Origin: Candidatus Saccharimonadota bacterium
GTDB lineage: Bacteria > Patescibacteriota > Gracilibacteria > BD1-5 > UBA6164
Direction of reading: 5' to 3'
Assembly (NCBI GenBank): GCA_004563595.2
Contig: CP042461.1
Location: 270,001-302,000, forward strand
DNA length: 32,000 nt
Shown here: positions 1 to 32,000 of the stretch, in pieces
Layout of the letters: each line of letters begins with the position of its first letter
Numbering within the stretch: the stretch's first letter is position 1
The notes under the pieces: generated by a model
Databases searched by the model: none
The model's input: the letters and a program-made list of their open reading frames with translations, nothing else
What the model was told of the DNA's origin: nothing
Translations under genes and position numbers: made by a program

Positions 1-2
1 CT

Positions 3-983
3 CAGTGAGACACCAGTTGTGAACTATCATCTCTGAGTAATACAAATAACACTTATGATTTCACATCTGAGATTTGATGAGTATGTGATGCAGGGATCAG
101 CAGCCAATGATACATTTGGAGGTTTTATAATGAAACTACTGGAGAAGAGATAAAAAAATATTGAGAGTACCTTGATAATTATAGATTTCTGAGTTCTTGA
201 ACTTGGAAAGTGTTTTTAAGGGTAGTTGATAACTGTGGGAATACTTGAGAAGTTTATAATATGTTGAGTATTGGACTCGATAATCAAGATAATAATACAT
301 GAGCTGAGAATAACACATGATCAGGTAGTGATATATGATCAGATAATAATTCGTTAAATGTAACGATAGATGTGAATCCTATATTCTGACCTGGTCCATT
401 AAATATAGATTTAGAATGATTGGTGTCATGATGAGAATGACCATATTCATATGAATGGAATTATTGAGATGGAGGTGGCTGATTTGGAGAAAATGTAAAT
501 TATATTTTCATAAATGAATGATCATATACCGTTATATTACAAGTAACTGATAAGGATTGAAAAATTTGATATGCCAGTGTTTGAATTCTTGTAAAAGATT
601 TAGGAGATATAAATACCGATAGTGATGGTGATGGAGTCAGTGATATTTTAGATAGTTGTCCACTTATCAACTGAGCACAAGAAAATAATGGTTGTCCAAT
701 CTTGGATACCATTTGTCAAAGTGATTCAAACTGTTCTTCTGGTTACTATTGTAAAGAGAGTAATAATAGCAAAAATATATGCGTTCCTAAAGAGGTTTCA
801 AATAGTTGTGTTTATGATTGATGAACAACGTTTTTCTGAAATGCTGTTTGTAATAGCTGTCCTTGTGGAAATTTCTTAGACTTCAATGCTTCATTGAGAA
901 ATTGTGATGTCATATTTCCAGCGATCACATCAAAGGATGGAACAGAAATCTACAGTAAATGAAAGAACTATTTAATAAAATAA
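3..983 (+). CDS. Secreted or surface protein, C-terminal part (5' end lies outside the window). Contains PKD-like repeats, a thrombospondin-type-3-like Ca-binding repeat and a Cys-rich tail.
   Basis: Frame 3 is open from nt 3 to TAA 981-983 only if more than 20 in-frame TGA are read as sense. Motifs seen: YEWNYGDGGGGFGENVNYIFINEGSYTVILQVTDKDG (PKD-like) and DSDGDGVSDILDSCP (TSP3-like). A hairpin terminator follows. Confidence 0.75.
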
Positions 984-1009
984 AAAAGATTCCTAATGGA
1001 ATCTTTTTT
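984..1009. terminator. Bidirectional intrinsic terminator shared by two convergent genes
   Basis: Stem aaaagattcc / ggaatctttt with loop taat, flanked by an A-run and a T-run. It overlaps the 3' end of the minus-strand CDS. Confidence 0.7.
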
Positions 1010-1721
1010 ATTTTCTAAAACTTTCTAATATTTCATGAGCAATTTGTTTTCAACCGAGTCAAAATGCAAGTCCTCAAGCGATAGTCAGCATTGATATGAA
1101 TCATACAAGAATAGTATTTATGATAAATGTATCAACTATTTTTGTATAGTTTAACACAAGCATAAGCGTAAAAAATAGGATTATTATTTTTGCACCACTG
1201 GCAATGATTCTACTTGTTTTTTGTTTGGTTAGGCTGAGAGTGTGATAGACAACATCATACACAAAGTTTGCAAATCTAATACCAAAGAATCAGATGATAA
1301 CTCAGATGAAAAGGCTCGGGAGGTATGCGAGTAAGTCTCATAGAAATACTTCTACTTCTTTGATTCAGATTACAATGATGGCAAACCTGAAGAATGCTAG
1401 GAATATATAGTATGAAATAGATCTTGCCGCGATTTCGTCTATTTTTACCTTTTGGCTGAGTTTTTTAGGAGCTGTTTTTTCTGACTCTTTTTTATCTTTA
1501 TCATGCTCTTCATCAAACTTGAGGGTGATTCTATCAATAATATCTAGTATATTAAATTTTTTGAAGAGATATTTTACAAATTTATGGATCGCAATTGATA
1601 TAAGGACTCAAAAGGCAAGTATGATCAGGGCTCATATAAATTTTGGGAGATAGAGCTCTATATTTCAGAGTATTACGGTGTAGAGGTTGTTTATTATTTT
1701 GTCTATATCAAAGTTAAACAT
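1008..1721 (-). CDS. Membrane protein with conserved TM-helix repeats (MscS-N-terminal-like). Function unknown.
   Basis: ATG at 1721-1719, TAA at 1010-1008, 237 aa in table 25 with several TGA=Gly. Hydrophobic segments present. C-terminal ...LAFGLGGKQIAHEILESF resembles the 'conserved TM helix' family. Confidence 0.7.
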
Positions 1722-1790
1722 AAGTATTTTCTTGAAAATATTAAGGTATATATACAGGATACCACAAAATCAAAAAAAGCAAAAATAAAT

Positions 1791-1818
1791 TTGACTAAAA
1801 ATCAATATTTCATATACT
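1791..1818 (+). promoter_or_regulatory. Sigma70-type promoter for the tRNA(UCA) gene
   Basis: TTGACT (1791-1796), 16-nt spacer, TATACT (1813-1818), about 55 nt upstream of the tRNA 5' end. Confidence 0.5.
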
Positions 1819-1874
1819 CACATCTGCAAATATTTGAGTGATTGCGTGTCGTTTTTACCAAAATATCTGTCTGA

Positions 1875-1953
1875 GCGAGGGTAACATAAAAGAGTGAGTG
1901 TACTAAGGCTTCAACCCTTGGGTGTGCGAGTTCAAACCTCGTCCCTCGCTCCA
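1875..1953 (+). tRNA. tRNA-Gly with anticodon UCA, the decoder of the reassigned UGA codon. CCA is encoded.
   Basis: Acceptor stem GCGAGGG/CCCTCGC. T arm GCGAG-TTCAAAC-CTCGT. Anticodon stem TAAGG/CCTTG with loop CTTCAAC (anticodon TCA at 1911-1913). Discriminator T at 1950, then CCA. G1:C72, C2:G71, G3:C70 and U73 match bacterial GlyRS identity elements. Short 5-nt variable loop. The D arm is atypical (no GG). Confidence 0.85.
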
Positions 1954-2034
1954 ATAAAAAATTTAAATCAAAAAAGCCTCTATTTAATTAAAAATAGAGG
2001 CTTTTTTGATTGTCAAAATTGAGTTCGATAATTC
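1950..2034 (+). repeat. Copy A of a repeated intergenic module (A-rich leader, terminator hairpin, GAT(T/G)GTTCA... tail). It starts at the tRNA 3' end (TCCA).
   Basis: TCCAATAAAA...AAAAAAGCCTCTATTT..AAATAGAGGCTTTTTTGATTG... aligns with copy B (3121-3222) from the first base. The hairpin and tail are also shared with 5878-5943 and partly with 2591-2645. Confidence 0.6.
1975..2007 (+). terminator. Intrinsic terminator after tRNA(UCA)
   Basis: agcctctattt / aaatagaggct hairpin followed by a T-run. Confidence 0.8.
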
Positions 2035-2127
2035 TGTTGAAATCTGAAATTATGAACTCATGCAATACACATGACTAAAAGATAAAAATGGGAAAGAAAT
2101 ATATGAAGGGATGATTAATTTTAGACA

Positions 2128-2155
2128 TAAAAAAATCTCCGTAAGTTATACGGAG
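2128..2155 (-). terminator. Intrinsic terminator (minus strand) overlapping the stop codon of the small membrane protein gene
   Basis: ctccgta / tacggag stem. The A-run at 2128-2135 is a T-run on the minus strand. Confidence 0.7.
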
Positions 2156-2367
2156 AGTACTCTTATTAATATGAGCATTAATGCTGATAGACACATCGTA
2201 ATGAGTGAATATTTAGCATATTTAAGGGCACTTTGATTATCAGAGTATTGGTATACTCCTCCAATAAAAGTTACATGCATCCAGCTACAGCCATAGAAAA
2301 ATATCGCAGACAGAGCAGGTATTATAATACATAATAGAAATAGCGTAAGCCATACAAAATCAGGCAT
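2146..2367 (-). CDS. Small hydrophobic membrane protein (73 aa). TGA-free with a strong SD.
   Basis: ATG at 2367-2365 preceded by AAGGAG 8 nt upstream. The longer track ORF starts at a TTG. TAA at 2148-2146. Two predicted TM stretches (MPDFVWLTLFLLCIIIPALSAIFFYG...). Confidence 0.6.
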   Translation of the reverse strand: MPDFVWLTLFLLCIIIPALSAIFFYGCSWMHVTFIGGVYQYSDNQSALKYAKYSLITMCLSALMLILIRVLSV

Positions 2368-2590
2368 TTTTTTCTCCTTTTTAAAAGTAGATTGCAGACA
2401 GAAAATACTCAAAATTAATAATTAGTCAAATATAAAATATGTTTTATGAGCTTTACAAGAAAACTTTTGGTAAAGACTTTGTAGGATTTATAGAAGTATT
2501 TACTTAAAAAAAGAACTGATGAAATGTAAAAAATGTAATTTCCAATTTAAATAAGAATGAAATAATTAAAACAGCTTATGAATTTACATG

Positions 2591-2645
2591 AATAGTTTTT
2601 GATGGTTCAGTAGAGCCTTGAAATAAGTGGGAAAATGTATATACC
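2591..2645 (+). repeat. Copy D (partial) of the repeated module. Tail only, no complete hairpin.
   Basis: AATAGTTTTTGATGGTTCAGTAGAGCCTTGAAATAAGTGGGAAAATGTATATACC compared with copy B AATAGAGGCTTTTTTGGTGGTTCAATAGAGTACTAAAATTAGTTAAAAATTGGTATATGC. Confidence 0.5.
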
Positions 2646-2765
2646 CCATTTGCAATCTTGAACTCACTTTAATCATTACTTTTCCTATTAGTATGATTTT
2701 TTTGATTTTCTCATAATTGTTTATATATTACACTAATAAAGTTATATTAATTTAAAATGTAGTAG

Positions 2766-3104
2766 ATGAATAAAATATCTTGGGATGAATTTCAGAATGT
2801 TGAATTAAGAGTATGAACCATTATTGAAGTAAATGATTTTCCAGAAGCAAGAAAGGCTGCTTATAAATTAAAAATAGATTTTTGAGTAGATATTTGAATT
2901 AAAAAATCTAGTGCTCAAATTACTGATTTATACACAAAAGAAAACTTATTAAATAAACAGATAATTGGGGTAATAAATTTCCCTATAAAACAAATTGGTA
3001 CATTTATGTCTGAGTGCTTAGTAACATGATTTGTTAAAGGCGATTGAAATGTAGTATTAGCCGTACCTGATAGTGAAGTTATTAATTGAAGTAAATTAGC
3101 TTAA
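2766..3104 (+). CDS. tRNA-binding domain protein (CsaA/YgjH-like)
   Basis: 112 aa in table 25: [53 protein letters not shown]... This is the typical CsaA/YgjH N-terminal pattern. Seven in-frame TGA are read as Gly. Ends in TAA. Confidence 0.85.
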
Positions 3105-3120
3105 TTTAAATAAGATCTTT

Positions 3121-3222
3121 TCCAATAAAACAATTAAATAAAAAAGTCTCTATTTTTAATTAAATAGAGGCTTTTTTGGTGGTTCAATAGAGTACTAAAA
3201 TTAGTTAAAAATTGGTATATGC
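3121..3222 (+). repeat. Copy B of the repeated module. Includes the csaA-like gene terminator (hairpin 3145-3172, T-run to 3177).
   Basis: TCCAATAAAACAATTAAATAAAAAAGTCTCTATTTTTAATTAAATAGAGGCTTTTTTGGTGGTTCAATAGAG... The first ~65 nt are about 85% identical by eye to the tRNA 3' flank (copy A). Confidence 0.6.
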
Positions 3223-3340
3223 TATTACTTATTTTGAACTTTTATTAATTAGGGATCTCACTTACCTTAAGGGAATAAGGGGGTAATAGAGTATTATATA
3301 TATGTTCCCAGATAAACTAGAAATAGATAAAAATTATATA

Positions 3341-3373
3341 AAAAAAAGAGGAGAATACATATTGTATTCTCCT
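3341..3373 (-). terminator. Intrinsic terminator (minus strand) after the NhaA-like gene
   Basis: aggagaataca / tgtattctcct hairpin. The A-run at 3341-3347 is a T-run on the minus strand. Confidence 0.75.
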
Positions 3374-3382
3374 TGTTTATAG

Positions 3383-4636
3383 TTATGTTCATGAATATTT
3401 TCTTTCTTCAGGAACAAAGTTTTCAACTGTATCAATTGTCTTATTTAAGAGATATGACAATGGTACAGTCAGTAAAAAACCAATCTTCATTTGAGCCGCT
3501 ATTTCTAATGGGATTAACTCATTTGTTTGTGCTACTGAGACAAAAATTATTGCTACAGTACCGTTGCAGGCCCCGGCAATAGCCATGCTTAAAAGAGACA
3601 TTTTATTAAGTTTATTTTTACCGTAATCAGAGTTAGGATCTACATATCTTTGACAAATCAGGCCTCCAAAGTAAATACCAATTAGTTTTCCTCCAAAACC
3701 ACCAACAAGAGCTATGGTTGTAAATACTCCCCATGATAGAGGATCGAGTACATTAATACTCCCTGCTACAAGAGCAAATGGGAGTAATAGCCATAATGCA
3801 AGTGATTCTGTTTTTTCAATTACTAGCTGTTTAACATTATCAGGTGCAAAGATCATCGGAAGACACCCACCTAGAATTGGCTCAATACCATTAAAGCCTA
3901 GAAGGGATGTATTAAAGATGCAAAGAGTGACCCAGAAAGTCGGTGATTGAATAGTAACATCATATGTTTTTCGACCTATTATTTTATATGTTTTTTGATC
4001 TTTCTCTTCCTCTTCCTTGAGTTCTGTTACAATGACAGGACTAAATTTACCAAAAAAATAGGCAACCATCAGGACAAGCAAACCAGGAATAGAGAGGGTT
4101 TGTATCTGTTCTACTCCTTGAGAAAATAATCCAATCATGGAAATAATCCCTAGAAGATCATCACCAACAGCTAACATCGTTAGTGCACTTATCATTACAG
4201 TAGTTGATATATTTTTTGCCATTTTTGCTGAGCCTATTGCCATTGGTACATCAGTTGCCATACTTCCAGCAGATGCATATAATGCTACAGCTAATCCTAT
4301 ACCTCCTATAAAGTAAGCAAGAGAAGTTGTTAATATGAGAGGAACAATTACACCTCCTAATATAGTACCAATAATCAGAGGTCCAGCTTTTAAAATATCA
4401 TTAACTTCAATTTCAGCACCTAGTCGTAAGAAAAATACCCATAAGCCAGTAAGCATCATCCAAAAATGCACAGTTGGATGATGTATTACATGAGTGTATG
4501 TTTCTCCATACTCTCCAAAGAAACCATTTTCACTCAAGCCGTAAACGATGAGTGAAAAGATCAAAAAATAGATAATAACGGGTATCTTAGAGTCCAATAA
4601 TACAATCCCTTTTTTTTTGTCATTTGTATGTAACAT
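3383..4636 (-). CDS. Na+/H+ antiporter, NhaA-like (divergent). TGA-free, probably acquired.
   Basis: 415-aa standard-code ORF ending in TGA (3391-3389). In table 25 it gains two residues (G,T) and stops at TAA 3385-3383. NhaA-like motifs: FFLRLGAEIEVNDIL, SMATDVPMAIGS, VGDDLLGIISMIGLF. About 40 Gly codons, none of them TGA. SD GAGGGA upstream. Hand-counted stretches are G+C-richer than neighbouring genes. Confidence 0.75.
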
Positions 4637-4931
4637 AATTTTCCCTCATGTTTTTGTTTGTGTTTTGATTTTTAGCGAGTGCATTTATATATTAATAATG
4701 ATTAAAGTCAATTTTTTTCCTTACATTCTAGTTCAAAGCGAATAATTAATTGAAAAACCAATAAGGATATTCATAATGGGAGTTGCTTAAATCTTAAATC
4801 ATTACAAATGTCTCATAAACAGTTTACAGAAGAAAATATATATGTATATAATCGAAAAAAATGATCTTTTTTGACTGTTACCCTATTATATGATAAACTA
4901 AATATGAATTATATATATAACAGTTGCTATT

Positions 4932-5801
4932 ATGTGAAAGAATATTCCTGAAACAAAAGACTACTCATCCGATGAAATAAAAGAACAATCAAACTTTGGG
5001 GAGTCAATAAAAAAAGCACTAGAAAATAGTGTATTAACACAAGTAGAAGCAAAATGACTATTAGATTCATATGAAGAGCAAAAATACGGAATAATACATT
5101 ATAACAAGGAACAGTTATCTTCACTTCAAAGAGCATTATGAGTAAGTTGAAATAATGAATTATTTAAAAATGAAGAATTAAAAGCTTTGAAATTAAAGGC
5201 AGAAGAACCTTTAATAATAGAACCCATAAAAACAGAGACAACTATGAGGCTATCTTCAACAGATGAGCTTATTGCTCAGGCAGAATCTATGAATATTTTC
5301 CAAGAGATAGATCTTGATTGGACTCAAATGGACAATCCAGAGTATAAAAATGAACGTTCTGAGGAAGTAATAAAATTATTCAGTAGCAAAATGAAAGAAC
5401 TTGAATCAGAATTTATGCCACATGTAATGGAAATATTTTCATCTTACTTTTGACCTGAAAAAGATCATAAATGAATGAACGATGCAGTAAATACATTTCT
5501 CAATACGTTTAAACAATATGATATTAATGGTGATAATGAAACATCTACAGGAGAACTTTTACATGGAATTTGATTGATTGATGAAGACGATATTACCACA
5601 TATCAAAAACTAGAAAAATCATTAATTGAGAATTTTAAAAGTACTGATATTCAGAATAAACTTATGGCAATCTTAGGTGGTTCGAAAAAAAGTATTAATA
5701 TATTCAAATCATTTGAGAAAGAACTACCTGATACAGCTGTTCAATTTAAAAAAATAGTAAAATTTCTTATTAATGCTGTTGCAAAATATAATAATATATA
5801 A
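4932..5801 (+). CDS. Hypothetical acidic protein (289 aa) with an EF-hand-like loop
   Basis: ATG 4932, TAA 5799-5801. It joins track ORFs 5187-5453 and 5574-5801 (same frame) through TGA=Gly. DINGDNETSTGE fits a 12-residue EF-hand loop pattern. No family recognised. Confidence 0.65.
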
Positions 5802-5877
5802 ATATCATTTGAATATATAGAAGTAAATTAGAGTTCGATGAAAGAAGTCTTGAAAAAAATGATATGAGAACTCAAAG

Positions 5878-5943
5878 CAAAAGAGCCTCTATTTTTAGTT
5901 AAATAGAGGCTCTTTTGATGATTCGATAAAATTCGAAAAATAG
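5878..5943 (+). repeat. Copy C of the repeated module. Includes the terminator of the preceding gene (hairpin 5882-5913).
   Basis: AAAAGAGCCTCTATTTTTAGTTAAATAGAGGCTCTTTTGATGATTCGATAAAATTCGAAAAATAG shares the hairpin and the GATG.TTC..TA tail with copies A, B and D. Confidence 0.6.
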
Positions 5944-5960
5944 AAAATAATATAAAAAAC

Positions 5961-5991
5961 TTGACCATAGACCATGGTCCATAGTTACAAT
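5961..5991 (+). promoter_or_regulatory. MerR-type promoter: TTGACC, 19-nt spacer containing a palindromic operator, TACAAT
   Basis: TTGACC (5961-5966), spacer ATAGACCATGGTCCATAGT (19 nt), TACAAT (5986-5991). GACCATGGTC is a perfect palindrome. The extended imperfect dyad is ACCATAGACCATGGTCCATAGT. A MerR-family gene lies downstream in the same orientation. Confidence 0.6.
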
Positions 5992-6026
5992 TGCATTGTT
6001 ACTTTATATTATTAATATATACTTAT

Positions 6027-6557
6027 ATGAAAATCGCATTACAAAGAATAACAATAAATTCACCAGTAGATAAAGTTTGGAAAGTACTCAGTGATGATTT
6101 TGTTGCCGTTAGTATATGGATGGCTGCTATTAAAATATCCGAAGAAATTACAAAAGGTACAAAAGTATCAGGCGCTCCAGTAATAGGGAGAAAATCCATT
6201 ATTTGAGCGGTAGAGGAGGGGAGATCTTTTCTAGAAGAGACTATTACGGCATATGATGAAAAAAATAAATCTCTTACCGTGAAATCTGTACTGAAAAATA
6301 ACTCAAATTTTTCACCTATGATATCATATACCAGTATAATTACGGTAAAGAAAATAGATGAAAATACTTCAGAAGTTATATGGGATGGATCAGCTGAATT
6401 ACAACTATTAGGTTATCCTATGTATTTTCTTGTGAAAAAATGATTAGCTGCGTGATTTTATAGAGGGATAGAAGAGCTACAACATTTTATGGATACTGGA
6501 AAGCCTCATCCACGTAAAATAGCATTTTTAAAAAAATGGGGAATGTCAGTAAAATAA
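6027..6557 (+). CDS. SRPBCC/START-like (polyketide cyclase-dehydrase fold) protein
   Basis: 176 aa in table 25: MKIALQRITINSPVDKVWKVLSDDF...VIWDGSAEL... This is the typical SRPBCC N-terminal pattern. Three TGA=Gly. TAA at 6555-6557. Confidence 0.7.
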
Positions 6558-6657
6558 AAGTAAAATATTATAGGCCTAAAGTTCTCTTTTTGATAATAAG
6601 GATAAAATAGTATAATATTTGAATAAGAATTTATTGATATAAAACTTTAATAAAAAT

Positions 6658-7041
6658 ATGAAAATAGGTGAAATATCAAATATAACAGGAGTGACACGTG
6701 ATGCTATTCGACTGTATGAAAAGATGTGACTTATAAAAAGTCAAAAAAGTAATCAGTTTAGCAATAATTATAGAGAATACGATGAAAGATGTTTAGAACG
6801 AGTGAAGGCTATAGTAAATATGAAAGATATAGGAATTAAGCTTAAAGAGGCAAAAATTATATTTGATGCTATGTCAGGAGGAACTTTTGATGCTAAATTC
6901 AGGGCAAATTTTGTAGAGAGTAAGCTTGAAGAAATTGAGGAAAAAATAGAAAATCTTCAGAAGTTTAAAACCACTATTTTAGACATGTGAAAAATAGACT
7001 GTGCCGGTGAAAACGCAGAAATAATAGAAAAAATGAAATAA
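6658..7041 (+). CDS. MerR-family transcriptional regulator
   Basis: MKIGEISNITGVTRDAIRLYEKMGLI... (MerR HTH) followed by a coiled-coil dimerisation helix. 127 aa. TGA=Gly at the conserved 'E..GL' position. TAA at 7039-7041. Confidence 0.85.
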
Positions 7042-7116
7042 TAGAATTAATTTTAGAAGAAAATATTGATAATCTTCAGAGAGATAGATAGAAAATTATT
7101 TTTTTCATGAGGGCTG

Positions 7117-7452
7117 CTATTTGTTTGCATTAATTTGAATCGCTTGTTTGATATAATACTCAAGAGCTTGAGTATTCATTTGCTTTAGAGCTAATACCCT
7201 CATGGCTTTTCCTCATCATGTAAGGAGGCCAAGCTCATCACTCATTTTTGCTCCTTTTAAAAAACCAAAATCAATTCCATATGGCATTGTTCTCATATGA
7301 CAGATACCACCATTATTATTTGAGTAGGTGGTAATTCTGTCTTTTTTTGTTTCTGTTATGTTTTCAAAGGAAAGAAGAAAATCCCTTGCCTCTAGGAATA
7401 GGTTTTTATGTTCTGATAGTAGATCTGTATCAAATTGCATAGTTATTTTCAT
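7117..7452 (-). CDS. DUF1801 (YdhG-like) family protein
   Basis: Track ORF 7216-7452 extends through TGA-TGA-GGA (GGG) to TAG at 7119-7117, giving 111 aa. The pattern ...ICHMRTMPYGIDFGFLKGAKM...GGGKAMRVLALK... resembles DUF1801. Confidence 0.6.
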
Positions 7453-7617
7453 AAACTAAATAAAATATATGCTCATTATAGTAATATATAAGACTTAGAA
7501 AATCAATTATAAAATAACTTTAATATATTTGATATATTCATTATTAGTATTAGTATGGAAAAAGATATAGAAGTTAAAAAACATAGATCATTTTTGAAAA
7601 ATTAAACAAAAAGTATT

Positions 7618-7923
7618 ATGATTATATATAAATTTAATACGGAGCGAGAGTATGCTATGTATTATGTAAATAAACTGAATGATAGCAGAGTATTGAAGAT
7701 TTTAAAATCAGGAGAGGTACATAGTAAAGAGGATGCACTTTGTTTAAGTGAGTTTTTTTGGAACATGGTGGGTGCTTCAATTCAGGATAAAAAAGCTGGG
7801 CTTCAGTTTCCTTGGGAAGGAAGTGCAGAATTTTGGGAAGAAAAATTGATGAATTCATTTTCGTTTTACTTGGAGAGGGAAGGTTATGAGAAGGAGTGGG
7901 ATGAAGTGGTTAATAGAGTGTAG
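7618..7923 (+). CDS. Hypothetical protein (101 aa), Trp/Glu-rich, TGA-free
   Basis: Intact standard-code ORF ending in TAG and followed by a hairpin terminator. All 5 Gly codons are GGN. No family recognised. Confidence 0.6.
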   Translation: MIIYKFNTEREYAMYYVNKLNDSRVLKILKSGEVHSKEDALCLSEFFWNMVGASIQDKKAGLQFPWEGSAEFWEEKLMNSFSFYLEREGYEKEWDEVVNRV

Positions 7924-7931
7924 ATGATTAA

Positions 7932-7962
7932 AAAATAAAAAAACCGAGTTTAGCTCGGCTTT
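7932..7962. terminator. Bidirectional terminator between convergent genes
   Basis: ccgag / ctcgg stem (7944-7958) flanked by an A-run on the left and ctttt on the right. Confidence 0.55.
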
Positions 7963-7990
7963 TAATAAATATTCTTTGTTTTATAACCAT

Positions 7991-8203
7991 TTAAATGAGT
8001 TTTCGCATTAAAGTTATATTTGTTTTTGTATCTTCAATACGGGCTTCAATTTCTTTTATTTGTTCTTCTGCTTTATCTCGCTTATCTGGAGTTAAATTCG
8101 TTACTCCTTTTTTGCTTTTAGAAAGTAATTTTTCATAGAAACAGAGTTCGGTTTCTATTTCTTTTATATTAGCTTCTATAGGTGTTAATACCTGATTTTC
8201 CAT
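7991..8203 (-). CDS. Hypothetical small coiled-coil protein (70 aa), TGA-free
   Basis: Track ORF 7991-8266 begins at a TTG that overlaps the upstream gene. The first ATG (MENQVLTPIE...) is at 8203. Charged heptad-like sequence. Ends in TAA. Confidence 0.5.
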   Translation of the reverse strand: MENQVLTPIEANIKEIETELCFYEKLLSKSKKGVTNLTPDKRDKAEEQIKEIEARIEDTKTNITLMRKLI

Positions 8204-8237
8204 TATTTTTCCATTGTTTAGCTTAGAATAAGAAGGA

Positions 8238-8531
8238 CTATAATACAGTACTAATTTTTCTTTCAAGTATTATCTGAGTACTTTTAGGAAAAAGAGGGTC
8301 TTTTCTTAATTTTTTAGCAAAAGCTTTTGCTTGTTTTAATGCCTCTTCTTCTATATCTTTTAAGATAGCATTTTTTTCAGGGACCCTAACACTCTTTGAT
8401 GTTAGTTTGTTAGTATATTTTGAATCAAAGGAAAGCACTTTTTCTCTATTTTTGAGTGCACCTAGTTCAAAATCTTCTTGTTTTTCTGGATAGGAAAAGA
8501 CTATTATATATTCTGGTATTTGATATTTCAT
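8238..8531 (-). CDS. Hypothetical protein (97 aa), TGA-free
   Basis: Intact ORF with the SD-like AAGGAAAG 7 nt upstream of the ATG, and a strong promoter further upstream. No family recognised. Confidence 0.6.
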   Translation of the reverse strand: MKYQIPEYIIVFSYPEKQEDFELGALKNREKVLSFDSKYTNKLTSKSVRVPEKNAILKDIEEEALKQAKAFAKKLRKDPLFPKSTQIILERKISTVL

Positions 8532-8581
8532 TATCAGCTTTCCTTTTTTGTTTTATAAGTATATTTGTTACCTATGACTTG

Positions 8582-8609
8582 ATTATAAAATTATTTTTAT
8601 ATAAGTCAA
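8582..8609 (-). promoter_or_regulatory. Sigma70-type promoter for the 8531->7991 minus-strand operon
   Basis: On the minus strand: TTGACT (8609-8604), 16-nt spacer, TATAAT (8587-8582). Confidence 0.6.
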
Positions 8610-8673
8610 TCAATTATATGTTAGCTCTGATTTTATTATCATAATTCAATATTGCACCCGATAAATCTTGAGC

Positions 8674-8706
8674 AAAAAAAGCCCCTCACGTGATAACGTG
8701 AGGGGT
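8674..8706 (-). terminator. Strong intrinsic terminator (minus strand) with no protein gene upstream of it
   Basis: GC-rich hairpin cccctcacg / cgtgagggg. The A7 run at 8674-8680 is a U-run on the minus strand. Confidence 0.75.
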
Positions 8707-8795
8707 GAGATAAAGACTTTCTATATACCATGGAATCTTATCTAGGGGGAACTAGGTTTGTCCCACTTGTATATTACCATAGAAAGTCAGCAGTA
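8674..8795 (-). ncRNA. Candidate structured small RNA ending at the 8674-8706 terminator
   Basis: 10-bp closing stem GACTTTCTAT (8715-8724) / ATAGAAAGTC (8779-8788). Internal hairpin GGGAC/GTTCC on the minus strand. No ORF. The 5' end and promoter were not identified. Confidence 0.3.
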
Positions 8796-8846
8796 TTATT
8801 CTTTTGTACTAAACTTTATTGCGATCAACTCATTCATACTCCATAC

Positions 8847-8868
8847 CTAAATATATTAATAGGAGATG
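8847..8868 (+). repeat. 22-nt direct repeat, copy 1
   Basis: CTAAATATATTAATAGGAGATG matches 8973-8994 at 20 of 22 positions, 126 nt apart. Confidence 0.5.
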
Positions 8869-8972
8869 ATTCATATTTCTTTTAGCGATAGAGTTTCAAT
8901 CTTGATTTTATTTTTGTATCGGGAAAGCTTTATACTTATTTTTATGTAAAAGTAAAATTTTTTGTAGACTAG

Positions 8973-8994
8973 CTAAATATATTGATAGTAGATG
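8973..8994 (+). repeat. 22-nt direct repeat, copy 2
   Basis: CTAAATATATTGATAGTAGATG. It contains TTGATA, which is followed 17-18 nt later by TAAAAT (promoter-like). Confidence 0.5.
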
Positions 8995-9066
8995 CAGGAG
9001 AGTCTTAAAATAATATATGGAAACTGATTATAATTTAGAAGTAAGGACATCAGTCATTAAACTTAA

Positions 9067-9099
9067 AAGGCTAACCGATACGGTTAGCCTTTTTGTTTT
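9067..9099 (+). terminator. Intrinsic terminator (plus strand) in a non-coding region
   Basis: aaggctaaccg / cggttagcctt hairpin followed by TTTTGTTTT. The only upstream ORF is a 27-codon ATG ORF that runs into the hairpin. Confidence 0.7.
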
Positions 9100-9374
9100 G
9101 TAATTTTCAGATAGAGATAAGTCCATAAATGTTATACTAATGGAATGCTATCGGTTATTGTAACGTTATAAGAGTCTAGATTATTTAATGTTTCACCTAT
9201 TCTTTTGAATTCATTACTAGATGAAAACATATTTTTTGTTAAATAACAGAACACATTTTGAGAATCTGTATCCTAACAAACTTGGGAAAACCCAACAATA
9301 GTATTTAATATTATTGTTACTATAAGGTTAGAATTCTAAATTTTATAGGAAAAATTCTTCACTACCAAACCAAA

Positions 9375-9402
9375 ATATCCGGCAATAGCCGGGTATTTTT
9401 TT
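9375..9402 (+). terminator. Intrinsic terminator (plus strand) in a non-coding region
   Basis: atatccggc / gccgggtat hairpin followed by T7. No upstream ORF longer than ~26 codons. Confidence 0.7.
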
Positions 9403-9514
9403 GTCATTTAAAATCATAGACCTATAATAATAAGCCATAAAATAAAATGAATTGACAAAACTTGAAATTCCTTATTATTATATAATAAATACATTTTTTA
9501 TTAACCAAATAGCT

Positions 9515-9973
9515 ATGAATATTTGAACAACAGGGAGTAATGAAATGGAGGTAGCTCATATCTGTCTTTTTGAAGAAAAAACAGGAAAAACCTTACTTCA
9601 ATTTAATGAAAAATTTCAGATGCACTCTTTTGTTTGATGAAAATGTGATTGAAAAAATTGCATTGATACAATTCTACATGAAATGTGAGATGAAATTTGA
9701 TATTCATTTTTACCCCAAAGCTTTGTTAAAGTAATACAAAATACAAAAATAGTTTGATGAAAAATATGTAACGGTACTATTTATACAGGATATCTACCAG
9801 AAGGATTTGAACCGTTAGATATTAAATGAGAAGGAAAGAGTGAATTCTATGATTTAGCTGATGCTCCACTAGATAATTTTATAACTTGAGATGGAAGAGC
9901 AGAAACAGAGAAAAATATCCTTTTTTGTCACTGGGTGTTAAGACTTCAACATTTATTGAAATATAGATTATAA
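9515..9973 (+). CDS. Nudix-like hydrolase with a degenerate Nudix box
   Basis: 152 aa in table 25 with 9 TGA=Gly. GGKCDGKNCIDTILHEMGDEIG aligns with GX5EX7REUXEEXGU, but the first E is N and RE is HE. Confidence 0.6.
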
Positions 9974-10004
9974 AAAGCTGTTCACATAAGTGAACAGCTT
10001 TTTT
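9972..10004. terminator. Bidirectional terminator
   Basis: gctgttcac / gtgaacagc hairpin with an A-run on the left and a T-run on the right. Confidence 0.75.
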
Positions 10005-10025
10005 ATACACAAATAGTGCCAGCTG

Positions 10026-10307
10026 TTAAGTTGATACCTCTGTTAAGGAATTATCTATTTTTTTTCTGCTTGAAATGAACATTTCCATAGCACAGCCTAA
10101 TACTGTCGAAGCACTAACGATTAGAATGCACATATTAAAAGCTTGTTCTGAGTATTCATTGTGTGATACTAATAGTGTAACTAGCAGAGCTGTAATAGCT
10201 ATGAAAGTAAAAAGGTTTCGAGCATATTTTAATAAGCGTATTGCCATGTCAATCTCCATTTGAGAAAAAAAAGTATTATCCTTACTAATCAATAATTCGT
10301 TTACCAT
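10026..10307 (-). CDS. Small membrane protein (93 aa), TGA-free
   Basis: Intact ORF ending in TAA. Two hydrophobic helices (FTFIAITALLVTLLV, NMCILIVSASTVLGCAMEMFI). Confidence 0.55.
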   Translation of the reverse strand: MVNELLISKDNTFFSQMEIDMAIRLLKYARNLFTFIAITALLVTLLVSHNEYSEQAFNMCILIVSASTVLGCAMEMFISSRKKIDNSLTEVST

Positions 10308-10364
10308 TTCTTTTGAAAAATAAACTTACTATTGTTAGTGACGTAATTATATCGTTTCTTTAAT

Positions 10365-10410
10365 TAAATGTCAAGGGAGAGGATTTGAAAAAAATAACCA
10401 TTGACATTTA
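10365..10410 (+). promoter_or_regulatory. Perfect 10-bp inverted repeat bracketing the -35 of the promoter of the 10466 gene pair
   Basis: TAAATGTCAA (10365-10374) and TTGACATTTA (10401-10410), 26 nt apart. TTGACA at 10401-10406 is followed about 17-19 nt later by an ATTATA/TATATA -10 region. Confidence 0.45.
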
Positions 10411-10465
10411 ATTTATATTTAATATTATATAGTTACATAACAAAAGTAGAAAGGAGTTCTACATT

Positions 10466-10747
10466 ATGGCAGTATTGGATGCGGAAAAAAAATTAGAAAT
10501 AAACCAGGCTCTTATAAAAGTATTTGAAGAGACCGGGTACTTGCAAAAATGCTTATCGTCAGATGGCTTTTGCTGGAAGAATTCTAAATTAAATATTCAT
10601 GAACCTGTTATGCAACAAAAACTTGTAGTTGTATTAAATAAGACTTGTTTTGATGGGCACCATGAATTGTGTTCATATATCGTACATGAGTTTATTAGTA
10701 CTATCGAAGAATGTTGTAAATTAAAAAAAGGAGAGAAAAATGATTGA
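10466..10747 (+). CDS. Hypothetical Cys/His-rich protein (93 aa), TGA-free. Its stop is a TGA inside an ATGA overlap.
   Basis: SD AAAGGAG sits 8 nt upstream. The ORF ends at TGA 10745-10747, overlapping the next gene's ATG (10740). In table 25 it would read through to TAA 10763-10765, adding 6 aa. Confidence 0.6.
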   Translation: MAVLDAEKKLEINQALIKVFEETGYLQKCLSSDGFCWKNSKLNIHEPVMQQKLVVVLNKTCFDGHHELCSYIVHEFISTIEECCKLKKGEKND

Positions 10748-11102
10748 AAGTTTATCTGAAAATAACCCTAAATTGTTTGCTAGAGAAGGTGTTGACTCTA
10801 ATCATTCTATGTGTGGAGAAGCTATCGTAGAATCATTAATGTCTGAGATCGATACTAAAGGCCTTAAAGTTATGAAGCTGTTGGATATGGACAAGCTTCT
10901 TAATACAGAACTTCATCAATTAAGAGCTTTAATAGACTCACCTTTTAAATATTGTATTATAGAGGGGAAACAAAGCACACAATTTGATAAAAAGTATTCT
11001 GTATATAACTTATCTTCTATGGAAATAGTTGAGGGTCCTGAATATCAAGGCTATATAGGCGACTATATTATTGCTTTTGACATACTTGCATGGAACAACT
11101 AA
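10740..11102 (+). CDS. Hypothetical protein (120 aa), TGA-free, translationally coupled to the upstream gene
   Basis: SD AAGGAGAG upstream. All 7 Gly codons are GGN. Ends in TAA and is followed by a terminator. Confidence 0.65.
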   Translation: MIESLSENNPKLFAREGVDSNHSMCGEAIVESLMSEIDTKGLKVMKLLDMDKLLNTELHQLRALIDSPFKYCIIEGKQSTQFDKKYSVYNLSSMEIVEGPEYQGYIGDYIIAFDILAWNN

Positions 11103-11125
11103 GCTATTTCAAGTAAAATTTACAT

Positions 11126-11152
11126 GCCCCGTCTTTACGAGGGGCTTTTTTT
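11126..11152 (+). terminator. Intrinsic terminator
   Basis: gcccc...ggggc stem followed by T7. Confidence 0.7.
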
Positions 11153-11164
11153 ATGCCCTTTTTC

Positions 11165-11192
11165 TTGATTTTTTATCACAATTTTATATAAT
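11165..11192 (+). promoter_or_regulatory. Sigma70-type promoter
   Basis: TTGATT (11165-11170), 16-nt spacer, TATAAT (11187-11192). About 100-nt leader before ATG 11297. Confidence 0.55.
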
Positions 11193-11296
11193 TTCGCGAG
11201 AAAAGTGGAATCAGTATGAGATAGGGAGCTTTTTGCTTTCAATTTCTGCAATTTTTCATATAATGCAGTTGAATATATCTTTAAATATGAGTAATT

Positions 11297-11632
11297 ATGG
11301 CAAATAGTCACGGACTAAAATCAAACATTGTGAAGAAACAAGCGAAGGCGAGAAAATTAGCAAAGTGAAAAGTAAGAAAAGATCACGCTGCTTATATAGG
11401 AAATGAGAATCCACAAGTAAGGAAGAATCAATCTTATAAAGATAGAAATCATTACCTGGAAAATAAACAAAAATTCCCAAAGAAAAAACTGAAAACAAAG
11501 AATGTTGAGAGTTTGAAAGAACAAGGAATTTTAGATGAAAGAGGATTTTTTACAAAAGGGAAAAAGAAAAATTTTGAAACAAAGACAATGGTAGATTCAA
11601 AAGGCCTTGATTTTTATGGAATGCCAAGATAA
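11297..11632 (+). CDS. Highly basic Lys-rich small protein (111 aa), function unknown
   Basis: ATG 11297, TAA 11630-11632, one TGA=Gly. The track shows only an antisense artefact here. Confidence 0.55.
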
Positions 11633-11642
11633 TTGAAAAAAC

Positions 11643-11697
11643 AATAACCCTAACTTGCACTAAAGGATGACACAGGGCAGGTTTAGGGTTATTTTAT
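11643..11697 (+). terminator. Long hairpin terminator
   Basis: AATAACCCTAA (11643-11653) / TTAGGGTTATT (11683-11693), extended by CTTGC/GCAGG, then TTTT. Confidence 0.6.
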
Positions 11698-11716
11698 ATA
11701 ATAAAACCAATATTTT

Positions 11717-12430
11717 ATGCAAAGATTTTATTTTCCTGATCTAGAAAAAGAAACTGATAGTGTTACTATAAAAAATAAAGATTTCATAAATCAACTTACA
11801 AAAGTACTCAGAGTAAGTGAATGATTTGAAATTATTTTTTTTAATGGAGAAGATCCGGTTGATAATATTTTTGAAGTTGCAAGTATTGATAAAAGAGAAA
11901 TATATTTAGAAAAAAAATCCGAAATAGAAAATGATTCAGAAATAGAGTTTGATCTTAATATTTTTGGGGCACTGCCAAATAAGATAGAAAAAATAGAGCA
12001 AATAGTTGCCAAATGAACTGAGGTATGAATTACTGGATTTTATTTTTTTAGAAGTGAAAGAAGTCAAAAATTGAATCTTTCAGAAAATAAAATAGCAAGA
12101 ATACAAAAAATTATCACTGAAGCAGCAGAGCAGTCGTGAAGATCAAGAATCCCCGAACTTATTATAGAAGATAATATCTCTTTGAGTGATTTCGCTGAAA
12201 ACGAAAATATATTTTTTCATACTGAAGCAAATGATTCACAGTCATTAAAAGAAATAAAACTTGATTATACAAAGTGATTAAATCTCTTTGTATGACCAGA
12301 ATGAGGTTGGTCAGATGATGAGATCTCACATTTTAAAAATATAGGTTTCAAGAAAGTTCACCTTTGAAATAGAATACTCAGAACAGAAACAACATGAGTA
12401 GTTGCATGATTCTATTTTATACAAAAATAA
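11717..12430 (+). CDS. rsmE: 16S rRNA (uracil1498-N3)-methyltransferase RsmE
   Basis: 237 aa in table 25. MQRFYF...HLTKVLRV-like N-terminus. C-terminal ...LFVGPEGGWSDDEI...LGNRILRTETTGVVA is the RsmE SPOUT signature. Several conserved Gly residues are encoded by TGA. Confidence 0.9.
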
Positions 12431-12454
12431 GAGCCTTTAGGCTCTTATTTTTTT
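12427..12454. terminator. Bidirectional terminator overlapping the 3' end of the minus-strand gene
   Basis: ataagagcc / ggctcttat hairpin followed by a T-run. Confidence 0.7.
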
Positions 12455-13620
12455 GTCTCTCAAACTTTTAAATGTATATTTTTTTCTACATTATATGTTT
12501 TATTAAAACTTCTTGTTCTTAGAAATCATAGGCTGATCAGATGATAGATATCGTAAATAAAAGGCATTTTATAAGCGAGTCTATTCTTTAAATATCAGAG
12601 TCAATATGATATTGGGATGAGGAATAATATACTGGAATGGTATGGAATAAATTGAAATTTAGAAGCAAGAAGAGTAAGTGTAAATAGGAGAGTAATTATA
12701 AAACCATTCTTAATATGAAAAGAATATTTAGACTTTTTTATAAAGAGAAAAATTATATTTATAAAAGGAATATATATAAGAGTCTTTGGTAATTTTGTAT
12801 CTTTTAAGGCTGCTAATGATTTTTCATTTTTTACTTCTTCTTGTTTTTGTGTTTCAGTAACTTCTTTTATAAATATTGATATTGAATTGAGAGAAGAAGA
12901 AGTAAAATAACTTCTTAAGTATCTTTTTAATGCAATAAAAAGTGAATGTTTCTCTTCAGGGGAGTAAAGTTTTGTTATATTTATACTAAAGAGTTCTCAT
13001 GTAGAGAAGAGGTTTATTCAAATAAATACAACAAAGATTATATATAATAATCAGAGGAAGTTTCAAAGGTTTGCATATCAAAAGATATAGAGAAGCATTA
13101 TAATGGAAGTAATAATGAGGTTGAGTTTAGTAGAGTTTTGTATTGTTGAACTATTTTTGTATTTTGCAAAATTTAAGAACCCAATAAATGGGACATATGA
13201 TAGTATAATTGTTAGTTTTCATTTTTCATCAAATGTAATATCTCAATTTAAACTTACTATTTTTTCTTTTTTTGTAATATTTACAATTTCTCAAATATGA
13301 AAGGGAAGTCAATTCTTTGCTTTATATGCTCAAAATATAAGTACCCCAAGAAGGAATAAAAAGAGAGAGGCAGCTATTATAGTGTTGAGAGCTATCCCTT
13401 GAAAAACAAAGCTAGAGAAAAGTCAATTACTAACAAAGGTAATATAGGTAAAGAGGAATCATAAGTGAATGATAAAAGCTGCTTTTGCATGATTTTTTAT
13501 AAAAGAACCTTCCAGGTATTTGTTATTTTTAGAAAATACAAATAAAATTGATACAAAAATCATCGGATATGCACTGATTGCATTTCATATAATTTTAGAA
13601 TTTGTTTCTTTTTTAGACAT
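12445..13620 (-). CDS. Multi-pass integral membrane protein (391 aa), function unknown
   Basis: ATG at 13620-13618, TAA at 12447-12445. The length is a multiple of 3 only when about 20 TGA are read as sense. Repeated hydrophobic modules. Track ORFs here are antisense or fragmentary. Confidence 0.7.
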
Positions 13621-13696
13621 TTTTAGACTTTTTACTTTATATTTTCGTTTTCTTCCTTATTATATCAGAGATTTAGTTTATAAACAAATAATTGAG

Positions 13697-14281
13697 ATGA
13701 AATTTTGAAATGTAGAGTTCCATAAATCAGTATCACTTTGAAGTAAGTCAGTATTTTTTGATGAAAAATCAGAAATTGTCTTCATATGAAGATCAAATGT
13801 TTGAAAATCAAGCATTATGAATGCTATTTTTTGAAAAAAAGATCTTGTAAAAACAAGTGCAAGACCAGGGAAAACACAACTTGCAAATTTATTTCTTGTT
13901 TCTAAGAAGTATTATTTTACGGATTTACCATGATACGGTTTTGCAAGGTTATGAAAAGAATTTAAAGAAGCATTAGAAGGCTTGATTAGTTGGTATATTG
14001 AAGAAAAAAAGGATAATATTAAAAAAGTTATTATTCTTATTGATAGTAGATTATGAGCTCAGGAAATTGATATTGATATGTATAAATATATCTTAGATCT
14101 TGAACTTCCGGTAACAATAGTACTATCAAAGATTGATAAAATTAGCAAAAGTGAACTAGCAAAAACAATTGCACATACAAAAGAAGCTTTTTTCTGACAA
14201 GAGATTCTTGCTGTTTCTTCATTAAAGAAGCTATGAATGAGAGAATTAGAAAAAAGTATTACTCAATGTCTTATCGGTTAG
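13697..14281 (+). CDS. engB: Ribosome-biogenesis GTPase EngB (YsxC/YihA)
   Basis: G1 motif IGRSNVGKSS has both Gly encoded by TGA (13787-13789, 13802-13804). DLPGYGFA and SKID motifs present. 194 aa. Ends in TAG. Confidence 0.9.
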
Positions 14282-14305
14282 TCTTATAATTTATAACTCG
14301 AAAAA

Positions 14306-15418
14306 ATGTTTAAAAAAGAAACAGGCTCAATATGAAATATTTCACTGGTTTTGATAATATTTGTGGTATTCTTTTATGTACTTTATGTTGGTGCATCTTT
14401 AATCATACCATTTATCATAGCTCTTTTATTCTCATTTGCGATTATAGCACTTTCAAATTTTTATAAAAAAATGAGGTTGGGGTGATTTATAGCGTTTACT
14501 TTATCTCTTTGAACATATGTGTTCATTTTTTGGATATTATGAAAAATGTTGAATTCAAATCTTGGAGATTTAATTGAATTATTACCAAAATATCAAACAA
14601 AGGTTCTCTCTATTGTATGATCAGTATTTGAGCAATTGAATATAAATGAGCCAACCAGTATTAATCAGGTACTTCAAAAAATAGATTTACAATATATACT
14701 TTGATTAATTATCACATGAGTTACTTTTATTTTTAGTAAAACATGAATTATACTTTTTTATGTATTGTTTATATTACTTGAATATAGATATTTTAGTAAA
14801 AAATTACAACTGATGATTCTGGATGAATCAAGAAAAAAACAGATTTTTGAGATTTTAGAAAAAATAAAATGAGATATTAAGTCATATTTCGTGATTAAAA
14901 CTGTAGTAAGTTTTATTACGGCAACAGTGAGTTATATGATCATGAGAGTATTTGATCTTGATCTAGCTATATTTTGGGCATTTCTTATTTTTGTTCTTAA
15001 TTTCATACCAAGTGTCTGATCTGTTATCGCAGTTACTTTTCCAATACTGCTTACTCTCATGCAATTTGAAAGTTATTATCCGTTTGCGTTTATATCTGTA
15101 GGACTTATTGGAATACAAGTCCTTATGGGAAATATTATAGAGCCAAGATTTCTTTGAAATAAATTAAACCTCAGCCCTTTGGTTATCATTCTCTGATTAG
15201 CATTTTGGTGATCTCTTTGGTGAGTAGTGTGAATGCTTTTATCAGTCCCTATTATGGTTATTATAAATATCATACTGGCAAAAATACCAGCTACTCGTAG
15301 TATAGCTATATTACTCTCAGAAAAATGAGAGCTACAAATCGAAGCCCAAGAAGAAGTGAAAAAGAAGAGGAGAGTATTAATTGATGCTGTGAAAAAGAAA
15401 TTGAGAAAGAAAAAATAA
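14306..15418 (+). CDS. AI-2E family transporter (PerM/UPF0118)
   Basis: 370 aa, codon-by-codon check shows no TAA or TAG. NFIPSVGSVIAV.FP and [41 protein letters not shown] match the family signature. Confidence 0.85.
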
Positions 15419-15440
15419 TAATATTACTTTATAGTTCATT

Positions 15441-16412
15441 ATGAAAAAAATACTTACATGAATTAAGCCAACGGGTTTAGGGATGCATATATGAAATTAT
15501 CTTTGAGCATTTAAACCTTTCTTAGAATTAGCTGAAGGAAAAGAGGCATATATGTTTATTCCAGACCTTCATTCATTGACATCAGTCCATGATGGAGAAA
15601 TATTGAGAAAAAATAAAGAGAGACTTCTCAAAGAATTCTTCGCTTTATTGCCAAATGATTCAAACATAACAGTTTTTGAGCAATCAAAAATAAAAAGAGT
15701 AAATGATATCACATGGATTCTTTCGAGTGTAACACCATACAGTCTTATGCTGAGAGCTCATAGCTTCAAAGATAGCAATAATAAAAATAGTGAGGTGAAT
15801 ATGGCAACATTTAACTACCCTATCTTGATGACTTCGGATATCATAAGTTATGATGTTGATTTAGTGCCTGTATGAAAAGATCAAGTGCAACATATGGAAT
15901 TTGTCAGGGATATTGCAGGAAATTTTAATAAAACATATAAACAAGATTTCTTTAAACTACCAGAATATAGCATAGATAAAAAATTGATGACTATTCCTGG
16001 AACAGATGGAAGAAAAATGAGTAAGTCATATGATAACTTTATTTGAATTTTTGATTCAGAAAAAGTTATGAAGAAAAAGGTTATGTCTATAGTCACTGAT
16101 GATACTCCACTTGAGGATCCAAAGGATCCAGAAACTTGTAATGTCTTTGCTTTGATTAAATTTTTTGCAAGTATTGAGAGACAAGATGATATAGCAGTAA
16201 AATACAAAGCAGGGAACTATGGATATGGTCATGCAAAACTTGAGCTTCTTGAAATTATTCTTGAATACTTCAAAGAAGCAAGAGAGAAGTTTGCAAGCTT
16301 TGCAAATGATATGACTTATATTAATGAAAAATTAAAAGAAGGGAACCAGAGATGAAATGAGATGGCTGATAAGAAATATGAGGAGTTAATAAAAATAGTA
16401 GGATTAAATTAA
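15441..16412 (+). CDS. trpS: Tryptophan--tRNA ligase
   Basis: TGIKPTGLGMHIGNY (HIGH-like motif, Gly=TGA at 15492-15494), GKDQ.QH and KMSKS motifs. 323 aa. It joins track ORFs 15552-15875 and 16068-16355. Confidence 0.92.
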
Positions 16413-16437
16413 TATATTAAAATATAATAAAAAAAAT

Positions 16438-16650
16438 ATGTCAGAAAGTATAAACATCGAAATTAGTAAAGATTATTTAGAACATTTAGAACTATTAAAA
16501 CAAGTAATCCCTGATGCTTCTGGAGAAGATATTAAGGATAATTGAAAGATGATTGAAACTCTGATAGATAGTTTCATGGCTTTCATACAAGAACAAGCAT
16601 GAGCACATGAACATTCTGAAGATGGGAACTGTTGTGAACATGATCATTAA
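16438..16650 (+). CDS. Small acidic protein (70 aa) with a His/Cys-rich C-terminal tail
   Basis: ATG 16438, TAA 16648-16650, two TGA=Gly. The tail ...AHEHSEDGNCCEHDH suggests metal binding. A terminator follows. Confidence 0.5.
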
Positions 16651-16672
16651 AAGTACATTTGTACTTTTTTTT
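16649..16672 (+). terminator. Intrinsic terminator
   Basis: aaagtac / gtacttt hairpin followed by T8. Confidence 0.65.
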
Positions 16673-16825
16673 GTATTTTAAACTCTCCTGTGTATACTAA
16701 AAACACCTGTATTTTATCAGCTAAAAAATGATGAAATAGTTGAGTAGATAAGTACCCTTATACATTCGAGTATTTCATTATTTAGTTATAAAAACAGAGT
16801 TTTATTATATTATATTTACATATTT

Positions 16826-19051
16826 ATGAACGGAATTTCAGATAAAAATGCAGCTTCTATGGTGAGTCTTAAAAAGACTTATGAAATTGCAGGGGAAAAG
16901 ATTACCTTAGAAACAGGAAAATTAGGACTTCTTATTAATGGTGCAGTAACTATTTCTGATACAAATGATAATATATTATTTGTAACAACTGGTTTCAAAA
17001 CAAAAGGACTCAATGCACAAGCAAGTTTTTTCCCACTGGTAGTTGATTATCAAGAAAAATTTTATGCAACTGGGAAAATTGGAGGAAATAGATTCCAAAG
17101 AAGAGAAGGTCGTCCAAGTGATGCTGCTACTCTTACTGCAAGACTTATAGATAGACCCATTAGACCAATGTTCCCAAAAGGGATTATTAATGATACACAA
17201 GTTATTTGTACTGTCTTATCATCAAACTGAGAAAAAGAACTTGGTTTTTGGGGGATAGTTTGAGCAAGTCTTGGTTTACAAATGGCAGGAGCTCCTTTTG
17301 GGGGGCCAGTTTCATCTTGTAATATAGCTGTAATGGATGATGGATCATATATCTTTAATCCAACAACGATTCAAGAATCTGAAGCCAAATTAAATCTGTT
17401 AACGGCATGAACAAAAGATGCTATTACTATGATTGAAGCAGGAGCAAAAGAAGTGAGTGATGAACTTATGTTAGAAGCTATAGAATATTCTCATAATATT
17501 CTCAAAGAAATTTGTGATGTACAAAAAGATTTTGTAGCTGAGTATGAAAAACAATTTGGGAAAATAGACCAAAAAGAAGCAAGTTTCAATCTTCCAGATG
17601 AAAGTTTGTATGATATAGCAAAAGAATTTTTATCAGAAGATAAACTGATATGTTTATATAATAAATCAAAAATAGACTTTCAAAATGAACTTGATAATTT
17701 AGATGTGATTTTAACAGATTTTTTAACTGAAAAATGACATATTGCAGGTGATGAAGCAAATGAAGAAGTAACTCAAATTAAAGCCTCTGAAGTAGGAAAT
17801 CTTGTTTATAAAAGAGTGAAGGAAATAATGAGAAAAAATATTCTAGAAAAATCTGAAAGATTAGATGGAAGAAAACCAAGAGAAGTAAGAGAAGTAGTAA
17901 GTGAAGTATGACTCCTTCCAAGAACACATGGATCAGCTCTTTTTAGAAGATGAATGACCCAATCATTATCAATAGCGACACTTGGTGGACCAGATGATGA
18001 AATGACACTTGATGGTATGATGCCAGCATGAACAAAAAGATATATTCACCACTATAATTTTCCACCATATTCAGTCTGAGAAGTGAGAATGATGAGAGGA
18101 GTTTGAAGAAGAGAAATTGGTCATGGAGCACTTGCTGAGAGAGCACTTGTACCAGTACTTCCTTCAGAGGAAGAATTCCCATATGTAGTGAGAGTAGTTT
18201 CAGAAATTACTACATGTAATGGGTCAAGTTCTATGGCTTCAATATGTGGTTCTACTTTGAGTCTTATGAATGCAGGAGTTCCTATTAAAACTCCGGTTTG
18301 AGGAGTTGCTATGGGGATGATATATGATGAAGAAACTTGAAAATATGTTATTTTATCTGATATCCAAGCTCAAGAAGATTTCTTATGAGATATGGATTTC
18401 AAAGTAGCAAGAACAAAAAATGGTATTACAGCTATGCAACTTGATGTAAAAATCAAATGACTCAAGTTAGATATTTTTAAAGAAGGTTTTGCTCAATCAA
18501 GTGAGGCAATTGAATACATTCTTGAGAGAATGTTATTGGCTCAACCAGAGGTAGCAACAGAACTTTCTAAATATGCACCTTTGATTATGAACATGCAAGT
18601 GAAAGAAAATGATATCAAGATCGTTATTTGAAAATGAGGTTCAAATGTTCAGAGAATGGAAAAAGATTATGGAGTAAGAATTTCAATTGCAGATGATGGG
18701 ATGACTACCATTACTGCAGAAAACCAAGAAGGTGGAAAAAAAGCTATTGCTGATATTGAAGCATTATTATGGAAACCAACAGAAGGAGAAAAATATGAAT
18801 GAGAAGTAGTGAAAATAATTGATGGGGTTTGAGCTATTGTGGCTTTCAAAAATACATCATGAATGATTCATATTTCAAAGCTTTCAGATACAAGAGTTAC
18901 AAATATTGAAGACGTAGTAAAGGCGTGAGATACTGTTAAATTTGAGGTTATTCAAGTTGATCTTGCAAAAGGAAGAATTGGGCTGAAAAGAATAGTTCCA
19001 GAATCTGAAAAACAAGCAGAAGCGAAAAAAGAAGATAAAACAGAAAAATAA
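16826..19051 (+). CDS. pnp: Polyribonucleotide nucleotidyltransferase (PNPase)
   Basis: 741 aa in table 25. Two RNase PH domains (FFPL.V.Y.EK.YA.GKI.GG..RREGRPS, ...RE.GHG.LAE.AL), a KH domain (IGKGGSNV, TGA at 18629-18631 and 18635-18637) and an S1 domain. It joins track ORFs 16826-17230 and 17429-17737. Ends in TAA. Confidence 0.95.
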
Positions 19052-19055
19052 GAAC

Positions 19056-19096
19056 TAAAAAAATAACCTAAAGCTCAGCTTTAGGTTATTTTTTTA
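19056..19096. terminator. Bidirectional terminator between pnp and the EAL gene
   Basis: ataacctaaagc / gctttaggttat hairpin flanked by an A-run and a T-run. Confidence 0.75.
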
Positions 19097-20023
19097 TTTT
19101 AATTCTATAATTTTTCAACGTTGGATTTGTATATTTTTTGAAGAGATTCAATTTTTTTCTTTGAGAAGTTCTCTTCATTGAAAACATGAACATCATATTT
19201 CTTGTGCTATTTGAATATCATGACGTGTATTTACCCATTCTGCAATAAGAATTGGAGGAATTTTAAATTCTTGTAATATTTGTATGAGCTCTTCTTTTCC
19301 TTCTATTACATCGTGATGATTTATTGGAAGATGTGATAAATATTGAAGGAAACCTCAATATATTTTAATATAATCAAGGGGGATTCAACGTTGTACTAAT
19401 TGTACTAATATTTCACAGCTATGGTTTTCATTATCATTTAAATGAAATCATTTAGAATTGAGTACAAGATCATCAAGAGCAATTTTATAGTGATTTTTCT
19501 TTAATAATTTTAGATTTTTTAAAATTTCCTCAGAGCGATTTATCCAACTATATTCTAGTATTTCGATAATAATATTTTCATGTGGAACTCAGGATTCTCT
19601 ACATTTTTTATTCAGGGTATAAATAAGGTCAGGGTGGGCTAAGTCCTCTGGGAATGTATTAATAGATACGATTTTTTTATTTTTTGAAAGTTTTATTTCT
19701 CATATCGCAATATTAATATTTTTTGAGAAAAGATGAAAAGTAAGTCACAAATCTCTTATATCTTGTAATATAAGTTGCATTTCATCTCATGTAATAGTTT
19801 CTCATGCATCATCAGTAGGGCGAAAAAGTACTTCATCAAATATTCTTCAGTTTTCTCAAAATACTGTTTCAGTATTATAATCAGCATCTTGAATGAGAGT
19901 AGATATAGTCTGCCTCTTACTTAATATCTTATTAACATTTCAAATTACAGGATTTCTATCTCAATAATTTGCATTTATTTGTTCTGGAATATATCAAGGA
20001 AGAGAGTCAAGGAAAGGAGGCAT
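19094..20023 (-). CDS. Stand-alone EAL-domain protein, partly degenerate
   Basis: 309 aa in table 25. EVLFR (EAL..R), SIN, EILE (ExxE), ALDD, IKI(Y), IAEWVN and FQG align with EAL-domain motifs. The D of K-x-D and the second E of EGVE are replaced. Confidence 0.7.
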
Positions 20024-20122
20024 AGAGTTTGTTTTATTGATAAACTATATCAGTATGATTTTTTCTATCTAGTACTTTATCAGATTTTATCTATTTGTAA
20101 ACTCTTTTTTATATATTGAATT

Positions 20123-20791
20123 TTATAATTCTAATATATATCATTTATTGATTTTAGTTTTGAGAGAAAAATCATCTCAAAGTTTTTTTCTTACTTTAGA
20201 TATTGTTACGTTTATAGTATTATCTGAAACTCATAGATAGCCATCTTCTCACCATATTTTTTGAATAAACTCATCTTTTTGAACAAGTTTTCATATATTT
20301 GATAAGAATAACTCCACAATAAGGTCTTCTGTTTTTGTAAGATGGATTTTCTTACCTCATACTTGGACTTCTTTTGAGTTTAGATTTAAACATATATTTT
20401 TATATTGAATATTTCAATTATATTTCAACATGGGGTTTCTTCTTGATAAGGCTTTTACTCTTGCTATAAGCTCTTCGGGTTGAAATGGCTTTGCGAGATA
20501 GTCATCTGCACCAAGGTCAAGTCAATACACTTTTTTTTCAGTATCATTATATCAAGACATGATAATAATAGGAGTAGAGCTATGTTTTTCGTTTCTTAAC
20601 CATTTAATGATCTCAAAACCACTCCCATCTCAAAGACAGAGATCTATAATATATAAATCACGCTCTTCATAATCATGGTTTATAAATTCCTGAAGCGAAT
20701 TATAGACTGTTACTCAGTATCCATTTTTTTCTAATTTTCTTTTTATTCTTGAAGCAAGTACTACTTCATCATCAATTATTGATATATTCAT
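20123..20791 (-). CDS. OmpR/PhoB-family response regulator
   Basis: Receiver domain (IIDDE, IIDL.LGDGSG, KPF) plus a winged-helix domain (LTKTE..L...L......V....I...W, ...V.ISKVRKKL). 222 aa. Confidence 0.88.
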
Positions 20792-20915
20792 TTGATAGAG
20801 TTAAAGTTATTTTATATAAAAATAATACCTTAAATAATTATTAAGTCAATATTAAGTGATAAAATATATTATTTCAATCATTATACTCATCTTATATTAA
20901 CATAGCATTAATTTT

Positions 20916-20950
20916 TGTAACATTTTTGAAAAATGTTACAGTTTTGTAAC
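20916..20950. promoter_or_regulatory. TGTAACA operator cluster in the divergent promoter region
   Basis: TGTAACATTTTT-G-AAAAATGTTACA forms perfect 12-bp arms (20916-20940). A third TGTAAC lies at 20945-20950. Confidence 0.55.
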
Positions 20951-20995
20951 TATGTCTCATTATAAATACTATTATTAACAAATAATATTTAAAAT

Positions 20996-21727
20996 ATGGA
21001 ATTAAAATCTTATAAATGTGCGAGGGAAGTGCCAGATAAATATTTATGATCTTTTGTGGATTCTCAGATTGAGTGTTGGTGAAGTAGTCCTTTTAATCAG
21101 TTTAAAATTTGTACAAACCTTCATTGTTTAAGAAGTTATTCTATAGATGAGGTATGTGGAAATATTTATTCATATAGGTCCTGATATATTTGAAAAGAAT
21201 TTATATGTCCAAATTGTAACTCTGATACAAGTTACATATATGAAAAATGAATTCATTTAAAAATTATTAGGAACTATATTAATAGTTATATAAGTATTAC
21301 ACTCGTTATTTTGAATAACAATAAAGTAGAATGATTTTGAGTAATATCCAAAATATCACTTCATGAGATCATACAAAAGGATTTATGAATTATGAAGTGA
21401 GGCTATGATCCAGATTATTTGTTACAGCTTCTCTCAGAAGAAAGTGGTAAGTTACATAGCTCTATGTCAACAAACTTTGTATATTTTCATCACATATATA
21501 TATCACCATTTTTAAAAAAGTGAAATATGTCATTTGATGTATTAAAAAAATTATTTTTATTAAATGAGGAATATAAAGGGTTGCCTGTAATTTTAGAAAT
21601 GAAAGATCAGACAGATATATATGAACTATTTTTGAAGATATGATTTAAAAATTTGTTAGATGATAAACAGGGAAACAATATTCTTTACTTAGAAGATTAC
21701 TCGACAGTGATTCAGTATTTTTCTTAA
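20996..21727 (+). CDS. Hypothetical protein with an N-terminal Cys-rich (zinc-ribbon-like) region and a GNAT-like C-terminal segment
   Basis: 243 aa in table 25. C..E....C, CTNLHC and CPNC motifs. The C-terminal ...IYELFLKIGFKNL resembles the end of GNAT motif B. Confidence 0.5.
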
Positions 21728-21754
21728 TTATTTTATTATATAATTTATACTATT

Positions 21755-22597
21755 ATGCTATCAAACAATGTATGAAGTGCACCAATGCAAACTAAATGAG
21801 GAACTATTGAGAAATGTGATGTAAGTAAGTTAACAGAATGAGATATTAAAAAAATACAAGAAATAGAGCAAGATTCATGGGGTTATTTTGTATGAGAGTA
21901 TGTTTCATGTAACTCATGTAAAAATATTGATTCAAAAGCGGATATATATAAAGATAAAGACTCGAACTATTCAAATAAATCTATTGCTGAATTAGAAAAG
22001 ATTTATTGATGTGATGATATTCATTGTACCTCATGCTGATGAGAGACTCAGTTTTTACGGGGAGAAGAGTGAGTCAAAGACATAAAGTCTAGGTTATATG
22101 ACAGCAAGGATTGATATGTGTCTGTATTAAAGAATAAAGTTTGAGAAATTATGTGATGTGCATATTGATATGTAGATACTTTTGAATGAGCTTTTGAAAA
22201 AGATCTGAGTTTTAGTTTTTCAAAAGAATTTTTACAAAAATATGACTCACTTAGAAATGAAACTGTATTTATGGTATCATGAATTTGTATTGAGGAAAAA
22301 TGTAAAGGTATTGATGATGTTTACAATTTAATAAGGGGGTTTTTCAGCTCAGTTGATAATAAGTACGATAATATTTTATGAGTATATGAGTCTATTGTAT
22401 GAACTTTAACATATGATCTTTTCATTAAAATATGAGGCCAAAGATTATTATTGCCTGAAAATGGAAGACATTTTTACAACAAAGATCTTACACGTATGAA
22501 TACCATTACTGATGTTACTTTTCATAAGGGCTTAGTACAAGATTATAAAAAGCTTATAGATGTACCATTTCGTGATCTAATAGCAAAAGGGAGATAA
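21755..22597 (+). CDS. Hypothetical protein, possible GNAT-like acyltransferase with an inserted CxxC...CxxC zinc ribbon
   Basis: 280 aa in table 25. ...IQEIEQDSWGYFVGEYVSCNSC...HCTSCGG..., SVLKNKVGEIMGCAYGYV and VSGICIEEKCKG are GNAT-like strands. The call is weak. Confidence 0.45.
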
Positions 22598-22706
22598 GAG
22601 AATAATATGCAGATAAAATAAATGTGAAATAATATGATTTTTGAATATAATGGAATTCTTCAATATAACCAAATGTAAGAAAACTTAATTTTTTTTATTT
22701 AAAATT

Positions 22707-24803
22707 ATGTCCATATTCATATTATTCCACATTATTTTTGTCAGTGCACTATTTTTATTGTGATTTTTTGTTTATAAAAAATATAGGCAGACAAGTGGGA
22801 TATTTTTCTTAAGCTTTTGTTTGCTTTTTTGAATTTGGTATATCCTCTATACAATCATCTATTCGGTACTTTTATGAGAATATTATACTCTCCATTTGAT
22901 GCGAATCATGTATGCAATGTCTTTTACTGCTATTTATAGCATGCTGTTTTTTGTATTATTTTTTAATGTAAATAAGAAAAAAACGAAGATAATTCGTAGG
23001 TGCATTGGTCTCTCCCTTTTTATGATATTTTTATATGTTTCAATGACATCTCTTTTTGTAGATCATATAGAGTATATTGAAAGTAAGGAATATTATTTGG
23101 AAGTCTATTGACCTTTATACAAAATACTAGCAACTTTATATCTTGCGTTTTTACCAATATTTTTTGTTGCATCTTATTACAAAATAAAATCTCTTACATA
23201 TATCAATAAAATGAGATTAAAATACATTTGTATTGGATTTACTTTATTTATGATTTTCTCTCTTTTATTTTTAATAATTTTTCCATTATTCTGAAAATTT
23301 TATTTTATTGAGAATATTATATTTTTTATAACCCCATTTATTGGTTTTACTTTTTATTCTACATATACGTATAGGTTCTCAGATGTAAAAGTTAAAATAG
23401 GGAGTATTTTAGTATTCTTATTGTCTGCTTTTTGGGCAATGGTAATGGTAAATTTAATAAATTATTTTTATAGTAATTTATGAGAAAATTATGCAGCACT
23501 ATGGGGACTTAACTCTAGTTTTTGAGCAGCTGAAGTATTATTAGGTATTCTTTTTTATATTCCATTAAATAAATATTTTAGTAATATTTTTTTAAAGAAT
23601 ATGAAAGGGGATAATTTTTGAAAAAGACTGTGAAGATTAAAAAAATCTATACCGTTTATTACAAACCTCTCAGATCTAAATTCATATTTATGAATAAAGT
23701 TATTAAAGTATTTTAGAATAAATAATGTAGAGGTAAAAATATTTAATAAAGATGAAAAGAAAAAGTCTGTAATATATAAATTTTTTTCCGAAAATACTTT
23801 AGATGATATTTTCCTCAATGAATTAGTGTTCATTGAGGAAAACAAACATAAGTTTAATTATTCTTTATTAAAAAATGAGATTGATGAAGGAGTTTTTTTG
23901 GTGTTCCCAATTTATGATAATAAGAAATGACTGATATGAATTTTTACACTTTGAAAGAAACCGTTTGGGGACTTATATTCTAATAATGAAATAAATCAAT
24001 TAAAGGAATTGATAGTATTTCTAGAAGGGCATTTAAAGTATATAAAAATTTATTGAAAAATAAATGATTTAACTGTGAATTTAGATAAAAAAATTGATGA
24101 GAAAACGATGGAATATAATAACCTTATCAATAAACAAAAAGAGTTTATTTCTATGATTTCTCATGAAATAAAATGACCGATAGCAAGTTCTATATTCCAG
24201 GCAGATTGTATACTTGATGATGTTGGGTCATGAGACTGTAGTAAAGAAGAACTTACAAAAGAGCTTACAATCTTAAATGAGCAACTTTTAAAATCATGAG
24301 ATTTAATTAACAAACTATTCTCTGTTCAATACTACGATTCAAATAGCTTTGACTTATTTAAAGAAGAGATTAATTTAGATTATTTATTTGAATGAGAAAT
24401 AGAAGTATACAAAAAACTGCATCCTCATATAGAATTTAGATTAGATATAGAAGAGGAGGTTTGATTTATCAGAATTGATAAAGTTCAGTTTAAACAAGTT
24501 ATTGATAATCTCCTTACTAATGCAGTAAAATTTATTACCCACGATAAGGGGAAAATTCATATAAACCTTTGCATGAAAAATAAGGAATTAATAGTTGAAA
24601 TTATGGATAATGGGAAAGGGTTTAAACACATAGATATAAGTACTATCTTTGATAAATATTCAACTTGAAAGACTTCTATGATTTGATTATGAATGGGACT
24701 ATATTTATGTAAAAGAATTGTGGAATTACATGGCGGTGAGATAAAAGCAAGTACGTCAAAAGAACTTTGATGAGCAAAATTTGAAATAAAGATACCAGTA
24801 TAG
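22707..24803 (+). CDS. Sensor histidine kinase with a multi-pass membrane N-terminus
   Basis: 698 aa in table 25. H-box FISMISHEIKGPIAS, N-box LLTNAVKF, G-boxes DNGKGF and GLGMGLYLCKRIVELHGGEI. Ends in TAG. Confidence 0.9.
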
Positions 24804-24816
24804 TATTTTTTAACAT

Positions 24817-25527
24817 ATGAACAATATGAATATATTGATTATTGAAGATGATGTCTTTTTAGCTGCAAGATTAAAACAAGTTTTTGAAAAAAAAATTATA
24901 TCAAATAGAATAAAAATTGTAAATTCATATATAGATTTTATAGAAGAAATAAGTATTTTAAGTTCATATGATATTGTTCTTACTGATATAAAATTATGAA
25001 ATGAAAAACAAAAAAATTGAATCAATATAGTAGAAGTAATTCGTAGAAATCAAATCTCAATACCAATCATTGTTATGAGCTGCTTTTCAGATACGGATTG
25101 GATTGAAAGAGCATTTAATACCTGAGCAAATGACTATATAATAAAACCATTTCGATTAAAAGAATTAGAGCTCAGAGTGCAAAATTGGTTTAAAGCATAT
25201 TATATCCCATCACAGCAAAATACAGCTACAGTTCTGGAGTATTGAGGGCTATCATATAATATTGAAGTAAATGATTTTTTTTATTGAGAAGAAGTACTAG
25301 TACTGACAAAAAAGTCTAAATATATACTTTCTATCTTTTTTTCGAAACCCGATATTTTAATATCAGAGGATATCTTTATAGATAAAATATGGTGAGATGC
25401 ATTTTTAATAAAAGATAGAAACTTGCGAGTTTGTATGTTACGATTAAAAAGAGGATTGGAGCCATATTGAATCGATCATTGGATTATAAATATCAGATGA
25501 GAAGGTTATATTTTAAAAAAAACTTAA
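24817..25527 (+). CDS. OmpR/PhoB-family response regulator, cognate to the upstream kinase
   Basis: ILIIEDD, VLTDIKLG and KPF motifs, with a winged-helix C-terminal domain. The alternative start is ATG 24826. Ends in TAA at 25525-25527. Confidence 0.88.
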
Positions 25528-25613
25528 TTTTTGTACTTTAATACATTGATATTTTGATATTATTTCAAGAATAATGTATAATATATAATAATAGTATTTA
25601 AATAAATAAAAAT

Positions 25614-26162
25614 ATGTTAGAGAAAGAAATAAAGATATTAGATATAAATATTGATGAGGTGTGTAAAAAAATAGAAAAATTATGAGGTACCAGGACATTT
25701 GATGGAATTATACATGATGTATATTATGATTTTCCAAATGATGGAAAGAAACATAAGATGGAAGGGAATAAAAGAATGTTTAGAGTAAGGAAAAAATGAG
25801 AAACACATTTATATACTATAAAGAATAAGAGAAAAGATGTTGAAGAGGTAGAAAACGTTGTTGCAAAAGATGAACATGAAATGGAAATAACGGATGTTGA
25901 TAGTTTTACCGAAGTGTTAGAAAGATATGGAATGATCAAAACAAGGGAGAAAATAAAGTATAGAATCTCATATCAACTTGCTTGAGCAGAATTTGACATT
26001 GATAAATATGATGATATTCCTGCTATTCTTGAAATAGAAGAGGATAGTGATAAGAGTATAGAATTCTGGGTAAGAAGACTTGAACTGGATGCCTATGAAC
26101 AATTACTTGGATGATCAAGAAAATTATTTAAACATTATGGGGTTCCATATCTACATTTATAA
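25614..26162 (+). CDS. CYTH-domain protein (CyaB-type / triphosphate tunnel metalloenzyme)
   Basis: EKEIKILD (ExExK), ...MFRVRKKG..LYTIKNK..., KTREKIKYRI and AILEIEE follow the CYTH strand pattern. 182 aa. Confidence 0.8.
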
Positions 26163-26165
26163 TAA

Positions 26166-26196
26166 AAAAGCTATAAAATAATTTTATAGCTTTTTT
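26166..26196 (+). terminator. Intrinsic terminator
   Basis: aaaagctataaaa / ttttatagctttt hairpin followed by a T-run. Confidence 0.7.
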
Positions 26197-26204
26197 ATTA
26201 TAAA

Positions 26205-26222
26205 TGTAACACTTTTGTAACA
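26205..26222 (+). promoter_or_regulatory. Two direct TGTAACA boxes spaced 11 bp apart, upstream of the AdoMetDC-like gene
   Basis: TGTAACA at 26205-26211 and 26216-26222. This is the same heptamer as in the 20916-20950 operator cluster. Confidence 0.5.
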
Positions 26223-26303
26223 TAGAGTGGATATTATAAGAAGTGCACAAACGAAAGCACAAAAGTACGTATAATAAAATAAGACAAGACAAGGGGCAGG
26301 AAA

Positions 26304-27191
26304 ATGAATGCAGTACTAGAACGTCCACAACAAATAGCTGAGATAAAAATAAAAACAAATGAAATCATAGATTTAGCACCACAAATCTTGAGACAAAGAC
26401 TACGAATGGAAGGAAATTATTCTATTCAAGTTGATGGAGATACTGTTTCTAGGTATTTAAACAAATTATCAGAACTTTTAGGTATGGAGATTACTCATGG
26501 ACCTGAAATACAAAATGATGCGGAGATAATAAACCCTATTCATAAAGGTTTTGAAGGAATAATGATGATGTCTGGTGCAAGTACACATGCATATACTTGG
26601 GAATTAGGGAATTTCTTTTCCATTGATGTATATTCATGTAAATCATATGACATGTCGGCTATACTTGAATTCACAAAAATGTTTTTCGAAGTGACTCGGC
26701 TTCGATATCAACCAACGAATTCTCGTGATGGTACCAACAACTTGACTTTTGATAATAATCATGTAGAAAAAATGGCTAAATCAAATATATTTGATTTAGC
26801 CCCAAAAATATTGCGGCAACGGACACGAATAGAGGGAACATATGTAATTGATATTAGAAAAGATACTCTGAAAAAATATATGGTTGAATTATCTGAATTT
26901 TTAGGCATGCACATTACACATGGACCTGTTATTCAAAATGATGCAGAAATAGTCAGTAATCCAATACATGTAGGGTTTAAGGGTGTTATGATGTGGGCTG
27001 AGTCTGGTACACATGCATATACATGGGAGAAAGAAAAGTTTTTTTTAATTGATGTATATTCATGCAGCTTATATAATACTAAAATGGTGCTTGAATTTAC
27101 TAGAAACTTTTTTCAGGCTACCACAATTGGATATGAAGCAACGCATTCTCGTAATGGTCCAAATAATTTAACTATTATGCCTATTTCTTGA
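26304..27191 (+). CDS. Tandem-duplicated S-adenosylmethionine-decarboxylase-like (pyruvoyl-enzyme fold) protein. TGA-free, with a fossil TGA stop.
   Basis: 295-aa standard-code ORF. Two repeats (nt 26367-26747 and 26790-27173) share about 76 of 128 residues by hand alignment. Each carries THAYTWE....IDVYSC, which resembles ESH.(S/T)IHTWPE....(D)V(F/Y)TC of prokaryotic AdoMetDC. Glu-Ser is present only in repeat 2 (27000-27005). All 17 Gly codons are GGN. The TGA at 27189-27191 sits just before a terminator. Table 25 would extend the ORF to TAA 27261-27263. Confidence 0.6.
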   Translation: MNAVLERPQQIAEIKIKTNEIIDLAPQILRQRLRMEGNYSIQVDGDTVSRYLNKLSELLGMEITHGPEIQNDAEIINPIHKGFEGIMMMSGASTHAYTWELGNFFSIDVYSCKSYDMSAILEFTKMFFEVTRLRYQPTNSRDGTNNLTFDNNHVEKMAKSNIFDLAPKILRQRTRIEGTYVIDIRKDTLKKYMVELSEFLGMHITHGPVIQNDAEIVSNPIHVGFKGVMMWAESGTHAYTWEKEKFFLIDVYSCSLYNTKMVLEFTRNFFQATTIGYEATHSRNGPNNLTIMPIS

Positions 27192-27209
27192 ATTGCATAC
27201 ATGGAAAAC

Positions 27210-27246
27210 AAAAAAATACCTTACGTTTTAGTAAGGTATTTTTTTA
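27210..27246. terminator. Bidirectional terminator between the AdoMetDC-like and VTC genes
   Basis: ataccttac / gtaaggtat hairpin flanked by an A-run and a T-run. Confidence 0.75.
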
Positions 27247-28035
27247 TTTCATTTCATTTTTAATATTTTCAATTTCTTTCATTGTATCTTTAAATGTATT
27301 GTATTTTTTTGCAAGTCATGAATAGACGACTCAAAGCGAATACTTACTACAAGATTTTGCTTGTTTAAAACCATGTTTTTCCATTATCTCTAGACTTTTA
27401 CAGTTTGTTTCAAGAGATTTACTTTCGATAATTACAAGGTTTTTTAAATTTGTTTCTGATGCATCTTCATCTCTGAGATCAAGAGTCCTAATATCAAAAT
27501 CAATAGTAAGTCTTTCTCCTCATAATCTATCAACGAGGGTAATTCTTTTATATCTTGTTTTAATAGCAGGGAAGATCTTTGGAACCTTTACAGTACTATC
27601 ATACATACTTTGCCATACTCATTCGAAAAATCTTTTTTTTCATTTTGTCATTTTCCCGTGTTCATCACTTGGAAATTCATACCTATATTTACTTGTGATA
27701 CCATTTTCTTTTTGTTTATATTCAAAGAATGCAAGATCAGAATCTTTATAGAGTCTTGTTCTGACTTTTGTTCTTGCTTTTTGCTTATTTTCATGTTGAT
27801 TATAGAAAAAATAATCATCTGTATCCATATAAACATTATCGTATGAAAATACTTTTTTATCTACGATTTGCAAAACTTGAAAATTTTCTTTGAGTTCTTC
27901 TAACACTTCTGAAAATTGTTTTCAAGTGAGTAGAAATTTTCTATCAATTCTTTTTAAAAAGCTTGCTGACGCGTTTAATTCAGTCAGAGTGATAGATGAG
28001 AAATTATTTAATTTAGAGTCAAACGTTGTTGCCAT
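27244..28035 (-). CDS. VTC-domain (polyphosphate-polymerase-like, CYTH-superfamily) protein
   Basis: 263 aa in table 25. RIDRKFL, Y.N.YMDT, R.K.R.R.Y, EYK.K, RITL....ER.T.D, IIESK and SKYS follow the VTC/TTM strand pattern. It contains track ORF 27640-27906. Confidence 0.65.
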
Positions 28036-28139
28036 TTTGTATTTGTTTTAAAAAATAATTGTTTTTTTGTAAGCTAAGATGTCTTATATAAAAATTATAT
28101 CATATATATTTTTTTTGGTCAAAAATTTGAATACCTTTT

Positions 28140-29516
28140 TTATATTTTCATAAGTATGAAGTACATTCCTGCTGATATTAATCATGAAACGGGGAGTGTA
28201 ATTATCCATGCAAGAGCTATATTTTTGATCATCGCTTTTTCTATATACTCTTTATCTTTTCCTTTTTGTCTCTTGATATGTTCTCTTAATAATCATACTC
28301 AGAAAATTCACCCAATTGCAATATGTGTTGAACTTACTGGAAGTCATAATTGACTTGCAATGAGTACAGTAACAGCAGCAGATAACGCTACACAAAAAGC
28401 TCTAATTTGGTTTAATTTTGTAATTTCTCAACCAACTGTTTTAATTAATCTTGCTCAGAATACACTGAGTCATACTACAATTCATAATGCTCAGAGAATC
28501 ATAATCCACTTTTCAACTGATGCCTTTGATCATTGAATATGTTCAATCCCATTTCAAAATATATCATTAATTGCTGCAAGTGGTCAGATCGCATTTGCCA
28601 CATCATTTGCTCCATGTGCAAATGAGAGAAGTGCTACTGAACAAATGAGAGGGACATTAAATAAAGTATTAATAAAACTTTTTGAATTTTTAAAGTAAGA
28701 GGATTGTTTTTTATAATGGAGAATAAGAGCTATATAGACAAGTATTCAGATAACGACTCAAGCAAATAATGCAAAACTTGGAGTGATTATATTCGCTAAA
28801 CTTTCATTTGATTTTAAGAGGGGTTTTAAACCTTTTATTAAAAGGTATATTGAGAAAATAGCTGACATAAGTCATACATATACTGGAACCCATATTTTTG
28901 CAGCATCTCATCTGGATTCTTTCTTGAGAATATTTCTTCTGATAGAGAGTAATAATATTGCTGCTATAGTTCATCAGAGAACAGGAGATATGACCCATGA
29001 TGCTGCAATTTTTCCTACTACAATCCAATTTACAATTCAAAAACCATAAGAAATTATTCAGGCTCATAGGAGTGCTCATATGATAGAGTGAGTTGCTGAT
29101 ACAGGAGCTTTAAAATAGGTAGCGATATTAAGCCAAACAGCAGCTCATAATAACGTAGATAACATGATAGCAACTAAATCCATTTGGTTTGTTATTTGAT
29201 CACCGTTAATGATTCATCCTTTGATAGTATCTACAACATCTCAACCAGCAATGATGGCTCCACTTGCTTCAAAGATAGCTGCGATAATAATTGCTCAAGT
29301 GAGAGTGATAGCTTTTGATCATACTGCGGGTCACATATTATTAGCAACGTCATTTGCTCATATATTTATTGCCATATATATTCATAATATAGCTGCAAAA
29401 AAGAGGTAAAAACTTGTATTTCCCCCTTCCATAATATATACCCATGCAATTGCTCACAGAAGAAACACTGCTGCGATGATATATTTATAAACCTCTTTTT
29501 TTTCCACATTAAACAT
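28140..29516 (-). CDS. PiT-family inorganic phosphate transporter
   Basis: 458 aa in table 25. Duplicated GANDVAN..GP signature, PVSATH/PVSSTH motifs and C-terminal IALAWIITLPVSGLISA. More than 30 TGA=Gly. Track ORFs here are antisense or off-frame. Confidence 0.9.
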
Positions 29517-29578
29517 TGGTTCCTGCTTTAAAAATTAAATAATACTTAATTATGGTATCATACTAAAAAAATAATGTA

Positions 29579-29606
29579 CAAAAAAACCAAGGATTTTACC
29601 TTGGCT
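29579..29606 (-). terminator. Intrinsic terminator (minus strand) after murG
   Basis: ccaagg / ccttgg hairpin. The A-run at 29579-29586 is a T-run on the minus strand. Confidence 0.6.
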
Positions 29607-29640
29607 ATTTTGTAATAATATTTATAAAATATAATAAATG

Positions 29641-30711
29641 TTATTTTTTATCTATGTGTTCTTCAATGACCTGTAGTGGTTTGAAAAAGTTTTCTAAATT
29701 GAGTCCTGATTTTCTGAGATCTTTAAATTTTTGAAGAAGTCTGAAAAGTTCTAGATCAAGGTTATTCTCTTCATCAAGAATATTGCTTCAGAATTCAGAA
29801 TGGAAATATTCAGCATTTTTTAATTGATGATTTCAGGCACTATTTTTGAGAGGTATAATAATTGAGTGAATTCAAAAACTATTAAGTTCCCAGAGAGTAG
29901 TTGCTCATCATCTTGTTATTGCTATATCTTTATTTTTTAAGATTTTTCATAACCTTTTTTGGGTGATAAAGTCATGGACAAGAATGTTTGGAAATTTTTT
30001 GAAATCATCCCTCATCCACATATTCTTTTCTCAAAGAACTATATTAAAGTTTATGTCTTGTAAATCAGGAAGAATTGTTAAGAGGGTCTTGAATATAGTT
30101 GTTGATCATTGACTTCCGGCTATTATCATCACTTCAAGCTTTTCATTCTCTTCTATTTCTAAATCATCAAGGTAATCTAGTAACTCAGGGTTTAAAATTT
30201 GTCAGGCTACAATATATTTTTTATTATCAATTTTTTTATTTGGGAAAGTATAAAACGTTTTTGTTGCAACTTTTCAGATAATTTTATTTGCAATTCATGC
30301 TGTCATATCAGACTCATGAACATATATTTTTTTCCTGAGAATAAATGCTGCAATACAAAGAGGAAGACTTACATAGCCTCATTTTGAGAATACAATATCT
30401 ATTTTATATTTTAATATATAGAATATTCAAAACACAATTCATGAGAGATTTTTTAATGGTTCATAAAAATTCCTCAGATCAAAGTATCTTCTTACTTTCC
30501 CCGCAGGTATACTGAGAAATTTTATTTTATTTTTTGATGCTATTTCTTCTTCTAACGAATCTTCTTCTCAAACCCAGAAAAAATTATATTTTCGTTCCTC
30601 GTTTAAATAATTATATGTTGATAATAATGGAAAAACATGACCTCAAGTTGAGCCTCAAGTAAGAGCAATAGTTTGTTTAGAATTCAGGGTTTTATCAATA
30701 TGAGTACTCAT
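29641..30711 (-). CDS. murG: UDP-GlcNAc:undecaprenyl-PP-MurNAc-pentapeptide GlcNAc transferase MurG
   Basis: LTGGSTGGHVFP (G-loop; TGA at 30655-30657 and 30643-30645), GGYVS.P, AGSQGS, TRGGATT..E and N.Q..NA motifs. 356 aa. Confidence 0.9.
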
Positions 30712-30713
30712 GT

Positions 30714-31301
30714 TTAAAGTTTTATGTAATGTAATATTTTTATAATAAGCTTATTCAGTGATTTTACAAATTTTTGTTCTTTTAATAAATCTGTCATAAT
30801 GAAACTTGATATAAATCAAACCAAAATTCATCAAATAATATCAAATGGCCAATGGACTCATGCAATTATTCTAGAAATATTCATTAACAGAACAAATGGA
30901 AAAAATATGAGTCAGATCTTTTTATAACCTGCAAAGAATAATGAAAAAAGAAAAGCAAAGCTTACGGCTGCATGGTCTGAGGGGAAACTTGCATCAGGGA
31001 CATGGGAAAGTAATAACTTTCATACTCATTTTATAGCTTCTTCGGGTCTATCAAAAATGACTATTTGTTGAATAATCAGATTCATGATAATAGCAAGAAC
31101 AACAGAATAAAATATATTTAGTAACATTTCCTTTTTTTCATGTTGAGAATTAAAGTTATAAAAAATCCATGTAGATACTAAGAAGATTGGAAGGAAAAAT
31201 ATAGGAGCATCCGCAAAAATTCAAACCATAGATTCTATATTTGAATTTGAATTGAGAGAGTTCAGAAAAACAAGAAGGTCCTCATTAAATTTTTGTAACA
31301 T
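30714..31301 (-). CDS. PAP2-family phosphatase (undecaprenyl-diphosphatase BcrC-like)
   Basis: KxxxxxxRP-like motif, SFPSDHA and SRIIAGVHWPFD motifs. 195 aa. Its stop lies 2 nt upstream of the murG ATG, so they form an operon. Confidence 0.85.
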
Positions 31302-31451
31302 ATTTTAAGTTTATTTTAAGGTATTAAATTATACTAAAAGTCATTTTTAACAATTTAGCGTATTTCGTAAAATAATCAAGAAAAAACTTTCTATTTTATT
31401 AAAAAGCTTTATACTGAAGGGGACTTATTTTTTTATTACATTTTTTACTCT

Positions 31452-32000
31452 ATGTCCGATTATACTCCTTTAAAGTGAACAAAAGATTTATTTCCAGATG
31501 ATCATAAATACCTAACTTTCTTAAAGAAAGTTTTTCGTCATGAATTTCGTAAAAACTGATTTAGAAGAATTACCACTTCAGTACTTGAAAGTAATGAAAT
31601 TATAGGTGATGTTTTTTGAGAAAATACTGGAGGAATTTATAAAACAGAAGATGGATGTTTAAGATCTCATTCAGCAGTATGAATATTAAGAGCATATTTG
31701 AATGCAGAAATGAGTGAGGAGATTCAACCAGTATATTATTACTTTATGGATAATTATTTCTCAAATGGGGAAATGTGATATAATGAACTAGAAAAAATTG
31801 GTTGAGAAATAATCTGAGAAAATGATCCTATACTCGATGCCATTCTTATATATATTACTTATAGTATATTAAATAAAATTGGACTAGAAAATGATTTCAC
31901 TATCAGGATAAATTCTATTTGAATTGAAAAAGAAAAAGTAAAATATAGAGAAGAACTTATTTCTTTTTATGAAAATAAAAAACATTTATTATCAGAGAAA
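31452..32000 (+). CDS. hisS: Histidine--tRNA ligase, N-terminal part (3' end lies outside the window)
   Basis: MSDYTPLKGTKDLFPDD (KGTxD, Gly=TGA at 31476-31478), then ...FRRITTSVLE (motif 1 region) and LRSHSAVGILRAY (class II HisRS pattern). Confidence 0.85.

Follow-up and report, generated by a model that had tools for sequence, protein, structure and literature searches.

Reassignment of UGA from stop to glycine (genetic code 25) has been described for the Gracilibacteria (BD1-5) and Absconditabacteria (SR1) (Campbell et al. 2013; Rinke et al. 2013; Hanke et al. 2014, PMC4032931), as cited in PMC6851277, PMC3812714 and PMC8629427. In another BD1-5 organism it has been validated by proteomics (Hanke 2014, cited in PMC6851277). 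The window, by which we mean the whole stretch of 32,000 nucleotides analysed here, shares with this code conserved glycines written as in-frame TGA, termination at TAA and TAG only, a dedicated tRNA(UCA) with glycine identity elements, a low G + C content and the reported absence of prfB; no essential difference was found. Code 4, as used by Mycoplasmatales, Entomoplasmatales and some insect endosymbionts, shares several features with the window: UGA is translated, the DNA is rich in A + T, there is a tRNA whose anticodon is UCA, and RF2 is missing, as is also reported for the source genome of the window. However, UGA in the window reads as glycine and not as tryptophan, and its tRNA(UCA) appears to be a separate glycine-type acceptor rather than a derivative of tRNA-Trp.

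Source of the sequence

Over 15,697 nt, positions 16304-32000 of the window matched JGI scaffold Ga0239576_1000025 (metagenome sample 3300030037) with 100% identity. Translation with table 25 gave proteins identical to the deposited proteins P0001, P0121 and P0140. Two of these three, namely the polynucleotide phosphorylase (PNPase) and the protein resembling antiporters, are deposited at NCBI under Candidatus Gracilibacteria bacterium 28_42_T64. The PNPase was identical to the NCBI protein of that organism at 741 of 741 residues, which bears out the Gracilibacteria origin proposed in the earlier note. Judged by these sequence identities, the window is a fragment of the published genome of Candidatus Gracilibacteria bacterium 28_42_T64 (GenBank CP042461). 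According to its published description, this genome has a size of 1.343 Mb, a G + C content of 28.87% and 42x coverage, its genes were called with Prodigal -g 25, and prfA is present while prfB was not detected (Sieber et al. 2019, mBio, PMC6851277). The glycine meaning of UGA is already known for the lineage, and the source genome is already annotated with code 25. The passages of PMC6851277 that were searched contain no mention of the tRNA(UCA) gene, the adjoining insertion or the TGA-poor genes described below.

Reading frames and codon usage

The G + C content of the window was 28.3%. Stop-to-stop open reading frames of at least 100 aa were compared over the whole window. The standard code gave 21 frames with 2,889 aa in total (longest 418 aa), covering approximately 27% of the window, whereas 73 frames with 14,310 aa in total (longest 767 aa) were found with TGA as a sense codon. 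In a control with TAG as sense the total was 3,909 aa. Once TGA is taken as sense the genes are contiguous and back-to-back, with full-length Pfam and NCBIfam matches, and nearly all of them are broken if the standard code is applied; the standard-code frames are indeed misleading, as had been claimed. An independent annotation placed the ends of the frames at the same sites. Among the genes chosen here, 28 stop at TAA and 4 at TAG, in line with the earlier statement that only these stops are used, but this exclusivity follows by construction since TGA was counted as sense. The features identified are listed in Table 1.

Table 1. Genes and other elements in the window
Feature	Position	Strand	Remarks
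PKD-domain surface protein	3-983	+	5' end cut by window; 26 in-frame TGA
Membrane protein, mechanosensitive-channel helix motif	1008-1823	-	adjoins tRNA; position conserved in relatives
tRNA, anticodon UCA, putative UGA decoder	1875-1953	+	ARAGORN; Rfam RF00005, 45.4 bits
Lineage-specific insertion, ~9.3 kb	1960-11280		between tRNA(UCA) and 'MANSHG' gene
Terminator-like hairpin	1967-2011		directly after tRNA(UCA); near-identical copies at 3140-3178 and 5875-5919
CsaA-like tRNA-binding protein	2766-3104	+	6 TGA; Pfam tRNA_bind; NCBIfam NF007493, 171.1 (cutoff 160)
Cation/proton antiporter-like membrane protein	3383-4636	-	within insertion
Small basic protein ('MANSHG...')	11297-11632	+
RsmE-type 16S rRNA methyltransferase	11717-12430	+	10 TGA
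YihA/YsxC (EngB) GTPase	13697-14281	+	NCBIfam TIGR03598, 178.5 (cutoff 124.45)
AI-2E family transporter	14306-15418	+	16 TGA
Tryptophan-tRNA ligase (TrpRS)	15441-16412	+	TIGR00233, 252.1 (cutoff 176.75)
Polynucleotide phosphorylase (PNPase)	16826-19051	+	741 aa; 19 TGA
EAL-domain protein	19094-20023	-	17 TGA
OmpR-type response regulator	20123-20791	-
Membrane histidine kinase	22707-24803	+	24 TGA
OmpR-type response regulator	24817-25527	+
CYTH-domain protein	25614-26162	+
Tandem AdoMet-decarboxylase-like protein	26304-27263	+	outside insertion
VTC-domain protein	27244-28035	-
PiT/PHO4 phosphate transporter	28140-29516	-	32 TGA
MurG glycosyltransferase	29641-30711	-	17 TGA
PAP2 phosphatase	30714-31301	-
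Histidine-tRNA ligase (HisRS), N-terminal part	31452-32000	+	cut by window end

For the family matching, TGA was masked as X. The PHO4 match spanned positions 3-350 of 350, across 32 TGA codons, and the tRNA-synt_1b match covered positions 7-291 of 292; all five domains of PNPase and both domains of MurG were matched. The family search that the earlier note had proposed thus returned full-length Pfam or NCBIfam matches for PNPase, TrpRS, MurG, EngB and PiT.

In total, 33 genes of the window hold 325 in-frame TGA codons. Among their 9,088 codons TGA accounts for 3.6%, with 314 GGN codons beside it. The glycine content is 7.0% when TGA is included and 3.5% when it is excluded; with TGA as tryptophan, the implied tryptophan content would be 4.2%.

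Amino acid meaning of TGA

Alignment by tblastn to E. coli and other standard-code loci yielded 86 aligned TGA positions. The residue opposite TGA was glycine in 56%, alanine in 11% and tryptophan in 1% (1.0 of 86), and cysteine accounted for 0.1 of 86. As controls, GGA, GGT, GGG and GGC were opposite glycine in 63%, 68%, 58% and 60% (range 58-68%), and TGG was opposite tryptophan in 43%. Approximately 44% of TGA positions face other residues, and GGN codons do so just as often, which points to variable positions and not to a different meaning of the codon. In PNPase, 12 of the 19 TGA codons fall in columns where 19-22 of the 22 standard-code proteins have glycine; no tryptophan column contains any of the 19. 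Pairwise comparison to E. coli proteins placed TGA opposite glycine in 51 of 102 cases and opposite tryptophan in 1 of 102.

The earlier note had cited nine codons as TGA at conserved glycines, and each of them proved to be an in-frame TGA in the context described: two in EngB (13787-13789 and 13802-13804), where TGA encodes both glycines of the P-loop G-RSNV-G-KS, three in PNPase (17261-17263, 18629-18631 and 18635-18637), one in the H-I-G-N motif of TrpRS (15492-15494), two in MurG (30655-30657 and 30643-30645) and one in HisRS (31476-31478). The TGA of H-I-G-N and four other TGA codons of TrpRS are opposite glycine in E. coli TrpS, and the K-X-T-K-D of HisRS (X, TGA) is opposite R-G-T-Q-D of S. 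aureus HisRS. For MurG, both cited codons of the motif G-G-S-T-G-G-H are TGA, but 30655-30657 is opposite alanine in E. coli MurG; the alignment is ambiguous here because the glycine loop is longer by one residue in the window protein. The PiT signature GANDVAN..GP is present in two copies with TGA at glycine sites, also as claimed. Copy 1 reads X-ANDVAN-NM-X-P (TGA at 29358-29360 and 29331-29333) and copy 2 reads G-ANDVAN-AI-X-P (GGA at 28611-28613, TGA at 28584-28586), so that a signature glycine written TGA in one copy is written GGA in the other.

A codon-level comparison was made with relatives L010-L026, of which 13 of 17 were TGA-sense. Opposite 857 aligned TGA codons of the window, the relatives had TGA (300), GGA (147), GGT (110), GGG (42) and GGC (15). 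TGG of the window was opposite TGG in 93 of 127 cases. In the relatives that read TGA as sense, GGA, GGT and GGG readily take the place of TGA and vice versa, but TGG does not. The nearest PNPase loci belong to Gracilibacteria or Patescibacteria MAGs and are TGA-sense as well. The exchange with GGN, together with glycine and not tryptophan in standard-code homologues, upholds the earlier reading of TGA as glycine, and the tabulation of residues at TGA columns came out as that reading predicts.

The tRNA(UCA) gene

The earlier note had overlooked the feature of the window that bears most directly on TGA as glycine, a tRNA gene with anticodon UCA. The tRNA has a 7-bp acceptor stem, a 5-bp T stem, a 4-nt variable loop and an encoded CCA; ARAGORN labels it 'SeC' because of the anticodon only. 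It carries G1:C72, C2:G71, G3:C70 and discriminator U73, the rule of Shulgina & Eddy for a tRNA-UCA as glycine acceptor (PMC8629427), and all four (4/4) glycine-identity elements listed there are present. A pattern that left the acceptor stem unconstrained retrieved 18 orthologues from low-GC contigs, and the identity elements were invariant across them. All 10 of the 10 contigs checked (at least 3.5 kb) were TGA-sense. The covariance model and covariation both support the structure: the cloverleaf was 100% paired among the orthologues, with 2 compensatory pairs, although single-sequence thermodynamic folding did not recover it. A canonical tRNA-Gly(UCC) on contig L110 has the same acceptor end, GCGGG...CCCGC-U-CCA. 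From these features we infer that the gene encodes tRNA-Gly(UCA).

The D-loop of this tRNA does not have the usual GG. Its anticodon stem has 6 bp and is conserved, which might tune how well UGA (Gly) is told apart from UGG (Trp).

TGA-poor DNA

The 'MANSHG' gene lies directly 3' of tRNA(UCA) in 12 of 13 related contigs inspected, and the insertion separates the two in the window. TGA makes up 25% of the glycine codons within the insertion and 59% outside it. The antiporter-like gene (NCBI protein A9Q91_01360, 417 aa) contains 40 GGN codons and a single TGA (3389-3391), probably a former stop that is read through for 2 codons. The same signature is seen in the AdoMet-decarboxylase-like gene, with 18 GGN codons and one TGA, probably also a former stop, beyond which the frame runs on for 23 codons. 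This gene holds 3 of the 4 CGG codons of the window and was not found at the corresponding position in relatives L010 and L012.

Discussion

The data are best explained by code 25, with UGA read as glycine via tRNA(UCA), UAA and UAG as the only stops, and RF2 reported absent; we put the probability of this reading at about 97%. The tRNA encoded next to the insertion would be the dedicated decoder of UGA. Its acceptor stem and discriminator present the elements that bacterial glycyl-tRNA synthetase recognises, and charging by GlyRS may be assumed from the literature. Termination would take place at UAA and UAG only, read by release factor 1, and release factor 2, the competitor for UGA, is absent from the genome according to the literature.

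Low G + C content (28%) and long TGA-sense frames would fit equally well with code 4, the code of Mycoplasma and several insect endosymbionts that reads UGA as tryptophan. In addition, W stands at TGA sites in many metagenome proteins deposited for relatives, with 285 of 1,140 cells in the PNPase alignment, which shows that code 4 is a frequent choice of pipelines. The earlier note had dismissed code 4 because tryptophan is still encoded by TGG, an invalid argument, as code-4 organisms keep TGG for tryptophan too. What makes code 4 highly improbable is the alignment of TGA with glycine (56%, against about 1 of 86 with tryptophan), its swapping with GGN and not TGG in relatives, the implausible 4.2% tryptophan, and a tRNA(UCA) with U73 and G1:C72, where G73 is expected of a tryptophan acceptor. 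The anticodon, and with it the ARAGORN name tRNA-SeC, could also suggest selenocysteine recoding, for which we see almost no chance: at 3.6% of codons TGA is far from rare, it aligns with glycine and not cysteine, and the tRNA fits the general Rfam tRNA model and has a 7-bp acceptor stem and 4-nt variable loop, whereas bacterial tRNA-Sec has an 8-bp stem and a long extra arm.

A dual meaning, with UGA mostly glycine yet a stop or leaky stop at some genes, is very unlikely, though slightly less so than code 4. It draws on the lone internal TGA of the antiporter-like and AdoMet-decarboxylase-like genes, which sits where homologues or the domain end. However, the genome reportedly lacks prfB (PMC6851277), hundreds of TGA codons are read through in neighbouring genes, and the public annotation extends past the TGA in both genes (P0121, 417 aa; P0140, 319 aa). 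That the standard code breaks nearly every gene would also be expected of pseudogenised or mis-assembled DNA, with TGA as true stops in dead genes. This can hardly be credited, given frames that stay intact across up to 32 TGA per gene with full-length family matches, TGA sites at which independent assemblies have either TGA again or a GGN codon, and the identical sequence in an independent metagenome assembly.

With code 25 as the preferred reading, the antiporter-like gene has the look of one acquired recently from a Gram-negative donor with the standard code, and its original TGA stop would now be read as glycine. Tentatively, and with the odds somewhat against it, tRNA-Gly(UCA) may be an insertion hot-spot which has received approximately 9.3 kb of TGA-depleted DNA in this lineage only, the apparently imported antiporter-like gene included. 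If true, this would be a record of genes passing from one genetic code to another, and of the C-terminal extensions that are the immediate cost.

Reading frames and gene content

The window has a G + C content of 28.3%. With the standard code it contained 21 stop-to-stop ORFs of at least 100 aa (2,889 aa in sum, the longest 418 aa), covering 27% of its length. Reading TGA as sense gave 73 ORFs of at least 100 aa, with a sum of 14,310 aa and a longest ORF of 767 aa. As a control TAG was read as sense, and ORFs of this size then summed to 3,909 aa.

Non-overlapping long ORFs were translated, TGA being rendered as X, and compared to Pfam. Despite the masked codons, window ORFs matched families from end to end. 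The PHO4/PiT family was matched over positions 3-350 of 350, spanning 32 TGAs, and the class-I W/Y synthetase family over positions 7-291 of 292; all five domains of PNPase and both domains of MurG were found. The same scan identified an AI-2E transporter, RsmE, two OmpR-type regulators, a histidine kinase, EAL, CYTH, VTC, PAP2 and MerR matches and a CsaA-like tRNA-binding protein. After translation with table 25 (UGA = Gly), YihA/YsxC, TrpS and the tRNA-binding protein passed the curated NCBIfam equivalog cut-offs. Full-length matches to known families with TGA as sense, as expected in an earlier note made from the sequence alone, were borne out in both collections. All nine TGA codons that it had located in conserved motifs are in frame and lie in those motifs. 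The PiT signature containing TGA is present in two copies in the protein, and the TGA of one copy is GGA in the other. The coordinates of the features discussed here are listed in the table.

Position of features in the window
Feature	Position	Strand	Details
tRNA(UCA)	1875-1953	+	predicted by ARAGORN
Insertion	1960-11280		about 9.3 kb
Terminator-like hairpin, copy 1	1967-2011
Terminator-like hairpin, copy 2	3140-3178
Terminator-like hairpin, copy 3	5875-5919
Antiporter-like gene	3383-4636	-	protein P0121; contigs with homologues L210, L211, L213
Stretch without convincing ORF	8552-9446		about 0.9 kb
G + C-rich hairpins	near 8679-8706, 9066-9100, 9378-9405		with T or A runs
'MANSHG...' gene	11297-11632
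Match to JGI scaffold Ga0239576_1000025	16304-32000		100% identity, 15,697 nt
ORF containing CGG	21728-22597	+
CGG codon	22058-22060	+	codon 110 of this ORF
AdoMet-decarboxylase-like gene	26304-27263	+	tandem; protein P0140

The meaning of TGA

Three lines of evidence, independent of existing annotation, were used for the meaning of TGA: standard-code references, the codons of relatives, and composition. The best 120 PNPase matches listed all had an identity of at least 62% and the named ones among them were all Gracilibacteria; they therefore offered no independent evidence. Instead, E. coli K-12 murG, pnp, trpS, pitA, yihA, rsmE, hisS and phoBR were used, together with about 60 standard-code PNPase loci from GTDB genomes. 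The residue opposite each window codon was tallied on the basis of tblastn. Opposite TGA there was Gly in 56%, Ala in 11% and Trp in 1% of 86 aligned positions. The corresponding values for Gly were 63% at GGA (34 positions), 68% at GGT (26), 58% at GGG (24) and 60% at GGC (5), and TGG was opposite Trp in 43% of 14 positions. None of the other well-sampled codons in this tally departed from its standard meaning.

Of 102 TGA positions aligned pairwise to the E. coli orthologues, 51 were opposite Gly, 15 opposite Ala and 1 opposite Trp. In these alignments the glycines proposed for the P-loop of EngB, for TrpRS (H-I-G-N) and for PNPase (KH motif and G-ASLGL) were confirmed. The HisRS motif K-X-T-K-D was opposite R-G-T-Q-D in S. 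aureus HisRS (PDB 1qe0). In a 22-reference alignment of PNPase, 12 of the 19 TGAs were in columns with Gly in 19-22 references, and none was in a Trp column.

TGA is also a sense codon in 13 related Gracilibacteria or Patescibacteria loci (L010-L022). Over all the relatives (L010-L026), the partners of window TGA at 857 aligned positions were TGA (300), GGA (147), GGT (110), GGG (42) and GGC (15). Conversely, TGA was about as frequent as GGN opposite window GGA, GGT and GGG, and window TGG was opposite TGG in 93 of 127 cases. In a gene set of 9,088 codons there were 325 TGA and 314 GGN codons, which brings glycine to a normal 7.0%; the value without TGA is 3.5%. If TGA were Trp, the tryptophan content would be an implausible 4.2%.

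Four of the loci (L023-L026), labelled 'Candidatus Gracilibacteria' or 'Peribacteria' and with 38-50% G + C, had long ORFs under the standard code, with GGN where the window has TGA. Not everything named Gracilibacteria thus shares the reassignment, in agreement with PMC8629427.

A further reassignment, CGG = Trp, has been predicted for some Gracilibacteria by Shulgina & Eddy (PMC8629427). Comparison of CGA and CGG to the standard-code references was underpowered (CGA n = 3, CGG n = 0). The only CGG in a native-looking window gene was opposite TGG in one relative (L011) and TAT in three others (L010, L012, L015), at low sequence identity and with n = 1. The CGG codons of the relatives were mostly opposite window AGA or AAA.

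A tRNA with anticodon UCA

ARAGORN detected a tRNA with anticodon UCA, which the earlier note had not mentioned. An Rfam search of the whole window at gathering thresholds gave no matches, this tRNA included, and a local run by E-value scored it at 45.4 bits with the tRNA model (gathering score 29); a negative whole-window Rfam run is therefore no proof of absence. Folding of the single sequence by minimum free energy did not return a cloverleaf (z = -1.48).

The identity positions of tRNA(UCA) are G1:C72, C2:G71, G3:C70 and discriminator U73, and CCA is encoded. This set is the rule given by Shulgina & Eddy for glycine-accepting tRNA-UCA in Gracilibacteria and Absconditabacteria (PMC8629427). 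To avoid circularity, the search for orthologues in metagenome contigs constrained no part of the tRNA but its anticodon loop and T arm. It found 18 orthologous tRNAs on contigs of 18-38% G + C; TGA was a sense codon in all 10 contigs checked, which were at least 3.5 kb long. Across the 18 orthologues neither the three acceptor pairs nor U73 and CCA varied. Outside the D-loop, variation was confined to two compensatory pairs: one is A4:U69 or G4:C69, and the other, outermost in the anticodon stem, is C:G or U:A. The cloverleaf pairing was 100% over 7 distinct sequences. One of the contigs with an orthologue (L110) also encodes a canonical tRNA-Gly(UCC), which shares the acceptor end GCGGG...CCCGC-U-CCA. 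The T arm was rejected as a sign of tRNA-Gly origin, as tRNA-Glu, tRNA-Asp and others share it. In SR1 an additional tRNA-Gly(UCA), not wobble, was described as the mechanism by Kantor et al. (PMC3812714); to judge from its identity positions, the tRNA(UCA) of the window would likewise read UGA as glycine.

The anticodon stem of tRNA(UCA) has 6 bp, with the outermost pair changed from C:G to U:A in 2 orthologues, and the D-loop of 10 nt lacks the usual adjacent GG. The tRNA-Gly(UCC) of L110 has a normal anticodon stem of 5 bp. A role of these features in the discrimination of UGA from UGG is speculation.

Alternative readings of TGA

Code 4, in which UGA is Trp, fails: the alignments, the codon exchange, the composition and the tRNA discriminator all contradict it. 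The argument in the earlier note that Trp is still encoded by TGG does not discriminate here, because code-4 organisms retain TGG too. For selenocysteine at UGA there is the label 'SeC' that ARAGORN gave to the tRNA, but this label comes from the anticodon alone. With an acceptor stem of 7 bp, a T stem of 5 bp and a variable loop of 4 nt, the tRNA is not a tRNA-Sec, and the frequency of the codon and the residues aligned to it likewise speak against selenocysteine. Pseudogenes or a mis-assembly are contradicted by the conservation of frame and by an identical independent assembly. That UGA still terminates a few genes is unlikely, since in the published description of the genome prfA is reported and prfB was not detected (PMC6851277).

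The reading UGA = glycine is thus supported by the standard-code alignments, the codon exchange in relatives, the composition and the tRNA(UCA). The observation made in the earlier note is confirmed and its interpretation supported.

An insertion next to the tRNA and TGA-poor genes

In 12 of the 13 related contigs the 'MANSHG...' gene lies within about 30-130 nt downstream of tRNA(UCA), and rsmE comes next. In the window a lineage-specific insertion, directly downstream of the tRNA, separates it from this gene. The TGA share of Gly codons was 25% within the insertion versus 59% outside it (Fisher p = 2e-12). Signals of an integrase, a phage or an attachment site were not found in the insertion (Pfam, PHROGs), and no repeat of the tRNA 3' end was seen at its far boundary.

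A terminator-like hairpin (AAAAAAGCCTCTATTT...AAATAGAGGCTTTTTT) is present in three near-identical copies, all inside the insertion, less than 4 kb from the tRNA and each 3' of a gene. The copies may stem from duplication of an insertion target or represent a terminator that is repeated locally. The insertion also contains a stretch without a convincing ORF under either code, with three G + C-rich hairpins; Rfam gave no matches over 8400-9600, and the stretch could contain small RNAs or gene remnants. Diversity-generating or hypervariable repeats, as described in the 28_42_T64 genome paper (PMC6851277), were not found in the window.

The strongest TGA-poor outlier was the antiporter-like gene, with 40 GGN and one TGA, the latter two codons ahead of the TAA stop. 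Its G + C content (35%) is the highest among the window genes. Homologues (40-57% identity) include standard-code Gram-negative genes with BamA, LptM and ZipA as neighbours. In a contig with TGA as sense (L213), a homologue had 48% G + C versus 37% for the contig and again a single TGA near the C-terminus. The AdoMet-decarboxylase-like gene contains 18 GGN, one TGA and 3 of the 4 CGG codons of the window. Read-through at its TGA adds 23 residues and overlaps the 3' end of the VTC gene. In two relatives (L010 and L012) a membrane-protein gene lies in this slot instead. No donor was identifiable; the homologues were two short ones in the protein database. The two genes resemble imports from donors that use the standard code, with the former TGA stop now read through; for the antiporter-like gene this looks like horizontal import across a code boundary.

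Published status and implications

The PNPase of the window, translated with table 25, was identical over 741 of 741 residues to the NCBI polyribonucleotide nucleotidyltransferase of Candidatus Gracilibacteria bacterium 28_42_T64, encoded on a contig of 1,343,103 bp, which bears out the proposed assignment to the Gracilibacteria. Two further window proteins, the antiporter-like (locus tag A9Q91_01360) and the AdoMet-decarboxylase-like protein, were identical to deposited ones. The genome is described as closed, with 1.343 Mb, 28.87% G + C and 42x coverage (GenBank CP042461; Sieber et al. 2019, mBio, PMC6851277), and its genes as called by Prodigal -g 25 (PMC6851277). The finding is therefore correct, but it is new neither for the lineage nor for this very sequence. 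It holds no scientific novelty: knowledge of UGA = Gly in Gracilibacteria and SR1 goes back to 2013, and the genome appeared in 2019 with code 25.

Among metagenome-derived public proteins, 285 of 1,140 cells at window TGA columns contained W (PNPase relatives P0002-P0060), and one further protein (P0122) was listed with the same observation. The W-bearing proteins were evidently translated with code 4 and not with code 25, and the Gly-to-Trp error is systematic for the clade in public protein collections.

The choice of code settles every annotation in the window. With table 11 its genes are fragmented, and table 4, evidently used for relatives by many public pipelines, turns all of about 325 glycines into tryptophan. 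The TGA-poor insertion, the apparent read-through of former stops and the unusual anticodon stem could be of modest interest for work on gene exchange between recoded genomes and their standard-code neighbours.

Follow-up and report, generated by a model that had tools for sequence, protein, structure and literature searches.

How does a bacterium that reads TGA as glycine come to carry, among genes rich in that codon, others that contain none of it and are preceded by Shine-Dalgarno (SD) sequences? The question arises in a 32-kb window (the whole stretch of DNA analysed here, out of a genome of 1.34 Mb) from Candidatus Gracilibacteria bacterium 28_42_T64, a code-25 host.

Two gene formats in a code-25 window

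ORFs of at least 100 amino acids cover 13% of the window under code 11 versus 79% when TGA is sense, and a tRNA with anticodon UCA lies on the forward strand at 1875-1950, as indicated by ARAGORN, the Rfam tRNA model (45.4 bits) and its fold. This tRNA has G1-C72, C2-G71, G3-C70 and U73, which we take to be Gly identity elements, and it is the predicted tRNA-Gly(UCA) decoder that makes TGA a Gly codon. In 28 ordinary genes of the window TGA accounts for 308 of 540 Gly codons (57%), which bears out the estimate of roughly one half in a preliminary description of this DNA. Ordinary blocks occupy 11717-26162 (rsmE, membrane proteins, trpS, pnp, an EAL-like gene, response regulators, a histidine kinase and CYTH; TGA 29-89% of Gly, no SD, -10-like boxes near the ATG), where pnp is TGA-reduced at 29%, and 27244-32000 (VTC, PiT, murG, PAP2 and hisS; TGA 53-89% of Gly, no SD). 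A -10 box is found 0-19 nt from the ATG in 14 of 25 ordinary genes as opposed to 0 of 9 TGA-free ORFs, a placement that implies very short or absent leaders in the ordinary genes.

The nine TGA-free ORFs previously listed were all recovered, with no TGA between start and terminal codon; we name them by their lowest coordinate. Counting as SD a predicted anti-SD pairing of -5 kcal/mol or better, a level that 9% of random ATGs reach, ORFs 2146, 3383, 8238, 10466, 10740 and 26304 have one and ORFs 7618, 7991 and 10026 do not, the same six and three as first described. None of the 27 ordinary genes scored for such pairing qualifies (6/9 versus 0/27, Fisher P 4e-5), which confirms the proposed division into TGA-rich, SD-less and TGA-free, mostly SD-led genes. 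Several TGA-free ORFs also have a -35/-10 promoter match and a leader of ~30-45 nt, and several a hairpin terminator, the -35/-10 matches being strong upstream of ORFs 8238, 10026 and 10466.

TGA depletion is strong for individual genes only in two, encoding an antiporter and an AdoMetDC. Absence of TGA has P 0.003 in ORF 10740 and P 0.015 in ORF 7618, and ORFs 7991, 8238, 10026 (one Gly codon each) and 2146 (three) are uninformative alone because of these small numbers; pooling the seven small ORFs, a post hoc grouping, gives 0 of 22 Gly codons as TGA (P 3e-9).

A TGA-free antiporter gene conserved across recoded lineages

The reverse-strand gene at 3383-4636 encodes a divergent NhaA-fold Na+/H+ antiporter, and all 40 of its internal Gly codons are GGN (TGA 0/40, P~5e-14). 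Its SD, GAGGGA at 4642-4647, lies 5 nt upstream of the start, a promoter assigned by eye (TTGACT at 4706-4711, TATAAA at 4684-4689) would give a leader of ~40 nt, and a hairpin terminator at 3348-3374 follows immediately 3' of the gene. The same combination of 0-1 TGA among 42-50 Gly codons and a well-spaced SD recurs in five other recoded lineages (L007/L008, L010, L012, L014 and L023), where TGA makes up 26-59% in adjacent genes, most of them SD-less; in L008, L010 and L012 the gene is syntenic, across an old split. The family has a very patchy distribution, with 4 of 185,579 species representatives carrying it, and comprises a gammaproteobacterial clade that uses the standard code as well as further standard-code members. 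Since the backbone of its tree has bootstrap values of 33-53% and the gammaproteobacterial clade is nested among recoded lineages, transfer may have run in either direction.

The preliminary description favoured recent acquisition from standard-code donors such as bacteria or phages. Spelled out, all nine ORFs would be neutral imports that have had too little time to gain TGA, and a native look of their codons would be due to AT-rich donors. Standard-code relatives (of the antiporter family, the AdoMetDC domain and ORF 7618), together with the standard-type format and terminal TGAs that fit former stops, uphold the standard-code side of the proposal. Its recency is not supported: for the antiporter and AdoMetDC genes, code-25 genomes that share these features are among the nearest relatives, so these two are not recent arrivals. 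Apart from Gly, the TGA-free genes of the window also use codons in a nearly native way. The best homologs of the window's TGA-free genes reach 57-61% identity, and partial phage, plasmid and IMG/VR searches with the island described below and some of the ORFs returned no relatives. We regard recent import as rather unlikely.

The pair L008 and L010, 77% identical in LeuRS and 71% in TrmD, shows how differently the two formats evolve. At 80 conserved native Gly sites, 46 are GGN in both, 9 TGA in both and 25 discordant, whereas all 38 antiporter Gly sites are GGN in both and none is discordant; the fraction of identical antiporter codons, 0.34, equals the saturation value of 0.33. The sole difference between L007 and L008 is one GGA-to-TGA change, which recurs in L021, so such mutation does arise. 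Limited conservatively to GGA codons and to gains, the L008/L010 pair alone gives only P~0.05, which favours recent import, and in these two genomes the antiporter is still GC-rich (GC3 0.46-0.49 versus 0.24-0.30), so that amelioration is unfinished there and a neutral lag is possible.

Amelioration of horizontally acquired genes is a classical concept, which the window recalls in genes with a codon signature atypical for the host, in the gradient of the island and in the GGA-to-TGA polymorphism caught between L007 and L008. It differs in that the third positions of the window antiporter are nearly ameliorated while TGA is still at zero; an amelioration-clock model, in which the ancestor is taken to be richer in GC and the two steps needed to reach TGA are left out, gives P(0 TGA) 3e-9 for this gene if the ancestor had a GC3 of at least 0.49. 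A TGA-free state that outlasts speciation alongside native Gly turnover points beyond simple neutral amelioration.

We propose, with roughly even confidence, that the TGA-free genes, which have a standard-bacterial format, were imported across codes long ago and have stayed free of UGA, probably by selection. The ordinary genes represent the Gracilibacterial format, with TGA as the commonest Gly codon, no SD and a -10 box near the ATG; the minority genes were most likely acquired by the recoded lineage from bacteria with the standard code, or are common to both; and the terminal TGA in three of the nine would once have served, or may elsewhere serve, as a stop. That the state persists follows from the format of the two large genes being kept across recoded lineages, six in the case of the antiporter. 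One reason may be that GGC and GGT codons reach TGA slowly, by way of GGA; more probably, purifying selection acts against UGA in the predicted SD-driven mRNAs, and the native dnaK of related recoded genomes shows the same avoidance.

The AdoMetDC gene and terminal TGA codons

The second large gene, a tandem AdoMet_dc (PF02675) fusion on the forward strand at 26304-27263, has 17 GGN codons and no internal TGA (0/17, P~6e-6) and is preceded by the SD-like AAGGGG / AGGAAA at 26291-26303. Its only homolog beyond this lineage sits on a standard-code contig. The terminal TGA at 27189-27191 is kept at the aligned position in the sister genome L005, which again argues against recent import, and the 24-codon read-through tail extends 20 nt into the convergent VTC gene. 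As first described, terminal TGAs also occur at 3389-3391 and 10745-10747, and the coordinates agree with code-25 read-through of 2 (antiporter), 6 (ORF 10466) and 24 (AdoMetDC) residues; the antiporter TGA, followed by ACA TAA, is no more than two codons away from where homologs stop, and the L010 antiporter likewise has its TGA at this site or within about two codons of it. As prfB is absent in this organism (PMC6851277), we infer that these TGAs are decoded as Gly without RF2, which would add short tails to the proteins.

Possible translational selection in recoded relatives

Selection could also account for the pattern with no transfer at all: the genes would be native and under strong translational selection, UGA being avoided owing to slow or inaccurate decoding by its one tRNA, the SD would provide high or regulated initiation, and the gammaproteobacterial copies, nested as they are among recoded lineages, would have been exported from Gracilibacteria. 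Translational selection acts against rare codons in highly expressed genes, a pattern into which the dnaK genes of recoded relatives fit in being TGA-poor (0/30 and 3/57 Gly codons, or 0-5%); pnp in the window is TGA-reduced, and, like DnaK, the L008/L010 antiporter avoids ATA, TTA and TGA and favours codons ending in C; in L013, a standard-code, SD-poor genome, the antiporter gene alone has an SD. We nevertheless consider this explanation distinctly unlikely. The dnaK genes have native GC3 and, like the ribosomal protein genes examined, no SD, whereas the antiporter is unlike both DnaK and ordinary natives in GC3 and AAG usage, its overall codon usage being that of neither DnaK nor pnp; outside Gly, the codons of the window's TGA-free genes are used in a way less close to native than those of pnp. 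The genes for L20, L35 and IF3 in L012 carry TGA, which means that absence of TGA cannot be predicted from high expression alone. The antiporter family is also patchy, and four genes (the antiporter of the window and L010, the AdoMetDC of the window and L005) have a TGA where their homologs stop, which is difficult to account for unless these genes were once read in the standard code.

In SD-poor translation systems such as that of Bacteroidota, SDs are missing from most genes and are retained by a few for regulation. The genes scored in the window are similar in that SD-less starts dominate and a small set has strong SDs, and differ in that the SD-bearing set coincides with avoidance of the reassigned codon.

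Comparison with code-11-compatible phages

The window ORFs have a parallel in the code-11-compatible phages whose predicted hosts are Gracilibacteria and Absconditabacteria (Liu et al., mBio 2023, PMC10746230), which likewise avoid in-frame TGA in a code-25 host (34 of 38 predicted Gracilibacteria phages) and in which TGA is sometimes a stop backed up by further stops nearby, dual-code use being proposed for both. By analogy, the ORFs could be cassettes compatible with both codes, derived from elements moving between recoded Gracilibacteria and standard-code hosts. Of the three TGA stops in the window, two have a TAA further on, at 1 and 6 codons' distance; the set of promoter, SD and terminator would work in a gammaproteobacterium; and a gammaproteobacterial clade has the antiporter gene. 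Colwellia co-occurs with this organism (PMC6851277). The phage analogy fails, however, at several points, and such cassettes seem improbable: the ORFs are chromosomal and scattered among TGA-rich genes, with the antiporter at a stable syntenic position in three genomes; phage hallmark genes are absent, AdoMetDC is the sole PHROG match, and the partial searches above gave no viral or plasmid relatives; tails of 24, 43 and 47 codons lack a back-up stop design; and the integrated prophages of that study are all TGA-dense (PMC10746230). SD and promoter architecture fell outside that paper's scope.

Small ORFs and a TGA-depleted island

The small ORFs between 7.6 and 11.1 kb belong to an accessory island depleted in TGA: from 5.9 to 11.7 kb, 8 of 37 Gly codons are TGA versus 277 of 467, and genes grade from TGA-free through TGA-poor to TGA-rich, a pattern that favours recent import. 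Homologs went undetected for five small ORFs, four of which were searched partially or not at all. The 101-aa ORF 7618-7923 (forward, no SD) has its only homologs (57-58% identity) on standard-code contigs, one adjoining a putative AbiC gene. A two-gene unit on the reverse strand (7991-8531; 8531-8238, then 8203-7991) has a promoter-like TTGACT-16-TATAAT at 8609-8582, the SD AAGGAAAG at 8538-8545 and a bidirectional terminator at 7939-7963. The 93-aa ORF 10026-10307 (reverse) has a perfect TTGACA-17-TATAAT promoter at 10374-10346 and no SD. On the forward strand (10401-11102), two coupled ORFs lie 3' of a promoter-like site at 10401-10428: 10466-10747, with the SD AAAGGAG at 10450-10456 and a terminal TGA, and 10740-11102, with the SD AAGGAGAG at 10728-10735, overlap as ATGATTGA, the arrangement of standard-code coupling.

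Beside these stand an intermediate class with 22-25% TGA and no SD, namely SRPBCC (6027-6557, forward), MerR (6658-7041, forward) and a DUF1801-like gene (7117-7452, reverse), and a TGA-poor (1/8), SD-less gene for a basic 111-aa protein (11297-11632, forward). Outside the island, the 73-aa, predicted membrane-spanning ORF 2146-2367 (reverse; SD AAGGAG at 2374-2379) overlaps, in antisense orientation, a YopX phage-gene fragment (2006-2296) and may for that reason be no gene, despite its strong SD; the YopX remnant itself adjoins the tRNA, a position that fits recent import.

Two gene formats under a recoded TGA

At a G+C content of 28%, ORFs of at least 100 amino acids cover 13% of the window under the standard code (code 11) versus 79% when TGA is read as sense, and TGA accounts for 308 of the 540 glycine codons (57%) in 28 ordinary genes, where the preliminary description had put the share at about one half. 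A tRNA with anticodon UCA is found at 1875-1950, and its acceptor stem (G1-C72, C2-G71, G3-C70) and discriminator U73 correspond to the bacterial tRNA-Gly identity set. The same tRNA scores 45.4 bits against a cut-off of 29 in a local Rfam scan, although scanning the full window at the gathering threshold returned no matches at all, evidently because the Rfam filters had passed over it. Directly after this tRNA-Gly(UCA) we observe a YopX phage-domain fragment (2006-2296; PF09643, E 1e-9, profile positions 48-76 of 128) with three in-frame TGA codons; it has the look of a relic left by a code-25-adapted element that had inserted at the suppressor-type tRNA. The 415-residue product of ORF 3392-4636 is 100% identical to a protein of Candidatus Gracilibacteria bacterium 28_42_T64 encoded on a 1.34 Mb contig. 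Code 25 has been assigned to that genome, which is reported to lack prfB, in a paper that mentions neither TGA-free genes nor Shine-Dalgarno (SD) usage (PMC6851277).

All nine ORFs previously proposed to be TGA-free (2146-2367, 3383-4636, 7618-7923, 7991-8203, 8238-8531, 10026-10307, 10466-10747, 10740-11102 and 26304-27191) are present, each without TGA between its start and terminal codons. Against the 57% native background (28 genes), the absence of TGA is most pronounced in the two large genes, namely an antiporter-like ORF (3383-4636; 0 of 40 internal glycine codons, P ~5e-14) and a tandem AdoMet_dc ORF (26304-27191; 0 of 17, P ~6e-6), followed by ORFs 10740 (0 of 7, P 0.003) and 7618 (0 of 5, P 0.015); ORFs 7991, 8238 and 10026, with one glycine each, are uninformative singly, and the seven small ORFs pooled yield 0 of 22 (P 3e-9) in a grouping made post hoc. 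Anti-SD pairing of -5 kcal/mol or better, which about 9% of random ATGs also attain, precedes six of the nine TGA-free ORFs and none of 27 native genes (Fisher P 4e-5), and the codon counts and the pairing contrast together confirm the reported split into TGA-rich, SD-less and TGA-free, mostly SD-led genes. An effect of membrane-protein coding was considered as a cause and rejected, as the native genes for PiT (32/47), an AI-2E permease (16/23) and the product of the gene at 12445 (17/22) are all TGA-rich.

The two formats also differ in promoter placement. Of 25 native genes, 14 have a -10-like hexamer whose end lies 0-19 nt ahead of the ATG, at 3-5 times the per-position background, which implies leaders that are very short or absent and could not accommodate an SD. 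No such hexamer is present at that distance in any of the nine TGA-free ORFs (hypergeometric P ~0.003, for a distance bin picked after inspection of the data). Several TGA-free ORFs instead carry canonical promoters some 30-45 nt upstream of their starts, including TTGACA-17-TATAAT at 10374-10346 (-) and TTGACA-16-TATTAT at 10401-10428 (+), which as sequence matches would drive ORF 10026 and the 10466/10740 pair, respectively, and TTGACT-16-TATAAT at 8609-8582; predicted hairpin terminators follow TGA-free ORFs at 3348-3374 and 7939-7963. Most native starts in the window have a TATAAT-like box no more than about 20 nt away, as do, by eye, those of the standard-code relatives L013 and L006, which suggests that leaderless or very-short-leader mRNAs are the norm in this group.

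The largest TGA-free gene encodes a predicted NhaA-fold antiporter

The 415-residue product of ORF 3392-4636 (-) scores 21.6 bits against Na_H_antiport_1 (PF06965), just below the gathering cut-off of 23.5, and precomputed PF06965 matches exist for many of its relatives. The family profile matches solved NhaA structures at E ~4e-4, and its alignment to 7s24 (MATDVP/ATDIAF, AVGDDL/AIIDDL and GKvlGI/GKPLGI) superimposes the TD, DD and K motifs, whose columns are invariant across the family. These are the catalytic motifs of Escherichia coli NhaA (T132/D133, D163/D164 and K300). The protein is predicted from its sequence to be a divergent NhaA-fold antiporter.

The family is patchy: it is present in 4 of 185,579 species representatives, and the 19 homologs retrieved share at most 57% identity with the window protein. 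Standard-code homologs comprise a tight gammaproteobacterial clade (contigs L001, L003 and L009) in BamA, ZipA, Hda and PrfA contexts, a copy on L004, one in a pilus-encoding, SD-poor genome (L013), where the antiporter gene alone has an SD, and a distant gammaproteobacterial copy (L011). TGA-recoded homologs fall into six lineages (the window; L007/L008 with L019-21 and L024; L010; L012; L014; L022/L023), and in every one the gene holds 42-50 GGN and 0-1 TGA codons versus 26-59% TGA in neighbouring genes. Each recoded copy is preceded by a well-spaced SD (GAGGGA, GAAGGGGGA, AAAGGGGAG, GAAGGAGGA, AAGAGGT or GGAG), weaker SDs being found in the gammaproteobacterial copies sampled, and all five leaders inspected among the recoded copies contain a TTGAC...TATAAT-type promoter. 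Neighbour joining nests the gammaproteobacterial copies, a clade with 96-100% bootstrap, among the recoded lineages, on a backbone with a support of only 33-53%. Contig L008 (CAYVZQ010000002.1) is recorded as 'uncultured Candidatus Peribacteria bacterium', at odds with its ORF coverage of 0.39 under code 11 versus 0.88 with TGA as sense, which marks it as clearly TGA-recoded; there may be an error either in the record's title or in the code assumed for it.

A tandem AdoMet_dc fusion in a phosphate-related locus

The protein encoded by 26304-27191 (+) scores 63.8 bits against PF02675 (cut-off 25) over two stretches and joins two AdoMet_dc domains, 58% identical to one another, in a single fusion. 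As read by eye, the putative self-cleaving, pyruvoyl-forming motif is AES-GTH in domain 2 and SGASTH, devoid of Glu-Ser, in domain 1; this suggests a pseudo-dimer of which one half is active. Homologs are limited to two among 5.8 billion proteins. At 25614-29516 the fusion gene lies between a CYTH gene and VTC and PiT genes, which together make up a triphosphate/polyphosphate/phosphate locus. The arrangement with VTC and PiT is conserved on the sister genome contig L005, where the gene is convergent with VTC and PiT genes 91-92% identical to those of the window. The other seven TGA-free ORFs have no Pfam matches.

Terminal TGAs and predicted C-terminal tails

As described previously, three of the nine ORFs terminate in TGA under the standard code, and code 25 would extend them by 2, 6 and 24 residues, with predicted junction peptides ...ERKYSGT, ...KNDGKFIGK and ...TIMPISGIAYMENKK. 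The window antiporter gene ends in TGA ACA TAA, no more than two residues away from where proteins of this family usually end, and the only TGA in the L010 copy falls within one residue of the TAA position in L008 and L012 and is followed by a 47-codon tail (11210-11353). We infer that these terminal TGAs are former standard-code stops that the host should now read through, and the predicted tails make this directly testable by proteomics. In L010 part of the 47-residue extension would be hydrophobic (GVFLLFLLIMILY) and could give the antiporter an additional membrane helix.

Age of the TGA-free genes and glycine codon turnover

The preliminary description had proposed recent acquisition from standard-code donors. 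The link to the standard code is upheld by the standard-code homologs of the antiporter and of ORF 7618, the latter being two proteins of 57-58% identity on standard-code contigs with SD-like leaders. 'Recent' is unsupported for the two large genes. The antiporter gene is TGA-free or nearly so and SD-led in six recoded lineages, and it occupies a single syntenic position in L008, L010 and L012, where dnaK and a small hypothetical gene lie downstream of it; its opposite flank in L008 and L010 carries the genes for LeuRS, a DZR protein and TrmD. As for the AdoMetDC gene, the L005 copy is likewise TGA-free within the domain and its TGA aligns with that of the window.

Between L008 and L010, LeuRS, TrmD and the antiporter are 77%, 71% and 64.5% identical, respectively. 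Conserved glycine sites in native orthologs of this pair comprise 46 GGN/GGN, 9 TGA/TGA and 25 discordant cases, versus 38 of 38 GGN/GGN in the antiporter, where identical codons make up a fraction of 0.34, equal to the 0.33 expected at saturation. A first flux estimate of P ~1e-7 to 1e-11 proved too optimistic: conditioning on at-risk GGA sites leaves 17 of 55 native versus 0 of 18 antiporter sites (Fisher P 0.004), and allowing gains only leaves P ~0.05 for the single species pair. Because the antiporter's third positions are still GC-rich in L008 and L010 (GC3 0.46-0.49 vs 0.24-0.30 native), a neutral lag could account for its state there. In the window, its GC3 of 0.23 is almost native (0.19); the TGA-free genes there differ only mildly from the natives, spanning 0.21-0.23 in GC3 and falling about 1 sd short of the native mean in non-Gly codon log-likelihood. 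A native-calibrated clock, a rough amelioration model that assumes a GC-rich origin, predicts some 39% TGA for the window antiporter, and P(0/40) is ~3e-9 if the ancestor was GC-richer.

The mutation itself does arise: the sole nucleotide difference between the antiporter genes (1221 nt) of the near-identical strains L007 and L008 is a GGA to TGA change at L007 position 5803, in a glycine column conserved in the closest relatives, and the TGA allele recurs in L021, giving two samples that contain it. Protection of conserved glycines as such was rejected as the cause, as LeuRS has TGA at conserved glycine sites. Among possible reasons for the continued exclusion of UGA, we favour selection.

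Translational selection on highly expressed genes could in principle produce the same pattern. Indeed, the dnaK genes of the recoded relatives (L008 12689-14593, L010 11968-13182, L012 4206-6098) are TGA-poor, with counts of 0/30 and 3/57, and the L008 and L010 antiporter genes avoid ATA and TTA just as dnaK does, which indicates that selection against UGA exists in these organisms. However, dnaK has no SD and a native GC3, TGA does occur in the L20, L35 and IF3 genes close by, and TGA share in the window is uncorrelated with codon nativeness, so that high expression is not sufficient alone.

A phage source was also weighed. The closest published case is that of code-11-compatible phages predicted to infect Gracilibacteria, in a study that reported integrated prophages as TGA-dense (PMC10746230). 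Like the genes of such phages, the nine ORFs lack in-frame TGA and, where they end on TGA, have further stops nearby; unlike them, they showed no hallmark genes or viral relatives in the searches run. PHROGs gave no informative match for nine of ten proteins scanned, the exception being an AdoMetDC family; five IMG/VR queries found no relatives, blastn of 7.5-11.2 kb against INPHARED found nothing, and neither did tblastn of ORF 10466 against PLSDB plasmids. A phage or plasmid origin is thus without support in these collections, and the window's only phage trace is the TGA-containing YopX fragment. What is new relative to both code-11-compatible phages and classical amelioration is the conservation of chromosomal, SD-led, TGA-free genes across recoded lineages.

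Selection for UGA exclusion might extend to a general arrangement in which code-25 bacteria keep a small conserved chromosomal gene set UGA-free, with canonical promoters, SDs and terminators, a tentative proposal that we consider somewhat unlikely. If true, such genes would form a UGA-independent expression class that could still be translated if the single tRNA-Gly(UCA) ran short or was put out of action, as might happen during stress or phage attack; another possibility is that they would keep working across the code boundary, in the recoded cells as well as in their gammaproteobacterial hosts. An altered code is often called a barrier to gene flow, and TGA-free genes, which would read correctly under both codes, are natural cases on that boundary, the largest of them occurring in recoded Gracilibacteria and standard-code Gammaproteobacteria alike. 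A selected UGA-free state would mean that UGA decoding is costly or vulnerable in recoded cells, with bearing on the evolution of codon reassignments and the design of recoded organisms, and the TGA share of glycine codons may give a rough measure of how long an imported gene has been resident.

Small ORFs and a possible accessory island

TGA-containing genes around the small ORFs (encoding SRPBCC, MerR, DUF1801-like and basic proteins) use TGA at 8 of 37 glycine codons versus 277 of 467 elsewhere (P 3e-6), which suggests an accessory island of mixed ages. One of the ORF 7618 homologs adjoins a putative AbiC gene. For ORF 10740, 1.8 billion representative proteins were searched exhaustively and yielded no full-length homolog; this ORF overlaps ORF 10466 as ATGATTGA, a standard-code coupling arrangement. 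ORF 2146-2367 is antisense to the YopX fragment, and its status as a gene is uncertain.

The back-to-back sigma-70 promoters at 10346-10428 are near-perfect (12/12 and 11/12 matches), in a layout that resembles a small regulatory switch or toxin-antitoxin-like module. Some 0.9 kb at 8532-9450 contains no convincing ORF, only promoter-like sites and strong predicted hairpin terminators at 8682-8705 (-), 9065-9093 (+) and 9372-9399; small RNAs or very short proteins may be encoded there. Finally, a conserved palindromic element of about 45 nt, AAAAAAGCCTCTATTT...AAATAGAGGCTTTTTT, follows three transcription units (1966-2011, 3140-3178 and 5878-5917), and its copies resemble bidirectional terminators of a REP-like family.

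Follow-up and report, generated by a model that had tools for sequence, protein, structure and literature searches.

A conserved tRNA-Gly(UCA) gene that very probably decodes UGA as glycine in a Gracilibacteria bacterium with genetic code 25

Glycine tRNAs with the anticodon UCA have been known since 2013 from bacteria that use genetic code 25, and such a gene is an ordinary feature of Gracilibacteria, expected in the DNA examined here. Campbell et al. (2013) and Rinke et al. (2013) are reportedly among the reports of this tRNA, and the former are said to have reported in vitro glycylation of the SR1 tRNA. The glycine identity rule used by Shulgina & Eddy is said to originate from Giege (1998). 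Shulgina & Eddy (2021) call tRNA-Gly(UCA) by the same acceptor-end rule that is applied below, that is, G1:C72, C2:G71, G3:C70 and U73 (PMC8629427). For a BD1-5 bacterium, Hanke et al. (2014) verified by proteomics that UGA is read as glycine (PMC4032931). No BD1-5 genome contains prfB (PMC6851277), and the tRNA-UCA genes of different SR1 genomes are almost the same (PMC3812714).

The gene described here has the same anticodon, the same identity set and a TGA-rich host as the code-25 tRNA-Gly(UCA) of Gracilibacteria (BD1-5/GN02) and Absconditabacteria (SR1). It also lies in the same gene neighbourhood as the known Gracilibacteria tRNA(UCA), with no difference in kind. The copy in the window (the whole 32-kb stretch of DNA analysed) differs from the known Gracilibacteria copies in an A4:U69 pair, a longer leader and a 9.3-kb island before the downstream gene. 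Mildly new, at most, are the covariation of a sixth anticodon-stem pair, which may already stand in the 2013 paper, and the clade-wide conservation of the promoter.

A dedicated UCA tRNA is likewise found under code 4 (Mycoplasmatales, Entomoplasmatales and several insect endosymbionts), also in small, low-GC genomes without RF2, but that tRNA-Trp(UCA) carries the tryptophan set with G73, whereas the tRNA in the window has the glycine set with U73. Under code 4, no harm is done if wobble extends the reading to UGG, since both codons mean tryptophan, while here UGA and UGG differ in amino acid. Both tRNA-Sec and tRNA-Pyl have a 6-bp anticodon stem, and in tRNA-Pyl the variable loop is also short and the D loop lacks G18G19. 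Like the window tRNA, they are stop-codon readers with non-canonical bodies. Unlike them, the window tRNA shows neither an 8/5 nor a 9/4 arrangement, has no long variable arm and keeps a normal T loop (UUCAAAC); its decoding is genome-wide, not context-dependent, and it would be charged directly with a standard amino acid. Finally, a tRNA-Trp(CCA) with a 4-bp anticodon stem reportedly gains UGA reading (Kachale et al. 2023; bacterial survey in PMC13092985). The same codon pair, UGA/UGG, is involved in both cases, but that stem is a pair shorter than usual and the present one a pair longer, and the anticodon and the amino acid differ.

Detection, cloverleaf and covariation of the tRNA

A sequence-only reading of this DNA had placed a cloverleaf with the loop CTTCAAC and the anticodon UCA at 1875–1953 and had named ARAGORN as a check. 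Run on the 32 kb, ARAGORN found a single tRNA, at 1875–1953 on the forward strand, with the anticodon tca at position 37. In a local scan over 1875–1950, the Rfam tRNA model RF00005 scored 45.4 bits (E=1.2e-8) against a gathering score of 29, and the cloverleaf is borne out by both programs and by the sequence itself. Since tRNA and tRNA-Sec belong to the same Rfam clan, in which the best match alone survives, the two models were set in competition, and the generic tRNA model was the match retained. Rfam at the gathering threshold over the entire window gave no match, the tRNA gene included; this miss is due to the speed filters, under which the unusual D arm evidently slips.

The gene (forward strand throughout) is 79 nt long, made up of 76 nt plus an encoded CCA. 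Direct reading of the sequence gives the acceptor stem GCGAGGG/CCCTCGC at 1875–1881/1943–1949, the discriminator U73 (T) at 1950 and the CCA at 1951–1953. It also confirms the claimed glycine identity set, G1:C72, C2:G71, G3:C70 and U73, which is invariant in all 16 sequence variants of the family described below. The D arm (1884–1901) has the stem ACAT/GTGT and a 10-nt loop without GG, AAAAGAGTGA in DNA letters; this unusual arm, already pointed out in the sequence-only reading, is seen in the sequence and is the same in every variant. The anticodon arm (1903–1921), supported by sequence, covariation and energy, has a 6-bp stem CUAAGG/CCUUGG and the loop CUUCAAC, in which the anticodon UCA (1911–1913) follows U33 within seven nucleotides. 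The T arm (1926–1942) reads GCGAG-TTCAAAC-CTCGT. Written as RNA, the cloverleaf runs acceptor GCGAGGG, UA, D stem ACAU, D loop AAAAGAGUGA, D stem GUGU, A, anticodon arm, variable loop GUGU, T stem GCGAG, T loop UUCAAAC, T stem CUCGU, acceptor CCCUCGC, U and CCA.

The alignment of 46 copies of the tRNA, which reduce to 16 distinct sequences, contained no indels. All 22 stem pairs were kept in the 16 variants, with 352 of 352 pair cells standard. Changes on both sides were found in five pairs, namely pair 4:69 of the acceptor stem, two T-stem pairs and two anticodon-stem pairs. The third anticodon-stem pair changes from A:U to G:C in loci L275, L287 and L290, and the outermost one, C1903:G1921, a C:G pair in the majority of copies, is replaced by U:A in L252 and L292. 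In slid controls, one pair with changes on both sides was obtained at +1 and none at the other five slides. Folding energies were −23.4 kcal/mol for the cloverleaf with a 6-bp anticodon stem, −20.2 kcal/mol for the 5-bp version and −23.5 kcal/mol for the minimum free energy structure. The latter, computed from the single sequence, is not a cloverleaf and has z = −1.48, with the cloverleaf lying within 0.1 kcal/mol of it.

Since C1903 pairs with G1921, the anticodon stem comprises six pairs and the variable loop four nucleotides; for this assignment, the covariation is supportive rather than conclusive, as it possibly goes back to one evolutionary event. The sequence-only reading had described one extra nucleotide before the anticodon stem, which does not hold, since this nucleotide is C1903 and forms the sixth pair of the stem.

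The D stem was the same in all 16 variants, and so was most of the D loop, including GAGU in place of G18G19. This indicates strong constraint on the D arm, while invariance is silent on its pairing. By contrast, the T stem of the family takes several forms (GCGAG, GCCAG, GCCGG, ACGAG and ACCGG) and differs from those of the tRNA-Gly(UCC) (L100) and tRNA-Gly(GCC) (L291) of relatives. The sequence GCGAG/CTCGT noted earlier for the T arm is correct, but the statement that it equals that of canonical tRNA-Gly is not, since it matches neither glycine tRNA of the relatives; the argument from T-arm identity is therefore weak. An origin as a recent duplicate of a canonical glycine tRNA was also considered and rejected, since the resemblance to the Gly(UCC) tRNA of L100 and the Gly(GCC) tRNA of L291 is confined to the acceptor ends. 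A comparison with E. coli selC showed no relationship. Judged from the aligned copies, the tRNA body is almost frozen across the clade and is therefore under strong selection.

UGA as a glycine codon in the host

Stop-to-stop open reading frames of at least 100 aa amounted to 8.7 kb with table 11 and to 43 kb with TGA taken as coding, the latter being the sum over all six frames. Reading through TAG brought no gain in coverage, and the figure for TAA is inflated by the GC content of 28%.

The amino acid assigned to UGA was determined by masking TGA as X in four proteins, which were then aligned with solved homologues. In PNPase, glycine stood opposite TGA at 13 of 19 sites, including those in the GxxG, GRREIGHG and LGDMDFKV motifs. 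The same was found at 4 of 6 sites in TrpRS, 8 of 17 in MurG and 18 of 31 in the phosphate transporter PiT. Pooled over the four proteins, 43 of the 73 TGA sites faced glycine and none faced tryptophan, the remainder being mostly alanine or serine.

Codon usage was calculated in 21 core genes. TGA made up 273 of the 462 glycine-box codons (59%), which corresponds to 41.7 per 1000 codons, and TGG was used 37 times. The 20 complete core genes ended in TAA (18) or TAG (2). The host translates UGA as glycine and uses code 25. UGA is its most used glycine codon, and with this 59% share the UCA tRNA serves more glycine codons than any other decoder here.

Transcription signals, gene neighbourhood and the adjacent island

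The sigma-70-type promoter TTGACT-16-TATACT, described in the sequence-only reading, is present at 1791–1818 (forward strand) with 10 of 12 consensus matches and an A-rich tract before it. Promoter sites occur at chance level within the window (5 sites found, 4.8 expected), but this one is conserved in the family: with a criterion of at least 9/12 within 130 nt upstream, TTGAC[T/A]-16-TAnnnT precedes the orthologous tRNA in 41 of 46 loci, with a spacer of almost always 16 nt, and the A-rich tract also recurs upstream of the promoter in related loci. The promoter sits in a divergent intergenic region of 153 nt between the start of an MscS-like gene (1721, reverse strand) and the tRNA. The 5′ leader of the tRNA precursor (1819–1874, forward strand) measures 56 nt from the −10 hexamer to G1, compared with 12–52 nt in most relatives.

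The strong terminator proposed for the gene was found as an intrinsic-terminator hairpin, GCCTCTATTT..AAATAGAGGC, at 1966–2011, with 20 pairs (5 of them G-C) and with terminator-like partial matches in Rfam. It is preceded by an A run and followed by a T run, so that it could terminate transcription from either side. Of the 46 related loci, 33 have a terminator-like hairpin after the tRNA. The description as a stand-alone transcription unit stands for the window, where the single tRNA has its own promoter and terminator, but not as a rule of the family. L282 and L284 have a tRNA-Lys 20 nt before the tRNA(UCA), and no promoter was found there; in L291, 42 nt separate the tRNA(UCA) from a downstream tRNA-Gly(GCC), with a basic-protein gene 14 nt past the latter. 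The basic-protein gene begins 17–34 nt after the tRNA in L274, L277, L286, L287, L288 and L290, and gaps of 17–34 nt or 14 nt leave no room for a terminator. In this window, both the own promoter and the own terminator are well supported.

A pattern scan over one genome per GTDB species gave 18 loci of the wanted family among the 120 matches listed, which is a lower bound. The same 79-nt tRNA, with 1–3 differences (97–99% identity), is thus present in at least 18 species genomes, labelled Candidatus Gracilibacteria, Peribacteria or unclassified Patescibacteria and with a GC content of 19–39%. They include the complete genomes CP017714.1 (HOT-871) and CP060226.1, as well as MOLU01000002.1 (GN02-872), and none of the matches listed came from a genome labelled SR1 or Absconditabacteria. 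The other matches were mostly tRNA-Glu(UUC), tRNA-Leu(CAA) and a tRNA-like gene of Solirubrobacterales, since TTCAA and the GCGAG T arm are common to them. The scan also returned unrelated oddities in other phyla. In addition, metagenomes were scanned with the protein of the conserved downstream neighbour, which yielded 52 loci. Of these, 27 extend as far as the tRNA; in one of them, L277, the tRNA is identical to the window copy. The A4:U69 pair of the window is G4:C69 in its commoner state among relatives.

Upstream and divergent lies the gene of the MscS-like membrane protein (1008–1721, reverse strand; Pfam MS_channel_1st_1, E=2.8e-11), a homologue of which adjoins the tRNA in 15 of the 18 genome loci among the matches listed. 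The usual immediate downstream neighbour in relatives is the gene of a 111-aa basic protein (11297–11632, forward strand), after which comes rsmE (11705–12430), and this order adjoins the tRNA in 10 of the same 18 loci. Two scans of IMG/VR viral contigs gave no exact match to the D/anticodon arm of the tRNA. By its distribution and context, the gene is best described as a conserved, syntenic chromosomal gene of Gracilibacteria, neither a pseudogene nor mobile cargo.

The basic protein belongs to a large family confined to Gracilibacteria. Searches in Pfam, NCBIfam and Foldseek returned nothing for it, with no detectable relatives. Its identification as ribosomal protein bL28 was tried and is unsupported (PDB profile E=0.18, hhalign probability 1%).

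In the window, this neighbour is separated from the tRNA terminator by a lineage-specific insertion of 9.3 kb (2012–11284). By blastn against 70 related loci, the island had no match, while both flanks matched. TGA accounts for 26% of the glycine-box codons in the island, against 59% in the core genes. Several of its genes have no in-frame TGA, and an NhaA-like gene with 35% GC ends in TGA, with TAA two codons later. The scarcity of TGA and the TGA end of the NhaA-like gene hint at standard-code donors, from which the island was perhaps acquired. A repeat of about 60 bp, consisting of TCCA (the last four tRNA bases) and the terminator, occurs again at 3119–3182, and near-copies of the terminator hairpin are found at 3146–3171 and 5885–5910. 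An interpretation of the island as a tRNA-targeting integrative element was rejected, since there was no integrase in Pfam scans, no PHROG match and no copy of the tRNA 3′ half at the far end.

Competing readings and the proposed decoding of UGA

A UCA tRNA could in principle be a selenocysteine tRNA (selC), with UGA read at SECIS-marked sites only, and ARAGORN labels the gene tRNA-SeC; this label comes from the anticodon alone, as the program names every tca anticodon in this way. The anticodon, the 6-bp anticodon stem and the D loop lacking G18G19 do recall tRNA-Sec, but the acceptor/T arrangement is 7/5 and not 8/5, the variable loop has 4 nt with no long arm, the discriminator is U and not G, and clan competition in Rfam keeps the generic tRNA. 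The first two of these features had already been held against tRNA-Sec in the sequence-only reading, rightly so. Moreover, 41.7 TGA per 1000 codons, placed on conserved glycine positions, is impossible for selenocysteine, and a SECIS-dependent system is left with practically no probability as the explanation of this tRNA. Equally negligible is a tRNA-Trp(UCA) under code 4, by which mycoplasmas and certain endosymbionts read UGA as tryptophan, although the low GC content (28%), the in-frame TGA and the UCA anticodon would fit it, and gene callers often choose code 4 for such contigs (PMC3812714). Against it, TGA aligned with tryptophan at 0 of 73 sites and with glycine at 43, so that the tRNA is no Trp suppressor either; TGA represents 4.2% of codons, far above any tryptophan content, and TGG is still used (37 codons). 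In addition, the acceptor end with G1:C72 and U73 departs from the tryptophan set with G73 (rule in PMC8629427).

The aberrant D arm without G18G19 raises the question of whether the gene is a decayed, non-functional tRNA-like remnant, for which the nucleotide in excess of a standard cloverleaf, the miss by the fast filters of Rfam in the whole window and the unremarkable folding z-score may also be adduced. This is extremely improbable, since the odd D arm is invariant in 16 of 16 variants from 46 loci in genomes of 19–39% GC, stem pairing is 100% with five double changes, the promoter is conserved and a UGA decoder is needed for 273 codons in 21 core genes. The gene was therefore not found to be a pseudogene, the other outcome that the sequence-only reading had set against its proposal. 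That the gene is a suppressor tRNA brought in by a phage or mobile element, with the adjacent 9.3-kb island being that element, is very improbable as well. In its favour, the lineage-specific, TGA-poor insertion starts right past the tRNA terminator, and the repeat at 3119–3182 contains the last four tRNA bases. Nevertheless, the same flanking genes are found in most of the 46 loci, all of them without the island, the D/anticodon arm had no exact match in IMG/VR, and the island proteins gave neither a PHROG match nor an integrase in Pfam scans. The tRNA is likely the target or hot spot of the insertion and not its cargo.

We consider it very probable that the gene encodes the glycine tRNA for UGA in a bacterium of the class Gracilibacteria (Patescibacteria/CPR) with genetic code 25, its expression and charging being predicted as follows. 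The tRNA would be transcribed from its own strong sigma-70-type promoter, with transcription ending at the hairpin terminator about 15 nt past the encoded CCA. RNase P would remove the 56-nt leader, and the short trailer would be trimmed back to CCA. GlyRS would recognise G1:C72, C2:G71, G3:C70 and U73 together with C35 and would charge the tRNA with glycine despite A36; in model bacteria, the GlyRS identity element at this position is C36. In the ribosomal A site, the anticodon UCA would then pair with UGA and presumably meet no competition from RF2, as UGA is read as sense because release factor 2 is lacking according to the literature. A dedicated, strong and conserved promoter fits with UGA being the most used glycine codon.

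The gene marks the contig as Gracilibacteria, and the window must be translated with table 25, since table 11 fragments its genes and table 4 turns UGA into tryptophan. U34 could in principle also read UGG (Trp), an ambiguity that has been flagged before (PMC8629427), and tRNAs with 4-bp anticodon stems indicate that stem length can shift UGA/UGG reading (PMC13092985; PMC13462651). By analogy, the frozen body, with its 6-bp stem, 4-nt variable loop and D loop lacking G18G19, might act as a decoding-fidelity device by which U34 reads UGA and avoids UGG, which we regard as an unlikely, speculative proposal. As a weaker companion idea, the 111-aa basic protein may be a clade-specific translation component tied to UGA decoding. 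The finding raises the question of how U34 separates UGA (Gly) from UGG (Trp) in these bacteria, in which the 6-bp stem and the odd D loop possibly take part. If the fidelity proposal were true, the tRNA would be the reverse case of the tRNA-Trp(CCA) with a 4-bp stem, and its own stem would parallel those of tRNA-Sec and tRNA-Pyl, which also have 6 bp.

Insertion between tRNA-Gly(UCA) and its conserved neighbor

The 9.3 kb between the terminator of tRNA-Gly(UCA) (1875-1953, + strand) and the gene for a 111-aa basic protein is a lineage-specific insertion (2012-11284), which starts directly 3' of the tRNA terminator. Its flanks adjoin each other in relatives, and no segment of it found a match in 70 related loci. 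An insertion of about 4 kb is present at the same site in locus L255, so the position 3' of the tRNA may be a hot spot. Neither an integrase nor a PHROG match was found in the island.

A direct repeat of about 60 bp was detected at 1949-2012 and 3119-3182. It is made up of the final four tRNA bases (TCCA), a spacer rich in A, and the hairpin of the terminator, GCCTCTATTT..AAATAGAGGC; a third copy at 5885-5910 consists of the hairpin alone. These three hairpin matches compare with 0.02 expected, and the rest of the 32 kb has none. Stepwise insertions beside the tRNA could have left the repeats as scars, or the repeats could reflect a locally duplicated terminator.

The segment flanked by the two longer repeats contains, 0.8 kb downstream of the tRNA, a gene (2766-3104, + strand) with six TGA codons. 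Its product is small and CsaA/Trbp111-like, and its tRNA-binding domain matches Pfam tRNA_bind at E = 1.9e-13. The linkage of this gene to the tRNA is not conserved in relatives.

Codon usage and origin of the inserted genes

TGA accounts for 26% of the glycine codons in the island, compared with 59% in the 21 core genes of the window. Several island ORFs have no in-frame TGA (7606-7923 and 10725-11102 on the + strand; 7991-8269, 8238-8552 and 10026-10325 on the − strand). The low TGA share, together with these TGA-free ORFs, suggests that island genes were acquired from standard-code donors.

An NhaA-like antiporter gene (3389-4636, − strand), with a weak match to Pfam Na_H_antiport_1 under the curated cut-off, is likewise an ORF in the standard bacterial code (table 11) without in-frame TGA. 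It contains 41 GGN codons, and its GC content is about 35%, compared with 28% for the whole window. In table 11 the gene stops at a TGA, with TAA two codons on, so the product would be two residues longer in this host. The gene appears to have been acquired recently from an organism that uses the standard code. A similar gene, with one TGA and 17 GGN codons, lies at 26283-27263 (+ strand).

Among the 6544 codons of the core genes, CGG (1) and CGA (5) are nearly absent, and arginine is mostly encoded by AGA (145). Reading of CGG as Trp has been reported for some Gracilibacteria (PMC8629427).

The 111-aa basic protein

The very basic 111-aa protein (MANSHGL...DFYGMPR) is encoded at 11297-11632 (+ strand). 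In relatives, its gene directly follows tRNA-Gly(UCA), with a gap of only 17-34 nt in some (family members include L010 1578-1907 and L056 7063-6731, among others). The family comprises 524 protein clusters, with lengths of about 110-113 aa throughout. Those that carry a name are annotated as Gracilibacteria hypothetical proteins, except for two JGI entries named pilin PilA. Identity is 75-89%, above that of the neighboring RsmE. Nothing matched in searches of Pfam, NCBIfam, PDB and Foldseek. AlphaFold gave a model of moderate quality, with pLDDT 69 overall and 85-89 in the C-terminal part.

Unusual tRNA genes in other phyla and detection by Rfam

The pattern scan of genome contigs also returned unusual tRNA genes. 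A conserved 96-nt tRNA-like gene occurs in Solirubrobacterales MAGs, among the matches listed in L005, L009, L012, L017, L018, L021, L023, L025, L029 and about 20 more. It has the anticodon loop CTTTCAA (UUC) and a hairpin of about 20 nt inserted in the D loop. The label that ARAGORN assigns, Pro(ggg) or Thr with an intron, is wrong.

A tRNA with anticodon UCA lies at 16-90 (− strand) of L003, an Anaerolineaceae MAG contig (CAZCDK010000023.1) with 65% GC and long table-11 ORFs. Its body resembles canonical tRNA-Gly, with a normal GG-containing D arm, acceptor GCGGGAG and U73. This tRNA could be a naturally occurring opal suppressor that inserts glycine in a lineage outside the code-25 clade. 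A different tRNA(UCA), adjoining tRNA-Ile(UAU), was found in a Clostridia MAG (L073).

With fast filters, the Rfam scan of the window (1-32000) missed tRNA-Gly(UCA), which was found only by a 400-nt local scan, scoring 45.4 bits against a gathering score of 29. Annotation pipelines that depend on such filters may overlook tRNA-Gly(UCA).

Follow-up and report, generated by a model that had tools for sequence, protein, structure and literature searches.

Candidatus Gracilibacteria bacterium 28_42_T64, a host in which TGA codes for Gly, carries a gene composed of two tandem copies of a module assigned here to the fold of S-adenosylmethionine decarboxylase (AdoMetDC). As the best explanation, and with moderate confidence, we propose that this gene is the product of a lineage-specific tandem duplication within a new subfamily of the AdoMetDC fold, that it encodes a pseudo-dimer contained in a single chain with a single site, and that it is tied to a sensor kinase locus. 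The parent is a small (~120–140 aa) AdoMetDC-fold protein of what we call the Tyr-type subfamily, in which the pyruvoyl-precursor Ser and catalytic Cys known from class 1b enzymes are kept and a Tyr stands at the position of the catalytic His68 of Thermotoga maritima SpeD. Since class 1b enzymes act as dimers, the fused modules most likely form an intramolecular pseudo-dimer. Only module 2 would be able to self-cleave, Glu233/Ser234 giving rise to the pyruvoyl group, and module 1, with Ala92, would be a non-processing partner maintained by selection. With one processing-competent module there would be one active site, as in the eukaryotic AdoMetDC, but C-terminal. The substrate is probably not AdoMet; an amino acid or a different compound carrying a 3-amino-3-carboxypropyl group is the likelier candidate. 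The function would be linked to the sensor kinase/response regulator locus, not to spermidine synthesis, and the terminal TGA is read as Gly in the host, yielding a 319-aa product. The analyses below show the duplication, the fold, the pattern of residues, the synteny, the mode of selection and the statistics of TGA use, whereas the pseudo-dimer, its self-cleavage, a decarboxylase chemistry and the class of substrate are inferred from them.

Reading frame and duplicated modules

The features of the locus, within the 32-kb stretch of DNA that was analysed as a whole (hereafter the window), are listed in Table 1. The tandem AdoMetDC-like ORF encodes 295 aa under translation table 11 and 319 aa (to position 27263) when TGA is taken as sense; the GenBank entry has the 319-aa form, with Gly at the TGA position, and is annotated as hypothetical. 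A first-pass annotation, made from the sequence alone, had described one ORF with two copies of a ~128-aa module identical at about 76 of 128 residues. This description holds with slightly wider limits, as modules 1 and 2 share 78 identities over 135 residues (58%, E 2e-59), and the motif THAYTWE-x6-IDVYSC that it had singled out is present in both. Searched with the family profile, the protein gives two matches, of 133 and 138 bits. The possibility that the duplication is an assembly artefact was ruled out, the halves being 66% identical in DNA and the genome being closed and curated. The Shine-Dalgarno-like sequence that had been pointed out upstream of the gene was found before the ATG (GGGGCAGGAAA), and the relative encoded on contig L003, described below, has AGGTAGGGGAT 5' of its own ATG.

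Table 1. Coordinates of the tandem AdoMetDC-like gene, its sites and its neighbours in the window
Feature	Position	Strand	Remarks
Two paralogous Cys-rich genes, family not assigned	20993–22597	+	
Multi-TM sensor histidine kinase (HK)	22689–24803	+	linked to AdoMetDC-like gene in three Gracilibacteria lineages
OmpR-type response regulator (RR)	24814–25527	+	
CYTH-domain protein, upstream neighbour	25602–26162	+	
27-bp AT-rich palindromic hairpin, between CYTH and AdoMetDC-like genes	26152–26208	.	dG -28.6, z -12
Shine-Dalgarno-like GGGGCAGGAAA	26293–26303	+	immediately 5' of ATG
Conserved frame, tandem AdoMetDC-like gene	26304–27191	+	295 codons + TGA; A9Q91_01490 / QFR38887.1
Module 1	26346–26747	+	residues 15–148; Pfam AdoMet_dc 29.8 bits
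Degenerate processing site Gly91-Ala92-Ser93	26574–26582	+	replaces Glu-Ser-Gly
Module 2	26769–27173	+	residues 156–290; 10/10 family-conserved residues; Pfam 37.8 bits
Predicted self-cleavage site Glu233-Ser234-Gly235	27000–27008	+	aligned with T. maritima SpeD Glu62-Ser63 and A. aeolicus enzyme
Tyr239, position of T. maritima SpeD catalytic His68	27018–27020	+	alignment; invariant in 124-sequence alignment
Cys254, position of T. maritima SpeD catalytic Cys83	27063–27065	+	alignment
Sole in-frame TGA of tandem gene	27189–27191	+	stop in standard code, Gly in host
24-codon extension with TGA as Gly	27192–27263	+	23 sense codons + TAA; 24 residues added including TGA-Gly
Bidirectional intrinsic terminator, common to convergent VTC gene	27210–27245	.	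dG -20, z -5.2
VTC-domain protein, convergent downstream neighbour	27244–28047	-	

Fold assignment

Sequence profiles and structure modelling support the assignment of the tandem protein to the AdoMetDC fold. Both halves, which the first-pass annotation had proposed to submit separately to Pfam PF02675, score above the gathering score of 25 bits (Table 1), and the whole protein reaches 63.8 bits (E 2e-17); PHROG 3125, labelled 'S-adenosylmethionine decarboxylase', matches it at 1.4e-6. Compared with the PDB, the family profile retrieved 2iii (6e-7) and 1tlu (9e-6), in alignments that pair Ser63 with Ser, Cys83 with Cys and His68 with Tyr. The AlphaFold2 model of module 2, built with the 124-sequence alignment of the subfamily (pLDDT 87.7, pTM 0.80), has the element order E-H-E-E-E-E-H-E. 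A structural superposition had also been recommended, and the top PDB matches of this model are the T. maritima and A. aeolicus AdoMetDC (E 2e-6 to 8e-6), with target-normalised TM-scores of 0.72–0.78 and rmsd of 2.2–2.8 Å for 1vr7, 1tlu, 1tmi and 2iii. The match to the eukaryotic 1mhm is weak (query-normalised TM 0.52, E 3.5e-3), and the AlphaFold2 model obtained from the single sequence of the full 295 aa, with a pLDDT of 30, is not usable.

Predicted processing site and catalytic residues

Ten residues are conserved in at least 90% of the subfamily (R22, R24, E28, P59, G75, S85, G86, Y90, W92 and C105 in module-2 numbering), and module 1 has eight of them (R30, R32, E36, P67, G82, Y97, W99 and C112), its Ser-Gly pair, S85 and G86, being lost. 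Ser234 of module 2 aligns with Ser63 of the T. maritima enzyme and is thus the predicted pyruvoyl precursor. That the second copy alone keeps a Glu-Ser pair could be confirmed (codons 27000–27005), the first copy reading S-G-A-S-T-H with Ala92 at the Ser position. The same is true of the Tyr reported in place of the catalytic His in both copies, since Tyr97 and Tyr239 align with His68; Cys112 and Cys254 align with Cys83. The sequence continues after this Tyr as Y-T-W-E-K or Y-T-W-E-L, and the Pro of H-T-W-P-E, fully conserved among bona fide AdoMetDC, is absent. His68 is conserved in every characterised SpeD, SpeDA and SpeDC enzyme, the last two also retaining S63 and C83, and it has been described as essential to self-processing; with this residue missing, cleavage may fail or require another base. 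In PanD, another pyruvoyl enzyme, the proton donor is a Tyr, which makes Tyr plausible as a catalytic replacement.

The same residues have to be weighed against a reading that we consider unlikely, although it is the alternative that survives best, namely that the tandem protein, and perhaps the entire Tyr-type subfamily, undergoes no processing and works as a pseudoenzyme or ligand-binding module, binding AdoMet or a related metabolite and regulating its partners. Candidate partners would be the LuxI-like enzyme, the SET domains and the sensor kinase, and no pyruvoyl chemistry would take place. Such a role would fit the loss across the subfamily of a His called essential for self-processing and the fusions of subfamily members to AdoMet-using SET domains and to a LuxI/N-acyl-synthase (NAS)-like domain; module 1, which has no Ser and is still under purifying selection, further indicates that the fold is of use even in a copy without catalysis. 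A precedent is the Trypanosoma brucei prozyme, described as a dead AdoMetDC paralogue acting as a regulator (PMC5201418). However, without catalysis or processing it is difficult to account for the conservation of Ser-Gly and Cys at 90% or more in the subfamily, the position preceding the Ser is occupied by E, D, T, S, N or K, a variability also known from genuine pyruvoyl enzymes, and a Tyr would be, as discussed above, a plausible catalytic substitute.

Genomic locus, age of the duplication and selection

The locus was compared with its counterparts in related genomes. On contig L003, which belongs to a close relative, the genes for RR, CYTH and an AdoMetDC-like protein with a single module are followed by convergent VTC and PiT genes, and the neighbours of the AdoMetDC-like gene are 80–92% identical to their window counterparts; a hairpin analogous to that found upstream of the tandem gene is also present. 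That so close a relative has an unduplicated module at this locus indicates that the duplication is recent and lineage-specific. The orthologues from the window, L003 and a third lineage (L090) are monophyletic with a bootstrap of 99% (hereafter the X clade). Protein divergence from L003 is 3–6 times that of the neighbours, with dN/dS values of 0.25–0.33 for the AdoMetDC-like copies versus 0.04–0.11 for the neighbours at similar dS (~1), and values in this range denote purifying selection on the copies. The single-copy orthologues of L003 and L090 are 63% identical, whereas each half of the window protein is 50–52% identical to that of L090, as expected from a faster change post-duplication. 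Both halves have thus evolved faster after the doubling, yet under purifying selection. The flanking HK and RR are 48–51% identical across the three Gracilibacteria lineages, with saturated dS.

Upstream of the kinase, the two paralogous Cys-rich genes encode proteins with homology to a domain that, in protein P0092, is N-terminal and fused to a tandem AdoMetDC-like module (E 1e-7 and 2e-4). Their C-termini look GNAT-like by eye, but this identity was rejected, as nothing was obtained from Pfam or the PDB and the LuxI/NAS-like neighbour family was matched at a probability of 0.2% when profiles were compared with each other. PADLOC returned no hits for anti-phage defence systems, and Rfam, at gathering thresholds, no family in the window.

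TGA decoding and the 3' end of the gene

Evidence for the reading of TGA as Gly in the window comes from the MurG motif TxGSTxGH. A tRNA with anticodon UCA (1875–1950) has the identity elements expected for Gly, G1-C72, C2-G71, G3-C70 and U73, and prfB is absent from the host according to the genome paper. TGA accounts for 53% of the Gly codons of the remaining 27 window genes (311/585) and for none of the 17 in the tandem gene (binomial P = 2.5e-6), which the first-pass annotation had rightly called TGA-free. Out-of-frame TGA triplets are plentiful in the gene (8 and 20), so that the avoidance is limited to in-frame TGA. In the three code-25 lineages taken together, the AdoMetDC-like gene has no in-frame TGA at 31 Gly codons, versus 53–81% TGA in the neighbouring genes. 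A second TGA-poor gene is found in the window at 3383–4636 (1 TGA among 41 Gly codons), and its best non-self homologues, 57% identical, are from a standard-code bacterium.

The TGA that closes the conserved frame had been placed directly before a bidirectional terminator, and indeed 18 nt separate it from a 15-bp A-tract/stem/T-tract hairpin. The sequence TGA ATT GCA T is common to the window gene and L003, and two of the lineages have a conserved frame that closes with TGA shortly before the terminator, whose structure is kept in L003 with a different stem sequence. With one occurrence in the window and one in 152 loci, the stem was ruled out as a repeated genomic element. Under table 25 the frame does run, as anticipated, across the terminator and into the 3' end of the VTC gene, with an overlap at 27244–27263; protein conservation stops after G-I-A, whose Gly is the TGA codon, and the junction peptide of the read-through product would be ...TIMPISGIAYMENK. 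With TGA as Gly, a functional terminator would leave terminated transcripts without an in-frame stop, which is unexpected for an enzyme with normal expression.

An alternative is a foreign origin. A standard-code gene acquired by horizontal transfer, poorly adapted and decaying, would have kept its lack of TGA codons and its TGA stop as leftovers of the donor code, and its duplication and rapid divergence would reflect relaxed constraint. The nearest relatives outside the X clade (46–52% identical to module 2) indeed belong to standard-code, low-GC organisms, the frame closes on a stop of the standard code, and the protein diverges faster than its neighbours; further points in favour are the homologues of the other TGA-poor gene of the window, described above, and the two strong hairpins that flank the tandem gene. 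We nevertheless hold this origin to be improbable, because the dN/dS values correspond to purifying selection and an intact frame persists in all three lineages despite the divergence of their HK and RR given above. Moreover, over the distance that separates these lineages the TGA/GGN state of the neighbours at conserved Gly columns is fully randomised, so a passive leftover should have acquired TGA codons (P = 0.0016 even for the neutral model that favours it most). Conserved linkage to the same two-component system also argues for a long residence in these genomes.

One may further speculate, at very low probability, that the strict avoidance of in-frame TGA and the conserved TGA located 18–27 nt before a hairpin constitute a device coupling the gene to UGA decoding. 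The gene body may then be translatable whatever the state of tRNA-Gly(UCA) or of the code, which might for example be altered by a standard-code phage bringing release factor 2. At the terminal UGA, translation could terminate, given a release factor that reads UGA; the ribosome could stall, allowing the terminator to form and leaving a non-stop transcript; or read-through of the hairpin could suppress termination and produce a transcript antisense into the VTC gene.

The Tyr-type subfamily and its genomic neighbourhoods

The Tyr-type subfamily is large (896 representative clusters at E <= 1e-3), uncharacterised and so far automatically annotated as 'S-adenosylmethionine decarboxylase'. The first-pass annotation had suggested a parallel with AdoMetDC homologues turned arginine or ornithine decarboxylases; the Tyr in both copies is confirmed, but this Tyr is subfamily-wide, whereas the characterised AdoMet, Arg and Orn decarboxylases keep His68, so that the tandem enzyme is not assignable to any of them. 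Members occur in CPR bacteria, Actinomycetota, DPANN archaea and viral contigs, and elsewhere they lie beside, or are fused to, a LuxI/NAS-like enzyme, SET domains, GGDEF-EAL proteins and two-component systems rather than a spermidine synthase. A LuxI/NAS-like gene is found near the subfamily member in 41 of 80 GTDB loci, directly downstream in 36, and GGDEF-EAL proteins in 38 of the 80. The gene order in Saccharibacteria is RR, Tyr-type gene, LuxI/NAS-like gene and HK, and the HK of the window is homologous to this one, multi-TM sensor included; the 32-kb window contains no LuxI/NAS-like homologue. Neighbourhoods vary among the other CPR genomes, and the functional context is only partly conserved. 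Literature searches on the subfamily with GNAT or kinase partners returned nothing relevant.

Similar fusions in phage and CPR genomes had been proposed as worth searching for. Older tandem forms do exist inside the subfamily, but tblastn of module 2 and of a viral-contig homologue gave no match in 50,697 records of cultured phages. A metagenome scan recovered the standard-code sister group alone, with no further tandem forms and no X-clade members; in GTDB, no matches were obtained with the X-clade alignment and no additional Gracilibacteria orthologues with a mid-family alignment.

The weakest of the alternatives, and a very improbable one, makes the tandem protein a supplier of polyamines, either a genuine AdoMet decarboxylase or a decarboxylase of arginine or ornithine of the characterised SpeDA/SpeDC type: automated pipelines name its relatives 'S-adenosylmethionine decarboxylase', fold, Ser and Cys are conserved, SpeD-derived arginine and ornithine decarboxylases are known in CPR, DPANN and Actinomycetota, and the Tyr-type homologue of viral contigs adjoins a gene of the saccharopine-dehydrogenase family, which includes carboxyspermidine dehydrogenase and homospermidine synthase, but the His68 of every characterised SpeD, SpeDA and SpeDC and the Pro of HTWPE are missing, and the score against NCBIfam TIGR03330 (31.6 bits) is far under the cut-off of 75.65. 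Its genomic context does not favour it either, as the window has no speE, in line with the earlier remark that no spermidine synthase gene adjoins, no speE, speB or speY lies near the tandem gene or its relatives, and none of these genes, nor aguA/B, is found near subfamily genes in 80 genomic loci; the genome paper, which has no mention of polyamines, reports a host genome without most biosynthetic pathways.

Comparison with known AdoMetDC systems

The pseudo-dimer proposed here shares with class 1b AdoMetDC (SpeD/SpeH; 1TLU/1VR7, 2III; PF02675) the fold, the module size and the aligned cleavage Ser and catalytic Cys, at a sequence identity of 13–17%. It differs in having Tyr at the place of His68, Gly instead of His after the Ser, no Pro-Glu following the Trp and, instead, an N-terminal R-x-R-L-x-I-E motif, as well as in the two modules per chain and in having no spermidine synthase partner within the 32-kb window or beside its relatives. 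Two AdoMetDC-homologous domains per polypeptide are likewise found in SpeD1-SpeD2 fusions (D. phosphitoxidans type; Li et al. 2023, PMC10407285), and in the V. vadensis-type SpeD fusion one domain is degraded and self-processing occurs at a single site (PMC10407285); these fusions, like the tandem gene, are offered as models for the origin of the eukaryotic enzyme. SpeD1-SpeD2 fusions are, however, heterotypic (a true SpeD and the ornithine decarboxylase SpeDC), lie beside speE and have a degraded C-terminal domain, whereas in the tandem gene, found in a two-component-system locus with CYTH and VTC neighbours and no speE, both modules derive from a single Tyr-type gene and it is the N-terminal one that is degraded.

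The eukaryotic class 2 AdoMetDC (human, potato) resembles the proposed pseudo-dimer in having one chain, two class-1b-like halves and one processing/active site, but this live site is N-terminal, whereas that of the tandem protein is predicted to be C-terminal. The eukaryotic halves have lost their sequence likeness, whereas those of the tandem protein are still 58% identical, and the eukaryotic enzyme retains the catalytic His (His243). The T. brucei AdoMetDC and its prozyme (PMC5201418) are likewise an active subunit and a dead paralogue derived from duplication, but they are separate class 2 polypeptides for which activation is experimentally proven, whereas the tandem protein is a fusion of class-1b-like modules. 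Finally, the SpeDA and SpeDC enzymes of CPR, DPANN, Actinomycetota and phages are likewise small AdoMetDC homologues, from organisms of the same kinds, that have lost the AdoMetDC-specific Pro; they are found without spermidine synthase, a gene that the 32-kb window does not contain either. They keep S63, H68 and C83 and cluster with speY, speB, aguA/B or hss, whereas members of the Tyr-type subfamily have Tyr at H68 and cluster with LuxI/NAS-like, GGDEF-EAL and HK/RR genes.

Significance

The eukaryotic AdoMetDC is thought to derive from two fused bacterial-type subunits, one of which lost its active site, and every bacterial fusion known until now combines two different enzymes. The tandem gene is instead a like-with-like duplication caught early, at 58% identity and with exactly one processing site lost. 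As an unduplicated relative is available, the steps of the fusion route become directly testable, and the absence of internal TGA makes expression in Escherichia coli possible without recoding. As a gene long free of the reassigned codon in a genome where TGA is Gly, it also offers a rare case for the study of codon use and avoidance. For the Tyr-type subfamily as a whole, the lack of a supposedly essential His and the association with LuxI-like enzymes, SET domains and signalling proteins suggest a new chemistry or a new small-molecule signal.

Genetic code and structure of the duplicated gene

At 28% G+C, the window has hardly any long ORFs when read with the standard bacterial code; taking TGA as a sense codon raises its ORF coverage about five-fold. 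Conserved glycine positions are written TGA, for example in the MurG motif TxGSTxGH. A tRNA with anticodon UCA, labelled SeC by ARAGORN and scoring 45.4 bits with the Rfam tRNA model, carries an acceptor stem and a discriminator base (listed in the table below) that form the glycine identity set, so that it is a TGA-decoding tRNA-Gly(UCA). The closed-genome paper, which mentions neither polyamines nor decarboxylases, assigns code 25 and reports that prfB (release factor 2) is absent here and in every other BD1-5 genome. Finally, the protein record of the AdoMetDC-like gene studied here, hereafter X (QFR38887.1, "hypothetical protein A9Q91_01490" of Candidatus Gracilibacteria bacterium 28_42_T64, 319 aa), has Gly at the TGA and matches exactly. 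From the MurG motif, the tRNA, the protein record and the genome paper, TGA is Gly in this organism.

The frame of X comprises 295 codons and ends on TGA, continuing under code 25 to a TAA. The first-pass annotation had described an internally duplicated, TGA-free protein with asymmetric processing sites, and all its sequence statements hold. The two halves share 78 identities over 135 positions (E 2e-59), both contain THAYTWE-x6-IDVYSC, and the C-terminal module 2 has Glu233-Ser234-Gly235 where the N-terminal module 1 has Gly91-Ala92-Ser93.

Coordinates of the features discussed (window coordinates unless a relative's locus is named)
Feature	Position	Strand	Remarks
tRNA-Gly(UCA)	1875-1950	+	acceptor stem G1-C72, C2-G71, G3-C70; discriminator U73
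NhaA-like membrane protein gene	3383-4636	-	weak similarity
Region of short ORFs	about 7000-10700		176 aa or less, even with TGA as sense
TGA-free ORF	10740-11102	+	120 aa
Cys-rich gene 1	20993-21727	+	zinc-ribbon-like, no known family; just upstream of the histidine kinase gene
Cys-rich gene 2	21728-22597	+	adjacent paralogue of gene 1
CYTH gene	25602-26162
Palindrome	26152-26208		perfect, 27 bp, AT-rich, between CYTH gene and X; dG -28.6 kcal/mol, z -12
X	26304-27191	+	two tandem modules
Gly91-Ala92-Ser93	26574-26582		module 1
Glu233-Ser234-Gly235	27000-27008		module 2
Stem ACCTTAC-loop-GTAAGGT	27218-27237		after X
Same stem, locus L090	1278-1298
TAA of the extended frame	27261-27263
VTC gene	27244-28047		convergent with X
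PiT (PHO4) phosphate transporter gene	28140-29534
LuxI/NAS-like gene, locus L063	6345-7112		example from a GTDB genome

A Tyr-type branch of the AdoMetDC fold

The resemblance to AdoMetDC noted in the first-pass annotation is borne out at the level of the fold. Each half matches the Pfam AdoMet_dc profile over its gathering score; X scores far under the threshold of the NCBIfam equivalog for true AdoMetDC. Searched against the PDB, the family profile retrieved the AdoMetDC of A. aeolicus (6e-7) and T. maritima (9e-6), with Ser63 and Cys83 aligned to the family Ser and Cys, and His68 to a Tyr. Module 2, predicted from a 124-sequence alignment (pLDDT 87.7, pTM 0.80), has as its best PDB matches bacterial AdoMetDC (target-normalised TM 0.72-0.78, rmsd 2.2-2.8 A), followed by the AdoMetDC-like domain of spermine synthase and by eukaryotic AdoMetDC. 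Together, the Pfam matches and the fold of module 2 leave the assignment standing.

An exhaustive profile search at E <= 1e-3 yielded 896 representative clusters of this subfamily, mostly of about 118 aa. A Tyr in place of His68 is conserved across the subfamily and is therefore a family trait; at least 90% conservation is found for R22, R24, E28, P59, G75, S85, G86, Y90, W92 and C105. Li et al. (2023, PMC10407285) describe S63, H68 and C83 as indispensable for self-processing and expected to find all three in bona fide AdoMetDC as well as in the arginine/ornithine decarboxylases derived from it; they also give a Pro following the Trp as the mark of true AdoMetDC. The Tyr-type subfamily has neither the His68 equivalent nor this Pro. 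It belongs to the AdoMetDC fold but cannot be assigned to any characterised activity.

At least 476 loci occur in GTDB species-representative genomes (Actinomycetota, Saccharibacteria, Peregrinibacteria, other CPR and DPANN archaea), and 53 viral contigs carry members; none was found in cultured-phage records. Most homologues on the IMG/VR viral contigs (L100-L136), for which no cultured-phage match was found either, read HWKESGMHIYxWD...DIYTC, with the S-G-x-H-x-Y-x-W pattern of X.

Conserved neighbourhoods

Of 80 genomic loci, 41 contain, close to the family gene, a gene of about 260 aa that is weakly similar to Acetyltransf_5 (N-acyl synthase), to LuxI autoinducer synthase and to LasI, and that follows immediately downstream in 36 of those 41; the same LuxI/NAS-like domain is a C-terminal fusion in some family proteins. 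It is often adjoined by a histidine kinase or by GGDEF-EAL proteins, the latter being nearby in 38 of the 80 loci. In Saccharibacteria the family gene and, after it, the LuxI/NAS-like gene are preceded by a response regulator gene and followed by a histidine kinase gene. The AdoMetDC-like and LuxI/NAS-like genes thus look like an undescribed conserved pair of Actinomycetota and Saccharibacteria. Other fusions involve endonuclease VII and C-terminal SET domains (P0016, P0019, P0023, P0030, P0047, P0068), the latter scanned with Pfam in P0016 and P0030 (4e-13 and 6e-11) and assigned by eye in the other four. The SET domain is an AdoMet-dependent methyltransferase fold. On the viral contigs, a saccharopine-dehydrogenase-family gene lies directly downstream (11) or next but one (4) in 15 loci; an aldehyde dehydrogenase is nearby in nine. 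No speE, speB or speY was seen beside family members in the loci surveyed. One reading, offered as inference, is that the family's substrate may be an amino acid or a compound of the 3-amino-3-carboxypropyl type, and that its pathway would often make or sense a small molecule.

The window's histidine kinase is homologous to the Saccharibacteria kinase accompanying family members, including its N-terminal multi-TM sensor region. Furthermore, the two Cys-rich genes are homologous (E 1e-7 and 2e-4) to the N-terminal domain of P0092 (583 aa), a fusion protein that joins this domain to a tandem AdoMetDC-like module; a GNAT identity could not be shown for them. In locus L090, from a third lineage (G+C 20%, code 25), a single-module orthologue stands between the corresponding histidine kinase and response regulator genes, which share only 48-51% identity with the window's. 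X is linked to a two-component system.

The metagenomic contig L003, from a close relative, repeats the window's arrangement: response regulator, CYTH and X, followed by the convergent genes VTC and PiT. These neighbours share 80-92% identity with their window counterparts, but X is here a single module with AESGTH. The CYTH, VTC and PiT genes make up a phosphate/polyphosphate-type neighbourhood around X that is kept in L003. The palindrome and the downstream terminator bracket X as a separate unit, and L003 has a hairpin analogous to the palindrome. Elsewhere, the region of short ORFs, in a window otherwise densely coded, gave no Rfam family at gathering thresholds.

A young homotypic duplication

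The two window halves and the modules of L003 and L090 form a clade with 99% bootstrap, within which the tree does not settle the order of the halves and L003. When window and L003 are compared, synonymous divergence is similar for the two sets of genes, with dS of 0.8-1.25 for the neighbours and 1.0-1.3 for the X copies. The X copies differ in protein change: their dN is about 0.3 and their dN/dS 0.25-0.33, against a dN/dS of 0.04-0.11 for the neighbours. The L090 orthologue shares 63% identity with that of L003, both being single-copy, and only 50-52% with either window half. These values indicate that both halves evolved faster after the duplication while purifying selection was retained.

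Among the conserved residues, module 1 has lost the Ser-Gly pair alone, the pattern to be expected of two fused modules that pair into one pseudo-dimer. In such a pseudo-dimer a single pyruvoyl site would suffice, and the other module would be retained for its part in the structure and in the active site. Eukaryotic AdoMetDC and those SpeD-SpeDC fusions in which one domain has degraded are the nearest precedents; unlike these, X is a homotypic duplication that keeps the C-terminal site. An older tandem-form clade of the subfamily shows complementary losses in its two domains.

Avoidance of in-frame TGA and the 3' end

None of the 17 Gly codons of X is TGA, against 53% in the window's other genes (P = 2.5e-6), and across the three lineages of its clade the counts are 0/17, 0/8 and 0/6, with TGA at 53-81% of Gly in flanking genes. 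Out-of-frame TGA triplets are common in X (8 and 20), so the avoidance is limited to in-frame TGA. Family members from other code-25 genomes do use TGA: P0197 has it at 3/7 Gly, and the protein sequence of P0011 shows Trp where Gly is conserved, presumably because TGA codons were translated with code 4.

Repeated acquisition is a possible source of a TGA-free X. A simple leftover from a standard-code donor is unlikely given the turnover of TGA: at the neighbours' conserved Gly columns the TGA/GGN state differs in 18/71 between window and L003 and is fully randomised between window and L090, and a two-state neutral model gives P = 0.0016 for a TGA-free X even from an all-GGN state at the window/L003 split, and far less if X was vertically inherited since the L090 split.

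Two other genes of the window are TGA-poor. The NhaA-like gene has TGA at 1/41 Gly codons (P = 1.5e-12), as its penultimate codon, where it resembles a stop of the standard code with a read-through of just one codon; its best non-self homologues, 57% identical, stand beside ProRS and GyrB in a standard-code bacterium, and it was probably acquired horizontally. A third TGA-free ORF (0/7 Gly codons) gave only a sub-threshold Memo-like match in family searches.

In window and L003 the conserved frame of X ends TGA ATT GCA T, followed by a terminator conserved in structure and not in sequence. As the first-pass annotation had stated, the TGA immediately precedes this hairpin (15 bp, A-tract/stem/T-tract), which in the window lies 18 nt downstream and is common to the convergent VTC gene. 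The next in-frame stop lies past the T-tract; X transcripts that end at the terminator would thus lack a stop codon if TGA encodes Gly. The L090 orthologue ends on TAA. The terminator stem ACCTTAC-loop-GTAAGGT is identical in the window and the deeply diverged L090 and different in the much closer L003; no further copy was found in the window or among 152 fetched loci.

Overall, the observation is real and the interpretation of X in the first-pass annotation is supported. X is best regarded as a homotypic tandem duplication of young age in the uncharacterised Tyr-type subfamily of the AdoMetDC fold, its product probably forming the predicted single-site pseudo-dimer. Expression in E. coli, for which X needs no recoding, can address its predicted self-processing, its substrate and the meaning of its TGA pattern.
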